Assembly (NCBI RefSeq): GCF_004010195.1
Contig: NC_057719.1
Span: 21,536,810-21,600,809 of the forward strand
Direction: 5' to 3'
Length of the DNA: 64,000 nucleotides
Source: Chiloscyllium plagiosum
Taxonomy: Eukaryota
Both the position numbers and the translations under genes were made by a program. Within the stretch, counting starts at the first letter, position 1; each line of letters opens with the position of its first letter. Positions 1 to 64,000 of this stretch are shown here, in pieces. Below the pieces are notes generated by a model. It had not been told where the DNA came from, did no database searches, and saw nothing but the letters and a program-made list of their open reading frames with translations.

Positions 1-290
1 AGAGGGCATAGGTTTAGGGTGAGAGGGGAAAGATATAAAAGAGACCTAAGGGGCAATGTTTTCACGCAGAGGGTGGTACGTGTATGGAATGAGCTGCCAG
101 AGGAAGTGGTGGAGGCTGGTACAATTGCAACATTCAAGAGGCATTTGGATCGGTATATGGAAGGGTTTGGAGGGATGTGGGCCGGGTGTTGGCAGGTATG
201 ATTAGGTTGAGTTGGGATATCTGGTTGGTCAGCATGGACGGGTTGGACCGAAGGGTCTGTTTCCATGCTGTAAATCTCTATGACTCTATG
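1..290 (+). mobile_element. CR1/HER1-like LINE 3' end fragment
   Basis: Encodes RGERYKRDLRGNVFTQRVVRVWNELPEEVVEAGTIATFKRHLD (CR1 ORF2 C-terminus); ends in CTCTATGA tail repeats. Confidence 0.9.
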
Positions 291-299
291 AAACATAGT

Positions 300-2220
300 A
301 AGACATGTAAAAGGTGTGATCTTCTATAAATACTAAAGAACTGGGCAGTTTTCAATTGATTTCACAAGGCATGTAGCAATAAAGGCTACTGCCGGAGTAG
401 TATACTAGAAGAAAGGCAGATAGAGCCACAAAGAGTTTTGCACTAACCCAAGGCATACCATCATATTGCAATAAATGTTATCCCACCAGTGATACCTTAT
501 GGTGTAATATACAAATCAAAATTTGACAATGTACACTCTAAGAAAAAGAGTGATAAATTCATATTTTACACTTTTAACCTCAATTAATGCCTTCAAATAA
601 TCCAAAGTGTCTGTGAAAGTTCAAATGATCCATCAGAAGATTGGTGACCATTCATTATTGGTGAAGCATCTCACAGGCACAAGTATCAATATACAACCCC
701 TATGAATTCTAAACAAACGTGTGAACCACAGCACGTAATGTAAAACTTCCAGCTTGCAATGATTTGCCACTCCCATGAGCAGGTTCAGTGATGATGAGTG
801 AAAGTACAATCAATCCACTAGGACAATGCAGATATCCTACAGCAGGGACACTACCAGACCAGGCATACAAGCGTGTTGTAATCTTGCATTAGTCACTATC
901 CATGGAATCATTCAAACATCAGAAACATCACAGAAATGGCAACAGACAATTCAAGAATCATTTGCAAAACCTAACATAAAAGAATAGAAATACTTCACTT
1001 TTTTTTCTGAATTAGAACTAAAATCTCAGCTCCCTGCTATAGAGAGACAAATGAGACTTCAAAAGGAAAGGAATGAACACGTATCTCAGCATAAATTGAG
1101 AATAGCTGACTTAATGCATTTTTTAGAAGTTACTCCTGCTCAGCACAGAAAGATGAATGAAGAATGATGACTGGACAACAAAGAAACAAAGGAGAATGAG
1201 CTCTGTATTATCCATCCAATGAAAATATAGCTGGTTTACCGGAATATCTGGAGTTACTTGAACATAAATCAGATCAAGCTCAGCAGGAGCAGCTATGGAT
1301 ACATTAATTTGATCTTAAAGAAATGAAAGAACTACAGGAATAGGTGGAAATGTGTAATGTACATAATGAGCAACAAATGACTCAGGAGACAATCATTTGT
1401 GAAATAAATGACAACAATGATACTGTACTGAAATACTTCAATGACAGCACAGAAGAAACTAAACAACCACTGAAGGAATAAGTGACAGAGGACTGGACTT
1501 CAAAAAAACTTTAAAAAATGTTGATTAGGCTAACCATTGAAGCAAATAATGAAGCAAAAATGTGTTTGACCAACAAAAGGTGAACATCTGGATAGAATTA
1601 GGTGAATCCAGGATTGAAAAGCAGAAGTTTTAAAATAAGCTGAAAGCCCTAATGGAACAAAACAGCAAATGCCAAGGAACTATGAACAACTTAAAACATC
1701 CTGATATATGAGTTTAGTCAATGACTAATCTGGAGCAGAACCTGACTGTAGTGCATCAGCATGATCAAATTTTGGAACAACAACTGCAGTCCACAAAAGA
1801 AAACCTTAACAATACAAACATGAACAAGAGGCTACATCATTGATAGCTGTGGAAAATTGACAGCACTTACAGAAAAAGTCACCAACATAGTTCTGTATAT
1901 TTCAGCAAATTATTAACATTCTATGGAGACTCATAACTTTCATCTTTTGGAAAGGACAGGTATGTCGTATGTGTACCTTGCCTTTAAGGGAGTTTACTTT
2001 TAGGGACAACATGCGTGGGCATACAATGTTGTGACTGTGCCTACCAATTTGTCTGCTATGTGTTTGTGAGTTGTATACATTGAAATCATTTGACTTACTC
2101 TAATGTCTGTTTCATATTTATAATGTGTTTACTGTTTTAATTAAACCAACTCACAGAGTTAATCCCTGTAAAACAATTGATCATTCGAGTATTGTTTTTA
2201 TGAACATGACCACAACCACA
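300..2220 (+). mobile_element. Decayed Gypsy-like LTR retrotransposon (gag knuckle, protease, coiled-coil region, PPT, 3' LTR)
   Basis: Manual translation: CKRCD..KNWAVFN.FHKACSNKGYCRS (decayed zinc knuckle, ~301-400), HLTGTSINIQPL (DTGAS-like, ~667-703), STINPLGQC (~803-830); purine tract GGAAAGGACAGG 1949-1960 then TGTCGT...ACCACA LTR-like segment ~1963-2220. Confidence 0.55.
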
Positions 2221-2244
2221 TTACTATGAACCTGATCACATCTG

Positions 2245-2437
2245 CAGATGCTGGAGATCAAAGTTGAAACTTTATTGCTGGAACAGCACAGCAGGTCAGG
2301 CAGCATCCAGGGAACAGGAGATTCGACGTTTCGGGCACAGGCCATTCCTGAAGAAGGGCCTGTGCCCGAAACGTCGAATCTCCTGTTCCCTGGATGCTGC
2401 CTGACCTGCTGTGCTGTTCCAGCAATAAAGTTTCAAC
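2245..2437. mobile_element. Penelope-like hairpin mini-element (inverted pLTR), family A
   Basis: Near-perfect palindrome; 14-bp TSD CCTGATCACATCTG at 2231-2244 and 2438-2451; homologous to the ends of GIY-YIG-bearing copies elsewhere in the window. Confidence 0.9.
2344..2379 (+). ncRNA. Minimal type I hammerhead ribozyme (PLE family A)
   Basis: ATTC-CTGAAGA-A-GGGC(CTGT)GCCC-GAAACGTC-GAAT: stem I ATTC/GAAT, conserved core, stem II, palindromic ACGT helix III, GUC cleavage triplet. Confidence 0.8.
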
Positions 2438-2749
2438 CCTGATCACATCTGGTCAGACCAGACAAGGATGACAGATTTCCGTCCTGAAATATGGATGTTT
2501 TTCAGCAATCCATGGTCACCATTACTGACATTATGGGTAGGATTGATAGGACTAGAGATGGTGAAATAAATAACAGGTGGGTAAGCCTAAATTGAATGAG
2601 GAACATAAAAATCATATTCTCACAGTTTAGTCCCTAAGTTTTCCTCCTTCCAGTAAGTGGGTTGACTATTGTGCCATCAGGCAATAATATGTTAATGTTT
2701 CAGTTTATCATTTGCATCTCAATAAAATAACAATTCTCTGGAATTAGCT

Positions 2750-4080
2750 ACATAGAACATAGAACAGTACAGCACAGTACAGGCTCTTCAGCCTCAATGT
2801 TGTGCAGGCCTTTTATCCTTCTCTAAGATCAAACTAACCTACATACCTTCATTTTACTATCATCCATGTGCCTATCCGTAAGTCACTTAAATGTCCCTAA
2901 TGCATCTGGCTCTACTACATCACTCTCTAGGTAAAGAATCTATCTCTGACATCTCCCCTAAACCTTCCTCCAATCACCCTAAAATTATGCCTCCTTGTGA
3001 TAGACCTTTCTGCCCAGGGAAAAAGTCTCTGACTATTCACTCTAATATGCCTCTCATCATCTTGTACACCTCTAGCAAGTTACCTCTCATCCTTCTTCGC
3101 TCCAATGAGAAAAGCCCTAACCTTCTCAACCTTTTATCATAAGACATGTCCTCTGGTCCAGGTAACATCCTGGGAAATCTCCTCTGCCCCCTCTCCAAAG
3201 CTTCCACATCCTTTCTATAATAAGGCGACCAGAACTGAACACAATATTTCAAGTGTGGTCTAATTAGGGCTGTACAGAGCTGCAGCATAATCTCACAGCT
3301 CTTAAACTCACTTTCCCTGCTAATGAAAGCCAACACACCATACGCCTTCTTAACAACCCTACCAACTTGGGTGGCAACTTTGACAGATCTGTGGACATGT
3401 ACTCCAAGATATCTGTGTTCTTCCACACTGCCAAGAATCCTGCTTTTAACCATGTCTTCTGTATTCAAGTTCAAACTTCCAAAGTGAATCACTTCACACT
3501 TTTCCAGGTTGAACCTCCATCTGCCACTTATCAGCCTAGTTCTGAATCCTGTTAATGTCCTGTTGCAACAACCCTCCACACGACCACTCTACATCAGCAA
3601 ATGTACTCATCCACCTTTCCACTACCTCATCCGAGTCATTTATAAAAATCACAAAGAGCAGAGGTCTCAGAACAGATCCCTGCAGAACTCCACTGGTCAC
3701 CAAGCTCCAGGCTGAAAACTTTCCATCTAGTAGGGCCCTCAGTCTTCTATAGGCCAGACAGCCAAATTTCCCTGTATCCCATGCCTCCTTACTTTCTGAA
3801 TCACCGTCCCATGGGGAACCTTCACACACACCTTGCTAAAATCCATGTGCACCACAACCACTGCTCTATCTTCATCAATGTGTTTTGTCACATCCTCAAA
3901 GAATTTAGTAAGGCCCCTCACAAAGCCATGCTGACTGGCTCTAATTAAACTATGGTTTTCCAATCATAAGTCCTGCCTCTCAGAATCCTCTCCAATCATT
4001 TGCCCACCACAGATGCAATTTTACAGACGGTCTGTAATTTCCCGGATTGTTCCTATTCCCTTTCTTGAACAAGGGAATAA
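2750..4080 (-). mobile_element. CR1-like LINE, 5'-truncated, frameshifted RT
   Basis: ORF fragments SQHGFVRG, MDFSKV, VTSGVLQGSVLRPLLFVIFIND, FNLEKCEVIHFG, LKYCVQFWSPY; CATAGAA tail repeats at 2750. Confidence 0.92.
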
Positions 4081-4419
4081 TATAATGATAATAATAATAT
4101 AATAACATAGCATAGTAATATTTTAATAATAACAACATAACATTTGCCATCCTCCAATTAATTTCTACTCAATGAAATATGATGCTTCAGAAACACAACA
4201 GCAAATGGCTGGTGAGTACCTGGCAATTTGGTTTTCTTCCTCCGCCTTCTCACTTTTTCCAAATACCAATAAAATTTTAAATGTTGCTTACAATCACTTG
4301 GCAAAGTGCAGTTGACACGACCAGGTGGAGCAAGGTATCCTGTGTGTTTGGGCCACCTCCAAGCCCAACTAGTATATGATAAACAGAGGGCACTGAGGGA
4401 AAGAAAATAGAGGTATTGG

Positions 4420-4930
4420 ACCTGGGTTCAAATCCCACTAGAGCATATGGTGAAACTTGAAATCAGTAAAATTTGAAATTAAAAGCTAAACTAATAGTGA
4501 CCATGTAACCACTGTTGATTGTTGTCCAAAGAAATTTTAGCTCGTTCAGTAATGTTCTTTAAGCAGGGAAACCTGACATCCCAGTCTGTGTGATTCCAGA
4601 TTCATTGCAATATGACTGCTCTTAGCTGGTCTCTGGAATCACCCAGCAAGTCAGTCAATTGTTTCAATCTGCTACACAGACTAAGAAAAGAAATGACATT
4701 GGTTAAACCATCGATGGAGACACTGGAAATGACAGCAAATGCAGTGCTGTCAACTCTGTAGAGTCAATCATACCAACATCTTCTGCCAAACGGTGAGGGA
4801 GCTATCTCTGAGACCTGTCAAACAACAGTCTGACATAGTAATATACATGAAATCAAAATTTATATAAAGTTTTCCTGGCAACAGCATCACCATCTTTGAA
4901 TATGCCTTGTCTAACCGATAGAACAAGATT
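4420..4930 (+). mobile_element. LINE 5' end: tRNA-like head, 5' UTR and APE endonuclease start
   Basis: B-box-like GGGTTCAAATCCC at 4424; ~4795-4930 translates ELSLRPVKQQSDIVIYMKS...SITIFEYALSNR (decayed APE N-terminus). Confidence 0.55.
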
Positions 4931-5230
4931 GAGGGCTGACATGACTGACCTCCAACAACCACAACCCATCTTCTTTCATGCCAGGGATGATCCCTCCCAC
5001 CACATGGAGTTTCCTCTGATAACCGTTCACTCCAGTTTTGCTCGGGCTCCTGATGCTATACTCAGTCAAGTGTTGCCATGATGTCAAGGGCAATTATCAA
5101 ACTTCACATCAGGTGTTCAGCTTTATTTTCACATTTCAACCAAGTCTGTAATGAGGCCTTGACTACAACGGCTCTGGAAGAAGCCAAAATGAGCAGGAGT
5201 GAGCAGGTTATTTCTTTGTAAGTGCTACTT

Positions 5231-5564
5231 CATAGAATCCCTACAGTGTCGAAACAGGCCCTTCGGCCTAACAAGTCCACACCAACCTTCCAAAATGCAT
5301 TCCCAAACCCATTCCCCTCCCCTATATTTACCCCTGACGAATGCACCCAACCTACAAATCACTGAATACTATGTGCAATTTAGCATGGCCAATCCACCTA
5401 ACCTGCACATCTTTGTGGGAGCAAACTGGAGCAACCGGAGGAAACCCATGCAGACACAGGGAGAATGTGCAAACTCTGCACAGACAGTCACCTGAGACTA
5501 GAATCGAACTCGGGTCCCTGGCGCTGGAGGCAGCAATGCTAACCAATGATTCACCATGCCACCC
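5231..5564 (-). mobile_element. HE1-like V-SINE
   Basis: tRNA-like head, V-domain (GTTTGCACATTCTCCCTGTGTCTGCATGGGTTTCCTCCGG) and CR1-like tail on the minus strand. Confidence 0.88.
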
Positions 5565-5620
5565 TTGTGGACAACTCCTTGCTGATAATTGAAGCTAGAC
5601 TGGTAATCTGGTGGTTGACC

Positions 5621-6495
5621 ATATAATGAGTGTGACAAGGTCAGCCAGCTGGAGAATGAGTGCTCTGACCGAGGCTGTTAATCTGGTCCAATCAGGAAGG
5701 TCTGGCTGACCCAAAAAAATGGGTGAGTTTCAGAGATTCTGACACTTTGGTACCTGATTGAGCGCAACAGTATTACTGATAAGGTAATGTTCATGTCGTT
5801 AGAGGGAGTGCTGAGGGACAGGATTCACATATATTTAGGAACACAAGGACTGATGAGAAAGCATCAACATAGCTTTGTACATGGGAAATGATGTCTCATG
5901 AACTTGATTGAGTTTATTAAAGAAGGAACAAAGAGGATTGATGAAGACAGAATGGTGTACGTGATCATTATGGACTTCAGTAAAGTGTTCAACAAGGTTC
6001 CTCATGGTAGACTGTTAGCAAGGTTAGATCTCATGGAGTACAGGAAGAACTAATCACTTGGATACTGAACTGGCTCGAAGGTATAAAACAGAGGGTGGTG
6101 GTGAAGGGTTGTCTTTCAGACTGGAGGCCTTTTGTCTCTTATATAAATGATTTGATGTGGTCATAGGAGGTATAGTTAATAATTTTGCAGATGATACCAA
6201 AATTAGAAGTATAGTGGACAGCGCAGAGGGTGGTGCATGTATGGAATGAACTGCCAGAGGAAATCGTAGAGGTTGGTATAATTACAAAATTTAAAAGGCA
6301 TCTGGATGGGTATATGAATAGGAAGAGTTTGGACAGATGTGGGCTAAATGTTGGCAAATGAGACTAGATTAGGTTGGGAAATCTGATTGGCATGAATGAG
6401 TTGGACCGAAGGATCTGTTTCCATGCTGTACATCTCTATGACTCTATGTGTAAATAAGGGGTAGCTTGGTTATGGGAAACTGTGGGGTTATTTCA
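5621..6495 (+). mobile_element. Solo LTR-like element interrupted by a CR1
   Basis: CCAAT box, ends TATTTCA; flanked by GACC (5617-5620) and GGCC (6496-6499); splits the host LINE. Confidence 0.45.
5798..6447 (+). mobile_element. CR1-like LINE fragment with internal deletions
   Basis: QHSFVHG, MDFSKVFNKVPHG, NFADDTK, WNELPEE motifs; CTCTATGA tail. Confidence 0.88.
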
Positions 6496-8479
6496 GGCCA
6501 GACTGCATTTATTCTGCTTTTTTATGCATAGGACATACCTGGGCAATTTTCCACATTGGTCATTGTCAGTATTAGTGTTGTAGCTGTACTGGAACAAGCC
6601 GGCTCAAGGCACAGTTAATCCAAAGTTTATGTGGAAGTATGATATATGGAAGTCAAATCTCACCATGGCGGGAGATTTAAAATTTAGTATATTAAATGAA
6701 GATCTGTAGTTAAATACTAGTATTGCTAATGGTGACCATGAAACTATTGGGGGGGTGGTTAAAATCCTCCCTGGTTCACTGAGGCCCTTTACTGAAGAAA
6801 ATCTTCAGTGACATGTGCTTGTTAGAGGATGGAAATAACCCAGCTCATCTTGGAAAGATCAAGGCTTAACTTGTAACTGCTACTTGTTTCGCTGATGTGT
6901 ATGAAGCTACAATTATTCAATATCGTTGAGGCTGGTCAGATCATGGTTGAACTGCCACAATCCTTGCAGTGATGATTCAACTACAATGGTGAATAATTTC
7001 TTAAGGCTTTGATTTCACAACATTGAAGAAATGGAGATATGAGTCCATTGATATGGCCTAAGACTTGATGGGGAAGTTGAAGATGGTAATGTTTCCCTGA
7101 CATTAAATTATCCTCTCGTTGAAAGATGAAGGACATGAAATACATATACATATGCATATACACATGATCTATACATCAAAACAATCTTCATCTAATCAAA
7201 ACGAAAGTGAATTGCAATGATAAGTGAATTGATCAGATTTATTCACTTTAGTATTTCACTCTAATGCCTTTCATTATTGTAAAAAAGAGATTCATTCCAA
7301 TGCAGTTTATTGGAAGCACTCTGTTGAACCGCTGAGTACAATCATTTATCAAATAGCACAAACAGAATCTTGCACTGCTGCTCCATAAAACTTTGCAATG
7401 AGTACAGAGCTGTTCTGATCATTCACCTTTTCAAAAGATCTCTTTAAAGTATGAAACCATCCCACGTAACAAGAGTTCAAGCAAGTCCGTGAAAAACTGA
7501 AGGAGGACAATGTATTCAGAAGAACCAGAAATTCTTGTGTAATTTGTTAACGCTTTCCATGTCGCAATATATTTTAGAAGTGGATCAAGTAAATGTAGGC
7601 TTTTATATGTTTTGATAGTGAATGCATTGTCAAGAGACTGTTTGATAACCAACTGGATGACTCCCTGTTATGTGGTCATGGGAAGGACAGTTTCCAATGA
7701 TTATTTCAAGGTTGTCACTAAGACTGTCAAAGCAGGATCCTGTTTTACAAAGGAATGATGTGATACGTATTATGGGAAATGTCAGTATGCTGCAACTACA
7801 GTTTCGGTTGTACATCATTGCTGAACAGGAGGGAGGATTGACACTGAAAATATTCTCAGTTCTAATTTATCTTTCTGACACACTGATTACAGCTATGTTG
7901 CATGATACTTGCAACATTACTAATTAAATCATCAATGTGCAAGGTGAAAAGCCCTTCTTTTCCATCTCCTGAACCCTCACTCAATTGACTATTCTCCACC
8001 TGTGATGGCAAAATTACTTTTGACATGCTGGATATCAATTTAAATGATACAGTGAGCTAAACAGTCATTAGCAGTGAGTTAAAAATTCTTAGCCATTTTC
8101 TACAAGATTAGAGGCTCCATCCTGTTGACAGAAGCACTTTCTGAAGTGCACTGTGATATAAATAAAGCATGATACAAGGAATAGCTTTTCCTGTGATGTT
8201 GAGGTATCTCATCAAGGAATTTAGAAAATGTAGGTCTCCATCACTGAGACGTAGAGATCAAGATTCAATCCCTAGTTTGAACTGAGTTAGTTAATCTACC
8301 CAGTACAATTACAAAGGAGGAGTCTACTTTGAAACTCCAGTGTCAGCCTTGCTCTCATCAACACACTTTCCAGGACTGAATGTAGTGGACACTTCTGCTT
8401 CTGCTTTGGTCATGTAAACAACATAGTCTAACATATAAATTCTACCAACAATTATGTGGTTCATGGTAGCTAACCAGAT

Positions 8480-8860
8480 GTAATCTGCTAGCCTTCAATA
8501 GTGAAAAAAAAACACATAAATACAGACAAATGTTTGTAAGGATTCCACACAAAACTTGAATACTCCAAATTTGGACAAACAAATATTTGGTAAGCTATAG
8601 TTCTGATAATTTTGTTGCAATACCACAGATTCCTCTTCAAATATCTGAGAAGCCCATTTTCAGTGCCATCTGCTGAACGTGGAATCCCCATTGAAGATTG
8701 TTTTTAACATGAACACTAAGGTATGTTTCTGCTTGCTGGAGAATTCCATCACAGAGAGTAAAGCTCTCTGATGGTGAATTCGTTTTGATGGTAAAACACA
8801 TGCTATTGCATTTTTTATGTTGAAAGCCAGCTCTCCAATGGCCCTGCCAATTTTGCAACC
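8480..8860 (-). mobile_element. Old LINE RT C-terminal fragment
   Basis: AYQIFVCPNLEYSSFVWNPY and KNNLQW motifs typical of CR1/L2-group RT C-terminus. Confidence 0.6.
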
Positions 8861-8862
8861 CC

Positions 8863-9220
8863 AATTTATTCATGGGATGTAAGTGTTGCTGGCTAGGTCA
8901 GCATTCATTGTCCATTCTGAATTGACCAGAGGGCAGTTAAGAGTAAACTGCATTGTTGTGGGTCTTGAGTCACATATAGGCCAAACCACATGAGGAATGG
9001 CAATTTCCTTTCCTGAAGGAAATGAGTGAACCAGATGGGTTTGTCCTGGAATTCGAGAATGATTTAGTGGTCATCATAAGACTCTTACTTCTAGATTTTT
9101 AAATTTCAATTCCAACCTCAACTTCTGCTGTAATGGGATTCAAACCTAGGCTCCCAGATCATAACCTGAGTCACTGGACTAATAATCTAATGATAATAGC
9201 ACTGGGCAATGCCTCCCCTT
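8863..9220 (-). mobile_element. tRNA-headed SINE, related to fragments at 2452-2530, 4420-4650, 6650-6810, 23670-23910 and 59340-60500
   Basis: Minus strand: GGTTTGAATCCC B-box, shared body CCCATCTGGTTCACT...GGCCTATATGTGACTC, tail ...CATCCCATGAATAAA. Confidence 0.7.
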
Positions 9221-11301
9221 AATTGTTTAAAGACATTTACGATACAAGAGGTGATGTGTAAGTTATTGCTGCTCTAGTCATTTTTGTGTATTTGAAGTTA
9301 ATTGTTAAAAATTATAATGCTGATTATAGCACTTGAATATGAATGCATTTAATAAATATAGGAAGTGCAGTGCTTGCGTTAATGCATTTTAAGTTGGGCA
9401 TGCAACCACTAATGGGGGTTCAATTATTCTGCTCACTTGCTATAACAACTTCTTTGCCATGTTTAATCAACAGTATATTTGCAATTTTCTTGCATGTACA
9501 CAAAGTCTTCATACACCAACATCCTTCACTATCATATTCCTCTATTTTTGATGGTTTTGATTTTGGAGGGAGGATATGTCATTCCTTTCAATGGGCAATA
9601 AACCTGCCTATCAATTGAAAGGTGCCAGACTCCAGATGTGTCCAAGAACCATTGCTCCTTTCAAGGAAAAGAACCATAAAAGAGAATAACATTGTCGAGG
9701 AATAAATGGAGGCTCAGATAGTGGGTTTAGAATGCTGCTAACCTGTTTGAGATTATGCTTGTCTGTCTTTTTAATGGCCCAGCATTACCAACAATGATCT
9801 CCTTTTAGAAGTCTTCTCTCTTTCCCACAGCCTCAGGACTGCAAAGCCTTCTATCTCAATCTGTATTTCCTTCTTTCTCTCACTTATAAGCTTTTAACTC
9901 CAACCACATTCTTGACTTATTTCACATTAACTGTGAAGAATGAGAGAATTCAGATGTGTCCAATGAAATTAAGTAAATAATTACTATTAAATACATAGTC
10001 TATCTCCTGAGTAACTATTCAACTGAGTTCATAATTACTTCATGCATCATAGATTACACCTCTCCAAGACAATTGGAGCCCCCAGACCCTAATATGCACT
10101 CAAATCTTGCCAGCAGGCACGATACACTCCTTTCCCTGCTCAGGACATGATCTGCCTCTAACCTCTTCCCATCCCCTACACCCGAGTCCCATTCCCCTGC
10201 TGTTCAATCAAACACCACCATCCCTCACTCACCATGTGAAACCTCCTACAAGGGTTCCACAACTGCCCTCCCCTGACCTCCCTGGTCAGACCTCATATCT
10301 CCCACCCACCTCGATCTACCTTAAATATTCCATCACTTACCTGCTCCCCTTGCCACCTTGCACCCTGGTACCCAACACACCTGGCAACCTGTCCTCAATG
10401 CCCTACTTCCTATCCATGATGTCCAACCACTTGTTATCCTACCTACTTGACATTCTACCATCCTTACCCACTTTGCATCCTCACCCATAAGGCACCATAC
10501 TTAGCTGGCATCCTACCTCTCCCCATCCACCTGGTATCCTATGTACTTCAAACTTTGACAGAAGCTGTCAAAGTGATTGATTTCAACCTTTGAAATACAG
10601 GATATAGCAGCTGACTGCTGTGAGAAAGGGGAGCATGCTTTGTCTTCCCCTGAGAGCTCTGCACTGTGAGAGAACTTGCAGAATGAAACTGCAGCTCTCC
10701 ATTCCTGCAGGAGTTCTGATCAGAATCTCCAGTCAGAAATGTGGAGCTCTCTCCTTTGATTTAAATATGAGTTAGAACAGCAATTAGAGTGGATTTCAAC
10801 TCCTTGGGATATCTGACCCAGATTGTTTTGTTTGGTATAACTACTAGTATATTAACATGTTAGGCACTGTAGTTTCTACCATTAAAAATAATCTAGTCCA
10901 CCTAATGGAATTATACCAGAGCTCTGGTATAATGGGTTATAAGGAGCTTCGAAGATTAGTATATGATTCACATGTGTACCACAGATAATTCAACAAAGTC
11001 CACAGCTATATGTAGATAACAGGAAAATAAGGAGAAATTTCTTTTTTAAGAGAATATATGGAATGTGTAATTCACTACCACAACAACTGGCTATATGCAT
11101 GAGAGCAAAGGGAATATGTTCCAGGACTGAAATAAATGAAACATAGCACCAGTGTATAATAGATGGATTGAATGGCATGTTTCTATACTGTATTTTCAAC
11201 TTAAGGTTGCACTCCATTCATACAGTAGATGCAAGTTCTTTTTGTCTGATATATCTACCTCAGAGAGGTTAGTTTCCCATCATTTACTCTCAAATATTAG
11301 C

Positions 11302-12576
11302 GTTGAAACTTTATTGCTGGAACAGCACAGCAGGTCAGGCAGCATCCAGGGAACAGGAGATTTGACGTTTCGGGCACAGGCCCTTCTTCAGGAATGAGCA
11401 GAGAGTGTTCAGCAGGAGAAGATAAAAGGTAGGGAGGAGGGACTTGGAGGAGGGGCGTTGGAAATGTGATAGGTGGAAAGAGGTCAAGGTGAGGGTGATA
11501 GGTCAGAGTAGGATGGAGGCGGAGAGGTCAAGAAGAAGAGACTCCTCCCTCCCCTTCCTAGACCTTTCTGTTTCTATCTCAGGTGACCGAATCAACACGG
11601 ACATCTACTACAAACCNNNNNNNNNNNNNNNNNNNNNNNNNNNNNNNNNNNNNNNNNNNNNNNNNNNNNNNNNNNNNNNNNNNNNNNNNNNNNNNNNNNN
11701 NNNNNNNNNNNNNNNNNNNNNNNNNNNNNNNNNNNNNNNNNNNNNNNNNNNNNNNNNNNNNNNNNNNNNNNNNNNNNNNNNNNNNNNNNNNNNNNNNNNN
11801 NNNNNNNNNNNNNNNNNNNNNNNNNNNNNNNNNNNNNNNNNNNNNNNNNNNNNNNNNNNNNNNNNNNNNNNNNNNNNNNNNNNNNNNNNNNNNNNNNNNN
11901 NNNNNNNNNNNNNNNNNNNNNNNNNNNNNNNNNNNNNNNNNNNNNNNNNNNNNNNNNNNNNNNNNNNNNNNNNNNNNNNNNNNNNNNNNNNNNNNNNNNN
12001 NNNNNNNNNNNNNNNNNNNNNNNNNNNNNNNNNNNNNNNNNNNNNNNNNNNNNNNNNNNNNNNNNNNNNNNNNNNNNNNNNNNNNNNNNNNNNNNNNNNN
12101 NNNNNNNNNNNNNNNNNNNNNNNNNNNNNNNNNNNNNNNNNNNNNNNNNNNNNNNNNNNNNNNNNNNNNNNNNNNNNNNNNNNNNNNNNNNNNNNNNNNN
12201 NNNNNNNNNNNNNNNNNNNNNNNNNNNNNNNNNNNNNNNNNNNNNNNNNNNNNNNNNNNNNNNNNNNNNNNNNNNNNNNNNNNNNNNNNNNNNNNNNNNN
12301 NNNNNNNNNNNNNNNNNNNNNNNNNNNNNNNNNNNNNNNNNNNNNNNNNNNNNNNNNNNNNNNNNNNNNNNNNNNNNNNNNNNNNNNNNNNNNNNNNNNN
12401 NNNNNNNNNNNNNNNNNNNNNNNNNNNNNNNNNNNNNNNNNNNNNCCTTTTCCTGAAGAAGGGCCTGTGCCCGAAACGTCGAATCTCCTGTTCCCTGGAT
12501 GCTGCCTGACCTGCTGTGCTGTTCCAGCAATAAAGTTTCAACTTTGATCTCCAGCATCTGCAGACCTCACTTTTTC
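11302..12576. mobile_element. Inverted Penelope-like element (family A) with RT fragment and assembly gap
   Basis: 15-bp TSD CTCTCAAATATTAGC (11287-11301, 12577-12591); inverted ends; RT motif LPFLDLSVSISGDRINTDIYYKP ~11548-11616; hammerheads at 11360-11395 (-) and 12449-12484 (+). Confidence 0.9.
11617..12445. other. Assembly gap (829 N)
   Basis: N run. Confidence 1.
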
Positions 12577-13234
12577 CTCTCAAATATTAGCCCCTTGCCC
12601 AGTTAGAAATACAGTTTTCCCAGTTTACAGTTGACAGGCAAAGGACGTGATATTCTCAGCATTACACTGATGTACTATATAGTCTTCACACATGTTAAAT
12701 CAAATATCAACTCAGTATTATCAGAGAATCAACATGTTCGCAACTTGTGCAAAAATAATGAATTGGTATAGGTTGATGTATTGATCAAAACTAGGATTGA
12801 AAGGAAGACATGCTATGTGATATGTATACAAATGGCAACACCTAACTTAATAACACACAAGAGATACTATTCCCCATGTCCTGATATTGCTCATGACTAG
12901 AATGAAGTACAAAAAAATGTCATCACATTAAGGATGTAATAAGGAAAGCTTAATCACTCTCACGCTTTGTTTAGTCTTTCCCCTCTTTCTTTCTAGAATG
13001 CATTTTGAGCAGGATCACAAGACAACTTAAAATAGTTCATCGAAACACAAGTGCACCTTATTGCTTTTTGCTTTTTGCAACATTAGCTGCCAGTTCTCAT
13101 GAGAAACACTAGAGGGAACTCCTGCTACTGTACTATACCATGATAACACTGCCACTGCTGGTGAGCTCAAGATGCTCCTTAAAAGTTGTCACTGGACAGC
13201 CAGTCTCATATTTAAGCATTAATTTTCTCCAAAA

Positions 13235-13545
13235 TAGATTAGATTACTTACAGTGTGGAAACAGGCCCTTCGGCCCAACAAGTCCACACCGACCCGCCGA
13301 AGCGCAACCCACCCATACCCCTACATTTACCCCTTACCTAACACTACGGGCAATTTAGCGTGGCCAATTCACCTGACCTGCACATCTTTGGACTGTGGGA
13401 GGAAACCGGAGCACCTGGAGGAAACCCACGCAGACACGGGGAGAACGTGCAAACTCCACACAGTTAGTCGCCTGAGGCGGGAATTGAACCCGGATCTCTG
13501 GCGCTGCGAGGCAGCAGTGCTAACCACTGTGCCACCGTGCTACCC
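13235..13545 (-). mobile_element. HE1-like V-SINE (young, CpGs retained)
   Basis: Full head, V-domain and tail. Confidence 0.92.
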
Positions 13546-13957
13546 ACAAAAAATAAATGAGGTAAAAATGACTGACCTAAAGGATGATGGAGATTTGGAC
13601 AAGTCATGATTTTCCTACTTGCATTCCCAGTCACAGATATTGCTGTAAAGTGACGGAAGTGTGGTTTCAGTGGTAGATATCAGCCAGTCATTATAGTCAT
13701 ATATTAAAGTATGTTATATTATTTCTGCTACTGTTTGACCAATCCCGACATTAAGCAAGCCCGTTTAATACAAAGGATGAAAATGATTGAATGATAGCAC
13801 AGGCAGGAACGACATTTACAATTAAGTCCTCAGTAACTTACACTTACAGGTCTGTCTACAAATCTGATAAGTGAAGCTTTCTGCTTTATTCATAGCACAT
13901 TCTGTCAGACTTCTCCCTACTCAAACAGGGAAAGAAATAGAGTTATAGACAGAGAAA

Positions 13958-14415
13958 GAGAAAAAGACTTGCATTTTATACAACTTTCACAATCATTAGA
14001 CATTTAAGAGTGCTTCAAAGGCATTGAAGTACATTAGGAAGTGTAGTTTTTGTTGCAGGATGAATGATAGACATTTTGCGCTTAACGAATTTTCATGAAC
14101 TACTATCTGATAATAACCAGATAATCAACTTTTTGGGATGTTGTTTGGAAAATATTGGGCAAGGATAACTCACAAACTTTTCTTCAAAACAGTGCTCTAG
14201 ATGTTTTACATTCCTTTAACCTGGCACCATGGAATGGAGGTTTTGGAAGCATAATTGAGATGGCTTAACATCTCATCTGGAAGGCAGTCCATATGCCAGT
14301 GCAACACTGCCCTCAATACGACATCGGATTGTTAACTGAATTTTTTGTTCTTCAATGCAAGAGTGGCACTGAGCTTAGAGACTAGAAGATAAGAGTGTTA
14401 CCAAATGAGCCAACC
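13958..14415 (-). mobile_element. Deu-domain SINE (SacSINE1/AmnSINE1-related), old
   Basis: Minus strand CAGATGAGATGTTAAGCC...TTTTGAAGAA...GATTATCTGGTTATTATC...AATGCAAGTCTTT. Confidence 0.7.
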
Positions 14416-14981
14416 ATTGACACTGATAATGGTAGAGAGACATAAAAGAATCAAGACAATAGGGAACACATCAGAATTTATTTTCCAATTAGGTGAGAAA
14501 ACAAGAGACTATCATGGAACAAATAGATGCTTTTAAAGTTTGTTTGCCAGTTTTCTTCAAAGTGTTCATTTAATGTATTTATAAACCATGATGTTTTATT
14601 TTTAAGTTATCTTATTCAATACATTTCAAACGCAAATGTTTGTTTTAACTAAAATTTAATCAGCACTTTTCCAGTAAGATGGAGCAGTGTTGCACACAAT
14701 TCAATAGCCCAGAATAATGCCTGCTGTTGCTATGGAAAGGGGATCTTGCCATGGTATTTTGCAGACTCACAACATGTGCCATCACACTTGCTGTGAGTCA
14801 AATTTTGTTGTGTTAAATTAACTGCAATGGTACATTAAGTAAACACAGACATTAGATGATGTTAGAAAATTTTGCTGTTTTAAAGTGCACTTTAGTGAAA
14901 TGACCATATGTGTGCTAAATTGAATGATATTGTGAACAAAAATCAATTGGAAATTACAAGTCTGAAATCGTATTGTGATAT

Positions 14982-15277
14982 GGGCAGCACAGTGGTTAGC
15001 ACTGCTGCCTCACAGCGCCAGAGACCTGGGTTCAATTCCCGCCTCAGGCAACTGTCTGTGTGGAGTTTGCACATTCTCCCCGTATCTGCGTGGGTTTCCT
15101 CTGGGTGTTCTGGTTTCCTCCCACAGTCCAAAAATGTGCAGGTTAGGTGAATTGGCCATGCTAAATAGCCCGCAGTGTTAGGTGAAGGGGTAAATATAGG
15201 GACATGGGTGGGTTTCTCGTCGGTGTGGACTTGTTGGGCCGAAGGGCCTGTTTCCACACTGTAAGTAATCTAATCTA
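14982..15277 (+). mobile_element. HE1-like V-SINE
   Basis: GTGGTTAGCACTGCTGCCTCACAGCGCCAGAGACCTGGGTTCAATTCCC head, V-domain, tail. Confidence 0.92.
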
Positions 15278-17242
15278 TCAGCAGGTTAATACTTCTCATA
15301 CTTACATGATATCTTCACAGTTGCTATTGCTTTTTTAAAAGAAAGGCTAAAAGGACTCTGCTAAAAAGGTGACTGAAGAAATGTTCTGATAACTATTATA
15401 GTAGATATATAACTATTAATATCGACAATGATAACTTGTACGTTCATGTTCTCATACTCTCATTCATAGTTTAGGATGAATAAAAAGCAGCAGTTAACTC
15501 TAAACTATGATTTGTGACCATGATAATTACCCAAGTAGATCATATCTTTGCTCTTGCATGTATTGTTTTTCAAATCACATGCTCACTGAGTTAAAATATG
15601 CGCAAAAATTAGGTCCCTGCTCTGTAAAGCTTGAAAATGGCACATATATACTTCTCACCGTGGATACTGAATGATTTATAGAGACAGGAAGCATATTCTT
15701 CTGTCCATTTGTGCAAAGTGCAGGCAAACGATTTTGCAAGTCATAAATAATGCTGAGGTGAAGCAACCATTGAGCAGACCAGGCCCTAATCTTTCAAGAA
15801 GCAACGTGAGTGGAAGGGCAGGATCTTTCACAGCAGGTGCTAATTGAAGTGATCCATATCCACCTGAGACGGGAACAGCAAAACGTGTAGCAAACAAACA
15901 GTGCTCTTAGCCTGCACTTTTGACTCCAGCATGAATCAAGCATTGATTTCCCTCAGCTGTAACCAGCCAAATCACTCAATGATGAAGGCGACAAACAATG
16001 CTGGTATCTTTTTTGAGTTAATTGGCTTCAGAAAGTCAGAGAGAAATGGCTTTATTTTTGACATGGGCTTTCAACCTGTTGAGAACGCTGAGCAGTGTAC
16101 CGGAGGTGGGGGATGTGTGCTAATAAATAGTTTACTGCTGGTCAAGGTTAATGATGGAAAATCGACCACTCTCCTGCTTTGAACACATAGAATGTCCATC
16201 AGCACACTCATAGGTCAGGTGCAGCCTAGTTCATTGAAGACAGAGTTTAGACATCTCAATTCGGATGTGAACTTTAAAATGCCTGAAATAGAAACTGCAC
16301 TGCAGAGAAAAGTGATTAGCTACATGGGAGATCTCATTGGTGCTGCTCTGAGGTTAATTGGAAATTGGACATTTACTCAAAGATTGAGACCTCTTGACTA
16401 AAAAGATGTAGTATGCTTTAAATTCTGAATCAAGACTGCGGATTTCTTTTGATGATGATCTCTGTTTCGAGATCACAGAGCATATTTATCACAGTTGCGA
16501 TGTCATATTTATAAGTAAGTACGTAAATAGGGAAAGAAGATCAGCAATTCTTTTGTGTTTCTCTTCTTGGAGAGGGTGGGGAATCAGGAAATTTACAATT
16601 AGCTGTCAATCAAGTTGAGAATAGCAATTAAATTGACTTCAGTTTGCGTTAAACCTACAACCTGTGCAGCTAACAAGAAAGACAGCCTGTGGACTTGAAG
16701 AAGCATGCCCTATCTCACACAGCGCTATGTTAGAATAACACATTGTGATGTTAATAATATGTATGCCATTGTCAGAATTGTTATCATACCCCATGAGCCT
16801 GTATATGAAAGGCTGATTGTACACAATATTTCAAGGCTATTTCATTTACTTCGGCTACAAATGTTCTGCGAGAGTCTACTGGAAATAACTGAACCATAGC
16901 ATTGTGTGTCAGCAGCCAGTAACAGGCTCAAGCCACGTCCTGAATGTGCTCAAATTCTGAGCACGTGTTGGCATGGATGGCATCTGGGCAGGATGAAAGT
17001 GGGCTTTTACATGGGATTTGCTGAAGCCTGAGAGGAAGGGCAAAGGCTAAAATTATCTTTATCACCCCAAAGCAGCTTCCCCTTCTGTATCCTTACCCAC
17101 ATGCGCACTATCTAGCTGATATGATGCTCACATTGTCTCCAGCCACATTATTTTAAAGCACTCAGTAGCTTGAGTTGGGAATAAGGATTGCCCTAGATTA
17201 TAGTTTGCACACAAGATCCCAGTTTCTGAGAACTTCCAGGAG

Positions 17243-17570
17243 GTGCAGCATGGTAGATCAGTGGTTAGCACTGTTACCTCACAGCAGCAGGAACCTCGAT
17301 TCAATTCCATTCAGTCTGTGTGGAGTTTGCACATTTGCCCTGTGTCTGCATGGGTTTCATCTGGTGCTCCAGTTTCCTTCCACAGTCCAAAGATGTGCAG
17401 GTTAGGTGGATTGGCCATGCTAAATTGTCTCATAATGTACAGGGATGTATATGTTAAGTTGTAGGCCAAGGTGGCAGGGTGGATCTGGGGCAGGCTGCTC
17501 TTTGGAAGGTTGGTGTGGACTCAGTGGACCATATGGCCTATTTCTGCACTGTGGGGATTTTATGATTCTT
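17243..17570 (+). mobile_element. HE1-like V-SINE (diverged)
   Basis: Head and V-domain recognisable. Confidence 0.85.
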
Positions 17571-18599
17571 CTAGGAATTGTTTTGTTGCGTGCCCTTGAG
17601 GCTCTGCGCTTTATTTTACAGGGATTGAGATGCACTAAAACAATCCACGGGGCCACCATGGATTATTGACAAGGATGTTCACTGTATGCACTCCAGATTG
17701 TCCCTGCGCTCTCTCATGGGAGATCCACAGCTTACATTTATATTTAAATTATTCAGGAAGAGGAGAAAATGGTCCAAACATTCAGCCAATTCATTCATGC
17801 CATTAAATCACATCCATTGACTTATCCACAATCCCTCTCACTTAATACAATTACTTCACAAAATCAATCTTAATATAATTTTCACGATTATAATCTTCAT
17901 TTGCCCCCAGCATCTATAGTTTTATTGTGGCATGGAGACTGCATTGTTTCACTCTGGGTGAACAATTTCCAGATTTCCATAGCGAATTGTGTGAAAAAGT
18001 GTTTCCAGATTTACTTCATGTTTGGGCTGTCTCTAATTTTAACATTGTGTCCTTTTCTTCTGGACTTCCTCACAAGACTGAATTGTTTCTTTATTTCCCC
18101 CAACTTGGCTCTTTCTCATTACAACGCCTTCAATTAAATCAACCATACAAACCCAAGGCAATCCAAGCCAGTTTTCTACATAATGTTCTCGTCATTTAAC
18201 TCTTTAAACAACTGGTAGAATTCTTATGAATCTGTATTGTATGTCTTCAAGTTCGATATGCCTTTCCTGAGATTCACTGATCAAAACTGAATACACTACC
18301 AAGAAATGTCTACCCCAAGCTCTGTATAACTAGATCATATCTTCTTGCTCCTTGTGTTCTTCTTTCCTTGAGATATAAACCAAGGCAGCATCTTAAATGA
18401 CCAAAGGGAAGTTAAGAATTGCAAGACATGTGGCAGAATTGGATGAGAAGTCAGGTAAAGCCCATCTTGACACCAAAAACAACTCACTCCATCTTTTACA
18501 CTCCTTACATGAAATGAGGTGGACCACAGTTGCCATTGCCTCCAATATTCCGATAATGCTCCTGTTCCTCACGACTTACAAAGTTGGAGTCCCTGATTG

Positions 18600-19965
18600 T
18601 TGACACTATTCATCTTTTGCCTGAGGCTGAGAGCTGCCTGGACTCCAGTAGTTTACTGAGTGCCAGGGGGCTGGACTGTTTCTTGCTTGGCTAGCTGCAG
18701 AGCTGATGCAGTAAGGTGCTCACCAGATTGTTCCCATTGAGGTGTCAGTATCTGAGCTGATGGGGAGAAAAAGGCAACCTTGCTAATGCTTCTTCTGGGG
18801 TCTCAGTTCTCTCCTCTTCAGAGATTGAGCAGGTAGCTTTTGGGGGAAGAATTGACCTTTCAATGCAGTAGATGCCGGCAGTAGTTGCAAGAGAAAAGGG
18901 AGAGAAGGCATTATGACCAATAGTTCGAAGTGACGTGCAAGCGAGTGACAATGACAGTGGAGTTGTTGCAACATTTCCTGTGCAATAAAGAGTTGTACTT
19001 ACTCAGTTAACAAAGATGATATCTAGGCATCCTTTGTCTTCCTCTGCAAGGATCGAGATTCTCTCTTTATAGAGGGGAGGAGCATAATGTCTAACATCCC
19101 TATACCTGTCCAGCTTCTCTCAGCCCTCTGGTAGGTTGTCTTCTTCTGCGATGAGAGAAAAGGATGAATTGAGTGAGATTCAATTGGGTGTTCCAACTGT
19201 CAGGTGGGAAAAAGGTGGTGAGGTGTCCTGGGCACATGAGTGGACTATGCAGAGGGCATGCAGGGTTAATATTGTGGGAGGTTGGGGAAAGTAAGAGCAT
19301 AGGAAAGCAAATGCTGTAGTCAATAATGAAAGCAGGAGTTGTTGTAGGAGCAAAAATAGTAAGAATAAGACAGAAGATTAAAGAGTGTGACATTTATCCT
19401 GGTGAAGTCTTTTCCCTGGGGTCAGGGAGTCCAGAACTAGACGGCATAGGTTTAGGGTGAGCGGGGAAAGATATAAAAGAGACCTAAGGGGCAACCCTTT
19501 CACACAGAGGATGGTATGTGTATGGCATGAGCTGCTAGAGGAAGTAGTGGATGGTATGTGTATGGCATGAGCTGCTAGAGGAAGTAGTGGATGCTAGTAC
19601 AATTGCAACATTTAAAAGACATTTGGATGGATATCTGAATAGGAAGGGTTTGGAGGGATATGGACTGGGTGCTGGCAGGTGGGATTAGATTGGGTTGGGA
19701 ATCTGGTCAGCATGGACGGGTTGGACCGACGAGTCTGTTTCCATGCTGCACATCTCTATGACTGTATGACTCTAAGATAATTGATCTTCTTATGCCTCTG
19801 CAGTCTGTTTCTCTGGCCCATCAGGATGGTTTCCAACAAGATTGCCAGTGTCTAGTGGCATGACCTTCTCTGCTAGTCCTTCGGAGAAGAGGACAGCTGT
19901 CATTTGTCCATCTCCCCCCTCGACCAAGATATCGCTGTTGGTGAATCAAGGTTCCATTTTTACCA
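18600..19965 (-). pseudogene. Decayed spliced Myb/SANT-like gene of a PIF/Harbinger transposon
   Basis: Exon 1-like KMEP*FTNSDILVEG..AVLF..RHKKINYL (~19965-19776); exon 2 19145-19003 with acceptor TTTTCTCTCATCGCAG and donor GTAAGT, reading KKTTYQRAERSWTG..(fs)..KERISILAEED; stops and frameshifts. Confidence 0.5.
19403..19775 (+). mobile_element. CR1 3' fragment with an internal 40-bp tandem duplication
   Basis: Homologous to 1-290; 19511-19550 repeated at 19551-19590. Confidence 0.9.
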
Positions 19966-20424
19966 TCTCTGATTTCTTCTGGAAACATCCTTGACCGAAC
20001 CTGTGCAGCTATGGAATTCCAAAGCCTGTCTGAGTGCCTTTTATACAGGACTTAGGCACAGGGATATTGGTCTTTCTGCAATTATCCGCTGAGTGGCAAA
20101 TAGTTGTGGGAATAATATATGGAGAGATGGGACTGAAATCGGATGTTAGGGGTGTCCTAGTGGTGAAGTAAGCAGCTCATGAGGCAAGTGAGATTTGGCC
20201 AATGGTCACCATTAGTGATTCTAACTTTTGATCCCAGGTTTTAAAAGTATGATAACTTGTCTTTAAAGTCTATGAGATAACACAATGGGACTTGAATCCT
20301 TTTTCACCAAATATTTATTCTGAACCACTAGCTCTGTGATATGACCACTACAACACGATCTCTCTTTCATTTCGATATCTAAAGAGCATTAGAATATTAT
20401 GACTCATATGAATCGAGACAAACA

Positions 20425-20628
20425 AAAATGAAAGAACTGCGGATACTGGAAATCTGAAACAGAAACAGAAATTTCTGGAAAAGTTTAGCAGGTCTGGCAG
20501 CATCTTTGGAGAGACATCAGAGTTAACATTTTGAGTAAGGGTCAATGAACCTGAAATGTTAACTCTAATTTCTCTCCACAGATGCTGCCAGATCTGCTGA
20601 GATTTTCCAGCAACTTCTGTTTTTGTTT
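20425..20628. mobile_element. Old PLE-type hairpin mini-element
   Basis: Imperfect palindrome centred ~20535; shares AGCAGGTCTGGCAGCATC and the tail motif with other pLTRs. Confidence 0.65.
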
Positions 20629-20744
20629 TATATAAATTCTTGGGGTAAAAACCATTAAGTCCCAATGATTGTTCCATAATAAGTTCCATTATTTTCTTTA
20701 TTACAATTTTTGCTAATTTTAAATAAATTCAGGACATGACTTGC

Positions 20745-22808
20745 AGTGATCAATAAAAGTAAGTGTACCAAATGCTTTCTTCATTACCCTGACTACCTGT
20801 GACTACACCTTCAACGTGAATCTGTACCCCAAGGTCTCTTTGTTCGGCAACATTCCCTACGATCTTGCCATTAACTGTATAAGCGCTGTCCTGATTTGCC
20901 TCCTCAAAATGCAAGACCTCACATTTATTGAAATTAAAGTCCATTTGCCACCCCATCTGATTTAGGTCTCATCATATTCTGAGATAAACTTCTTGACTGT
21001 CCACTACACCACCAATTGTGGTATCATCTGCAAACTTACCAACCATTCCTCCTTTCTTCACATCCAAATCATTTACATAAATGATAAAAAGCAGTGGACA
21101 TAGCACCAATCCTTGTGGCATTCTGCTGATCACCGGCCTCCAGTCCAAAAAGTAAACCTCCATCACGCCCTTTGTGTGCCAAGTGACATTTGTGGAAGTG
21201 CAGGTGAAACATTGATGGATGTGGCAGGCTCCTGTGGGGCCTTGGATGGAGGTGTGGATGCAGGTTTTGCAATTCCTATGGTGGCAGAGGAAGGTACCAG
21301 GACGGGAGGATGGATTGTTAGGGGCGTGGACCTGACCAGGTAGTCACAGAGGGAGCAGTCTTTGCGGAAAATGGATAGGGGTGGGGAGGAAAATATATCC
21401 CTGATGGTGGGGTCTGTTTGTCGCGGAAATGTTGGCGGACGATGCGTTTATGCAGAGGTTGGGGTAGATGGTGAGGACCAGGGGGATTCTGTCCTTCAAA
21501 GTTTCATCTGTACTTCCACAAATGTCACTAATTGCATCCCTTGCTACCGATGTGGTTTCCTTTACATTGGAGAGACTGGACGACTTCTCACAGAGCACTT
21601 CAGAGAACATCTCCATGAGACCTGCACCAATCAACCCCACCGCCTCGTGGTTGAACATTTCAACTCCCCCTCCCACTCTGCTGAGGACATGCAGGTCCTG
21701 GGCTTCCTCCATCGCCACTCTCTCACCATCCGATGCCTGGAGGAAGAACGCCTCACCTTCCGCCTCTGAACACTTCAAACGCAGGGCATCAATACTCCAA
21801 CAGTTTCCTCATTTCCCCTCCCCCCACCTCACCCCAGTTCTAAACTTCCAGCTCAGCACCATCCTTATGACCTATCCCACTTGTCAATCTTCCTTTCCAC
21901 CTATCGGCTCCACCTATCACCTTTACCCCTTCCTCCATCCACCTATTGCACTCCCAGCTACCTTCTCCCCAGCCCCATTTATCTCTCCATTTATCTCTCA
22001 ACCCCCGAGGCTTCCAACCTCATTCCTGATGAAGGGCTACTGCCTGAAACATTGATTTTCTTGCTCCTTGGATGCTGCCTGATCTGCTGTGCATTTCAAG
22101 CACCACTCTAATCTTGACTCTAATCTCCAGCATGCAATCTTCACTTTCACCCTGGATTCTATGTATTCTAACCTTGCTAACAAGTCTCCAATGCAGAACC
22201 TTGCCAAATGCCTTGAAGAAGTCCATATAGTTAGGATATCATGTTGCAGCTGTACCAGACATTGGTTAGGCCACGTTTGGAATATCACATTCAATTCTGG
22301 TCTCCATCCCACAGTTGTTGTTAAAGTTGAAAATGTTCAGAAAATATTTGCAAGGATGTTGCCAGTATGGAGGGTTTGATCTATAGGGAGAGGCTGGGGT
22401 TATTTTCCCTGTAGCGTCGGAGGCTGGGGAGTGACATTTAGAGGTTTATAAAATGATGAGGGGCATGAATAAGGTGAATAGCCAAACTCTCTTTCCCAAC
22501 ATAGGGGAGTCCAAAACTAGAGAGCATAGGTTTAAGGTGAGAGGGGAAAGATATAAAAGGGATTTTAGGGGCACTTTTTTCATTGTGTGTGTGTGTGTGA
22601 GAGATGACCTGCCAGAGGAAGTGGTGGCGGCTGGTACAATTACAACATTTAAAAGCATCTGGATGGGTATATGAATAAGGAGGAGGACTTAGAAGGATAT
22701 GGCCCAATTGCTGGCAAATAGGTGCAGATTAATTTAGAATATCTGATTGACATGGACAAGTTGGACCGAAGGGTCTGTTTCAGTGTTGAACATCTCTGTG
22801 ACTCTGTG
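20745..22808. mobile_element. CR1 LINE with inverted 5' part (minus 20745-21168 and 22150-22228; plus 22229-22808)
   Basis: Minus: MDFFKAFGKV, QGLVLCPLLFIIYVND, KFADDT, FNFNKCEVLHF; plus: IMLQLYQTLVRPRLEY through the 3' tail. Confidence 0.85.
21170..22149. mobile_element. Penelope-like element (Neptune-type GIY-YIG), partly inverted, inserted in the CR1
   Basis: CTSTNVTNCIPCYRCGFLYIGETGRLLTEHFREH...HFNSPSH (GIY-YIG with Cys/His motif); family A pLTR with decayed hammerhead ~22022-22057. Confidence 0.88.
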
Positions 22809-24065
22809 AAATCACTACATCTTAGCCTTAGATTCTATTGTGCTGCTCATATTTTGCTGAATTCTGCTATTGTAAAGGCTGATGCTAAGTAAATAATTTA
22901 ACATGTCCCTTATTGGCAATATCCTTGCAGTCTTGCCTGCATTTTATTTTATGGACTGACTTTCTACATTAACAATTTCTTTCCCCTAATTCATTTTTAA
23001 ACTCTATTTGTTAACTTAATATTTATTTCAATTGTTTTCATATTCAAATTTACACCTTTTTATTACTTGGTTGGTATCCCTTTAATGTTTTATAGCTCTC
23101 CCATTGAATTTCACATGTGTTTGCATTTTCCCCAGCTTGATATGTATCTATTGCCTCATGTATTGACTGTGGTTGCTTTACAGTGAGTGGAGCTTTTACC
23201 TTTGAGAGGTATGCATTGGATATAATATAGAAAATACTTCTTGGAGTATTGTCTATGGGTTCACCCATTGGGAGTTCAACCTCATTTACTTGTGTCTAGT
23301 TATTTCTCAAACTCACAGAGTTTGCCATACTAAATGTGAAGTTTTAGTTTGCAACTCTCCCTTCACTGTCTTGAACAATTCCATTGTACTTTATGAGTTC
23401 TACAAAAGATGTTTCTTCCTCCAAAAAGGATACACATCTGCACTCTTTTGGGGTGAATTATTTTGGGCACAGAAATTTAAGAAATTTAGCATACATGCCA
23501 TTGATTGGATACAATGCTGATTTGATGCCATTTTAAAGCATGGTCATCCTGCAAACATCATCTTCTAACCTTCCTTGACTGAAGAAATGATCAGTATCAG
23601 GAAGCCTACCAACAATTTGTGAAAGAATCATCTTTTAGATTATAAAATCTCTCACACTAATTAATGCGATTATCATGAGACTACTCAGACAGAGACCAAG
23701 GTAATGTTCTGAGGTGCTTAGTAAGAATTCCACCATGGCAGGTGGTAGAATTTGATTTCAATAAATATACAGGAATTCAGAGTCTAATGATGATCATGAA
23801 TTTCATGTCTATTGTCAGGAAAAGACCCATCTGGTTCACTAATGTCTTCTGGGGAAGGAGTCCACCATCTTTACGTGCTCTGGCCTACATGTGCTTCCAA
23901 CCCACTGAACTATCATGCCACCCACATAGCAAATCCTACAGTGGCAGCTCACTGTGCCAATACATTTTATCCACATTGGTAGACCAAACTGTAACTGTTG
24001 GGTGATAATACTCATTTACGGCATAGGGCGTAAGCAGCATGCAACCAGACATGTGTACATACAAT

Positions 24066-25054
24066 TGTAGAGTGTGTGGCGCTGGAAAAGCACAGCTGGT
24101 CAGGCAGCATTCAAAGAGCAGGAAAGTCGACGTTTATAGGCATAAGCCCTTCATCAGGAATCAGGCTTGTGGGCCAAGGGGCCNNNNNNNNNNNNNNNNN
24201 NNNNNNNNNNNNNNNNNNNNNNNNNNNNNNNNNNNNNNNNNNNNGGAAAGCAATAGGTAGAGGAGGGGGGGGGGGGGGTGAGAGCGGTAGGTTGGAGCAG
24301 ATAGGTGGGAAATAAGATGGACAGGTAGGACCGTTCAAAAGGGCGGTGCTGAGTTGGAAGGTTGGAACTGGGATAAGATGGGGGGAGGGGAAATGAGGAA
24401 CCTAGCAAAATCCACATTGAACCCGTATGGTTGGAGGGTTCCAACGTGGAAGATGAGGCATTCTTCCTCCAGGCGTTGAGTGGTTAAGATTTGGCTATGG
24501 AGGAGGCCCAGGACCTGCATGTCCTTGGCAGAGTGGGAGGGGGAGTGAAAGTGCTTAGCTACGGGGTGGTGGGGTTGGTTAAAGTGTTCAGCCACAGGAC
24601 TGAAACCCTAACTACCCATTGCCTAGAGGAAGGATGCCTCATCTCTCCACCTTGGGAACCTCTAACCACATGGGATCAATGTGGATTTCACCAGTTTCCC
24701 CATTTCCCCTCCCCCCACCTTATTCCCAACCCCAACCTTCCAATTTGGCACCACCCTCTCGAACGGTTCTACCTGTCCATCCTTCTTCCCAACTATCTGC
24801 TCCAACCTCCCCTCTGACTTATCACTTTCACCCCCACTTTATCTATCTATCACATTCCTAGCTACCTTCGCCCCAGCCCGACCCCTCTCCCATTTATGTC
24901 TCAGCCCCCTTGGCCCACAAGCCTCATTCCTGATGAAGGGCTCATGCCCAAAGCATCGACTCTCCTGCACCTCAGATGGTGCCTGACTGGCTGTGCTTTT
25001 CCACCACCACACTCTTCGACTCTGATCTCCAGTATCTGCCGTCCTCACCTTCTC
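24066..25054. mobile_element. Inverted Penelope-like element (family A)
   Basis: 16-bp TSD CATGTGTACATACAAT (24050-24065, 25055-25070); ~450-bp inverted arms; GIY-YIG C-terminus HFHSPSHSAKDMQVLG; 61-N gap 24184-24244. Confidence 0.9.
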
Positions 25055-26289
25055 CATGTGTACATACAATAAAAGCCAGGGTCTACCAAAAAAAAAGACC
25101 GAGCAGACAATTGACTGCTTTCAGTTTAGTATGTTTTGCCCATCACGTTAATTTCATAACTGATAATTAGATTTTGCCTTTGCTTCTTTTGTGTTTTTTT
25201 GAAGATTTAAAGTCACTTAGTCTAATATATAGTTAACTGTTAAAGCATGATGAAATAATTGAATGCTGACTTTGGTATGTGAGCTCTGGTACTACTTCTT
25301 TTACCTTAACCCAAACTCCACTTTTACAAGTTCTTTTTTACCCTATTTGTTTCAGTGCTGTCACAATGGGATTCCTCCTGGGGACAGTTTTAAAATGCCG
25401 TCCTGGGGTTTCCCTTGATAATCTACTTTTCTCACTGTGTGGACTCTACTGCCCTATTTCTGAATGCTCCCTTCAGGCTGTTCCCGCTGTGTTCAGCTCT
25501 GAATTGTGAAAGCAATTCACAAGACAAATTACCTCACTGATATGTGGGAAAACACGATAGTCAGTTTGCACCAAGACAACATCCCACACACAGCATCAGT
25601 CAATCTGTTTGAGGTGCTCTTCACTGCGGGAGGTAATATTGACCAGGAGGACACACTGCTCTGCTGTGGGTAGTGCCTCAGGGCATTTAATGCACATTAT
25701 GTTGTTTGAATCAAAAGGGAAAAGTAAACATGTAATACTCCTTTGATTTATGTAGGTTATGAGCAAGTTTAAAACACAGATGGGGGATGAAGACTGCATG
25801 CACCTTGAGTTAGGGTCAAAAGTGATCATCATACTGCTGAATATATTTTGTGGGATTTGCTTTGATTGTGATGTTTATTTCCTCTGTTACACATCACACA
25901 GTTACTTCTGCACATTGCTGTTTTGGCAAGCTGTAGAATTCAAATCAGTGGGCTAGAAAGCACAGAAATATTGACCAGCATCATAATTTACTACCAAAGT
26001 CAGACTGTGTGAAATGATAAAGCATAAGCCAAATCACCCAGGGGACACCCAAGGTCAGAACTCCATTACTGGTCAATGATTACTTTTAAATTTGTAGCAT
26101 GTCACGCTTATTTTGACTAAGTCATATCACTTGTGAAAGTCTGCACTGGGTATCTGACTCAGTTAAATTTGGAAACATATTTAATAAATCTGCAAGTTGC
26201 TTTCTAACTGACTACACCATAAAAAAGGAAAACAGGAATACTAGCACTGAAAGTTTATATTTATTGGGATAAATTGAAGAGTCTGTGAC

Positions 26290-26845
26290 ATTTTTCTCTC
26301 CACAAGGCAAGATTTTAGGGTGACTAGATAGAGATCTTTGAGATTATGTAGAGTTTGAAGGGGTAGACACAGGGAAGATACTTCCACTTGTGGGAAAGGT
26401 CAAAGCCAGATGCATAGATATAAAGTAATCATTAACAAATTCATTAGGAATTCAAGAGAAAGCTGTTTATCCAGAGAGTTAAAAATCACACAACACCAGG
26501 TTATAGTCCAACAGGTTTAATTGGAAGCACACTAGCTTTCGGACCGACGCTCCAATTAAACCTGTTGGACTATAACCTGGTGTTGTGTGATTTTTAACTT
26601 TGTACACCCCAGTCCAACACCGGCATCACCAAATCATATCCAGAGAGTGTTTACTTGTGATCTTCATTATCACACGGAATAGTTGAGTAAGGGACATTGA
26701 TACATTTAAGGGGAAGCTGAATACACATAAGAGAGAAAAGAAGAGCAGATTAGTTCTTGAAGACATCTCATCAGAGGCCTAAAAACCAGCATGCAGAGTT
26801 AGACGGAATGAACTGTCTGTGCACTGCACATTCTGTGTGACATTA
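26290..26845 (+). mobile_element. Old CR1 3' fragment interrupted by a PLE hairpin
   Basis: Decayed ORF2 C-terminus and 3' UTR. Confidence 0.65.
26480..26636. mobile_element. PLE hairpin mini-element, family B
   Basis: Palindrome plus one-sided tail; 12-bp TSD TATCCAGAGAGT (26468-26479, 26637-26648). Confidence 0.85.
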
Positions 26846-28113
26846 TAAAGTGAGAACATTTGGGTCTGTTGGAAGAAGGACCACACAAAAACAAAAATAA
26901 TTCTGAATACCTTGACCCAGCTGGATCCTGAATGCACTGGTTATCAACAATTCAGGAGACCAGAGATTTGTCATGGACTGACCCATGCGTTATACAATGC
27001 AGTCAGCAGCAAACACCTTCAAAAAGAAGTTGACCAAAATCTAAAAATAGTCCTGTCAGCAAAGTGTGCTGACTCCATCCCTCTTTTGCCCACAGGAGAA
27101 GGGCAAGCATAGAGTAATTGAGGCAAATTAGAGAATGACTCCATGCTTCCCTGAGGTGACAAGGCCTAGTATAGGTGCTCTGGGGTGGCCTCTGATTAGA
27201 ATTCCAGGCTGGCTTAGAGACAACCTCCATGCCTTCCTGGGTACTGCAGCCACTGGCCGTCCTGTGGAATGTCTCCCCTAAACCTTTCTGCTCCCCTGCT
27301 TCCCACCCCATTCTCCACACCCTAGTCCCCACAAGCACATATAGCAATGGCTTGTCTCCAAAGGTCATTATTTCACTTAAAGTTAATGCTAGAGACAGGG
27401 CATTTCCCATTTCAGCTTATGTTTGAAGCCTCTTCGAGGAGACTTGCACTGTGTTCCCACTTGTCCTCTGGGAATTAACTGACAGCCCCTTGGCAAATCA
27501 CAATACATAACAATTTCCACACAGCACAGGATCTGCTGGCCAGTGTGCTAGTATAAACCAACATTTCCAACTACTGTTGGCGTTCAGAATCCTACAGGAA
27601 AAATCAATGCCATTTACAAATAAGAGCAAATGCTGTGATTTTCCATCTATTCAATTTTATTATACCACCCTTAATGTCAAACATAAATGAAAAGTGCACG
27701 GTGAGTGCCAAAAATGGCAGCTTTTGCCTAGATTTTCAAATGTCAAAAGCAAACCAGGTCCCAATGGGTTAACTGAAAGAAGAGGAGGACAAAAATAGTT
27801 AAACAATTCCAAACTCTGAGTCCTCCTTTCATGTACTCGGAAAAAATGTGCCAGTGTACCTGCTACATTTTAACTTGACGTGCTCAAGAGTACGTAAAAG
27901 ACCCTGTCCAATAGAGCAGAAAGTCAGCCAAAATTATATGCTTATAAAACATTCAGCCTCTATTCTAAACCCAGGAGAATAAATTGAAGTTTTATTTTAC
28001 TGACATGAAAAGGCTAAACAGACAGTGGCAATAAAAACTGTATTATTGGCAGCATGTTAAAAACAGAAAGGCACTTTGAACATGTACTGTACAATGCATG
28101 AGCCCAAAAACGA

Positions 28114-28247
28114 TGTTAAAAATCACTCAACACCAGGTTACAGTCCGACAGGTTTATTTGGAAGTTCCAAATAAACCTGTTGGATTATAGCCTGGTGTGT
28201 TGTGAGTTTTAACTTTGGACACCCCAGTCCAACACCAGCATCTCCAT
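28114..28247. mobile_element. PLE hairpin mini-element, family B
   Basis: Palindrome with apex ~28164; decayed TSD CCCAAAAACGA/CCCATAAATGA. Confidence 0.8.
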
Positions 28248-28342
28248 CCCATAAATGAAGCTAGTCTTGATAATACAGCAAATGTGTAATGTTCAGTAGT
28301 TTAAAAAGGCAATTGCGAAAGAGCAGAAGTGTGTGAGATTGT

Positions 28343-28760
28343 AGCAGTAGCTCAGTTGATAGCACCCTTCTGAATTGGAAGGCTATGGCCTCAAAACCCA
28401 TTCACAGTCAAGTGTTGATTCTTATGATTAAGGCTTATGATTCAAGTGCTGTAATGTTGGAGGCACTGTCTTTCTGATGACATGTTAAAGTGAGACTGTG
28501 TTTGTTTTCTAAGATGGACATGCAAAATTCCCATGGTACCATTTCAAAGCCATCTTCAATATCCTGGCCAATATTTCTCCCACAATGTCACACAAACAAA
28601 TTATCTGATAATTAGTACTTTGCTATTTGTGAGCAGCACAAATTAGCTGCTGCTCTTCCCAAACTATAACCGTGACTACTTTGCAGTAATAGCTTCTTGG
28701 TTTTAAAGTGCTTTGGGGCATCCTGAGATAATCAAATTTTGTACGTAAGTGAGGGCTTTT
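28343..28760 (+). mobile_element. Deu-domain SINE, old
   Basis: TAGCTCAGTTGATAG A-box; TCCTGGCCAATATTT, CAAATTAGCTGC and AAAGTGCTTTGGGGCATCCTGAG motifs. Confidence 0.75.
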
Positions 28761-29399
28761 AAACAATGTTCATTAACAGATTGGACATGGTGGTAAGGCC
28801 ATGGATTTGCAGGCTCTGTGCTGTGAAGATTCCAAACTTCTGGCTGTGTACTAGCACATAACTATTGAGGTCACAGTTCCATCAAAAATTAAAGGCTTGT
28901 CGACATATTTAATAAACTCTAATATTACAGTGAAACAAAATGCTTTTCACCACATATTTATTCTCTGCAACAATGCAGACATTGTTGAATTCACTCAAAG
29001 ATACATCATGAAAGTGGAAGCCATGTGCCTCATCCCTCTGATGAATCTCACAATCTCCCTTATCTGAGGACCCAACTTTCTTGAATGTGATTCCAGATCT
29101 TTTACCTCAAGAATCACAAGTAGGAGACAATTCACATGACAATCTAGCTGCATGAAACTTTTAAACAAGTGTTTCCTAGTATGATTTTCAAAATTCCCCC
29201 TTACCGATTTATACCAATTGTTCTGCAGTTATATTTAAAGGAGTACTGGAAAGGAATAACATTTCTTATTCCACTTAACATCTTATTCTCTCAGCTGAAG
29301 CTCCATTAGTAGAATTGTTGTGCATCCAACTGAATGCAGGCTAGTGAGCCGGGGTAGCAGGACCACTGCATTGCCAGAAGCGGGGTTTTAGAATAGGAT

Positions 29400-29835
29400 T
29401 TTTATTCGGAATTAAAGTAAGGCCCTGTCTACCCTCTCAGGTGAGTATAAAGGACCCCATGTCACTCACTTGAAGAAGAACAGAAAAGCTATACAGAGTG
29501 CATGCCGTGATCAGCACTTAATTATTTTCTCTAATCAACCTTCAGAGATGTTCTTACACACTTCTAGAATAAGTGAGACTTGAGCCAAGCCTCCCATCTC
29601 CAAGACAGGGACAGTAACACTGCACCACAAGAACCTCTCTGACTAGCATTTACCCGCCAGTCAATATTATTTTAAAAATATCTGGGTCATTTTCAACCTT
29701 CAGTTTTTATTATACGTAATTTGGCTGCCACATTTCTAACTTTATATCTGTGACAACAAATCAAAAGTACTTGCTTGGTTTTTTGAGTACTTTGGGCCAA
29801 GTTGAAATTGATTTATGAAGGCAAGTCTTTGTTTC
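29400..29835 (+). mobile_element. Deu-domain SINE, old, with an internal insertion
   Basis: GGCCCTGTCTACCCTCTCAGGTG..TTGAAGAAGA..TTGGCTGCCACATTTC..CAAAAGTACTT. Confidence 0.6.
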
Positions 29836-29913
29836 TTCTTGGACAGAATTATTTATTGACTTATAGTTTTGAAGATGTTTGCATCTGTAGCCAGCTGTGT
29901 TCATTCCATTTAG

Positions 29914-30139
29914 GAGCAAATTCCTGCAGATGCTGGAATCTGTACAGAAAATAAAAATGCTGGAAATCACAGCGGGTCAGGCAGCATCTGTGGAGAGAGA
30001 GTAAGCTAACGTTTTGAGTCTGGATGACTCTTCGTCAGAGTTCTGATGAAGAATCATCTAGATTCAAAACGTTAGCTTGCTCTCTCTCCCCCAGATGCTG
30101 CCTGACCCGCTGTGATTTCCAGCATTGTATGTTTTCAGT
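29914..30139. mobile_element. PLE hairpin mini-element, family D, with two decayed back-to-back hammerheads
   Basis: Palindrome with apex ~30040; GTTCTGATGAAGAATCATCTAGATTCAAAACGTTAGC (30040-30076) and its antisense twin. Confidence 0.8.
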
Positions 30140-31039
30140 CATGTTTATTCTTCCACTGTCTTCTTTGAAAATTGTTATCAGCTTAGCCAGCTTCCAATCC
30201 AACAGAATTTGATGGTGTGATGATTCAACATCCATAGATCAATGGAGTAAAATGTAATCTGGAAAGCTTTAGTTTCACATTATCATTCAGATGGGCATAC
30301 AAGGAAATGACATAAGCAATCATATTTCTGTCAATTTCTTCTGGGGGAGATTTTGCGTCTTGTGCCACAGTGAGTATATTATTATATCTCTAAGAGACAT
30401 ATTATGTCAGTATAACTGTAAGAGACATGCTCATGATATCATGGAATGAGACCTGAGTGTATATAGATCATATGTGTCATCTTAACCAGGATCACTTGAA
30501 GTATGACATTTGAAATAGAATAGCTTAATGTTAGCCTATGCACGGCTGTGCCTATGAATGTAATATTGTGCATTGATCAATTGTAATAAACATCTCTTGA
30601 TCTTTCAATATCACGTTACCCAAGTCTATTTTCCTAATCTTACAAGGGATAACATAAGCATTGCCACATCAGGTAAAGATACCCTGTGGGAGGCAAAACA
30701 CACATTACAAAGAGAAAAATACTGAGTGTTATGTAGCTTTTATGTGGGCATGTTTATGTTTCCTGCAGATATCTTTGGAAGGGAAATGCTGGAATATATC
30801 ATGTGATTTAGACTTTGTCTCATTTTGTTCTGAATAAGCTACCAAATCGAATACATGTACAACTTTTCCAACAGTGTAACCCTGCCACCAATTTCTTAGA
30901 TTCTTACAAAATGAATTTATATGCCTTTGTGTTAATAATCGATTATGCATAGTTGGTTCAACGATGTTTATCTATTAAATAAGCACCGGGAGAAGAAAAA
31001 CGCAACAATGAAGACCATTGGTTTCCTTGCCAAAGACAT

Positions 31040-31140
31040 GCGGGGAAATGGAACCTGCAACAGCCAATCCTGTCCCTGTTCTAGCCATGTCTCCGTAATA
31101 GCCACAACATCGAAGTCCCATCGAATAAGTTGTGTAAACT
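31040..31140 (-). mobile_element. CR1 APE endonuclease fragment
   Basis: WDFDVVAITETWLEQGQDWLLQVP. Confidence 0.8.
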
Positions 31141-33374
31141 TTCGAGGCATACTATCTTGTAGTCCATATTTTGTGAACTATTTTCACATAAAGGAAAATT
31201 TTTTGCACAATAAAACTGAGCATTTTGGAAATACTCGACAATTCAGACAGCATCTGTGGGGAGGGCAGGGTTAACTTTTCAGGTGATTGACTTCCTGTTA
31301 GAATTGGACAAACACTTTCTGATCTTGCTCTGATTTCTCAGTTTTACAGTGTTTGCATTTGTAACTTTTCCTTACAACATTTCTTTACGGGATTAAGTTC
31401 TATATCCACAATTGCAAACTTAGAATATATAATCAATTTATTGAAGGCAGTGCCCACCTTGTAGGCCAGGACAAACATGGGTTGGACCATCTGTTCAAAG
31501 TAAGAATACCCAAGGGGGAGTTTTCTGCTAAAATTCACTCGGTGTGAGAACAGCATACCAGAATTTTACTTTCAAAGCCAATAGTTTCTTTGTTGTTGTT
31601 GAACCTAGTCAAACTAGATTTATACCGCAGGAATTTGCAAGGTTTCATTGCAAACTGGAGATTTATTAATGGAACAAATCTGCTTGTTTTCCACTTCCTC
31701 ACCATGCTGAGAAATACAGCAAGAGGAACACACAGACATGCTCTGATTTTGTCAGGACAGTTTGGACATTAGATATACCTAATTGTAAGATACTAAACTC
31801 TGAAAACTTTATCACTTCAACTTTAACTACATTTTATGAGTATGAGGGGTTGTTCCAGAGAAAGGGAGATTCACACAGATTGAGCACTGCAAGAGTTGGT
31901 ATTAACTCGATTCATATTGACAATAAACAAGAACCAATTACGTCCTCTTCCTTTGAACTTTTAGTAGCTCTTCTTTTAAGCATTTCTAATGATTCCACGC
32001 ATGATTATATAAATTATTGGTTGTCACACTGTCAAAGATGCTTTGTTACTTCTGTAAGATTTTATCTTGGAATTGTCAAAGATAGATTGTCACTGTAGAA
32101 ATTAAGTTGGACTTGCACAGCTGACCCTAATTTGTTGAGGCAAGTCAGGTCTTTTTTACATGAAGAGATTTCTGACTCACAAGTTAAACATTTCAAATGC
32201 CAAAGTGGGGTATTTTGACTGGGTGCAGTCATGTTAAAAAAGTTCTTTTTTTTTATTATTTCCTCAGACTTCACTGGGAGATATGAAACATAGGCTGCCA
32301 ACTTGCCAGCTTTCCTTCTAAACTCTTTCACAAATTAAAGAATCGCTCGTGTCTTTACAATGTTGCAGAAGTTGAAACTATTTGATAAGTTACCAATGGC
32401 AGCAAAGGAAATATCGTAACTTGAACATATACTTCTTTTGAAGGTTTACACACCAGAACTAAATAAGATTGGCACCAATTTACTGTGAGGCCTCATTCCA
32501 CTTGCTTGTTTTCCTTCACTAACTCGTTCTGTTTTTCTTTCTGATTTTTCACATACTGGTAGCTGCTTGTTCCTTTCTCTGTTATTAATAGATCCCTTGT
32601 CAACTGACTTCCATATAGATTCGCATGTAGTCACCTTGGTTGTAAGGCAGGCACTGCTAGACAATACAAGCTTGAAGTCCCTGGACCGGTATTGTCTGTG
32701 TGGAGTTAACACATGTCTCCCATGAAAGAGATGGCAGTAAACTGGGATTTCTCTGTGGAAATTCAGGACCAACTACTTTACGGCAGAACTGAAAATATTT
32801 TGACTATGGGAAATAAAAATGACTAGGAACCAGTAGATCAACAGTAATACTTTACTACTGAGGTAACTTTCCAATTCAATTATTTGCTTTAAGCATAAGT
32901 TAACGTGGAACTGTTACAGGCACAGTGATTCACAGACAGACAGACAGGAGCAGCTTAGTCGTGAATACTTTCAGGCCTCACTAATGAACACCATGTTATG
33001 AAGAATGAAGTTCATCCAAGGTTCACAGGCTTCAAGGATCAAGCGAGTAGCCACATTCAAAAATTGGGGTGGATTGAATAAAAAAGTTTTGCTTGGTTCA
33101 TTATTCATTTTCAAATTAACCCATTTGACAAAATGATATAGCCCATAAATTGTTTCAATTTGTAAACAATAGGTAGCTATATTATAGGTACAAGTATTCT
33201 GGAGTGCATTTTCATAACGGGATTGAATTTTATATTCCATGTTTCCACATAGATTAAGCTTTTGTTTCCACAAACACTAAATTTTAACACTTACTAAACC
33301 GTGGACAAGCATACACATCTGAATTAAATGAAATGTAGCCGTTTGAGAGGTTAGCCACATTGTCTAATTTTTTG

Positions 33375-34340
33375 GAATATACATAAATGATCTGGAAGAG
33401 GGCATTATTGGTTTAATCAGTAAGTTTGCAGATGACACGAAGATTGGTGGAGTAGCAAAAAGCATAGGAAACTGTCAAAGAATACAGCAGAATATAGATA
33501 GGCTGGAGAGTTGGTGGGAGAAGTGGCAGATGGAGTTCAATCCAGGCAAATGTGAGGTGGTGCATTTTGGGAAGTCTAATTCTAGAGCAAGCTATACTGT
33601 AAACTGACGAGCCTTGGGAAAAGTTGATGAGCAGAGAGATCTGGGAGTTCAGGCCCACTGTTCCCTGAAGGTGGCTGCACAGGTCGATAGAGTGGTCAAG
33701 AAGGCATATGGTATGCTTGCCTTCATCTGATGGAGTATTGAGTATAAGAGCTGGCAGGTCATGTTAAATTTGGACAAGACTTTTGGTTTGGCTGCATTTA
33801 GAAAACTGTGTACAGTTCTGGTTGCCACATTACCAAAAGGATGTGGACACTTTGGAGAGGGTGCAAAGAAGGTTTATGAGGATGTTGCTTGGTATGGAAG
33901 GTGCTAGCTATGAAGAGAGGTTGAGTAGGTTAATATTGTTTTCATAGAAAAAAGGAGATTGAGGAGAGACCTGATTGAGGTCTACAAAATCATGAAGGGT
34001 ACAGACAGGGTAGACAGAGATAAGCTTTTTCCCAGGGTGAGGGATTCAATAACGAGAGGTCACAGGTTCAAAGTGAGAGATGAAAAGTTTAAGGGGGATA
34101 TACAAAACAAGTACTTCACACAGAAGTGCCTGGAATGCGTTGCCAACAGAGGTAGTAGAGGCAGACATGGTGGATTCACTTAAGGTGCATCTCGACAGAT
34201 GCATGAGTAGGTGGGGAGCAGAGGAATACAGATGCTTAGGAATTGGGTGATAGGTTTAGACGTTGGATTTGGATCGGTTCAGGCTTGGAGGGCCGAAGGG
34301 TCTGTTTCTGGGCTGTAAATTTTCTTTGTTCTTTGTTCTT
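33375..34340 (+). mobile_element. CR1-like LINE RT and 3' end
   Basis: SKFADDTKIGG, MEFNPGKCEVVHFG, DLIEVYKIMKG; TTGTTCT tail. Confidence 0.92.
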
Positions 34341-35452
34341 CTTGTTATTTTTGCTTTGTGAGACTTGGAGCTGCTGTCAAGTCTTTATGCACAGTAGCTG
34401 CCTCCTCACCAATGGTAGGGTGTAATGGCAAGAATTTTCTTCATTTAATATCTTTGGGGAAGATGTCATTTACAATATCCTAATTACCCAATGTCCTTTA
34501 TGGGTCTTGCTTGATTCCACTCAATGGTCAAAATTTAATTCAGTCCACAATGGAACCCCAACACAGCCATTCTGCTTACTTCCTGTCCTGCTTTCCTGTT
34601 GACCAATTTCCTGCCAGGCATTTACCTGGTTGGCTTAGTGATCTTCCTCAATTTCAACACTGATATCAAGCACAGGCTGATAGCTCTCTAATACTGGCAG
34701 CACCAATGGGCATGATGGCTGCTGAAGCTATTGCAGAAGGCTAAGGCAACAACATTATTGTAGGAATAGAAAGGACATGAGGAGACTAGAACCTTCCTGC
34801 TCCCAACCCCACCATCATTACGCAGCAGTCTTCCTACATGATATGACTCTTGCCTAATACTGATTTAATACAGCAATATTTGGATGTGCCCTATAAGTGT
34901 GTGTTAAATGATCACTAAAGGGTTCCATTGAATTCTGGATTGGAAGACTGTATTTGAGACTTCCTGCAGTGGATTTAATTGAGACTGGGGAGGGGAATCA
35001 AGAGATGATATCTTCAGAAATTCCTTCCCACTCAAATAAATAAGCTTCCCAACCATTGGGTCAAAAGTAAAATGAAGTACCATCCAATGCATGTGAAATA
35101 AGGTCACAACACAATCCCAGTTATTGTAACAAAGCAGGGCACGCCATCCTACGAGCAGTTAGTTTCAAGATCAAGGATCAAGCCTAAAAAATAAAAGTAT
35201 ATTTAACATTTAAATAGCTCTTTTCAAAACGGTATTGCGTAAAGTAATCGCTCTGAAAGCATTGAAGACTGCATTATTCCCCACCCAATCTGATGAAGTC
35301 ATAGAGTTTTGAATTGGGGAAATGAGAACAGCTCCAGAATATAAAGAGCACAGTGTTATCTTTATCTCCCAATGGTGTCTTTATAACAATTTCTAAGAAG
35401 TCCAAGTAATTTGAACCTAATTGTTATCATTTAATAAAAGTTATTTTGTTAA

Positions 35453-35718
35453 GGCACGGTGGCACAGTGGTTAGCACAGCTGCCTCACAGCGCCAGAGAC
35501 CCGCCTAAGGCTGTGGAGTTTGCCTATTCTCCCTGTGTCTGTGTGGGTTTCCTCCCACAGTCCAAAAATATTCAGGTTAGGTGAATTGGCCATGCTAAAT
35601 TGCCCATTGTGTTAGGAGCAGGAGTAAATGTAGGGGAACGGGTCTGGTGGGTGCGCTTTGGCGGGTTGGTGTGGACTTGTTGGGCCGAAGGGCCTGTTTC
35701 CACACAGTAAGTAATCTA
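35453..35718 (+). mobile_element. HE1-like V-SINE with internal deletions
   Basis: Head, V-domain and tail. Confidence 0.88.
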
Positions 35719-38029
35719 AAAAAAAGATAATTTTCTTGTTAAGACTGACTCGTGGTGAATCCTTCACCCTTGTAAACCAAATATGTGTAAAAAAGTTCAC
35801 TGTTGCAGGATGAATAGCTATCAATTTTCCCAAAGCAAGGTACCATGAACAGGAATGAGATAATCACCTGACAATGTTGTTTTACCAAAACATCAGAGGA
35901 GGAACCTCCATGCACTTCTTCAAATTAGCATGAGGTATTTTTACATCCATTTGAGAAAACACAGCATTCCCATGGCATTCACAGAGTTGTTAGATGAGAT
36001 ACTACACTCAAGATACTAGAGTGGGACGTAGACTGCTATACTTCTCATTTCCAAGGCAAAGAAGTGTTACCTAGCCAGCAATAGAAAACAAAACACTGAA
36101 TTACACTGATAAAGTACCTGTTGAGCTTTCTATTCTAACTCCTTTAGGTTTGGAAAAAAGGTGATCTGACATAAATTTGACGTGGAAGTGCCAGTGTTGG
36201 ACTGGGGTGGACAAAGTTAAAAATCACACAATATACGATCTACAATAGATCTGAGCAGTCCAAAATCTTTGAGCATCACTTTAACTCTAATCCAATTCTT
36301 AGCTGGGTCATCAGTGAATGTCTGAAATATATAAGGAACTTTATGGGCATCCAGTCCACAAAGAGGTCAGAAAAGTTGGCAACATATTGTTCCACTTGTT
36401 CAGGTTTGTTATCAACGAGAACTTTCTTGGTGTTAACACATTGGAAAATAAACACAGGTCCAATGTGACAATTAAAATTCGTGCAACTATCAAAACAACG
36501 AAGAGAGACTCCAGCATATGTCCACTGAGCCCAGTCCTAATATCACTTCACACCTACACACTTGGAATTTTCAGCCAAATTCAGACTTACATGGTTGTTC
36601 TGTGAAAGAAAGTGCTTATACGAATTGCAGAGCTAACATCGATACCTTAGTTGATATCACATAACAACTAAGTGCAGGGATTTCACTTACTAAGCCGTTG
36701 CAAAAGCTCTGATTCTATCACCAAAGACACAGAAAGAATCTATTCAGTGCAGAAAGATCCATCCTGGATTTGTGAATAAATAAAGCATAAACAGTCCGAG
36801 AGGGGCAACCTCTGCTCTGTTTAGTTATAAAGAAAGTATACTAGTAATGTATTTAATTATGTACTTAGCTGCACATTTCACAAATTGAAGCCACAGTAAA
36901 TCAAATGCCTTCAGTAAAACATGACTCCCCACCTGAAAGCTGAAGAAAAGTACAAATTGTACCTAAAAAGACTCAAAAATGTACTTGTGTCTTCTCCCTC
37001 AGTGAGATTAGTGGAATTTCTGCATGAGATGTAGAAAAGTGAGGCCTAAAAGGCTGTCGGTGCCAGCATCTCTAGTTATCTGTCCCTCTGTGAGTGCTTG
37101 ATTTGCTGGGTTATAAAATATTTAGATCATTTGGGCCTGCTGCCTTACTGCAGTATGCATGAAGATAACAGAATTTCATTTGAATGAATTTCAACATTGC
37201 AGCCTGTTTTTTTATCATGAGCAATTCAGTCAGTGAAAAGAAGATAAGAAATCGGAGCAGGATTCAACCTTATAGCCCCTCGAGCGTACTCACTCCACCA
37301 ATCAATAAACACTGCTCACTTTCCACCTCAACTCCACTTTCTTTTCTTCCTCCACATTCTGTGATTCCCTTAGCACTCTGGAAGGAGAATACCTGTCTCT
37401 CTCTGGGCAAATTTGGAGGAAAAATACAATATCTCATTTTAAAGACAAACAGAAAAATGTTGCCCCTCATGTCCTTGGATAGAAGTATTGTTTAGTTTCT
37501 ACATATTTTATGTTCTTGGGAGGTGAGGGCATGAGTGACAGTTTTGATGCTGTAAGTGGATGCGTTTGTTGTTTATAATAGATTGACTGCATGGGATTTA
37601 AATTACTTGAAGGCGGCTGTTGAATAATAATTTTCTTTAGTAACACATGCCTAGTTCAAACTCTGTTAGTTTTCTTTATGATTTCTACCTGGCTCATGAG
37701 ATTCACACACAATGAATGTTGGTTGAGTAGCGATTGAGGGACCATGGAAGGAATGGGGTGGGGGAAGTGAGAGGGAAAGGGTGGAGGCCTAATAGGCTTT
37801 TATCCAATCCAGTCAAATCTCTGAGGTACTAAGGAGAGCCTTCTAAGCAACTCACTGAGGCACTGCCTGCTTTAATGGCTGCCTCTGGGGGGAAGGAATT
37901 CTATTTCAATTCCTCGTTCCTGCCTCGAAATGTTTGTATGAAGACAATGGGGGCCCTTTTAAAGAAAAGGAGTCTCCTGAGTCAGGAAATGTACCATGTT
38001 TTGTTGAACAGAAAGAGAGAAACAGATTT

Positions 38030-38690
38030 GCGTCACAGATGGGCAGGGTGGTTAAGAAGGCGTTTAGCATACTTGCCTTCATTGCTCAGTCCCTTGAGTG
38101 CAGGAGTTAGGAAGTCATGTTGAGGTTGTTCAGGACATCGGTGAAGCCTCTTCTTAAGTATTGTGTGCAGTTCTGGTCACCCTTTTATTGGAATGATATT
38201 TTTAAGCCAGAGAGGGTCCAGAAGAGATTTACCAGGATATTGCCGGGAATGGAGGGTTTGAGTTGTAGGGAGAGGCTGGCCAGGCTGGGACTTGCATCAC
38301 TGGTGAGTAGGAGATTGAGAGGTGACCTTATAGAGCTTTAAAAAAAATCACAAAGGGTATAGAAAAGGTGAATGGCAGGTGTCTTTTCCTTAGGGTGGGG
38401 GACTTCAAAACTAGGAGGCATATTTTAAGGTGAGAGGAGAAAGATTTAAAAATGACTTGAGGGGTAACATTTTTACACAGACAATGGTTCGTGTGTGGAA
38501 TGTATTTCCAGAGGAAAGGGTGGTTTTGTGTACAATTACAGCATTTAAAAAATATTTAGATAAGCACATAAATAAGACATATGGGCCAAGTAAGTGGGAC
38601 TGGTTTACTTTGGGATTATGGTCGACATGGACTTCTTGGACTGAAGGGTCTGTTCAGGTGCTGCATGAATCTACGATTCTATGACACTAC
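38030..38690 (+). mobile_element. CR1-like LINE 3' fragment
   Basis: LKYCVQFWSPFY, RLRGDLIEL, FTQTMVRVWN. Confidence 0.9.
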
Positions 38691-39823
38691 GTTGATCATC
38701 CTCCTCCATTGTGAAAACCTGGCCCAAAATCTCTAAGTATTTTCTACAGAGTAATTTTCATAATTCACTCTGATGTGTTTTTAATGTTGAATTATTTTGG
38801 TTACTGACGTTGAAAATAACCAACATATTTATTGGAATAGTATCGGAAGATGACTCTTAGTTGAAATTTACATAACTGGGGGAAGTACAGACATGAAACA
38901 TCTCAAATGAATCTTTTAATACAGATTGAATGCCAATATTGATTCCTTACTCATACTGAAAAATTTGAGAAGGGTGGTCTGGCTGTCAGATGATACATTT
39001 CATGGAAGCAAGTATCTATTTGTTTAATCGTTAGATCTTATACTGCCACAGAGTTTTTGTTGGGTTATTGTCAATCTCCCTATGTAACACTGGCATAAAA
39101 GCATGAAATGAAAACAAAAATGTTTAAATGCTTAACAGGTTAGGATGTATCTGTGGAGAGAGATGTCTGTGAACTTTCATCAGAAAAGGAAGACATTAGA
39201 AATGTAATAGATTTTAAGGACTGGAAAGGAAGAGGTGGGAAAACTGATAAAAGGAAAGGTCTATGATAAGGCGAGAGACAGGAGAAATTAAATAACATTA
39301 GAGGGTTGATGATAAAAGGCAAAAGATAGTGGTAAAGAATCATGTAATGGAAATAAAGATGTGGTTAGAGGACAATGATTAGCCAGCTCTACCCAAAAGT
39401 AAAGAAAGAGAAAAGGCAGCGTAAAAAAAAGGCTACTTTTTATCAGATACTCTATTGGCCTTGTCGTATCCACTAGCAGCAATGACCAATCCCATATTGT
39501 AAGAAAGAGCAGCACTCCACCTGGCCTTAAAACAGTAGATTTTAAAAGTATTGGTGATACTTTGAGGTCTCCTCAACCTGCAGCCTCCGAAGTTGCCAAC
39601 TCTCTTGAAAGCTTTGCAAACTGTTAGGCCTCTGCATGGATGGTGGTCCCACAGCAGCATTCTAATGGTCCATAAAATAATGTCTCGATTCCTGATGCCC
39701 GCTCGCTTGGGCTCAGTTCTGATGATGTGATTACTTACCTGCTGAAATAAATCTGTGTTGTACGACTGAAATTTCTGTCTTTTGCCATTCTCAGACCCTA
39801 AATTTCTTTCATTCCACTTCCTA

Positions 39824-41025
39824 AGTTGGTGGTGGAGTGGACAATGAAGAAGATTACCTCAGAGTACAATGGGATCAGATGGACTGATGAGCTGAAGAAT
39901 GGTAATTGGAGTTTAATCTTTATAAATGTGAGGTGCTGCAGTTTGGAAGGACAAATCAGGGCAGGACTTATATACTAGGAGAACGTGAGGACTGCAGATG
40001 CTGGAGATCAGAGTCGAGAGTGTGATGCTGAAAAAGCACAGCAGGTCAGGCAGCATCCGAGGAGCAGGAGAATTAAATTTCAGGTATAAGCCCTTCATCA
40101 GGAATGAGGCTTGAGGGCTGGGGACACTGAGAGATAAATGGGAGGGGGATGGGGTTGGGGGAATGTAGCTGAGAATGCTGTATAGATGAAGGTGAGGAAA
40201 AGGTGATAGGTCAGAGAGGGGATTGGAGTGAATAGGTGGAAAAGTTGATGGACAGGTCAGGAGGGCAGTGCCGAGTTGGAGGCTTGGGACTGGGATAGTG
40301 TCGGGGAAGGGGAAATAAGGAAACTGTTGAAATCCACATTTATCCCTTGTGGTTACAGAGTCCCAAGGCAGAGTACCTTTTCCAGGCATCGGCTTGGCGG
40401 TGGAGGAGGCCCAGCACCTGCAAGTCATTGACAGAGTGGGAGGGGGAGTTGAAATGTTCAGCCATGGGGTGGTGGGGTTGGTGGGTGTGGGTGTTCCACA
40501 AATGTTCTCTGCAACGATCCACAAGAAGGCATCCTGTCTCCCTGCTGCAGAGGAGACCACATCGGGTGCAATGGATACAGTAGTTGGCATTGGTAGAGGT
40601 ACAGGTAAATTTCTGTTGGATGTGGAAGGATCCTTTGGGGCCTTGAACGGAGGTGAAGGGCATAGTGTGGGCACAGGTTTTATACACTTAAGGTCCTGAG
40701 GAGTGATGCCGAACAAAGGGACCTTGGAGTGCAGGTTCATAGTTTCTTGCAAATGGAGTCACAGATAGGTGGGATAGTGAAGAAGGCATTTAGTATGCTT
40801 GCCTTTCTTGGTCAGTGCATTGAGTATAGGAGTTGAGAGGTCAAGTTGCGACTGTGCAGGACATTGGTTAGACCACTTTTGGAATATACTTTCTTGCTAT
40901 AGGAAAGGGTTCAGAAAATATCTAAAAGGGTGTTGCCAGGGTTAGAGGTTTTGAGCTGTAGGGAAAGGCTGAACAGGGGCTATTTTTCCTGGAGCATCGG
41001 AGGCTGAGGGCTGACCTTATAAAAT
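39824..41025 (+). mobile_element. CR1 RT fragment split by a PLE; 3' tail resumes at 42422-42495
   Basis: KCEVLQFG..QRDLGVQVH..RRLRADL motifs. Confidence 0.8.
39978..40680 (-). mobile_element. Penelope-like element 3' part (Neptune-type GIY-YIG)
   Basis: FTCTSTNANYCIHCTRCGLLCSRETG...EHFNSPSH; family A pLTR; imperfect TSD TTATATACT/TTATACACT. Confidence 0.88.
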
Positions 41026-42531
41026 CCAATGCCGTGACTTTCCTTTCCAAACTGCAGCACCTCACATTTATCTAGATTAAACTCCATCTGCCACTCTTCA
41101 GTTCATTGGCCTATCTGATCAAGGTCTCATTGTATTCTGAGGTAGCCTTTTCATTGTCCACTTTACCACCAATTTTAGTTCCATAGGGAGTGGAATGAAA
41201 GAAATTTAAGGTCTGAGAATGGAAAAAAAATCAGAAATTTGAGTCGCATTGCCCAGATTTATTTCAGAAGGTAAGTAATCACATCATCAGGACTGAGTTC
41301 ATGTGAGCAGGCATCAGGAATCAAGACATTATTTTATGAATAGAATGCTGCTGTGGGACCACCATCCACGCAGAGGCCTGGCAGTTTGCAAAGCTTCCAA
41401 GAGGGATGGCAACTTTGGAGGCTGCAGGTAGAGGAAGCGGGTACCACCATGTTGTGTAGGCCTCAAAATATCACTGATACTTCTAAAATCTACTGTGTTA
41501 GGGCCAGTTGGAGTGCTGCTCTTTCTTACAATATTGGGTTGGTCATTGCTGCTAATGGATACTACAAGGCCAATTGAGCATCTGATAAAATATGGCCTTG
41601 ATTTTCTATGTTGCTTTTTCTCTTTCCTTACTTCTGGGTAATGCTGGCTAATATTCCTGCTATGCACACCTTCTCTAAACACATCTTTTGTTCCTTTACA
41701 TGATGCATTACCACTATCTTTTGCCTTTTATCACCAGCCCTTTTGTGTTATTTAATTTCTCCTGTCTCCCACCTTATCATCGACCTTTTTTTTTGTTAGT
41801 TTTCTCATCTCTTCCTTTCCAGTCCTTAAAAGCTATTACAATTCTAACGTCTCTTTTTTTCTGATGAAAGTTCACAGACATCTCTCTCCACAGGTACATC
41901 CTAACCTGTTGGGCATTTCAACATTTTTGTTTTCATTTCATGCTTTTATGCCAGTGTTACATAGGGAGATTGACAATAACCCAACAAAAACTCTGTGGTA
42001 GTATAAGATCTAATGATTGAACAAATAGATACTTGCTTCCATGAAATGTACCATCCGACAGCCAGACCACCCTTCTCAAATTTTTCAGTATGAGTAAGGA
42101 ATCAATATTGACATTCAATCTGTAATAAAAGGATCATTTGAGATGTTTCAGATCTGTATTTCTCCCAATTATGTAAATTTCAACTAAGAGTCATTGTCCT
42201 ATACTATTGCGATAAAAACGTTGGCTGTTTTCAATGTCAGTAACCAAAATAATTCAACATTAAATACACATCAGATGAATTATGACAATTTCCCTGCAGA
42301 AAATTATTGGTCACTTCGGGCCAGATTTTCAGTATGGAGGAGGACACATTATTGTAGAGTCATACAGCACTGAAACAGACCCTTCGATCCAACCAGTCCA
42401 TGTTGACCATAATCCCAAGCTTCAATAGGCTGAGCATGGATGAGATGGACTGAAGGATCTGCTTCTGTGCTGTACATCTCTTATGACTCTATAACTCCAC
42501 CTTTAAAGACATGAATTGTTCATCAGCCAGG

Positions 42532-42865
42532 CAAAAGTGAGGACTGCAGATGCTAGAAACCAGATTTTAGATTAGAGTGGTGCTGGAAAAGCACAGCGGG
42601 TCAGGCAGCATTCAAGGAGCAGGAAAATTCCTTTTTCAGGGATAGAGGCAGGGAGCCTCCAGGGTGGAGAGATAAATGGGGGAGGAGGGTCGGGTTGAAG
42701 AGAAGGTAGCAAAGAGTACAATAGGTGAATGGGGGTGGGAATGGAGGTGATAGGTCAGAGAGGAGGGTGGAGCGGATAGGTGGGAAAGGAGATTGGCCGG
42801 TCGGACAGGTCATGGGGACTGTGCTGAGCTGGAAGGTTGGAACTGAGGTAAGGTGGGGGGAGGGG
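42532..42865 (-). mobile_element. PLE 3' fragment (family A)
   Basis: 16-bp TSD TTG(T/C)TCATCAGCCAGG (42516-42531, 42866-42881). Confidence 0.85.
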
Positions 42866-45289
42866 TTGCTCATCAGCCAGGAATACTGAGGCTAATCCCT
42901 GCCGCGGCCTTCATGCAAAAATGTATAAGAGCAGTCAGAATTGATATTTCTCTGTTGCTTTCTTACTCTTTCACCTCCACTGACCCACTTACTCTCACCT
43001 CCCTTTTCAAACCTAGTTGAGGAGAGCAATTCAAAGGGCAGGGGAATCAAAGTTCAGCATTGTTTTGACCGTGACATCCCAATTTGCGAATAATTTCTCA
43101 CATTTCAGAATTATATGCAAACTATTTTCATTACTTAATTGGCATATTAGGGAAAGAATTTTTGAGGCCCTTAATGCCGTGAACTTTCAAGTGCAGCCAT
43201 CACAATTAATGGATGAAATCTCATGACTAGTGGCCCCAGATCAGCCCCCAGCCCCTTCCAGGTCACTCAGTAATTATTCAATTTCTTTGACCAGATTTGA
43301 TGTCTCACCTCTGATGCTAGATTTATCATACAGTGGACATCAAACAAAATCAGCAAAAGTCAAAAAATATGTTATTACATTTAGAGCCTATTTAGATCTT
43401 GAATACTCAACTTATTTGAAAACATAACCCACCTCTATTACTTGGTTGTGTCTTTTGCTCTCATGAAATTTACTATAACTTGCACAGTCTGGTGATAGAC
43501 AATCCAATGACAACAGAGCATGTGTGATTGAATTGTCCAACAGTGCCTAGCGAGTTTATTACATTGCAATTGTCACAACCGTAACTTGCATTTAGGTAGC
43601 GGCTTCAACACGGCAAAATGTTCCAATATGTTTCACAGGAGAGTTGTCAAACAAAGTCTGATATCAGGCCACATAAGTCAATAATAGGGGAGATGACCTG
43701 ATCTAATTCAAACAGTTTTAAGGTACATACAGTTTTAAGAAAGGGAGATATTTGGAAAGGGTATTCCAGAGGCTAGGAGGCACATAACTGAAGACATGTC
43801 TGCAAATTTTGTGGCGATTAATTAATTAATTGACATAAGTGGATGTTCTTGATGAGGAATCTGTTATATTTCAACTTTCTGCTCTATGCAGGGGACATTA
43901 CCCAGTCTGAGTCCATGCCAGAAGATTCTAGCAACTCTGCATCCTATCATTTTCCACCTGTTGTAAAAGAAGAGTCACGGTATGGTCATTCAGGAGGTGG
44001 GGGAAGGGGAATCTTTCACGTTTCCCTGATGCAAGCACTTGGCAACTTAATTTCATGTTAGAAACGCATACAAAGTTATCTCATCAGAGTTAGAATTTAA
44101 ATTTTAAAAATATCAAAGCCACTGAATTTTAATTGTGCATAAACCTCTTTTGAAATCTCATAAACTTAGTCATACTTACTATGGCGATCATTTTGATTAA
44201 TATTTTAATGGAATCATAGAGCATTGTGAAAATCAGGAGCTGACAGGTCTCATCTCAGCAAGATAGAATAATGTTAAAATGTTTTGCATCAGTGTCTCTT
44301 AACTTCAGATTGTGTGTAAGTGGTGTACTTGTTGTTGAGTGAAACTGTGTGCCTTTAACTCAATCAACCTAATTTTAGCTGTTCATTGGACACAATCATA
44401 TGCACTTGACAAATGGCAATAAATAAAAATTTCAATCCCTAGCAATTAGCTTATTTTGCTTGTTTCTTCAATTCCCTCACAATCCCTGCTGGAGTCCACA
44501 AGTGATTACTCCCCTGCAACAAACTAATCACCAAACAGAATAAAAGTTAGTACAAATCACAACAGAAAAATGGTGTTGCCTGTCAAAATTGGCTTTAGGT
44601 AAGATGCAAAAATTGTATTGAAATAAACTCCTGCTACGCAAATGCAGTTTTGAACCAAACTAGCCCTCTTCATACCAAGTCAAAGATGGGGAAAGAGCAA
44701 AAGTTTTCCCTCGCTTTGCAAACATCAAGAAAAATTCCATGTGGGAAGAAAAAACAAACAATGGCAGCCAGATGCTAAGGACACATATCCTGCACACAAA
44801 CTGCATGACCTGACATACTAAGCATTATCGAGACACAGTCAACTCTTGCTATGTTGTTTTTCTTTAGATGAAGGCAGCGATCTGTGTTTCTTGTCAACCG
44901 GCAACAGAGATTGAAATGAAGAAAGGGGAGAAGGAGGAGGGTGGAAATGATTTCCAGAAAATTAGTTCCAGACTGTCTGGTGCAATTGTATGCTATAAAA
45001 GCAGAAAGATGTTCACACAAAATTTCATGAACTTGGCTAGGATGGACCAGCTGAGATTTCAACTCTCACTGGTGAGGAAGTAGCATTACATTTAGTCATC
45101 CTGAATGAAGTTACAAAGAAGCTTGTAATAGCTTTGTAGTATTTCCAACTAATCATACATATTTGATGAGAATCCATTTATTGAAGTGGCTGGCACTTCC
45201 TTAAGGGAATATCAAAGAAAAAATATATTTAATCTACGACCTTTTTATTTTTATTCCTTTATATTTGCAAGAAGGCCTTATATCTGGGC

Positions 45290-45632
45290 TCATATTCCAG
45301 TACAGTATTGTAGGAAGGCTGGCCTCTTGAAGGTATCTGTCTTTCAGATGAGACGTAAGACTGAAATTTTGCCTGCCTTAAGGGTACCTGTTAAAGATCC
45401 CATGCCACTATTTTGAAGAAGAGCAATTCTCATAAAGAATGCTTATCCTTCCACTGACATCACTAAGACAGATTAACTGGTTATTGTCACACTGTGGAAC
45501 CTCGCTATGCTTCTCTAAACATTCCACTACATTACAACTGTGACTATACTTCAAATCTATTTTGCTGGCTCCAAAGTGCTTTGATATGTCATAAGGTTTT
45601 GAAAGGTCCTGCATAAATGCAAGTTCTTTCTT
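45290..45632 (+). mobile_element. Deu-domain SINE
   Basis: GTCTTTCAGATGAGACG..AAAGATCCCATGCCACTATTTTGAAGAAGAGCA..CTACATTACAAC..ATAAATGCAAGTTCTTTC. Confidence 0.8.
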
Positions 45633-46559
45633 TTATCTGTATATATCTGTCCATAATCACAAAGAAAACTGAAGCAGCAGGCTCCTTAACAATGTGTATT
45701 CATCCTTGCACAATTCAATTGATCATATCAAGGTAAAAGGAAAAGGAAAATGGAGCTATTTAATATTATATCTGGCTTTCTGGTTTCCTGTTGTGAGCAA
45801 TGGCACAGTTAGGCCCTGGCGCTGTCTCCTGAAGGGTACAAAAGGGAATCACTGCATGGATGCTCTCCCTTGCTGATATCAGCCACCAATCTTTTCACAT
45901 TACAGCAATACATCAGCCAATGAGATCCTTTGACCAGCCCAACCTGCCTATCCAATCATCAGAGAAGTCTGAACCAAGACAAAGGCCGTCCAGTCATGAC
46001 TCCCTTCCTCTCTTGCAAGCCGCCTCTATTCAATCAATCATATATAACTTCACATTTTGTTTTTGACCATTTCTGCTGACTTTTCTCGACCCTCTTCAAA
46101 ACAGATATTTGACCCTAGATGCTTGTCCACTTCACGACTGCATTTCCCGAGGGACTGAGACAGCTGCATTACCAGAAATTGTGTACTTTCTATTCAGAAG
46201 TCAACAGATGTATCAACTTTGTTTACTTATGGAAACTATGCAGTACGTTAAGTATTGAACTCCATTCCCCAATCTATTGCATCTGCGCTATCAATTAACT
46301 CAAAGTTGAGTTATGCCTGGAAAACAAACACTCGAAATGGAAACATTTTCTGTCTTAAGGGGAAAGAGCAGGGGAATGGGACCAACTGTACAATTGTTTC
46401 AAGGAAATAGTATTTCTAGGGCAGTTCTTTACTTTTCAGGATGTTTATCTAGTTTGATTCCACTACAACACACCGCCGAGCTTTTGAGAATAAGGAGATA
46501 CCCAAGAACCACACACAAGGTACACAGTAAAACAGATGGCCCAGTAGTTGGAAAAGGTA

Positions 46560-46745
46560 AGTGGCAGTTAGTCTGGAAGCAGGTTCAATAGCAACTTTTG
46601 AAAGGGAACTGGGTAAATGATTGAAGAGGAAAGAGCTGCAGAACTATGAGGAAAGGAGAGGGGATAATTGGATGGGTCTTTCAAAGAAGGATGGTTTTGG
46701 CAAGAAGAGCTGAATGACCTCTTTCTGTTCTGTATGGTTATATAA
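46560..46745 (+). mobile_element. Old CR1 3' end
   Basis: EAGSIATFERELGK-like reading followed by a CR1-type 3' UTR. Confidence 0.6.
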
Positions 46746-48010
46746 ATCAATGAGTCATACCATTATTTTTGTATAACTATGAAAATTACAGAAATTGTTT
46801 CTTGCATAATTGAGCAGGCTAATTTAATGATTCAACACAACGCCTCTTCTTTTTAATACCCAAAAGTGTTATCACACTCAACTGAGTGACTTTCCCACCA
46901 CCAAAATCACTGTGACTCTTTTTATTTATTGTGTTAAAGTTTTCCTCTCAAAACACCACCTGCAAAACACCCATATAGCCAATTCAATGCAAAGCCCATT
47001 AATGACAATGTGAACCATCAAAAGTGAAGGGGGGAGGATAGGGAGAGCAGGAAGAAGTGAAATCAAAATGGAGTTGGTTGGGGAAATAAAGCACTGTGTC
47101 CCCTACAATACCCACCTCTCTGGAAAGGCATCCCCCACCACACCTCCTAGCCTGAAGTTAAAATTATTTTCAGGGCTTGACAAGTCGCTAAACCCTGATC
47201 TTCATATTTAAAGGATGTTATGGGCTCTCTTGATGCCAGTTCACACCAACAGGGAAAAAATGGCAGACTCTGAAGACTCCAGGCAACTATAAGTCATCTA
47301 ACTGATTTTCACTGCTCAGACAAGAATAGAATTTTCTTCGGTTTAGTTTTGTTTGATGCACTATCTTTTAGTTGTGTCCAGCCAATAAAGCCTCAGGTTG
47401 TCATCATTATTTATGGGTTCGGAAAGGTGACTGCATGACCGAGAGTGATAAACATCACCCAATGTGATTAGATCAAGAGAAGCACGGGGAGTTGTGGGGA
47501 AGTGGAGTTAAGTGAGATCTTGTGGGAGACCTGATAAACCTTAGAACTAGGGCTGAAGACAGGGCTTTAAACTTTAAGCTAAATTGTGTGTATGTGTGTT
47601 TGTGTATGTGTGTGTGTGGTGGGGGAGGTGCATGTGAGCTACATGGATAATTATTAAATGACATGTAAAAGGGAAGGTAAGATTGCAGATTAATGCTGGG
47701 TTTGATTGTGATCAGACAACTAAAAAGAAGGGATATATTGTGTGAATGTCATGTCGTACCAAGAAACCATAAAAGTGTAGGGAAACTCAATAATAGATCA
47801 AACTTAAAGGCTTTGTGTCTTAATACACTAAGAGTTCATAATAAGGTAGATGAATTGATAGTGCAAATTGAGGACAATCAAGATCACAGGGTCTTTAAAG
47901 GTGAAGAGTTCTCAGCAGAGGTCTTAAAGTCTCCAGAACAGTTGCTAGGACAGAGAATATGGAAAGAAACATCAGGCATAGCAGGTAAGGGGACAGTTAT
48001 AAGAAAAAAA

Positions 48011-48234
48011 GTGTACAAAATTAAAAATCGTACAATACCAGGTTATAATCTGACTGGTTTATTTGGAAGCACTAGCTTTCAGAACGCTGCTCCTTCATCA
48101 GGTTGACAACCACCTGATGAAGGAGCAGCACTCTGAAAGCTAGTGCTTCCAAATAAACCTGTTGGACTATAACCTGATATTGTGTGATTTTTAACTTTGT
48201 ACACCCCAGTCCAACACCGGCATCTCCAAGTCAT
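48011..48234. mobile_element. PLE hairpin mini-element, family B
   Basis: Palindrome with apex ~48106 plus one-sided tail. Confidence 0.85.
48111..48145 (+). ncRNA. Minimal hammerhead ribozyme (family B), antisense twin at 48070-48104
   Basis: CAC-CTGATGA-AGGAGCAGCACTCT-GAAAGCTA-GTG: stem I CAC/GTG, palindromic AGCT helix III, CUA triplet; stem II partly decayed. Confidence 0.7.
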
Positions 48235-50237
48235 GACTACCATCAAGAAATAGAGTGGGCAGTCAATACAGGACCAAGAGATTGTACTTAGCTGCACACA
48301 GTATATGAAACAAGGCAAATGAGCTGGTAGCACAGATTGAAAGCGGCGGGTATGATGTTATGGGCATTGCAGAGATACGGCTGTAAGAGGATCAGGGCTG
48401 GGAACTAAATGTTCAAAGATATGCATCCTATTGAAAATACAGGCAGAAGGATGGTGGGGGATATCTTGTTAGTAAGAAATGAAACTAAATTGATAGCACA
48501 AAGTGATATTGAGTCAGAATGCATAGAATCTGTGTTGGGAAATTTGAGGAACTGAAAGGTATAGAAAAAACCCTGGTGGGACTTACATACCGGCTTCCCA
48601 ATCAGTAGTCAGGAAGTGGGACAGAAGAGAAATCAGGAAATAGAAAGGATGTGCAAGAAAGCCTCTATTATTATAAATCATGTATGACTTCAATATGCAA
48701 CTGGACTGGAGCCTGGATGAAGCCTTCGGACTGCATAGATTTTTCAGTTTGGGTTGAGTCCATTGATGAGCTAAGGTGCATAGTGGATTGAATGGGTAAG
48801 TACTTATTTTTCTTATATCTCTGTGAATAGATTTTGATTGAAGTTGAATGTTCAGTATTTCTGTAGGCCCCATACTGTCTATGCTGGGTAGCATGAGGTC
48901 TACTGAAACTATCTGTTAGGTTTGACTGTTTGTTCATCTGAAAGTGGAGGCATAAATTGGAATTCCAGGCTGAACAATGGTGCCAGACAGAAAGCATTCT
49001 GGTTCTGTGTATTTGCTGCAGCCTCAGCCAGGGGTTTTGTCCAGTAGTTTAGATATTGGAAAAGTCCAGGGTTATGTCCAGTATTTTAGATGATGGAGAT
49101 TTTTGCTCAATCCTATAATTTTGAATTTAAAGCTAGAAAGAGGATTTAATGTTACAATATTATCAGACAGCAAACAAAAGTTGATGGAACTAAGCTTACA
49201 ACTGACAGAAATTCATCTACAAGTTCACAATGCATTACACTTAACATTAAAGGTACGCTATTAGCAACTCTCCAACATAGGAGAGACCAATATAAGCAAC
49301 TCTTGTGGCATATAATAATGTCCCTACCCTTGGACTTGTAAGGCATAAGTTCAAGATGTACCAGCTCCAGAGGTGTGTAAGAACATTCCTGAGCAGGATG
49401 ATTAGAAAAATAATTAAATTAAGAAATATGAAATGTACTTCCCAACAAGAGTGTCTTAACTTGAACTGAAATATGCGTATTGATCTCAATATCATGTAAA
49501 TGTGAAAGGGATTGAGCAAGGAACTTTTGTACAACTTTTGTACAGAAGCTTTTGTACAACTGGTAAAACTCAAATTGGAACCAAAGCCCAAATGCAGAAT
49601 GGATGGAAAGTTGTGTCTATTTTCAGCTGCTGCCAAAACTCAAGAGATTTCAGATTCCAACTGTCAACAAACTTCAAGAAGAAAGGCAACCAAGGACGCA
49701 ACAACTGAACAGTGTATTCCACTTGAGATAATTGAAGCACTTGCAACTAAATTGAGTCAAATTGCAACAATTAACACTGCAACAGATTGCAGTGAACAAT
49801 TCGTTATGGTAAAACCAAGTCAGGTACTAGATGATAAGTAGGGTCAGGTAGGGTCAAGTTCAAATGGAATATCTTCGAAAGAAGAGTCCACAAAAACCAT
49901 AATGGATATCACATTAAGTGAGAAGGAATCTTTAGGGAACACTGTTAGGAACTGAATAAATTGATTGCATCAACTGCCAAGGGTGAATGGGAAAGTCCAA
50001 ACTGATCAATAATTTCAAGCAAAATGCCAATTTACTTTATCACAGATCTACAGGCAGATTGAGCTAAGATTAATGTTTAAGTCCCTTAGGTCAAACTACC
50101 ACTGTTCATCACTTTCTCTGATGAGACAGCAGTCCTATGATCCTCTGTGAATGTGGCAACCTTAACTTTGCATAAAGCCAAATGTTCTACATGTATTAGG
50201 AAAGATCTGAAATGATTAAGAATAGGAAGAACCATGC

Positions 50238-50348
50238 AGTGTGTGTGTGTGTGTATGTGAGTGTGTGTGTGTGAGAGAGTGTGCGAGTGTGTGTGAATGT
50301 GTGTGTATGAGAGAGAGAGTATGTGCGAGTGTGTGTGTGTGTGTGTGT
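50238..50348. repeat. Imperfect (GT)n/(GA)n microsatellite
   Basis: Direct reading. Confidence 0.95.
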
Positions 50349-50372
50349 TGGTGAGTTAGGGAGTTGGGCTTG

Positions 50373-51338
50373 TAGAATAAAATCCCTACAGTGTAGAAAC
50401 CTTTGGTCTGTTATGGACTAGGTCAGAGAGCACAAACCATTTTGAGCAGGTAACCCAGACCATAACTTTGCAATTTGTTTCTGTAAGTGTATAGTGAGAA
50501 TTGCCCGGAGTAAGTTAGCTAGATTGACTACTAGGTTTTAAAACAGACAGAAATTTATTCACAAAATTACACAATGAAACACAAAGATCAAAATAAAGAC
50601 CCCCTATAGAACTCAGTCTATCCAAACTAGACTTAATTATGCTGTTCCAAATATACACAACAGTCCCGGTAAGCAAACCCCCTTAAAATAAAGTTTAAAA
50701 ATGGAACAGATGCGTGCAGAATGAAGTTAGAAGGGTAGAAAAAGAGAGAGAAGTTCCACACAGATGAACTCCTAACTAGTTCTGGACTGAACTGCTCAAC
50801 TAGAGAGCTGACCGCTCTCCTTTCATTATACAGGTCACTTCTAAAACATGACCACTTTGGCCTGAAGTCTCATCTGTTTACATATAAACGAAAAGGCCTC
50901 TTAATATCCTTTAATATCTATACCAAACCAGTCTAATCAGAACCAGGTGTGGTATACAATCCCTCTGAGAAAAGCCAAGGACACAGTATCCTTGAGCAGA
51001 GGAAAAGCTTTTAGAAAAAAAGGGCCAGCTTTGTGACAGGCCCAAAAAGTCCACAATGACCCTTTGAAGAGTAACCCACCAGACCCATTCCCCTCCCCTA
51101 TTATCTTATATTTATCCCTGACTGATGCACCCAACACTATGGGCAATTTAGCTTGGCTATTCACCTAACCTGCACATCTTTTGATTATTGGAGGAAACTG
51201 GAGTACCCAGAGGAAACCCACACAGACACAGGGAGAATGTACAAACTCTACACAGACAGTCACCCTAGGCTGGAATCAAACCAAGGTCCCTGGCGCTGTG
51301 AGGCAGCAGTGCTAACCACTGAGTCACCGTGCTGTCCC
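50373..51338 (-). mobile_element. HE1-like V-SINE split by a solo LTR
   Basis: Tail at 50373-50408; remainder at 51039-51338. Confidence 0.85.
50409..51038 (-). mobile_element. Solo LTR (630 bp)
   Basis: TGTTA...TGACA ends; 4-bp TSD GGTC/GGCC; minus-strand TATAA (~50825) and AATAAA (~50555). Confidence 0.8.
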
Positions 51339-52304
51339 TGCTGCCCCACCGCTGCTCTCCTCTCTCGTCGAGGAAAAGAAAATAGAACCTGTTCTTATAA
51401 TCTGTAAAAGTTGCAATAAACGACATCATTTTTGGGCCAAGACATGGTTATCCTTGTACACAGAAGTCTACGTAAGCCCCAAAAGAACCCACACCCTTAG
51501 ATGATATGGATTGTAACTCAGACAACAGTCAATTATTGAAGGATAATTTAAATCATTGCTTAACATTTTTACTTAAGACTCTCAGAATAAGAGACGGTAA
51601 CTGTTTCCCTTGCTCTACCACTCAGTCCATTTATCAAGCCAAATTAATCATTTCCTAATAGTTATATTTTGCCATGGTGATATATCAATAGTCCAATAAT
51701 AGTGCTCCCTAATAACTCCCCTTTCATTGCTTCTGATGAATTATTTTAGTATTCAGGTTGCTGTAGTCTCCAGTGCAATGACAGGGTAGCAATCTTCTGT
51801 TAATGTAACCTTATTAACATTTTAAATTGCCATTTATCACAGTTCTGTGCAATGGAAATAACAGCATCTATCAGGGTGTCATGGTTTAGGACATCATTTG
51901 AGCTGCTTAATTAAATTATAACCTTGGTAGTTACTATAAAGCACCCATAACTTAAATACAATTTTGTACGAGACAGTAGATGTGGATTTTGTCAGTAAGT
52001 TAAAAAGGCAGTGTGATAGTTTATTAGAAAGAATGATTGAGAAGGTCGGAGTGGATTTGAGAACTCTGTAACTTCTCCATCACAAAAAAACACTTCCAAT
52101 ACCTTATCGGCCTTTGATGGGGTTCAATTAGCTTGTCAGTTAGTCTTGATACCAACAATGTGGGTTTAATTCTTGCACTATCTTATTTTATCAAGAAGGA
52201 CTCTCATTCTCAACCTTTCCCTTAGCTGAAGTGTGGTGACTCTCAGATTAAATGACTGCCAATCATCTCTCTTTAATGAGAGAGTAGCCCAATGGTCCAG
52301 CAGG

Positions 52305-52700
52305 GTAAACACAATGACTGCAGATGCTGGAAACCAGAGTTTAGATTAGAGTGGTGCTGGAAAAGCACAGCAGTTCAGGCAGCATCCGAGGAGCAGTAAA
52401 ATCGACGTTTCAGGCAAAAGCCCTTCATCAGGAATACAGGCACAGTGCCTGAAGGGTGGAGAGATAAATGAGAGGAGGGTGGGGGTGGGGAGAAAGTAGC
52501 ATAGAGTACAATAGGTGAGTGGGGGAGGGAATGAAGGTGATAGGTCAGGGGGAGGGGGGAGTGGATAGGTGGAAAAGATAGGCAAATAGGACAAGTCATG
52601 GGGACAGTGCTGAGCTGGAAGTTTAGAACTAGGGTGAGGTGGGGGAAGGGGAAATGAGGAAACTGTTGAAGTCCACATTGATGCCCTGGGGTTGAAGTGG
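52305..52700 (-). mobile_element. PLE 3' fragment (family A) with hammerhead at 52400-52435 (-)
   Basis: Minus strand ATTCCTGATGAAGGGCTTTTGCCTGAAACGTCGATT. Confidence 0.85.
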
Positions 52701-55254
52701 ACAACAAATATGAAATCATAGTGGCAGTTTAACAACAATTATACACTCTAGGTACAGCCAATGCTATTGTTATATTCAGAAGAGTGCACCAACAAAATTT
52801 GTGCCAGATACAATTTGCTGTCCAGCTTTTCTGAAGCACTGGGCACTGGGTATGAATGTGCAGGAAATCCGGTTCCAAAGGGCAAACAGAACTGTAGAAC
52901 AAAATACAAGAGACCAACAAAATGGTACAACACCACAAAATTACCAGCAAAGCAAGTGTTAAGAAAGCAAGTGCATCAATGAGGTTCAATGTCCAACCAA
53001 GCGAAGGCAAATTTCAGAAGGTGACCAAACTTTCCGTATGGTCACTTTCACAGACCATGTCATGTAAGGTGATAGAGCTTTCATACACTCTGAAAGATAG
53101 GGCAACATATATTAGACAGGGAGAAAGAGCTGGTGAAGAGCTTATGCTCAAAACATCAATTCTCCAGCTCCTCAGATGCTGCCTGATTGACTGTGCTTTT
53201 CCAGCACCACACTCTCAACACATATTAGATACTCAAATCAACTCAGGAGCTATTGATTATATATTATCACATTACATCATTGAAGGTATATTTCAGCAAA
53301 TGTCACTCCATGGTACAGTCTATGAGGGACTGTTTCACAATATACAATGGATTGCCAATTCTTTGCATGGGTGGAATCACAATGCAGTACCAAGCTTATC
53401 TTGGCTTTCCAATCTTTTCTACCTGGCAAAAAGCAATTATACAGCTGTGGCTGGACTATCAGTATGCACATTATGTCACAATTCATTGAGATTTAAACCA
53501 CAATCAACATAATATGGATGTGCTGGTATTGAACTGGGGTGGGCAAAGTTAAAAATCACAGAACACCAGGTTATAGTGCAACAGGTTTATTTGGAAATAC
53601 TATCTTTAGGAGCACTGCTCCTACATCAGGTAGCTGTGGAGCAGGATCATAAGACACAGAATTTATAGCAAAAGATCTGTGTCATGCCATAAGACACAGA
53701 ATTTATAGCAAAAGATCAGTGTCAAATCACAATGTGATTGAAAGAAGTTCTGGGATTTACATATTAATGATCCGAAACCTGCAACCCATTCTAAAAGATG
53801 AGAGACTTAACAGCAATCTAGGTCTGTTCAATATACTGTATCAGTTGCATGCGTGATGCTGTAATCTTGTCTTTTGATCCTGCTGCACAGCTACCTGATG
53901 AAAGAGCAGTGTTTCGAAAGCTAGTACTTCCATATAAACCTGTTGGAGTATAATGGTGTTATGTGATTTTTAATAATCAATATAGCAGAACAGGCCACAT
54001 GTGGTATAATTAAGTCCATCAACAATCGACAAGAATATGACTTCAAAGTGAGATATAAGTAAGGTACCAGCTGATTATGTTTGATCAAATTAACAAAATA
54101 AAATAATACCAAGATATCATTCTTAATGTGCACATCAATGCTCTTCACTGTGAAATTGAGACATTTTCAAGGTTGATCTGTAAAACTTAACTGAGTCATT
54201 GAGAACAATTGGCAACTGTTGAAAATAAGCAATGGAACAGTTGTAAAAGAGTAGTCTCCAGTTCTGTCCTGACAGTTTCAGCAAATTACCTAAAAATGTA
54301 ATTTTAGCCAGACAGAGACAAACTTGGGAGATCACTGTTTGGTCATTTTCAAGAGCAAACAATTCTGAACATGGAAAAGAAATACTAAGTTAATCCATGG
54401 GTACTGAACACAGGAGACACTAGCATATGGATTTGTGTTTTGGCCAGGGATGAATCAGGGTTTGTACTGTCTCCTGAATTAATGTGCACCATGTGAAATA
54501 TTTGCCTCAGTAGTGGAGGCACAATGGAGCCTCTCTATCCACATGATTTTCAATCCACTCTTTTGAGGAAATTAGCAACAGACCTTTTCACAGTATCTGG
54601 GGAAGATTGCATCTCTATGATGGATTACTTCTTTAAATTTTGCATTCTTTGATTATTTAACAGTACAACAAACATAGGCATCCAGTGTAAATCACACCAA
54701 GACATTTACGATTATGGTAATTCCTTTTTTGAAGGTTTGAAAACTAGCTCACACCAATGCATGACACACCAATCATGCATGAAGTGTGTGGAAGGAAAAT
54801 CCAGTGATGATTGTGCAGTGATAACAACTAGCACCAAGAGAACATTATCAAACAAATGCAACAGAGAACAATGGGTATTTCTCCACACGTGTACATGTTT
54901 ACTAGATCAGGGCAATTTGTCAAACTTACAAGCAATAAGTTAAAGCTTGAAATATTAATCCGATAAACTCTGTTTTAGCTATTTGTACGACTATTGAGTT
55001 GACAGCATGTACAATCATATGACCACATCAATATTTGTTTGGGATAAGTTTTTACCTATATCAAAGAGGGATGTTGTATTTGGTCTCACAGTCAGAATTT
55101 ATGTATTTCAGAATACATTTAATAGTTATGTTCATGTATCATCAGTGCATTGTATTGTGTAACCTGAAGGTCCAAAGATCTCATACTCCATCCTAACTTA
55201 GAACCTTTGAAGCATCATACTTTAAGGAGCATACTTCTCTGTTGTAATGCAACA
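52700..55254 (+). mobile_element. Decayed Gypsy element (gag knuckle, protease, integrase, PPT and probable LTR)
   Basis: CPAF..GHW..MCR (~52818-52865); INSGAIDYIL..LFYL..AVAGLSVC (53237-53468); LAYGFVFWPGMNQ (~54420); EPLYPHDF..KLATDLF..DYFFKF (~54527-54640); AAAGAGGGA then TGTTG at 55072 and CAACA at 55254. Confidence 0.75.
53512..53974. mobile_element. Inverted PLE, family B
   Basis: Inverted arms; TSD AATCAA(C/T)ATA (53502-53511, 53975-53984); hammerhead remnant CTGATGAAAGAGCAGTGTTTCGAAAGCTAGT ~53895-53925; internal 30-bp duplication. Confidence 0.8.
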
Positions 55255-55782
55255 GCTGAAAATTAGCCCAGTCACTAAAGTAACTGAGCAATGTACTATT
55301 TACGTATCACAAATCATTACAATAAATATATTGCATTCATGCCCAGATTCTAATGTTATGGGAGATAACATAAACATTATCACTTCACCCTGTTGGAGGC
55401 AAAATTGTTCCAATAAACCATTCATTAAGTTTTATTCCTTTGTTTCTGGTCTCAACTGCCTTCCTCACATAACCTTTTCTGACTATGCACTCAAAAACCA
55501 AAGCTTTGTTCCTTTACTAAACTCCCTTTACATTGCATCTGCTTCTTCTTTAAGATGCTCTTTGAACCTCACTTCTTTAGCCAGGTTTTTGGCCACCCAT
55601 TTAGTGCTTCCTCTTTAGCTCAGTGTTCATTTTTTCAGCTCTAGAGCATCTTGTGCTTTATTTCTATATTGAAGTACTCTATAAATTCAGGCTAGTATTA
55701 CAGTCCTAGTAGTGATAATGAGTATGGTGCTGGTAGTGATAACAATAGTGCTGCTATTGATAGTAGTTGAGTTTAAGAGATT

Positions 55783-55916
55783 GAAGAGTGTGGTGTTGGA
55801 AAAGCACAGCTAGTCAGGCAGCATCCAAGGAGCTGGAGAATTTTTGTTTCCAGCATATGCCCTCCATCCTATGCTCTTTGATTCTGATCTCCAGCATCTG
55901 CAGTCCTCACATTCTC
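55783..55916. mobile_element. Collapsed PLE hairpin (family A)
   Basis: 15-bp decayed TSD TGAGTTTAAGAGATT/TGAATTTAAGCGATT. Confidence 0.75.
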
Positions 55917-57929
55917 TGAATTTAAGCGATTATGTGTAATGCTCAATCAGCCAGATAGACAAAAATCTTCCTTCCAGTTTCACAACATCCTGTGTTCCCA
56001 AGCTGTACGCCATCAATTTAATTGCATCAAAACCCACTTAGTAGTTTTCAGTAGCATGATAGATCTTAAATCATTACCAGGAGCTGTTTATTAAAAATAG
56101 GTTAATGAAGTGTGACACCAACTGTCCAGTGCGATAAGCTCGGTTTTCCTTCGTCAGATTTGAAAAAGGTGATCCTAAAGACATAAGGTTCTACCAAGTT
56201 GCTGAATGAATCATCTGAGAAACAGAGGTGGATTGATTATTTTGTGTAGCACTGATTCAAACAGCCCAGCATAACCTTATATTGATTTCCTGAAGGCTGA
56301 TACTGCTACAAACTGTTCTATGCATGATATCATTGGAGGATGCCATGTGGACCACATAGGTAGCTTGACATGGCACCATTTGAAGAAATATTTTCCTCAA
56401 AAGCCTTTCCTATCTGCAGTACAGAGATAGAGTTCCTTCTTATAGACTCTTGAGCCCTAGACTACTATGCTGAAGGAATTTGTAGGCCAATCTAATCAAG
56501 AATTATATTGATATGGAGCATAGTTCCCAGGTTTCTTCTTCATACCTTCACATCTCAAATTGTTTTGAACTTTGTAACAAGGAAGTACAAGAGCAAGGCA
56601 ACATAACTGTTTTTCTTAATTCATTGTTTACAATATTAAGAAGAATAATGACTTTTTCACCATCTTACTATGACGTATTGAGTCAAAAGGTGGGACTATC
56701 TCTGGACTTTAGCTTGATTCATGTTAATAAATTGGGATTCCATGATGTACATGGACCATTGATGACATTTTCATCCATCCCGGAGGGCAGCACTCACAAC
56801 TGCCAAATGCCATTTAACCAAATGTAGCCACTGAGAAGCTACCAAAGTAGGGTAAAAGTATTTTAATTCATGGCAAAGCAGGAATGCTCCTTTATACCTG
56901 CAAATAAAGTCGTGGAGATTTCCAGCCTATCTACCCAAAGGCAAAATTTATGTTTACATCAAAACTGACTTCAAATGAAGTCCAGTTTTGAGTGAATCTC
57001 AGCTCATATGGCAGATGAAAGCCTGATGATTATAAATTTCTGAAGCAAGATTAGTTTGGTCAGTGTCAATCCATTTGGGTGTAAGGTGGCCCTAGAGTTT
57101 AAAAAAACTCTCCTCAGTTCAGTGCTAATTGACCATCTAAGAGAGGCTATAGTGTGGCAAATAGAAAGCTGTCATGCAGGCACAAAGCAGAAAACTGATC
57201 CCAGTTGCTTATGGACTGACACTGAGAGGGGTTAGATTTCATTGAGAAATCTCTCTCTAGTCCATTTTATTAACAAAAGGATATATGTGGAAGTCTCAGA
57301 GAAATGTTGTAAACGTAATGCTTCCAGGGTTTCACAGGGATCCCCTGTGGAAGTTACAGGGATACAGTCAAAACAATCAGTCTTGGAAGTTTGTACTCAT
57401 GATCCAGTTTGCATTACAGTTTCAAAGTCACAACCCAATTGCTTCGCTCCAAGTTCGGTAATTGTTGTATAAGCCTGATGAAAGGTTATCAACCAGAAAC
57501 CTTAACTCTTTGTTCTTCTAGAGATCCTGTTGACTATTTCCAACATTTCTTGTGCATATTTCAGAATTCCAACTCTTGTACAGTGGTGGACTGTTCAAGA
57601 AACTGCATCAAATGCCCCCTAATTTAGTAAAACAACATCATTGTTTGTGGGATGCATGTTATCCTAAATCATGTACTTTTCTTCTTCTGTGTGGTGAAAA
57701 GATTCCTAAAAGTGCATTGTTTTTCTTCTGGGCATTAATTTTATTTGTCGACTCGTGTTTTCGTAAGTGTTCCATTGTAGTTGAGGACTCAGCAACATTC
57801 CACACTTTGGAGTTGTTCCAGTGAAGAGATTCACCTTTTTGCTCAAAGCATGTCTTCTCTGACAGATAATCTAAGGTACAAAATCTAACAAAATAAAGTA
57901 TAATCTAATCATGCCTGACAAAGTTATGA

Positions 57930-58830
57930 GAAGTATTTGATGAGGGAACAAGCAGCACAGATAAAGGGGAGGCAGCGGACATAATATATTTGGATTTTCA
58001 GAATGCATTTAATGAAGTACTACATCTGAGGCTACTTAATAAGAGCCCATGGTGTAGTATATTAGCATGGATAGAGGATTGGTTAACAAATAGAAGATAG
58101 AGAGTTGAGACATTTTCAGGATGGTAACCTGTAACTACTGATTTGCCACAAGGATCATTGCTTGGGTCTCAAATATCGACCATAAATATTTGTGAACTTG
58201 GTGAGGGACACGAATGAATTCTAGCCAAGTTTGCAGATGACACAAAAATAGGTGGGAAGTCAGTTGGTGAGGATGACACAAAAAGTGGGCAAAGGAAAGT
58301 AGGCAGATTAAACAAAACAGTAGGCAAAAACAGTATTTTTAAGGAAAGGTGAGCTGGCATTGAAAGCACTCCAGAGAAGGTTCATTCGGCTGATAACAGT
58401 TATGGAGGGAATGTCTTATCCAGACAAATAAGGTAGGTTGGGCCTGTAGAAGAATGAGAGGTGATGTTAAGATTCATGAGGGACTTGACAGGGTAGATAC
58501 AAAAAGGTTTCCCCTGGTGGGAGATCTGAAGGCAAGAGGCCATAATCGCAGAATATAGGGTCGCACATTTAAAACAAAGATAAGGTGGAATTTCCTCTCT
58601 CATAGGGTAGTGAATCTATGGAATTTTTTACTGCACAGGGCTATTGAGATTGGCTCGGTAATGCAGAGAGAGATTGATTTTTAATCAATAAGACAATCTA
58701 AGATTATGAGGACATGCTAGGAAAGCAGAATTGACGATTATCAGCTCAGTCATGATCTCATTGAAATGGGGGAGAAGACTTGATGGGCAGACTGACCTCC
58801 TTCTGTTCCTGTGTCATTTGGTTTTATAGT
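57930..58830 (+). mobile_element. Old CR1 RT and 3' fragment
   Basis: IYLDFQNAF, AKFADDTKIGG, FLSHRVVNLWN motifs. Confidence 0.82.
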
Positions 58831-59467
58831 CTATCTTGGATAGTCCTGCATATAAGAATGGGTGAGATTCTTATTAGTTCATCTCATTCTATTATATTAC
58901 ACAAAATCCTACTCTCAAGGGAATCACTGGACTGGAAATAATAGTAAAACAATTAATTCATTTTTGGCAACATGTTTCAAGTAGAAACCTTATATTATCA
59001 GTGTGTATTATCTCTTGCCTTTTATCCTTCCATATCTATTCCTTTTATCGAATAGACAAAAAAATGAGTTTGAGAATCATCATTGCCAAGTAAGGAGGGG
59101 GTTTTGCCAGCCTTCTTTTTCAAGTCCTCTTCATCAGTTGCAATTAAATCTTCCTATTTATTTTAAATATACTCTTATCGCAGTTCATTAAAAATGTGGT
59201 TTGTTAGGAACTGAATGAACAAGTTACCAATGTTTCTCCTGAGCTCTTTCAGCGATATGGGAGCTGCTGTCTTTGCCAGCATTTGTACCCATCTCTCATT
59301 GGTCAGGAGACAAAAAACGTTGCGATGGATTTTGAATGACACGTAGGCCAGGCAAGGTGAAGATGGCAGATTTCCTTTCATTAGTGAGCAAGCTGTGACA
59401 ACAGTTGCATGGTAACCATTAGATTTGCCTTGAATTCCAGATTTTTAGCAAATACAAATTTACCATT

Positions 59468-60426
59468 GCTGTGGTTCTGTTCGCCGAGCTGGAAGTTTTT
59501 GTTGCAAACGTTTCGTCCCCTGGCTAGGCGACATCATCAGTGCTTGGGAGCCTCCTGCGAAGCGCTTCTTTGATGTTTCCTCCGATGTTTATAGTGGTCT
59601 GTCCCTGCCGCTTCCGGTTGTCAGTTTCAGCTGTCCGCTGTAGTGGTTGGTATATTGGGTCCAGGTCGATGTGTTTGTTGATGGAGTTTGTGGATGAATA
59701 CCATGCCTCTAGGAATTCCCTGGTTGTTCTCTGTCTAGCTTGCCCTATGATAGTAGTGTTGTCCCAGTCGAATTCATGTTGCTTGTTGTCTGTGTGTGTG
59801 GCTACTAAGGATAGCTGGTCGTGTCATTTCGTGGCTAGTTGATGTTCATGTATGCGGATTGCAGTACACCAGAACTGCAAAAAGAAGAAGAGGAACACCT
59901 ATACAAGGTATTCGCCAAAAACGGATACCCGCGCAACTTCATCAACAGATGCCTAAGAGAAAGACCATGGAAAGAGGACATACCACAACCAAAAGGACTA
60001 GCCACACTACCATACATCAGGAGCATCTCGGAACTGACAGCCCTGGCTAGGCGACATCATCAGTGGGACAACACTACTACCATTCGACTGGGACAACACT
60101 ACTATCATAGGGCAAGCCAGACAGAGAACAGCCAGGGAATTCCTAGTGGCATGGCATTCATCCACAAACTCCATCAACAAACACATCGACCTGGACCCAA
60201 TATACCAACCACTACAGCGGACAGCTGAAACTGACAACCGGAAGCGGCAGGGACAGACCATTATAAACACCGGAGAAAACATCAAAGAAGCGCTTCGCAG
60301 GAGGCTCCCAAGCACTGATGATGTCGCCTAGCCAGGGGACGAAACGTTTGCAACAAAAACTTCCAGCTCGGCGAACAGAACCACAGCAACGAGCACCCGA
60401 GCTACAAATCTTCGCACAAACTTTGA
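59468..60426. mobile_element. Young inverted Poseidon-type Penelope-like element (family C)
   Basis: 14-bp TSD ACAAATTTACCATT (59454-59467, 60427-60440); RT C-terminus KVFAKNGYPRNFINR..LPYI; GIY-YIG C-terminus IHEHQLA..FDWDN..REFLEAW..NSINKHIDLDPIY. Confidence 0.92.
60312..60351 (+). ncRNA. Minimal hammerhead ribozyme (family C), antisense twin at 59504-59543
   Basis: GCA-CTGATGA-T-GTCGCCT(AGCC)AGGGGAC-GAAACGTT-TGC: stem I GCA/TGC, palindromic ACGT helix III, GUU triplet. Confidence 0.78.
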
Positions 60427-60899
60427 ACAAATTTACCATTTTCTCTAGTAGGATTCAAACCCATGTCAGGGATCTAAATTACAAGCTCAGTGACTTTACT
60501 ACTAAATGACTGTATACTGAGTGAAAAAAAGAAGAATTTTTATATCTATTAACCTTGAGGGAAACAAAATAAAACTGACCTAATGGTATAAAGGCCACAA
60601 AAAAACCTGAAAAAGTGGGAAGATATTTTTATCATTAAAAAATTGTGAAAAATCATTTAGAGAAGATTGGAAACCCAGTATGCAAGTGCAGAGATATTAT
60701 ATTACAGAGAAATAGCTTTTTAATAAAGCCTGAAACAGTAAATCATGAAATAATAAATGGTTAATATAATCTGAAACTTTACTGAATGATTCACTAATCA
60801 ATACATCAAGAAGTGGTGGAGAAAATATATATAATTATTCCCGGTAGGTTCAATATGAGTGGACTGTACAGACCAGAAGATTAGATTTAATGGAAGCAA

Positions 60900-61500
60900 C
60901 AGTTCCAATGCTAAGACTGAACCTGAGTACCTGAAACTGTATTATGTTCATTTTGTTTCTGATTGGGGATGATGCTATTAACAGACTTGGCATCAAAGAG
61001 ACTTTTGAAGCTGCACAAAGCTATTGATAATTAATCCAATTTAAGAAAAAAACATTATTCTTGAACAGGCAACATTTAACAGAAGAGTTCACCATCCAGA
61101 AGAATCTGTTGACAATTTCATTCATTATCTCTACAGATTATTGAAAAGCCATGAGTGTGGAACCGAGATGTCAGGGACAGAACAAACAGAATTCTTGTTG
61201 CAATTTTAGATGAAATTTTGTTGGACTCATTGTCTTGTGAGAAATCGATTCAAATTGAACTGAAAGAAGAAAGCTACAAGACTGTCAAATGCTGAGAGGA
61301 AAAGACCAACACTACCACAAGAAGGCAACTAACTCTTAGCATTGTGAGATATGGAGACTCTGAAGAGGCACATGTTACAACACAATATCAGCACTATAAA
61401 AGCACATGTGGTTGCTAGAATTGACAGAATCCCAGCCATTTCTGATGAATACTACATTTGCAAATCTTCTAAGCTACTTCCACAGAATGTGTACAGGCAA
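60900..61500 (+). mobile_element. Decayed Gypsy gag
   Basis: NIILEQATFNRRVHHPEESVDNFIHYLYRL...NRILVAILDE resembles the gag motif ERAKFNRR.Q..GESVD.F..DL..L..RDRIV.GI.D. Confidence 0.7.
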
Positions 61501-61649
61501 AACAGTTTCAGAACAGTGGAAGTACTAGTGGTCGTACACATTGAGAATTCTACACTGCAGAACAGCCATTATCATTAGAAAAGATACATATTTTATGAGA
61601 TTCAGTCTTTGGAGAAGGCTCCAAAGCCAATATATTCTTATAGGATAAA

Positions 61650-62100
61650 ATGAAAACTTTGGATGTTGGAAATCTGAAATAAAAACAGAGGTTGCTGGAG
61701 AAACCCAGCAGGTCTGGCAGCATCTGTGGGGAGAAAACAGCTGACATTTTGACTCCAATGACTCTTCATCAGAACTAATAGCTCCTGGGAAAAGGTGATA
61801 TTTATGCTGAAGACAGTGTCTGGGGGGAAAGGGTGAAGGAGAGATGAGAAGATAGTTGAAGATGGAGCCCAGAGAGAGAGATATATGAAAGGAATAGGCA
61901 GACAGGGATTGTTGATATTAAGTCAGTGCAGAAGAGAAACTGAATAAGTGATAACGAGAGCTAAGAGTAGGTGAGAATGAGTTGGATATGCTGAAAGCAA
62001 CTCATGTCATGATAGCACCAGGGTTTGGGCTGGGTAGAAAACATGGCAGGATATAATCAGGCTCTAAAGTTCTCAATTTCTCTGCTGAATCTTCAAGGCT
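61650..62100 (-). mobile_element. Old PLE 3' fragment
   Basis: pLTR related to 20425-20628; decayed GTTCTGATGAAGAGTCATTGGAGTCAAAATGTCAGC on the minus strand. Confidence 0.6.
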
Positions 62101-62120
62101 GCAGGGCCCCAAGATAAAGA

Positions 62121-62426
62121 TTAGATCAGATTCCCTACAATGTGGAAACATGCCTTCAGCCCAAAAAGTCCACAGCAACCCTCCAAAGAGAAACCCACCC
62201 AATCTCATTTCCCTACGTTTACCCCTGACTAACACACCTAACACTATGGGCAATTTAACTTGGCCAATTCACCTAACTTGTGCATCTTTGTTCTGTGGCA
62301 GGAAACCCATGCAGACATGGGGAGAATGTGCAAACTCCACACAGACAGTCGCCCAAGGCTGGAATCAAACCCAAGTCCCTGGCACTGTGAGGCAGCAGTG
62401 CTAACCACTGAGCCATCGTGTCACCC
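62121..62426 (-). mobile_element. HE1-like V-SINE
   Basis: Head, V-domain and tail. Confidence 0.88.
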
Positions 62427-64000
62427 TATTCTTCTTGGCTTGTACTGAGGTTTGTTGGAGGTCTGAGGCTGAAATTTTGGTGTGGCACATGGTGATGTGT
62501 TGACATGGCAGACAACTGAAACCTCAGGGTTCTTTTTACAGGCAAATTGTAAGTGTTTTGAAAAGAGGTCACCCAGTCTGCATTTCATCTACCTGATGTA
62601 GAGGAGATGTAGGTGATTCTTGCTCATTTCTTACTCAAAATATACTAGGGATAGAGTAAATTTAAATATTTACCACATATTCATCAATTAGCCAGCTTCT
62701 TTCCCATTGTTAGAGCAGGAATCAATTCTAGAAGGCTGAAACACTTATATACATTCCTCCACTTACCTCCATGATGTGCACAACTCCAGCTCTCTATTGC
62801 AAATTGCACTCAAGTGCTAAGTCAAGTTGGCAGTTTTACATGCTCCTAATACAAAAAGCCTTTAAGTCACTTAAAGAGGGTCAAGTCTCAGATAGTTTTG
62901 AAGTAAGCTGCTGATTCAGTGCAACCCTTGGAAAAGTTCTGCTGAACACTGGCAACCACTGAATTTAAACTTCTAGATTAATGCCAATTAAAAAATGATT
63001 TCAGGTTGTAGAAAATAAAATTGTAAAAATTAGCTTTTCTTACCCAACATGTAAGTCAAGAAGAAACTGGCCATTATAAACCTTCTCAATGCTGCAAAAA
63101 GGACTGACTCTTCCATTGAAAAGGTGATTGCTTGATCCAGAAATCCAGGCTAATATGGGAATAAAGCACTTAGTTCAACAGAGATCTCTCTTTCAGGAAA
63201 CAAATTCAGAAGATTAAGTGTGCTTCAGCTGAGACAATGGAGAAAGATCAAAATCCTCCTTGAATAAGATTGAGAGATAAAATATCGTACATAAGAGAAC
63301 TGATCTACAGGTCAAAAACAAGACCTGTAGTCTTCAAGCAAGATTCATCGAGCTGTACACAAGTGTGTTTTGAGAGAATTATGAAGTGCCTAGAGCACCT
63401 GAAGATGCAATGTTATTGGTTTAGGAGGAGGTTGGGTAATGTAACATAGAAATACGCAATTGTATGAAGTACTAACTTTGGGGAAGGAGTTTAGGAGGAC
63501 ATATTGCATAAGGTAATTATTCTGAAGCAGGGAGTATTCATGTTACTTTGGATCCACCCATTCTAATGATGACACATGTTCTGAGAATAAGGAGAAGGAA
63601 TTCTACGGTAACTTTCAGAGAAAGTAGATGAATCTGTACTAGCTCCTTCAGACTCTCGAAATTGTACCTGACCAAATGTGGTTGCATTTATTGCAAGTGT
63701 GCAATAAACCTTTCTGAGGATAGTGCTTCTCCTGTAAATGTTCCACAGTGGTATATCATCTACCATTAAACAGTAGATAGGTCAAAGACAAAACAAAGTC
63801 AAAGGAGGATTGATTGCAGTAAACTATCCCAAAATATCCTTCTTCAGAACCATGTACTGATATAAGCAGTAAATATCACAAGGTATTGGGAGTGGTCATC
63901 TCGGGCAACACCATTCTGGACAACAACATTCATGAGTCTCGTAATTGGGATGTACCAGATTCCTCATTCAGAGAAGTCTTTCCTGTTTCTTAGTGAATGT

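Follow-up and report, generated by a model that had tools for sequence, protein, structure and literature searches.

Hammerhead cores in the window

The window, i.e. the whole stretch of DNA analysed, comprises 64,000 nt of the Chiloscyllium plagiosum genome (GCF_004010195.1, contig NC_057719.1, positions 21,536,810-21,600,809, forward strand). It carries hammerhead cores and remnants of four families of Penelope-like elements (PLE), A to D, as follows.

Family A
2348..2375 (+), intact core of the youngest subfamily; stems I and II of 4 bp each, ACGU as helix III, GUC as triplet
2255..2354 (-), inverted arm of the 2348 insertion, lacking CUGANGA
11364..11391 (-), core missing the first pair of stem I; it is the inverted arm of the insertion at 12453
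11540..11617 (+), reverse transcriptase (RT) piece, 100% to the L176 protein, entering an N gap
12453..12480 (+), intact core
21458..21853 (+), older copy with a disrupted GIY-YIG endonuclease region, 55% to the L176 protein
22026..22053 (+), core with helix III decayed to ACAU
24064..25026 (unstranded), older back-to-back pair with both cores damaged; endonuclease remnant at 24341-24592 (-)
40006..40681 (-), older copy: endonuclease remnant, then a damaged core at 40101
52404..52431 (-), core of an older subfamily; stem I of 2 bp, then U-U
53130-53223 (+), damaged inverted partner of the 52431 core

Family B
48114..48142 (+), core with a 3-bp stem I, AGCU as helix III and CUA as triplet
48073..48101 (-), core in the inverted arm of the 48114 insertion
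53895..53923 (+), core lacking G10.1; its inverted partner, at 53534-53638 (-), is damaged
26471..26613 (unstranded), inverted pair with truncated cores, forming a perfect 49-bp hairpin
28110..28229 (unstranded), inverted tail pair without cores

Family C
60315..60348 (+), core with U as the extra base and a long stem II; ACGU as helix III, GUU as triplet
59507..59540 (-), core in the inverted arm of the 60315 insertion; arms of 308 nt, 98% complementary
59572..60235 (unstranded), rearranged RT-thumb and GIY-YIG fragments between the arms
60042-60067 (-), partial third core between the two arms

Family D
30043..30073 (+), core with G12>A, predicted inactive
30008..30038 (-), core in the inverted arm, G12>A
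20457..20627 (unstranded), old D-type inverted pair, cores damaged
61677..61777 (-), old D-type copy, core damaged

A sequence-only reading of this DNA had cited nine of these cores, and all nine are present, three of them on the minus strand. The C3 of CUGANGA lies at 2348(+), 11391(-), 12453(+) and 52431(-) in family A, at 48114(+) and 53895(+) in B, at 60315(+) and 59540(-) in C, and at 30043(+) and 30038(-) in D. As had been described, one base separates CUGANGA from stem II in every cited core, and a self-complementary 4-nt ACGU or AGCU precedes the cleavage base. A structural descriptor detected 8 sites in the window; 60 Markov shuffles averaged 0.017 sites, and none had more than 1. The window cores exceed chance.

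The nine listed cores amount to seven insertions: 11391 and 12453 are the back-to-back arms of one, and 59540 and 60315 those of another. Several are mirror arms or decayed (the damage to the D arms, 53895 and 11391 is given above). The density of about ten cores per 64 kb proposed earlier falls between two counts: it is above that of intact cores (7 tight-pattern matches) and below that of remnants (22 spanning the core and 8 partial). Cores 22026(+) and 48073-48101(-) were absent from the earlier list. The four families stand, but A and D resemble each other in part: a 3′ tail stretch of 32 nt is common to both, 91% identical (30043 versus 2348). Only two palindromes occur among the four (ACGU in A, C and D; AGCU in B), where differing palindromic helices III had been emphasized, and cleavage triplets are not family-specific, as C has GUU and GUC subfamilies, and B CUA and CUU. 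An Rfam scan of the window returned zero hammerhead families and six miRNA matches, all below cut-offs, which are due to the hairpins of the inverted arms.

Association with Penelope-like elements

The attribution to PLE was borne out: in each of the four families, Penelope-like endonuclease remnants precede cores. In family A, the 684-aa ORF of L176 contains an RT followed by a GIY-YIG domain (RVT_1, E 2.7e-6; GIY-YIG, E 3.3e-4, both just below the curated Pfam cut-offs), and a core is found 159 nt 3′ of this ORF. In family C, RT and endonuclease were found on different copies: the ORF of L204 extends up to the core (GIY-YIG, E 0.0023), and the RT region of L207 is 26% identical to L176 (E 1.8e-19). 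RT was seen only for these two families. Cores of families B and D are preceded by endonuclease remnants (L154, L042; L220, L226, L239), the only coding remnants found within 1.5-1.6 kb upstream when RT was sought, and it is from these remnants that both families are known relative to the EN+ PLE clades. Translations contain the CX2-5CxxC linker in A and lack it in C; by the linker criterion given in PMC8557442, A would be of Neptune/Nematis type and C of Penelope/Poseidon type, labels that derive from motifs alone. Pfam gave nothing useful for 17 ORFs of the window or for 3 more of its fragments, which are too broken, a PDB sequence search with the family A endonuclease gave nothing below E 0.2, and a GIY-YIG family search of the genome yielded one weak match.

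All 30 long A copies inspected were 5′-truncated, and none had within 1.5 kb upstream the same-subfamily core that would mark a direct tandem pLTR-ORF-pLTR, the arrangement required for dimers in cis. A back-to-back partner within 2 kb was present for 23 of the 30 window remnants and 120 of the 256 sample remnants. This means that about half of the copies would be locked into hairpins.

Genome-wide load and ribozyme architecture

Four tight patterns gave 199,558 matches in the genome, and reversed controls 0. The genome-wide density is about 3.6 per 64 kb, against 7 in the window. The dense load announced from the window is therefore confirmed, with ∼200,000 near-intact copies being a very high number. 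Published counts are ∼4,000 for coelacanth and ∼9,000 for Xenopus (PMC4209133), albeit with different descriptors, so that the numbers are not strictly comparable. In family D, 2,322 genomic matches retain G12, unlike the window arms. The genome includes young, probably recently active copies of family A. At 2348, 40 of the 40 scored candidates were identical over 97 nt.

Subfamily cores present CUGANGA, GAAA and UH in type I order. Position 7 of CUGANGA is A, U, G or C across subfamilies, the remaining core bases being fixed. An extra unpaired base stands between 9 and 10.1 in all 14 subfamily cores (A in families A, B and D, U in C) and in 26 of 27 descriptor matches of a genome sample. The pair G10.1-C11.1 is G-C or, in B, a decay-type G-U in 12 of 14 subfamily majorities; one C subfamily has G-U, and all pair. 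Of 100 cells in the alignment of family C, 92 were paired, with 8 double changes, compared to 33-44% paired in slid controls. None of 500 shuffles reached its covariation score, which is inflated by the kinship of the sequences. Double changes were also found in stem I of B (C-G/U-A) and in stems I and II of D. Stems I and II thus pair and covary across subfamilies. In the abundant older A subfamilies, stem I has 2 bp followed by a U-U mismatch, and the double hammerhead was the lowest-energy dimer predicted by ViennaRNA in none of the 14 subfamily cores.

Helix III and the decay of inserted copies

In a sample of 771 kb taken from the genome at even spacing, 24 of 27 descriptor matches had a 4-nt palindrome, against 0 of 8 in three controls. 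The helix III majority is ACGU or AGCU in 12 of 14 subfamilies; the other two, which are old, have ACAU as a result of CpG decay. Young A copies were the place where non-palindromic helices could have contradicted the dimer idea, and all 25 that were picked by their endonuclease have ACGUC. A non-palindromic AAGU subfamily was suspected in C from 4 cases among the first 100 matches listed. It was rejected, as 208 AAGT matches compare with 183 of the strand-symmetric ACTT, scattered across all C subfamilies. The ACGU/AGCU swap does retain the palindrome, but as a sign of selected dimer pairing it is weaker than proposed: it happened once, and chance alone would keep the palindrome in 3 of the 9 double changes possible. 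The case for pairing selection rests on the absence of any non-palindromic subfamily majority, CpG decay being allowed for.

Inserted copies decay neutrally. In family A, the helix III CpG is intact in 45 of 87 copies, and neighbouring CpGs in 55 of 89 and 52 of 89; loss is equal, and these copies show no sign of selection. Selection would act on the few source elements and not on inserted copies, which number several hundred thousand.

Cleavage by dimers and U6 junctions

We propose, with a probability of about 0.85, that the window contains minimal type I hammerhead cores from the terminal repeats of four PLE families, in truncated or mirror-paired insertions, and that the RNA of source elements is likely cut only as same-family dimers. 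The loop-less 4-nt helix III would be unable to close on itself, so that two copies pair. One copy would bring CUGANGA, stem II and GAAA to the active site, and the other UH and the 3′ strand of stem I. With the active site split in this way, helix III and stem I would both form between copies, making the families mutually incompatible on paper. When families are paired with each other, one or both of the stem I helices retain no more than 1 bp in every combination; with stem I and helix III predicted to be incompatible, heterodimers should fail. The cut, placed after N17, would release a short leader and produce a 5′-OH end.

U6 sequences abut family A at 6 loci among the best 48 matches scored, and in 4 of the 6 the junction is with the base immediately following GUC. 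In the background, 8 of 256 copies fall within 2 nt (p ∼1e-5). These junctions at the predicted cut site are indirect evidence of in vivo cutting and likely its DNA record; template switching at a cut end, instead of ligation, may also have produced them. Short copies start 0-12 nt upstream of the core in 101 of 259 cases for A, 50 of 120 for B and 75 of 124 for D, rather than at the cut site, which suggests that most of the copied RNA was uncut. An extra G was found at 5′ ends in A (30 of 66) and B (13 of 23; p ∼0.02 each versus one third). In a poly(A) single-cell RNA run, of a library type that provides no cleavage test, reads from both strands covered the motif without their ends piling up; a second run yielded no reads over it.

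The upstream starts are also what would be expected of a motif kept as a protein binding site or a promoter/leader structure, which seldom or never cuts. The low in vitro activity published for such ribozymes (PMC4209133), the weak stem I of the abundant A subfamilies and the unfavourable dimer folding fit as well. Such a role would leave unexplained why N7 is the only free position in an otherwise fixed catalytic core, and why four U6 junctions, each in a subfamily whose stem I is weak, coincide with the scissile bond; we consider it improbable, though the most serious of the alternatives.

The palindrome may owe its persistence to descent from one ancestor, without selection for pairing between copies. 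ACGU, common to three of the four families, is the usual GAAAC/GUH hammerhead sequence without its loop, and a single swap is seen in this genome. Stems and loops of the same subfamilies changed repeatedly, however, while helix III did not, family C has no AAGU subfamily, and C-G, G-C, U-A and A-U versions recur across animals (PMC4209133, Fig. S3), making simple inheritance very unlikely. We give hardly any weight to the copies being tandem non-LTR retrozymes, or ribozymes domesticated by the host and maintained where they inserted. Very high copy number and reads covering the motif in one RNA run would be compatible with it, but no tandem array of the window contains a core, copies are dispersed or inverted, and the neutral loss of the helix III CpG largely refutes it. 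Cleavage as same-family dimers of source-element RNA remains the preferred reading.

Relation to known hammerheads

Minimal hammerheads have been described in the pLTRs of metazoan PLEs (Cervera and De la Pena 2014, PMC4209133). They have the same type I order, extra base 9/10.1, G10.1-C11.1 pair and palindromic loop-less 15.2-16.2, along with opposite-strand pairs (published spacing 100-700 bp), C-G/G-C/U-A/A-U variants, and GUC, GUU, CUA and CUU triplets. There too, one genome holds several consensus families, with 6 known from coelacanth and 8 from Xenopus. Architecture, family diversity, swaps and varied triplets are therefore already published, and the architecture adds nothing new. Differences lie in the host lineage, absent from the lineages listed in the available text of that paper, and in the in vivo evidence and cross-family analysis, absent from the same text. 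PLE-associated small hammerheads with a short palindromic stem III, cleaving as dimers, were also reported by Lunse, Weinberg and Breaker (2017, via the review PMC6765202), and ours resemble them in their PLE association and short palindromic stem III. As in EN+ PLEs of the Neptune and Penelope/Poseidon clades (PMC8557442), RT precedes GIY-YIG, the hammerhead is in the pLTR, and inverted 5′-truncated copies occur. Non-LTR retrozymes, for which one cartilaginous fish was sampled (bioRxiv 10.64898/2026.07.22.740005; PMC7761336), likewise have type I hammerheads related to PLE pLTRs. Unlike these tandem arrays without ORF, the present copies are dispersed truncations of coding PLEs.

Literature searches whose coverage left out most subscription papers found nothing relevant on hammerheads in PLEs of sharks, and no U6 chimeras with Penelope hammerheads. 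New here are the predicted cross-family incompatibility and the four U6 copies joined exactly at the predicted family A cut site. The C. plagiosum genome is a very large natural set, offering matched subfamilies for covariation, a clear prediction for homo- versus heterodimers and a genomic trace of cleavage. More tentatively, and with somewhat less than even odds, ∼200,000 near-intact and ∼860,000 decayed cores would form at least four families with mutually exclusive pairing codes, the U6 chimeras reflecting germ-line cutting even with a 2-bp stem I. The chimeras resemble those of U6 and LINE-1 made by RtcB ligation (PMC6789731), where the U6 3′ end is joined to retroelement RNA before insertion; unlike there, the partner end is here a predicted ribozyme product.

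Hammerhead cores in the window

All nine hammerhead cores claimed by the sequence-only reading are present in the window, three of them on the minus strand. A type I hammerhead descriptor with a 4-nt helix III gave 8 matches there versus 0.017 in shuffles. The nine cores amount to seven insertions, because 11391/12453 and 59540/60315 (C3 of CUGANGA) are mirror arms, i.e. back-to-back copies within one insertion. Both family D arms are damaged, as are the cores at 53895 and 11391. Profile search found 22 core-spanning and 8 partial remnants.

Both N gaps of the window (11617-12445 and 24184-24244) lie inside inverted family A insertions. At 39104-41940, a family A copy lies within a large inverted repeat (arms 39423-39963 and 41030-41605), on either side of which sits a deleted D-like core: 39183(-) and 41861(+). 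Back-to-back arms form long near-perfect hairpins at 26476-26600, 29956-30126, 48011-48204 and 2256-2444, which score as miRNA precursors and might give rise to small RNAs targeting these Penelope-like elements (PLEs). Another dispersed repeat, unrelated to hammerheads, occupies 13234-15278, 5290-5420, 17388-17455, 35563-35613, 51079-51181 and 62240-62291, with one copy pair inverted (60-nt perfect arm).

Stems, helix III and dimers

The extra base and paired stems were found in 14 of 14 subfamily majorities, so that the consensus stems do pair, and they covary: compensating changes occur in stem I of families B, C and D, and in stem II of C and D. In an alignment of 10 distinct family C copies, pairing held in 92 of 100 cells, with 8 double changes; this covariation score was reached by 0 of 500 shuffles, a control inflated by the relatedness of the copies. 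Families A, C and D have ACGU as helix III, and B has AGCU; ACAU, seen in two old subfamily majorities, arose through CpG decay. Among the first 100 matches listed per family, counted by eye, AGCU made up 95 in B, and ACGU 74 in A and 69 in C, nearly all remaining A and C variants being CpG transitions. An AAGU subfamily, once suspected, was ruled out by a strand-symmetry test.

Non-palindromic helices III were not common in young copies (25 of 25 palindromic), yet 8 of 20 low-divergence A copies of an unbiased set had lost the palindrome. Since helix III CpGs decay at about the rate of neighbouring CpGs, selection is confined to source elements. The ACGU/AGCU swap had been taken as a sign of selected dimer pairing; it does keep the palindrome, but a single swap is weak evidence alone.

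A loop-less helix III would have to pair with a second copy, and we infer that it pairs between copies; in the double-hammerhead fold, a model described in PMC4209133, stem I would likewise form between copies. Pair counts over all subfamily combinations left 2-5 bp in both stems I for same-family pairs, whereas in every cross-family pair one or both stems I retained no more than 1 bp, and family B helix III mismatches that of A, C and D. On these counts, heterodimers between families are predicted to fail, whether by selection or as a by-product of divergence. Three results count against the dimer model: nearest-neighbour folding favoured the double hammerhead in no subfamily, a mirror partner, expected to sequester the core, exists in about half of copies, and a search of 30 long family A copies turned up no direct tandem.

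Every architectural point of families A-D is already there in the minimal hammerheads of Cervera and De la Pena 2014 (PMC4209133): extra base, palindrome, opposite-strand pairs, helix III in G-C and C-G versions, varied triplets, and 6-8 hammerhead families per vertebrate genome. The architecture is thus known, and a review (PMC6765202) credits dimer cleavage to that work and to Lunse 2017. Worth keeping are the scale of the load, the predicted failure of heterodimers and the U6 junctions. A search mostly outside subscription journals turned up no publication describing a shark ribozyme load of this size, or junctions between U6 and PLEs.

Coding parts

At L176, a family A locus outside the window, an ORF with reverse transcriptase (RT), cysteine linker and GIY-YIG ends 159 nt upstream of the core; both Pfam scores, RT and GIY-YIG, are slightly below cut-offs. 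Family A ORFs outside the window reach 684 aa. In family C, fragments of RT and GIY-YIG reach as far as the core and lack the cysteine linker (L188, L204, L207). By the linker criterion of Craig et al. 2021 (PMC8557442), A would be Neptune/Nematis-type and C Penelope/Poseidon-type. Family B has the order endonuclease, (CA)n stretch, core (L154, L042), with an endonuclease 37.5% identical to that of A. Three of 30 family D loci have common upstream sequence: L220 and L226 carry endonuclease remnants (30-36% identity to that of A), and L239 has a short piece. Part of the 3' tail is common to A and D. Families B and D appear to resemble the type of family A. The (CA)n-rich stretch of B often coincides with an assembly gap (L154, L042, L040).

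Genomic load

Exact patterns, with the two middle helix III bases free and stem I not required, matched 144,397 (A), 26,729 (B), 26,110 (C) and 2,322 (D) times in the 3.56-Gb genome, 199,558 in total or 3.6 per 64 kb; reversed-pattern controls gave 0 matches. The repeat-rich 64-kb window, with 7 tight-pattern matches, shows no clear excess over the genome rate (p 0.07). A sample of 80 evenly spaced 10-kb stretches (771 kb) held 49 exact-pattern matches, 24 fully paired palindromic cores (∼110,000 genome-wide, 95% range 71,000-165,000) and 187 core-spanning remnants (∼860,000 genome-wide).

U6 junctions

From 48 scored Rfam matches, 46 U6 3' ends were obtained, and U6 was joined to family A sequence at six loci. 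In four, the U-run passes straight into the base that follows GUC:

L309, contig C10: U6-A junction at the cut site
L326, contig C7: U6-A junction at the cut site
L336, contig C31: U6-A junction at the cut site
L343, contig C10: U6-A junction at the cut site

These represent four different family A subfamilies, all with a 2-bp stem I. At L321 and L325, U6 adjoins an interior part of the endonuclease sequence in family A-type elements, which means that such junctions also occur away from the cut site. Four of the 6 joins are at the bond, against 8 of 256 other A copies starting within 2 nt of it (p ∼1e-5). Judged from sequence, these family A junctions appear to be an in vivo trace of cutting; both ligation and template switching at a cut end would fit.

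At L338, U6 runs into a tail weakly resembling that of family C (10 bits), possibly a junction close to the family C cut site. The same SINE-like motif lies within 60 nt downstream of 16 of the 46 U6 3' ends (L303-L348), which makes U6 chimeras a common feature of this genome. Across all loci, most short copies start between 0 and 12 nt upstream of CUGANGA, and they often carry a foreign G (in the window, 2342, 12449, 30037 and 48106).

Follow-up and report, generated by a model that had tools for sequence, protein, structure and literature searches.

A 193-bp hairpin in a shark genome, very probably two head-to-head PLE pLTR ends left by one recent insertion

Positions 2245–2437 of the window, the whole 64-kb stretch of DNA that was analysed, hold a near-perfect hairpin of 193 bp that carries a hammerhead motif and lies between the two copies of a target-site duplication. 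Is such a hairpin a miniature element that is copied as a unit, or is it what a single insertion of a longer retroelement left behind? We conclude that the 193 bp very probably represent two head-to-head ends (pseudo-LTRs, pLTRs) of a Penelope-like retrotransposon (PLE), inserted in one recent event by the RT and endonuclease of the family, and likely immobile as a unit. The locus is composed as follows:

2231–2244, left target-site duplication of 14 bp, the last 4 bases of which are shared with the element tail
2245–2262, minus strand, one-sided tail, equal to the first 18 nt of the 34-nt tail of a sister copy (12543–12576)
2263–2343, minus strand, tailed pLTR arm, 5'-truncated within hammerhead helix II and without the CUGANGA box
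2344–2437, plus strand, inverted tail-less pLTR arm, its outer end corresponding to base 11302 of the sister copy
2344–2379, plus strand, complete minimal type I hammerhead motif in the layout of Cervera and De la Pena (2014; PMC4209133), predicted cut after 2375
2438–2451, right target-site duplication; the alignment of a contig from a related organism (organism B) ends at 2438

A first-pass annotation made from the sequence alone had described a near-perfect palindrome at these coordinates with a perfect 14-bp duplication and intact CpGs, and this description holds: the arms 2263–2343 and 2357–2437 are complementary at 81 of 81 positions, the duplication flanking the 193 bp is exact (2231–2244 and 2438–2451), and all six CpGs are intact. 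Exact repeats of at least 14 bp at the same spacing occurred at 4 of 6219 sampled window positions, all four of which represent this element. In a comparison with 200 shuffles, the hairpin folds at −176.2 kcal/mol with z = −23.8. On the tail side the inverted repeat stops short of the element's end, as 18 nt (2245–2262) found only on the left lie outside the stem, and the 13 nt at the apex (2344–2356) belong to the right arm only; each arm holds bases absent from the other. The arms overlap by 1 nt, base 2343 fitting both of them; they measure 99 and 94 nt, and no coding sequence upstream of the pLTR is left. The tail is matched by the last four bases of the left duplication as well, which leaves a doubt of 4 nt about the left boundary and gives ranges of 10–14 bp for the duplication and 18–22 nt for the tail. 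The own sense of the element is the minus strand, an orientation that had been missed, and the hammerhead motif is located on the inverted arm.

The window contains two copies of this precise subfamily, its remaining hairpins being older relatives or members of other families. The second copy is the longer one:

11287–12591, plus strand, sister insertion of the same subfamily with 15-bp duplications at 11287–11301 and 12577–12591
11302–11542, inverted arm of the sister
11540–11617, RT-thumb remnant, matching P0002 at 24 of 26 residues (E 3e-10)
11617–12445, N gap
12446–12576, pLTR plus tail, the tail comprising the 34 nt 12543–12576

The likeness to the ends of the 11302–12576 element that had been pointed out earlier is close. 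The tailed part (2241–2343, minus strand) is identical to 12462–12564 at 103 of 103 positions, and the inverted arm matches the reverse complement of 11302–11396 at 94 of 95, the sole difference being CpG decay in the sister. The 34-nt tail is present at one end of the sister, 18–22 nt of it are retained at 2245, and it is missing from both inverted arms. From these matching ends and the shared terminal base of the inverted arms we infer that both insertions have one layout, namely duplication, inverted tail-less arm, junction, sense arm, tail, and duplication. Just upstream of the core the two sister arms differ from each other (11392–11399 versus 12446–12452, the latter adjoining the N gap); the consensus of RNA reads with loose ends at 2344 (63 reads, agreement 0.42) ends like 12446–12452, and two upstream contexts may exist. 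At 12499–12576, 26 codons led by an ATG stay open across the pLTR end and the tail, and this frame may be an ORF start. PLE pLTRs are reported to hold the start of the ORF.

Judged by its sequence, the family probably belongs to the EN+ PLEs, which have an RT with C-terminal GIY-YIG, a membership read from the sister remnant and not from the 193 bp. P0001 and P0002, the proteins closest to the window, are named Chiloscyllium punctatum proteins by their source, in agreement with the shark host that had been proposed; both show GIY-YIG and RVT_1 matches below the Pfam curated cut-offs and a precomputed PF26215, and in the Atlas a fragment of an older relative has GIY-YIG clusters as its look-alikes, at 0.94. 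A Pfam search with three window fragments, a set that left out a fourth fragment with stop codons, returned no PLE domain and one weak unrelated row. A cysteine-rich stretch precedes the endonuclease in P0001 and P0002 and also in an older window copy at 40681, and a cysteine-rich RT-EN linker is a trait of Neptune (Arkhipova et al., 2013; PMC3846280). The family thus looks Neptune-like, as far as the linkers of relatives can tell, the subfamily's own linker falling inside the N gap.

The anatomy agrees with the published EN+ PLE insertion unit, which has an inverted 5'-truncated copy and a 30–40 bp tail at one end (PMC8557442; PMC3846280). Shared with this unit are the head-to-head pLTRs, the tail at one end, the 5' truncation, the variable-length duplication and a small palindrome at the inverted junction, whereas arms of 99 and 94 nt and a tail cut to 18–22 of 34 nt are unlike the usual case. 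All structural traits of the locus, that is, the inverted copy, the one-sided tail, the extra core nucleotide and the palindromic helix III, have been published. In a literature search at the level of titles and abstracts, with thin coverage of subscription journals, neither a twin-priming account of PLE inverted repeats nor a paper on a shark PLE hammerhead or subfamily was found.

With these features the 193 bp could also be taken for a non-autonomous family member that is copied as a unit, like a MITE or a retrozyme, and mobilised in trans by PLE protein. MITEs are class II non-autonomous elements with a short, fixed duplication set by a DNA transposase and with uniform copies. The first-pass annotation had called the hairpin MITE-like, and like a MITE it is short, non-coding, hairpin-forming and flanked by a duplication. 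This label does not fit, however: the repeat is non-terminal at the left (18-nt tail), the duplications of the element and its relatives vary between 12 and 16 bp, the origin is a retroelement, and no sign of uniform copies was seen: junctions vary from copy to copy, no second copy with the junction 2343/2344 occurs in the 64-kb window, and many different joints were seen in public contigs. The non-LTR retrozymes (bioRxiv 10.64898/2026.07.22.740005) are likewise non-coding and PLE-derived and contain a type I hammerhead, but they need a head-to-tail tandem with at least two complete motifs, and the present element is head-to-head with one. Replication as a family is in keeping with the perfect arms, the own duplication and the youth of the copy, and pLTRs suffice for mobilisation in trans (PMC3846280). 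Expression was viewed in one RNA run, of which about 2% was read. Here, 773 of the 778 placed reads fit partly and the flanks had no depth; the remaining 5 fall entirely within the stretch, so that they might cover the apex. Against these stand 170 reads listed as leaving at 2343/2344 (107 + 63), 107 of which enter the ordinary upstream element body. Moreover, junctions differ among all two-armed copies examined, the tailed strand lacks a complete hammerhead, and the motif of the other strand is predicted to be trapped (see below). We therefore consider copying as a unit quite improbable.

The other two-armed copies in the window show how variable the junctions are:

20436–20630, 26480–26636, 28115–28252, 29922–30139, 48011–48244 and 53515–53973, short head-to-head hairpins that belong to two other PLE families and all differ in their junction

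In eight short two-armed window copies the arm lengths vary independently. Relative to core position C3, the inner ends of the tailed and inverted arms lie at +9/−5, tail only/0, +82/+2 and +34/+20 in copies 1–4 and at +33/+31, −8/−2, −1/−4 and +20/+23 in copies 5–8, these being local-alignment ends that are uncertain by a few nucleotides in old copies. Four longer two-armed copies start at 11302, 24066, 53515 and 59468. The duplications of other window copies measure 15, 16, 12 and 14 bp, with an exact 12-bp duplication at the 26480–26636 hairpin. The copies 53113–53219 and 55779–55917 have tailed arms of only about 11 and 43 nt, inverted arms that reach the hammerhead core, imperfect duplications and independent arm lengths. 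In all eight short copies, which represent three families, the inverted arm ends within −5 to +31 nt of C3. Such clustering at the ribozyme is suggestive only, as the copies were found by pLTR similarity and are few, and an outside set shows a wide spread.

Several further rearrangements were observed in the window. Between the arms of an old hairpin (30008–30038, minus strand, and 30043–30073, plus strand), one pair of helix II has changed in a compensatory manner, G-C versus A-U, which hints at two templates or at quasi-palindrome repair. The insertion 59468–60426 is young and belongs to a different PLE family; its arms are 98% alike, its 14-bp duplication is exact, both arms bear the motif, and it carries a 25-nt inverted internal copy at 60041–60065. 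In an older PLE copy (21179–21901) an inversion lies within the coding region, with the linker on the minus and the endonuclease on the plus strand. Long inverted repeats also occur in other repeat types, at 38610–42418 (arms of about 1.4 kb, enclosing a PLE copy) and at 13234–15278 (arms of 300 bp).

Beyond the window, public contigs contained 157 joints, of which the best 15 all lie at different coordinates with 1–2 contigs per run; the sides of these joints are 21–27 letters long, below the 30-letter trust threshold. To have a control from outside the window, metagenome contigs were scanned for a generic motif, which yielded 118 loci from 10 of 64 parts scanned. PLE endonuclease homology was present in 21 of the 118, and the similarity of the outside loci to the window pLTR is confined to the 28-nt core. 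An upstream inverted copy accompanies 27 of 107 testable motif copies (23 loci), versus one tail-to-tail pair, at distances of 14–453 nt. An exact duplication of at least 9 bp is absent in 17 of the 23 two-armed loci. L075:284–548, L085:177–444 and L094:153–466 have the same anatomy as the shark element, with duplications of 14–16 bp and a one-sided gap of 45–50 nt. Eukaryotic retroelement DNA is apparently common in this metagenome collection (an estimated 820 stretches or so); a search of metagenome contigs with a pattern like that of the subfamily gave no stretch, and a comparison of the pLTR with phages gave no match. Taken together, the window, the public contigs and the outside set indicate that head-to-head hairpins are a general PLE product with variable junctions.

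The origin of PLE inverted repeats has been called unresolved (PMC8557442). The simplest route, in which the cDNA primed within the tail folds back on itself, is excluded by polarity: the bases found only at the apex (2344–2356) are sense on the strand that starts with the tail, and a fold-back would give them the opposite polarity. Since each arm has bases that the other lacks, two separate primings are favoured instead. The endonuclease would nick both target strands about 14 nt apart; one nick would prime a cDNA within the tail that stops in helix II, while the other would prime a second cDNA at the tail-less start site that reaches as far as the 5' edge of helix I. Microhomology of 1–5 nt would then join the ends of both cDNAs, and fill-in would complete the hairpin. 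Twin priming, a term taken from L1 biology, is in our view the moderately probable route, given the PLE origin. It fits the independent lengths of the arms and finds a counterpart in PAc, the Poseidon protein of Anolis carolinensis, which nicks and extends both strands, is a predicted dimer and has two RT start sites (Frangieh et al., 2024; PMC11167929). Nicking and extension of both strands would yield two cDNAs, as proposed here, and two start sites would match the tailed and tail-less ends; that the inverted arms of the 2245 and 11302 copies end on the same base is to be expected if two start sites bound the tail. There are also differences, as the shark family looks Neptune-like and the PAc main text is silent on inverted arms (PMC11167929). 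The target site (2231–2244/2438–2451) resembles the element tail, which would allow each primer end to pair with the template RNA, over 4 nt on one side and over 5 nt plus two G-U on the other. Primer ends can thus pair over 4–7 nt here, whereas PAc needs no homology (PMC11167929); neither does pairing seem to be required in the shark family, because the primer of the sister's inverted arm cannot pair.

Self-priming of a different kind, in which the 3' end of an antisense pLTR RNA or DNA folds back onto the same strand and is extended into the inverted arm, has to be weighed against twin priming. It was proposed for Penelope head-to-head junctions (Arkhipova et al., 2013; PMC3846280), the minus-strand apex of the 2245 copy folds into a small stem-loop with its closing pair at the junction, and the apex-only bases lie on the strand that such a model requires, a fit of polarity equal to that of twin priming. 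It leaves unexplained, however, why the inverted arm starts at one exact tail-less base in both copies of the subfamily and how 53113–53219 and 55779–55917, whose arms hardly overlap, came about, and extension of both strands from two start sites has been shown in vitro for another PLE (PMC11167929). We regard self-priming as possible, albeit rather unlikely.

Alternatively, the hairpin could be the residue of a longer inverted-repeat PLE insertion that lost its centre after insertion. Long two-armed copies do exist in the window (11302–12576, 24066–25054 and 59468–60426), and long palindromes are prone to deletion. Microhomology-mediated deletions have moreover been reported in Penelope copies (PMC3846280). 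But with arms that still agree at 81 of 81 positions little time has passed, the tail is shortened too, which is not expected from loss of the centre, and several short copies end at the hammerhead edge and not at random places, so that we deem a central deletion improbable.

The age of the insertion can be approached through public contigs, which were placed on positions 1900–2745 for 4 of 24 listed runs. Contig records with at least 99% identity number 3174 of 18,324 and 2791 of 17,236 for organism A (two runs), versus 106 of 12,287 in the related organism B. At 2428, within the end that is diagnostic for the subfamily, the summed depth is 209,601 and 198,590 in organism A and 67.9 in organism B; flank depth beside the element is about 7–12, and the summed contig depth is to be read as a contrast, not as copy number. 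A contig of organism B aligns from 2745 to exactly 2438 and then continues for 52 further letters. In the bin 2190–2218, the depth in organism B is 16.3, as compared to 16.24 expected if these leftover letters lie on the left flank and 4.44 otherwise. The stop at 2438 and this depth arithmetic lead us to infer an empty site in organism B. The claim of recent activity is thereby supported: a relative seems to have an empty site and almost lacks the diagnostic end of the subfamily, and the arms without differences (81 of 81) likewise indicate that little time has passed since insertion. In organism A, a left-flank contig (X2 record 1) aligns only as far as 2241, leaving 28 letters over, and the X2 bin 2190–2218 has 3.0 extra depth, possibly due to a second allele, that is, a polymorphic insertion, or to tool behaviour.

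The same data bear on whether the hairpin is a fold-back chimera made by the assembly. Inverted PLE structures trouble assemblers (PMC8557442), and none of the contigs placed spans the whole insert. Nevertheless, the exact target duplication together with asymmetric arms, the likely empty site in organism B, and an organism A contig from another study, which starts at 2414 within the element and crosses the right flank free of differences (its 24 element letters are below the 31-letter bridge rule), make an artefact hardly credible.

There remains the role of the hammerhead. The motif 2344–2379 was earlier described as a complete minimal hammerhead cut after 2375, and all boxes and helices are indeed present. 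Helix I has 4 bp (2344–2347/2376–2379), the core consists of CUGAAGA (2348–2354), a single extra A (2355) and GAA (2368–2370), helix II has 4 bp opened by G-C (2356–2359/2364–2367), and the helix III half is the palindromic ACGU (2371–2374), followed by C17 at 2375. The motif therefore has the min-HHR hallmarks, which are the CUGANGA, GAAA and NUH boxes, G10.1-C11.1, the extra nucleotide between 9 and 10.1, a palindromic helix III half (ACGU) and a short helix I (4 bp); the PLE pLTR origin and the minimal type I assignment made in the first pass are borne out by these and by the sister copy. It had further been suggested that CUGAAGA is a special core variant. The hammerhead consensus leaves position 7 free, and of 122 motif matches from unrelated public contigs, obtained with a pattern that admitted A or T only, 93 have A there, so this suggestion is abandoned. 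The metazoan min-HHR has the same core boxes, extra nucleotide and G10.1-C11.1, and the same 4-bp helix I and palindromic loopless helix III (Cervera and De la Pena, 2014; PMC4209133). In comparison, helix II here has 4 bp and only one arm contains a complete motif, whereas that paper describes dual motifs 100–700 bp apart on opposite strands; its main text names no shark.

A relaxed core scan of the window gave 7 matches, as compared with 0.27 on average over 30 Markov shuffles. Rfam had no match at the gathering score in the whole 64-kb window. Even at E ≤ 10, none of the nine Rfam rows over the element was a hammerhead; seven were microRNA precursors far below their cut-offs, and we reject this identity as generic hairpin matching. 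Since a MAFFT alignment across families mis-registered helix II, a pair table was used in its place, covering 13 window motifs from 4 families, anchored by eye and without a shuffle control. In this table, pair 2 of helix II is G-C, A-U or U-A, pair 3 is G-C, A-U or C-G, and pair 4 is C-G, U-A or G-C. Covariation of the stems, one of the checks set by the first pass, is thus seen as swapped helix II pairs across the four families, but helix II is invariant in the three copies of the young subfamily. Of the 13 motifs, 10 have a palindromic helix III; family B contributes a second palindrome, AGCU.

An intact-looking motif need not imply a working ribozyme. The minus strand of 2245–2437 has no complete hammerhead motif, the sole one being on the inverted arm, and the modelled penalty for the ribozyme fold is 42.6 kcal/mol in the hairpin RNA versus 1.0–6.5 kcal/mol in four non-hairpin contexts. 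In a hairpin transcript the hammerhead is accordingly predicted to be trapped in the 81-bp stem. The intact-looking ribozyme of the first pass is therefore unlikely to work in this copy, where it resides on the inverted arm and would be zipped into the hairpin. The motif appears to be a passenger of the pLTR, and any role would be played, if at all, as a dimer in ordinary family transcripts. Thermodynamic support for the dimer fold was sought by energy calculation and not found, nearest-neighbour energies being −13.1 kcal/mol for the dimer fold, −14.2 for two monomers and −18.3 for the best cofold, in agreement with the low activity reported for min-HHRs (PMC4209133). One poly(A) single-cell run showed no pile-up of read ends, although such a library need not show cuts. 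For PAc, cleavage was protein-assisted and was dispensable for insertion in vitro (PMC11167929). In contigs of runs X2 and X8 (depth 172 and 137), a return from 2377 to 2344, across two intervening letters, was observed. Read literally, it would be a head-to-tail 36-nt hammerhead repeat elsewhere in the genome, the arrangement needed by a dimeric ribozyme, but it may be a repeat artefact.

The locus 2245–2437 is in itself unremarkable, as PLE stubs of this published architecture are very numerous, and the 193-bp hairpin is likely a dead-end product of one recent insertion and not a self-copying mini-element. Its value lies in being a clean young example that excludes the fold-back of a tail-primed cDNA. 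Annotators should be warned that PLE hairpins of this type are easily misfiled as MITEs or microRNA precursors. A subfamily that is young and very abundant, with unmutated junctions in the thousands, would make twin priming and antisense self-priming testable against each other by counting alone. A more far-reaching scenario, which we hold to be doubtful, is that a dimeric RT-endonuclease primes two cDNAs on two pLTR RNAs, with the ribozyme region setting their ends. A hammerhead dimer, formed by the palindromic helix III and a swapped helix I, may hold the two pLTR RNAs together, and the cDNA ends might be set there by the RNA 5' end, the cut site or a stall. If this were true, a genome-wide junction map would be a direct test of the mechanism, and the weakly cleaving minimal hammerhead would gain a role in PLE transposition.
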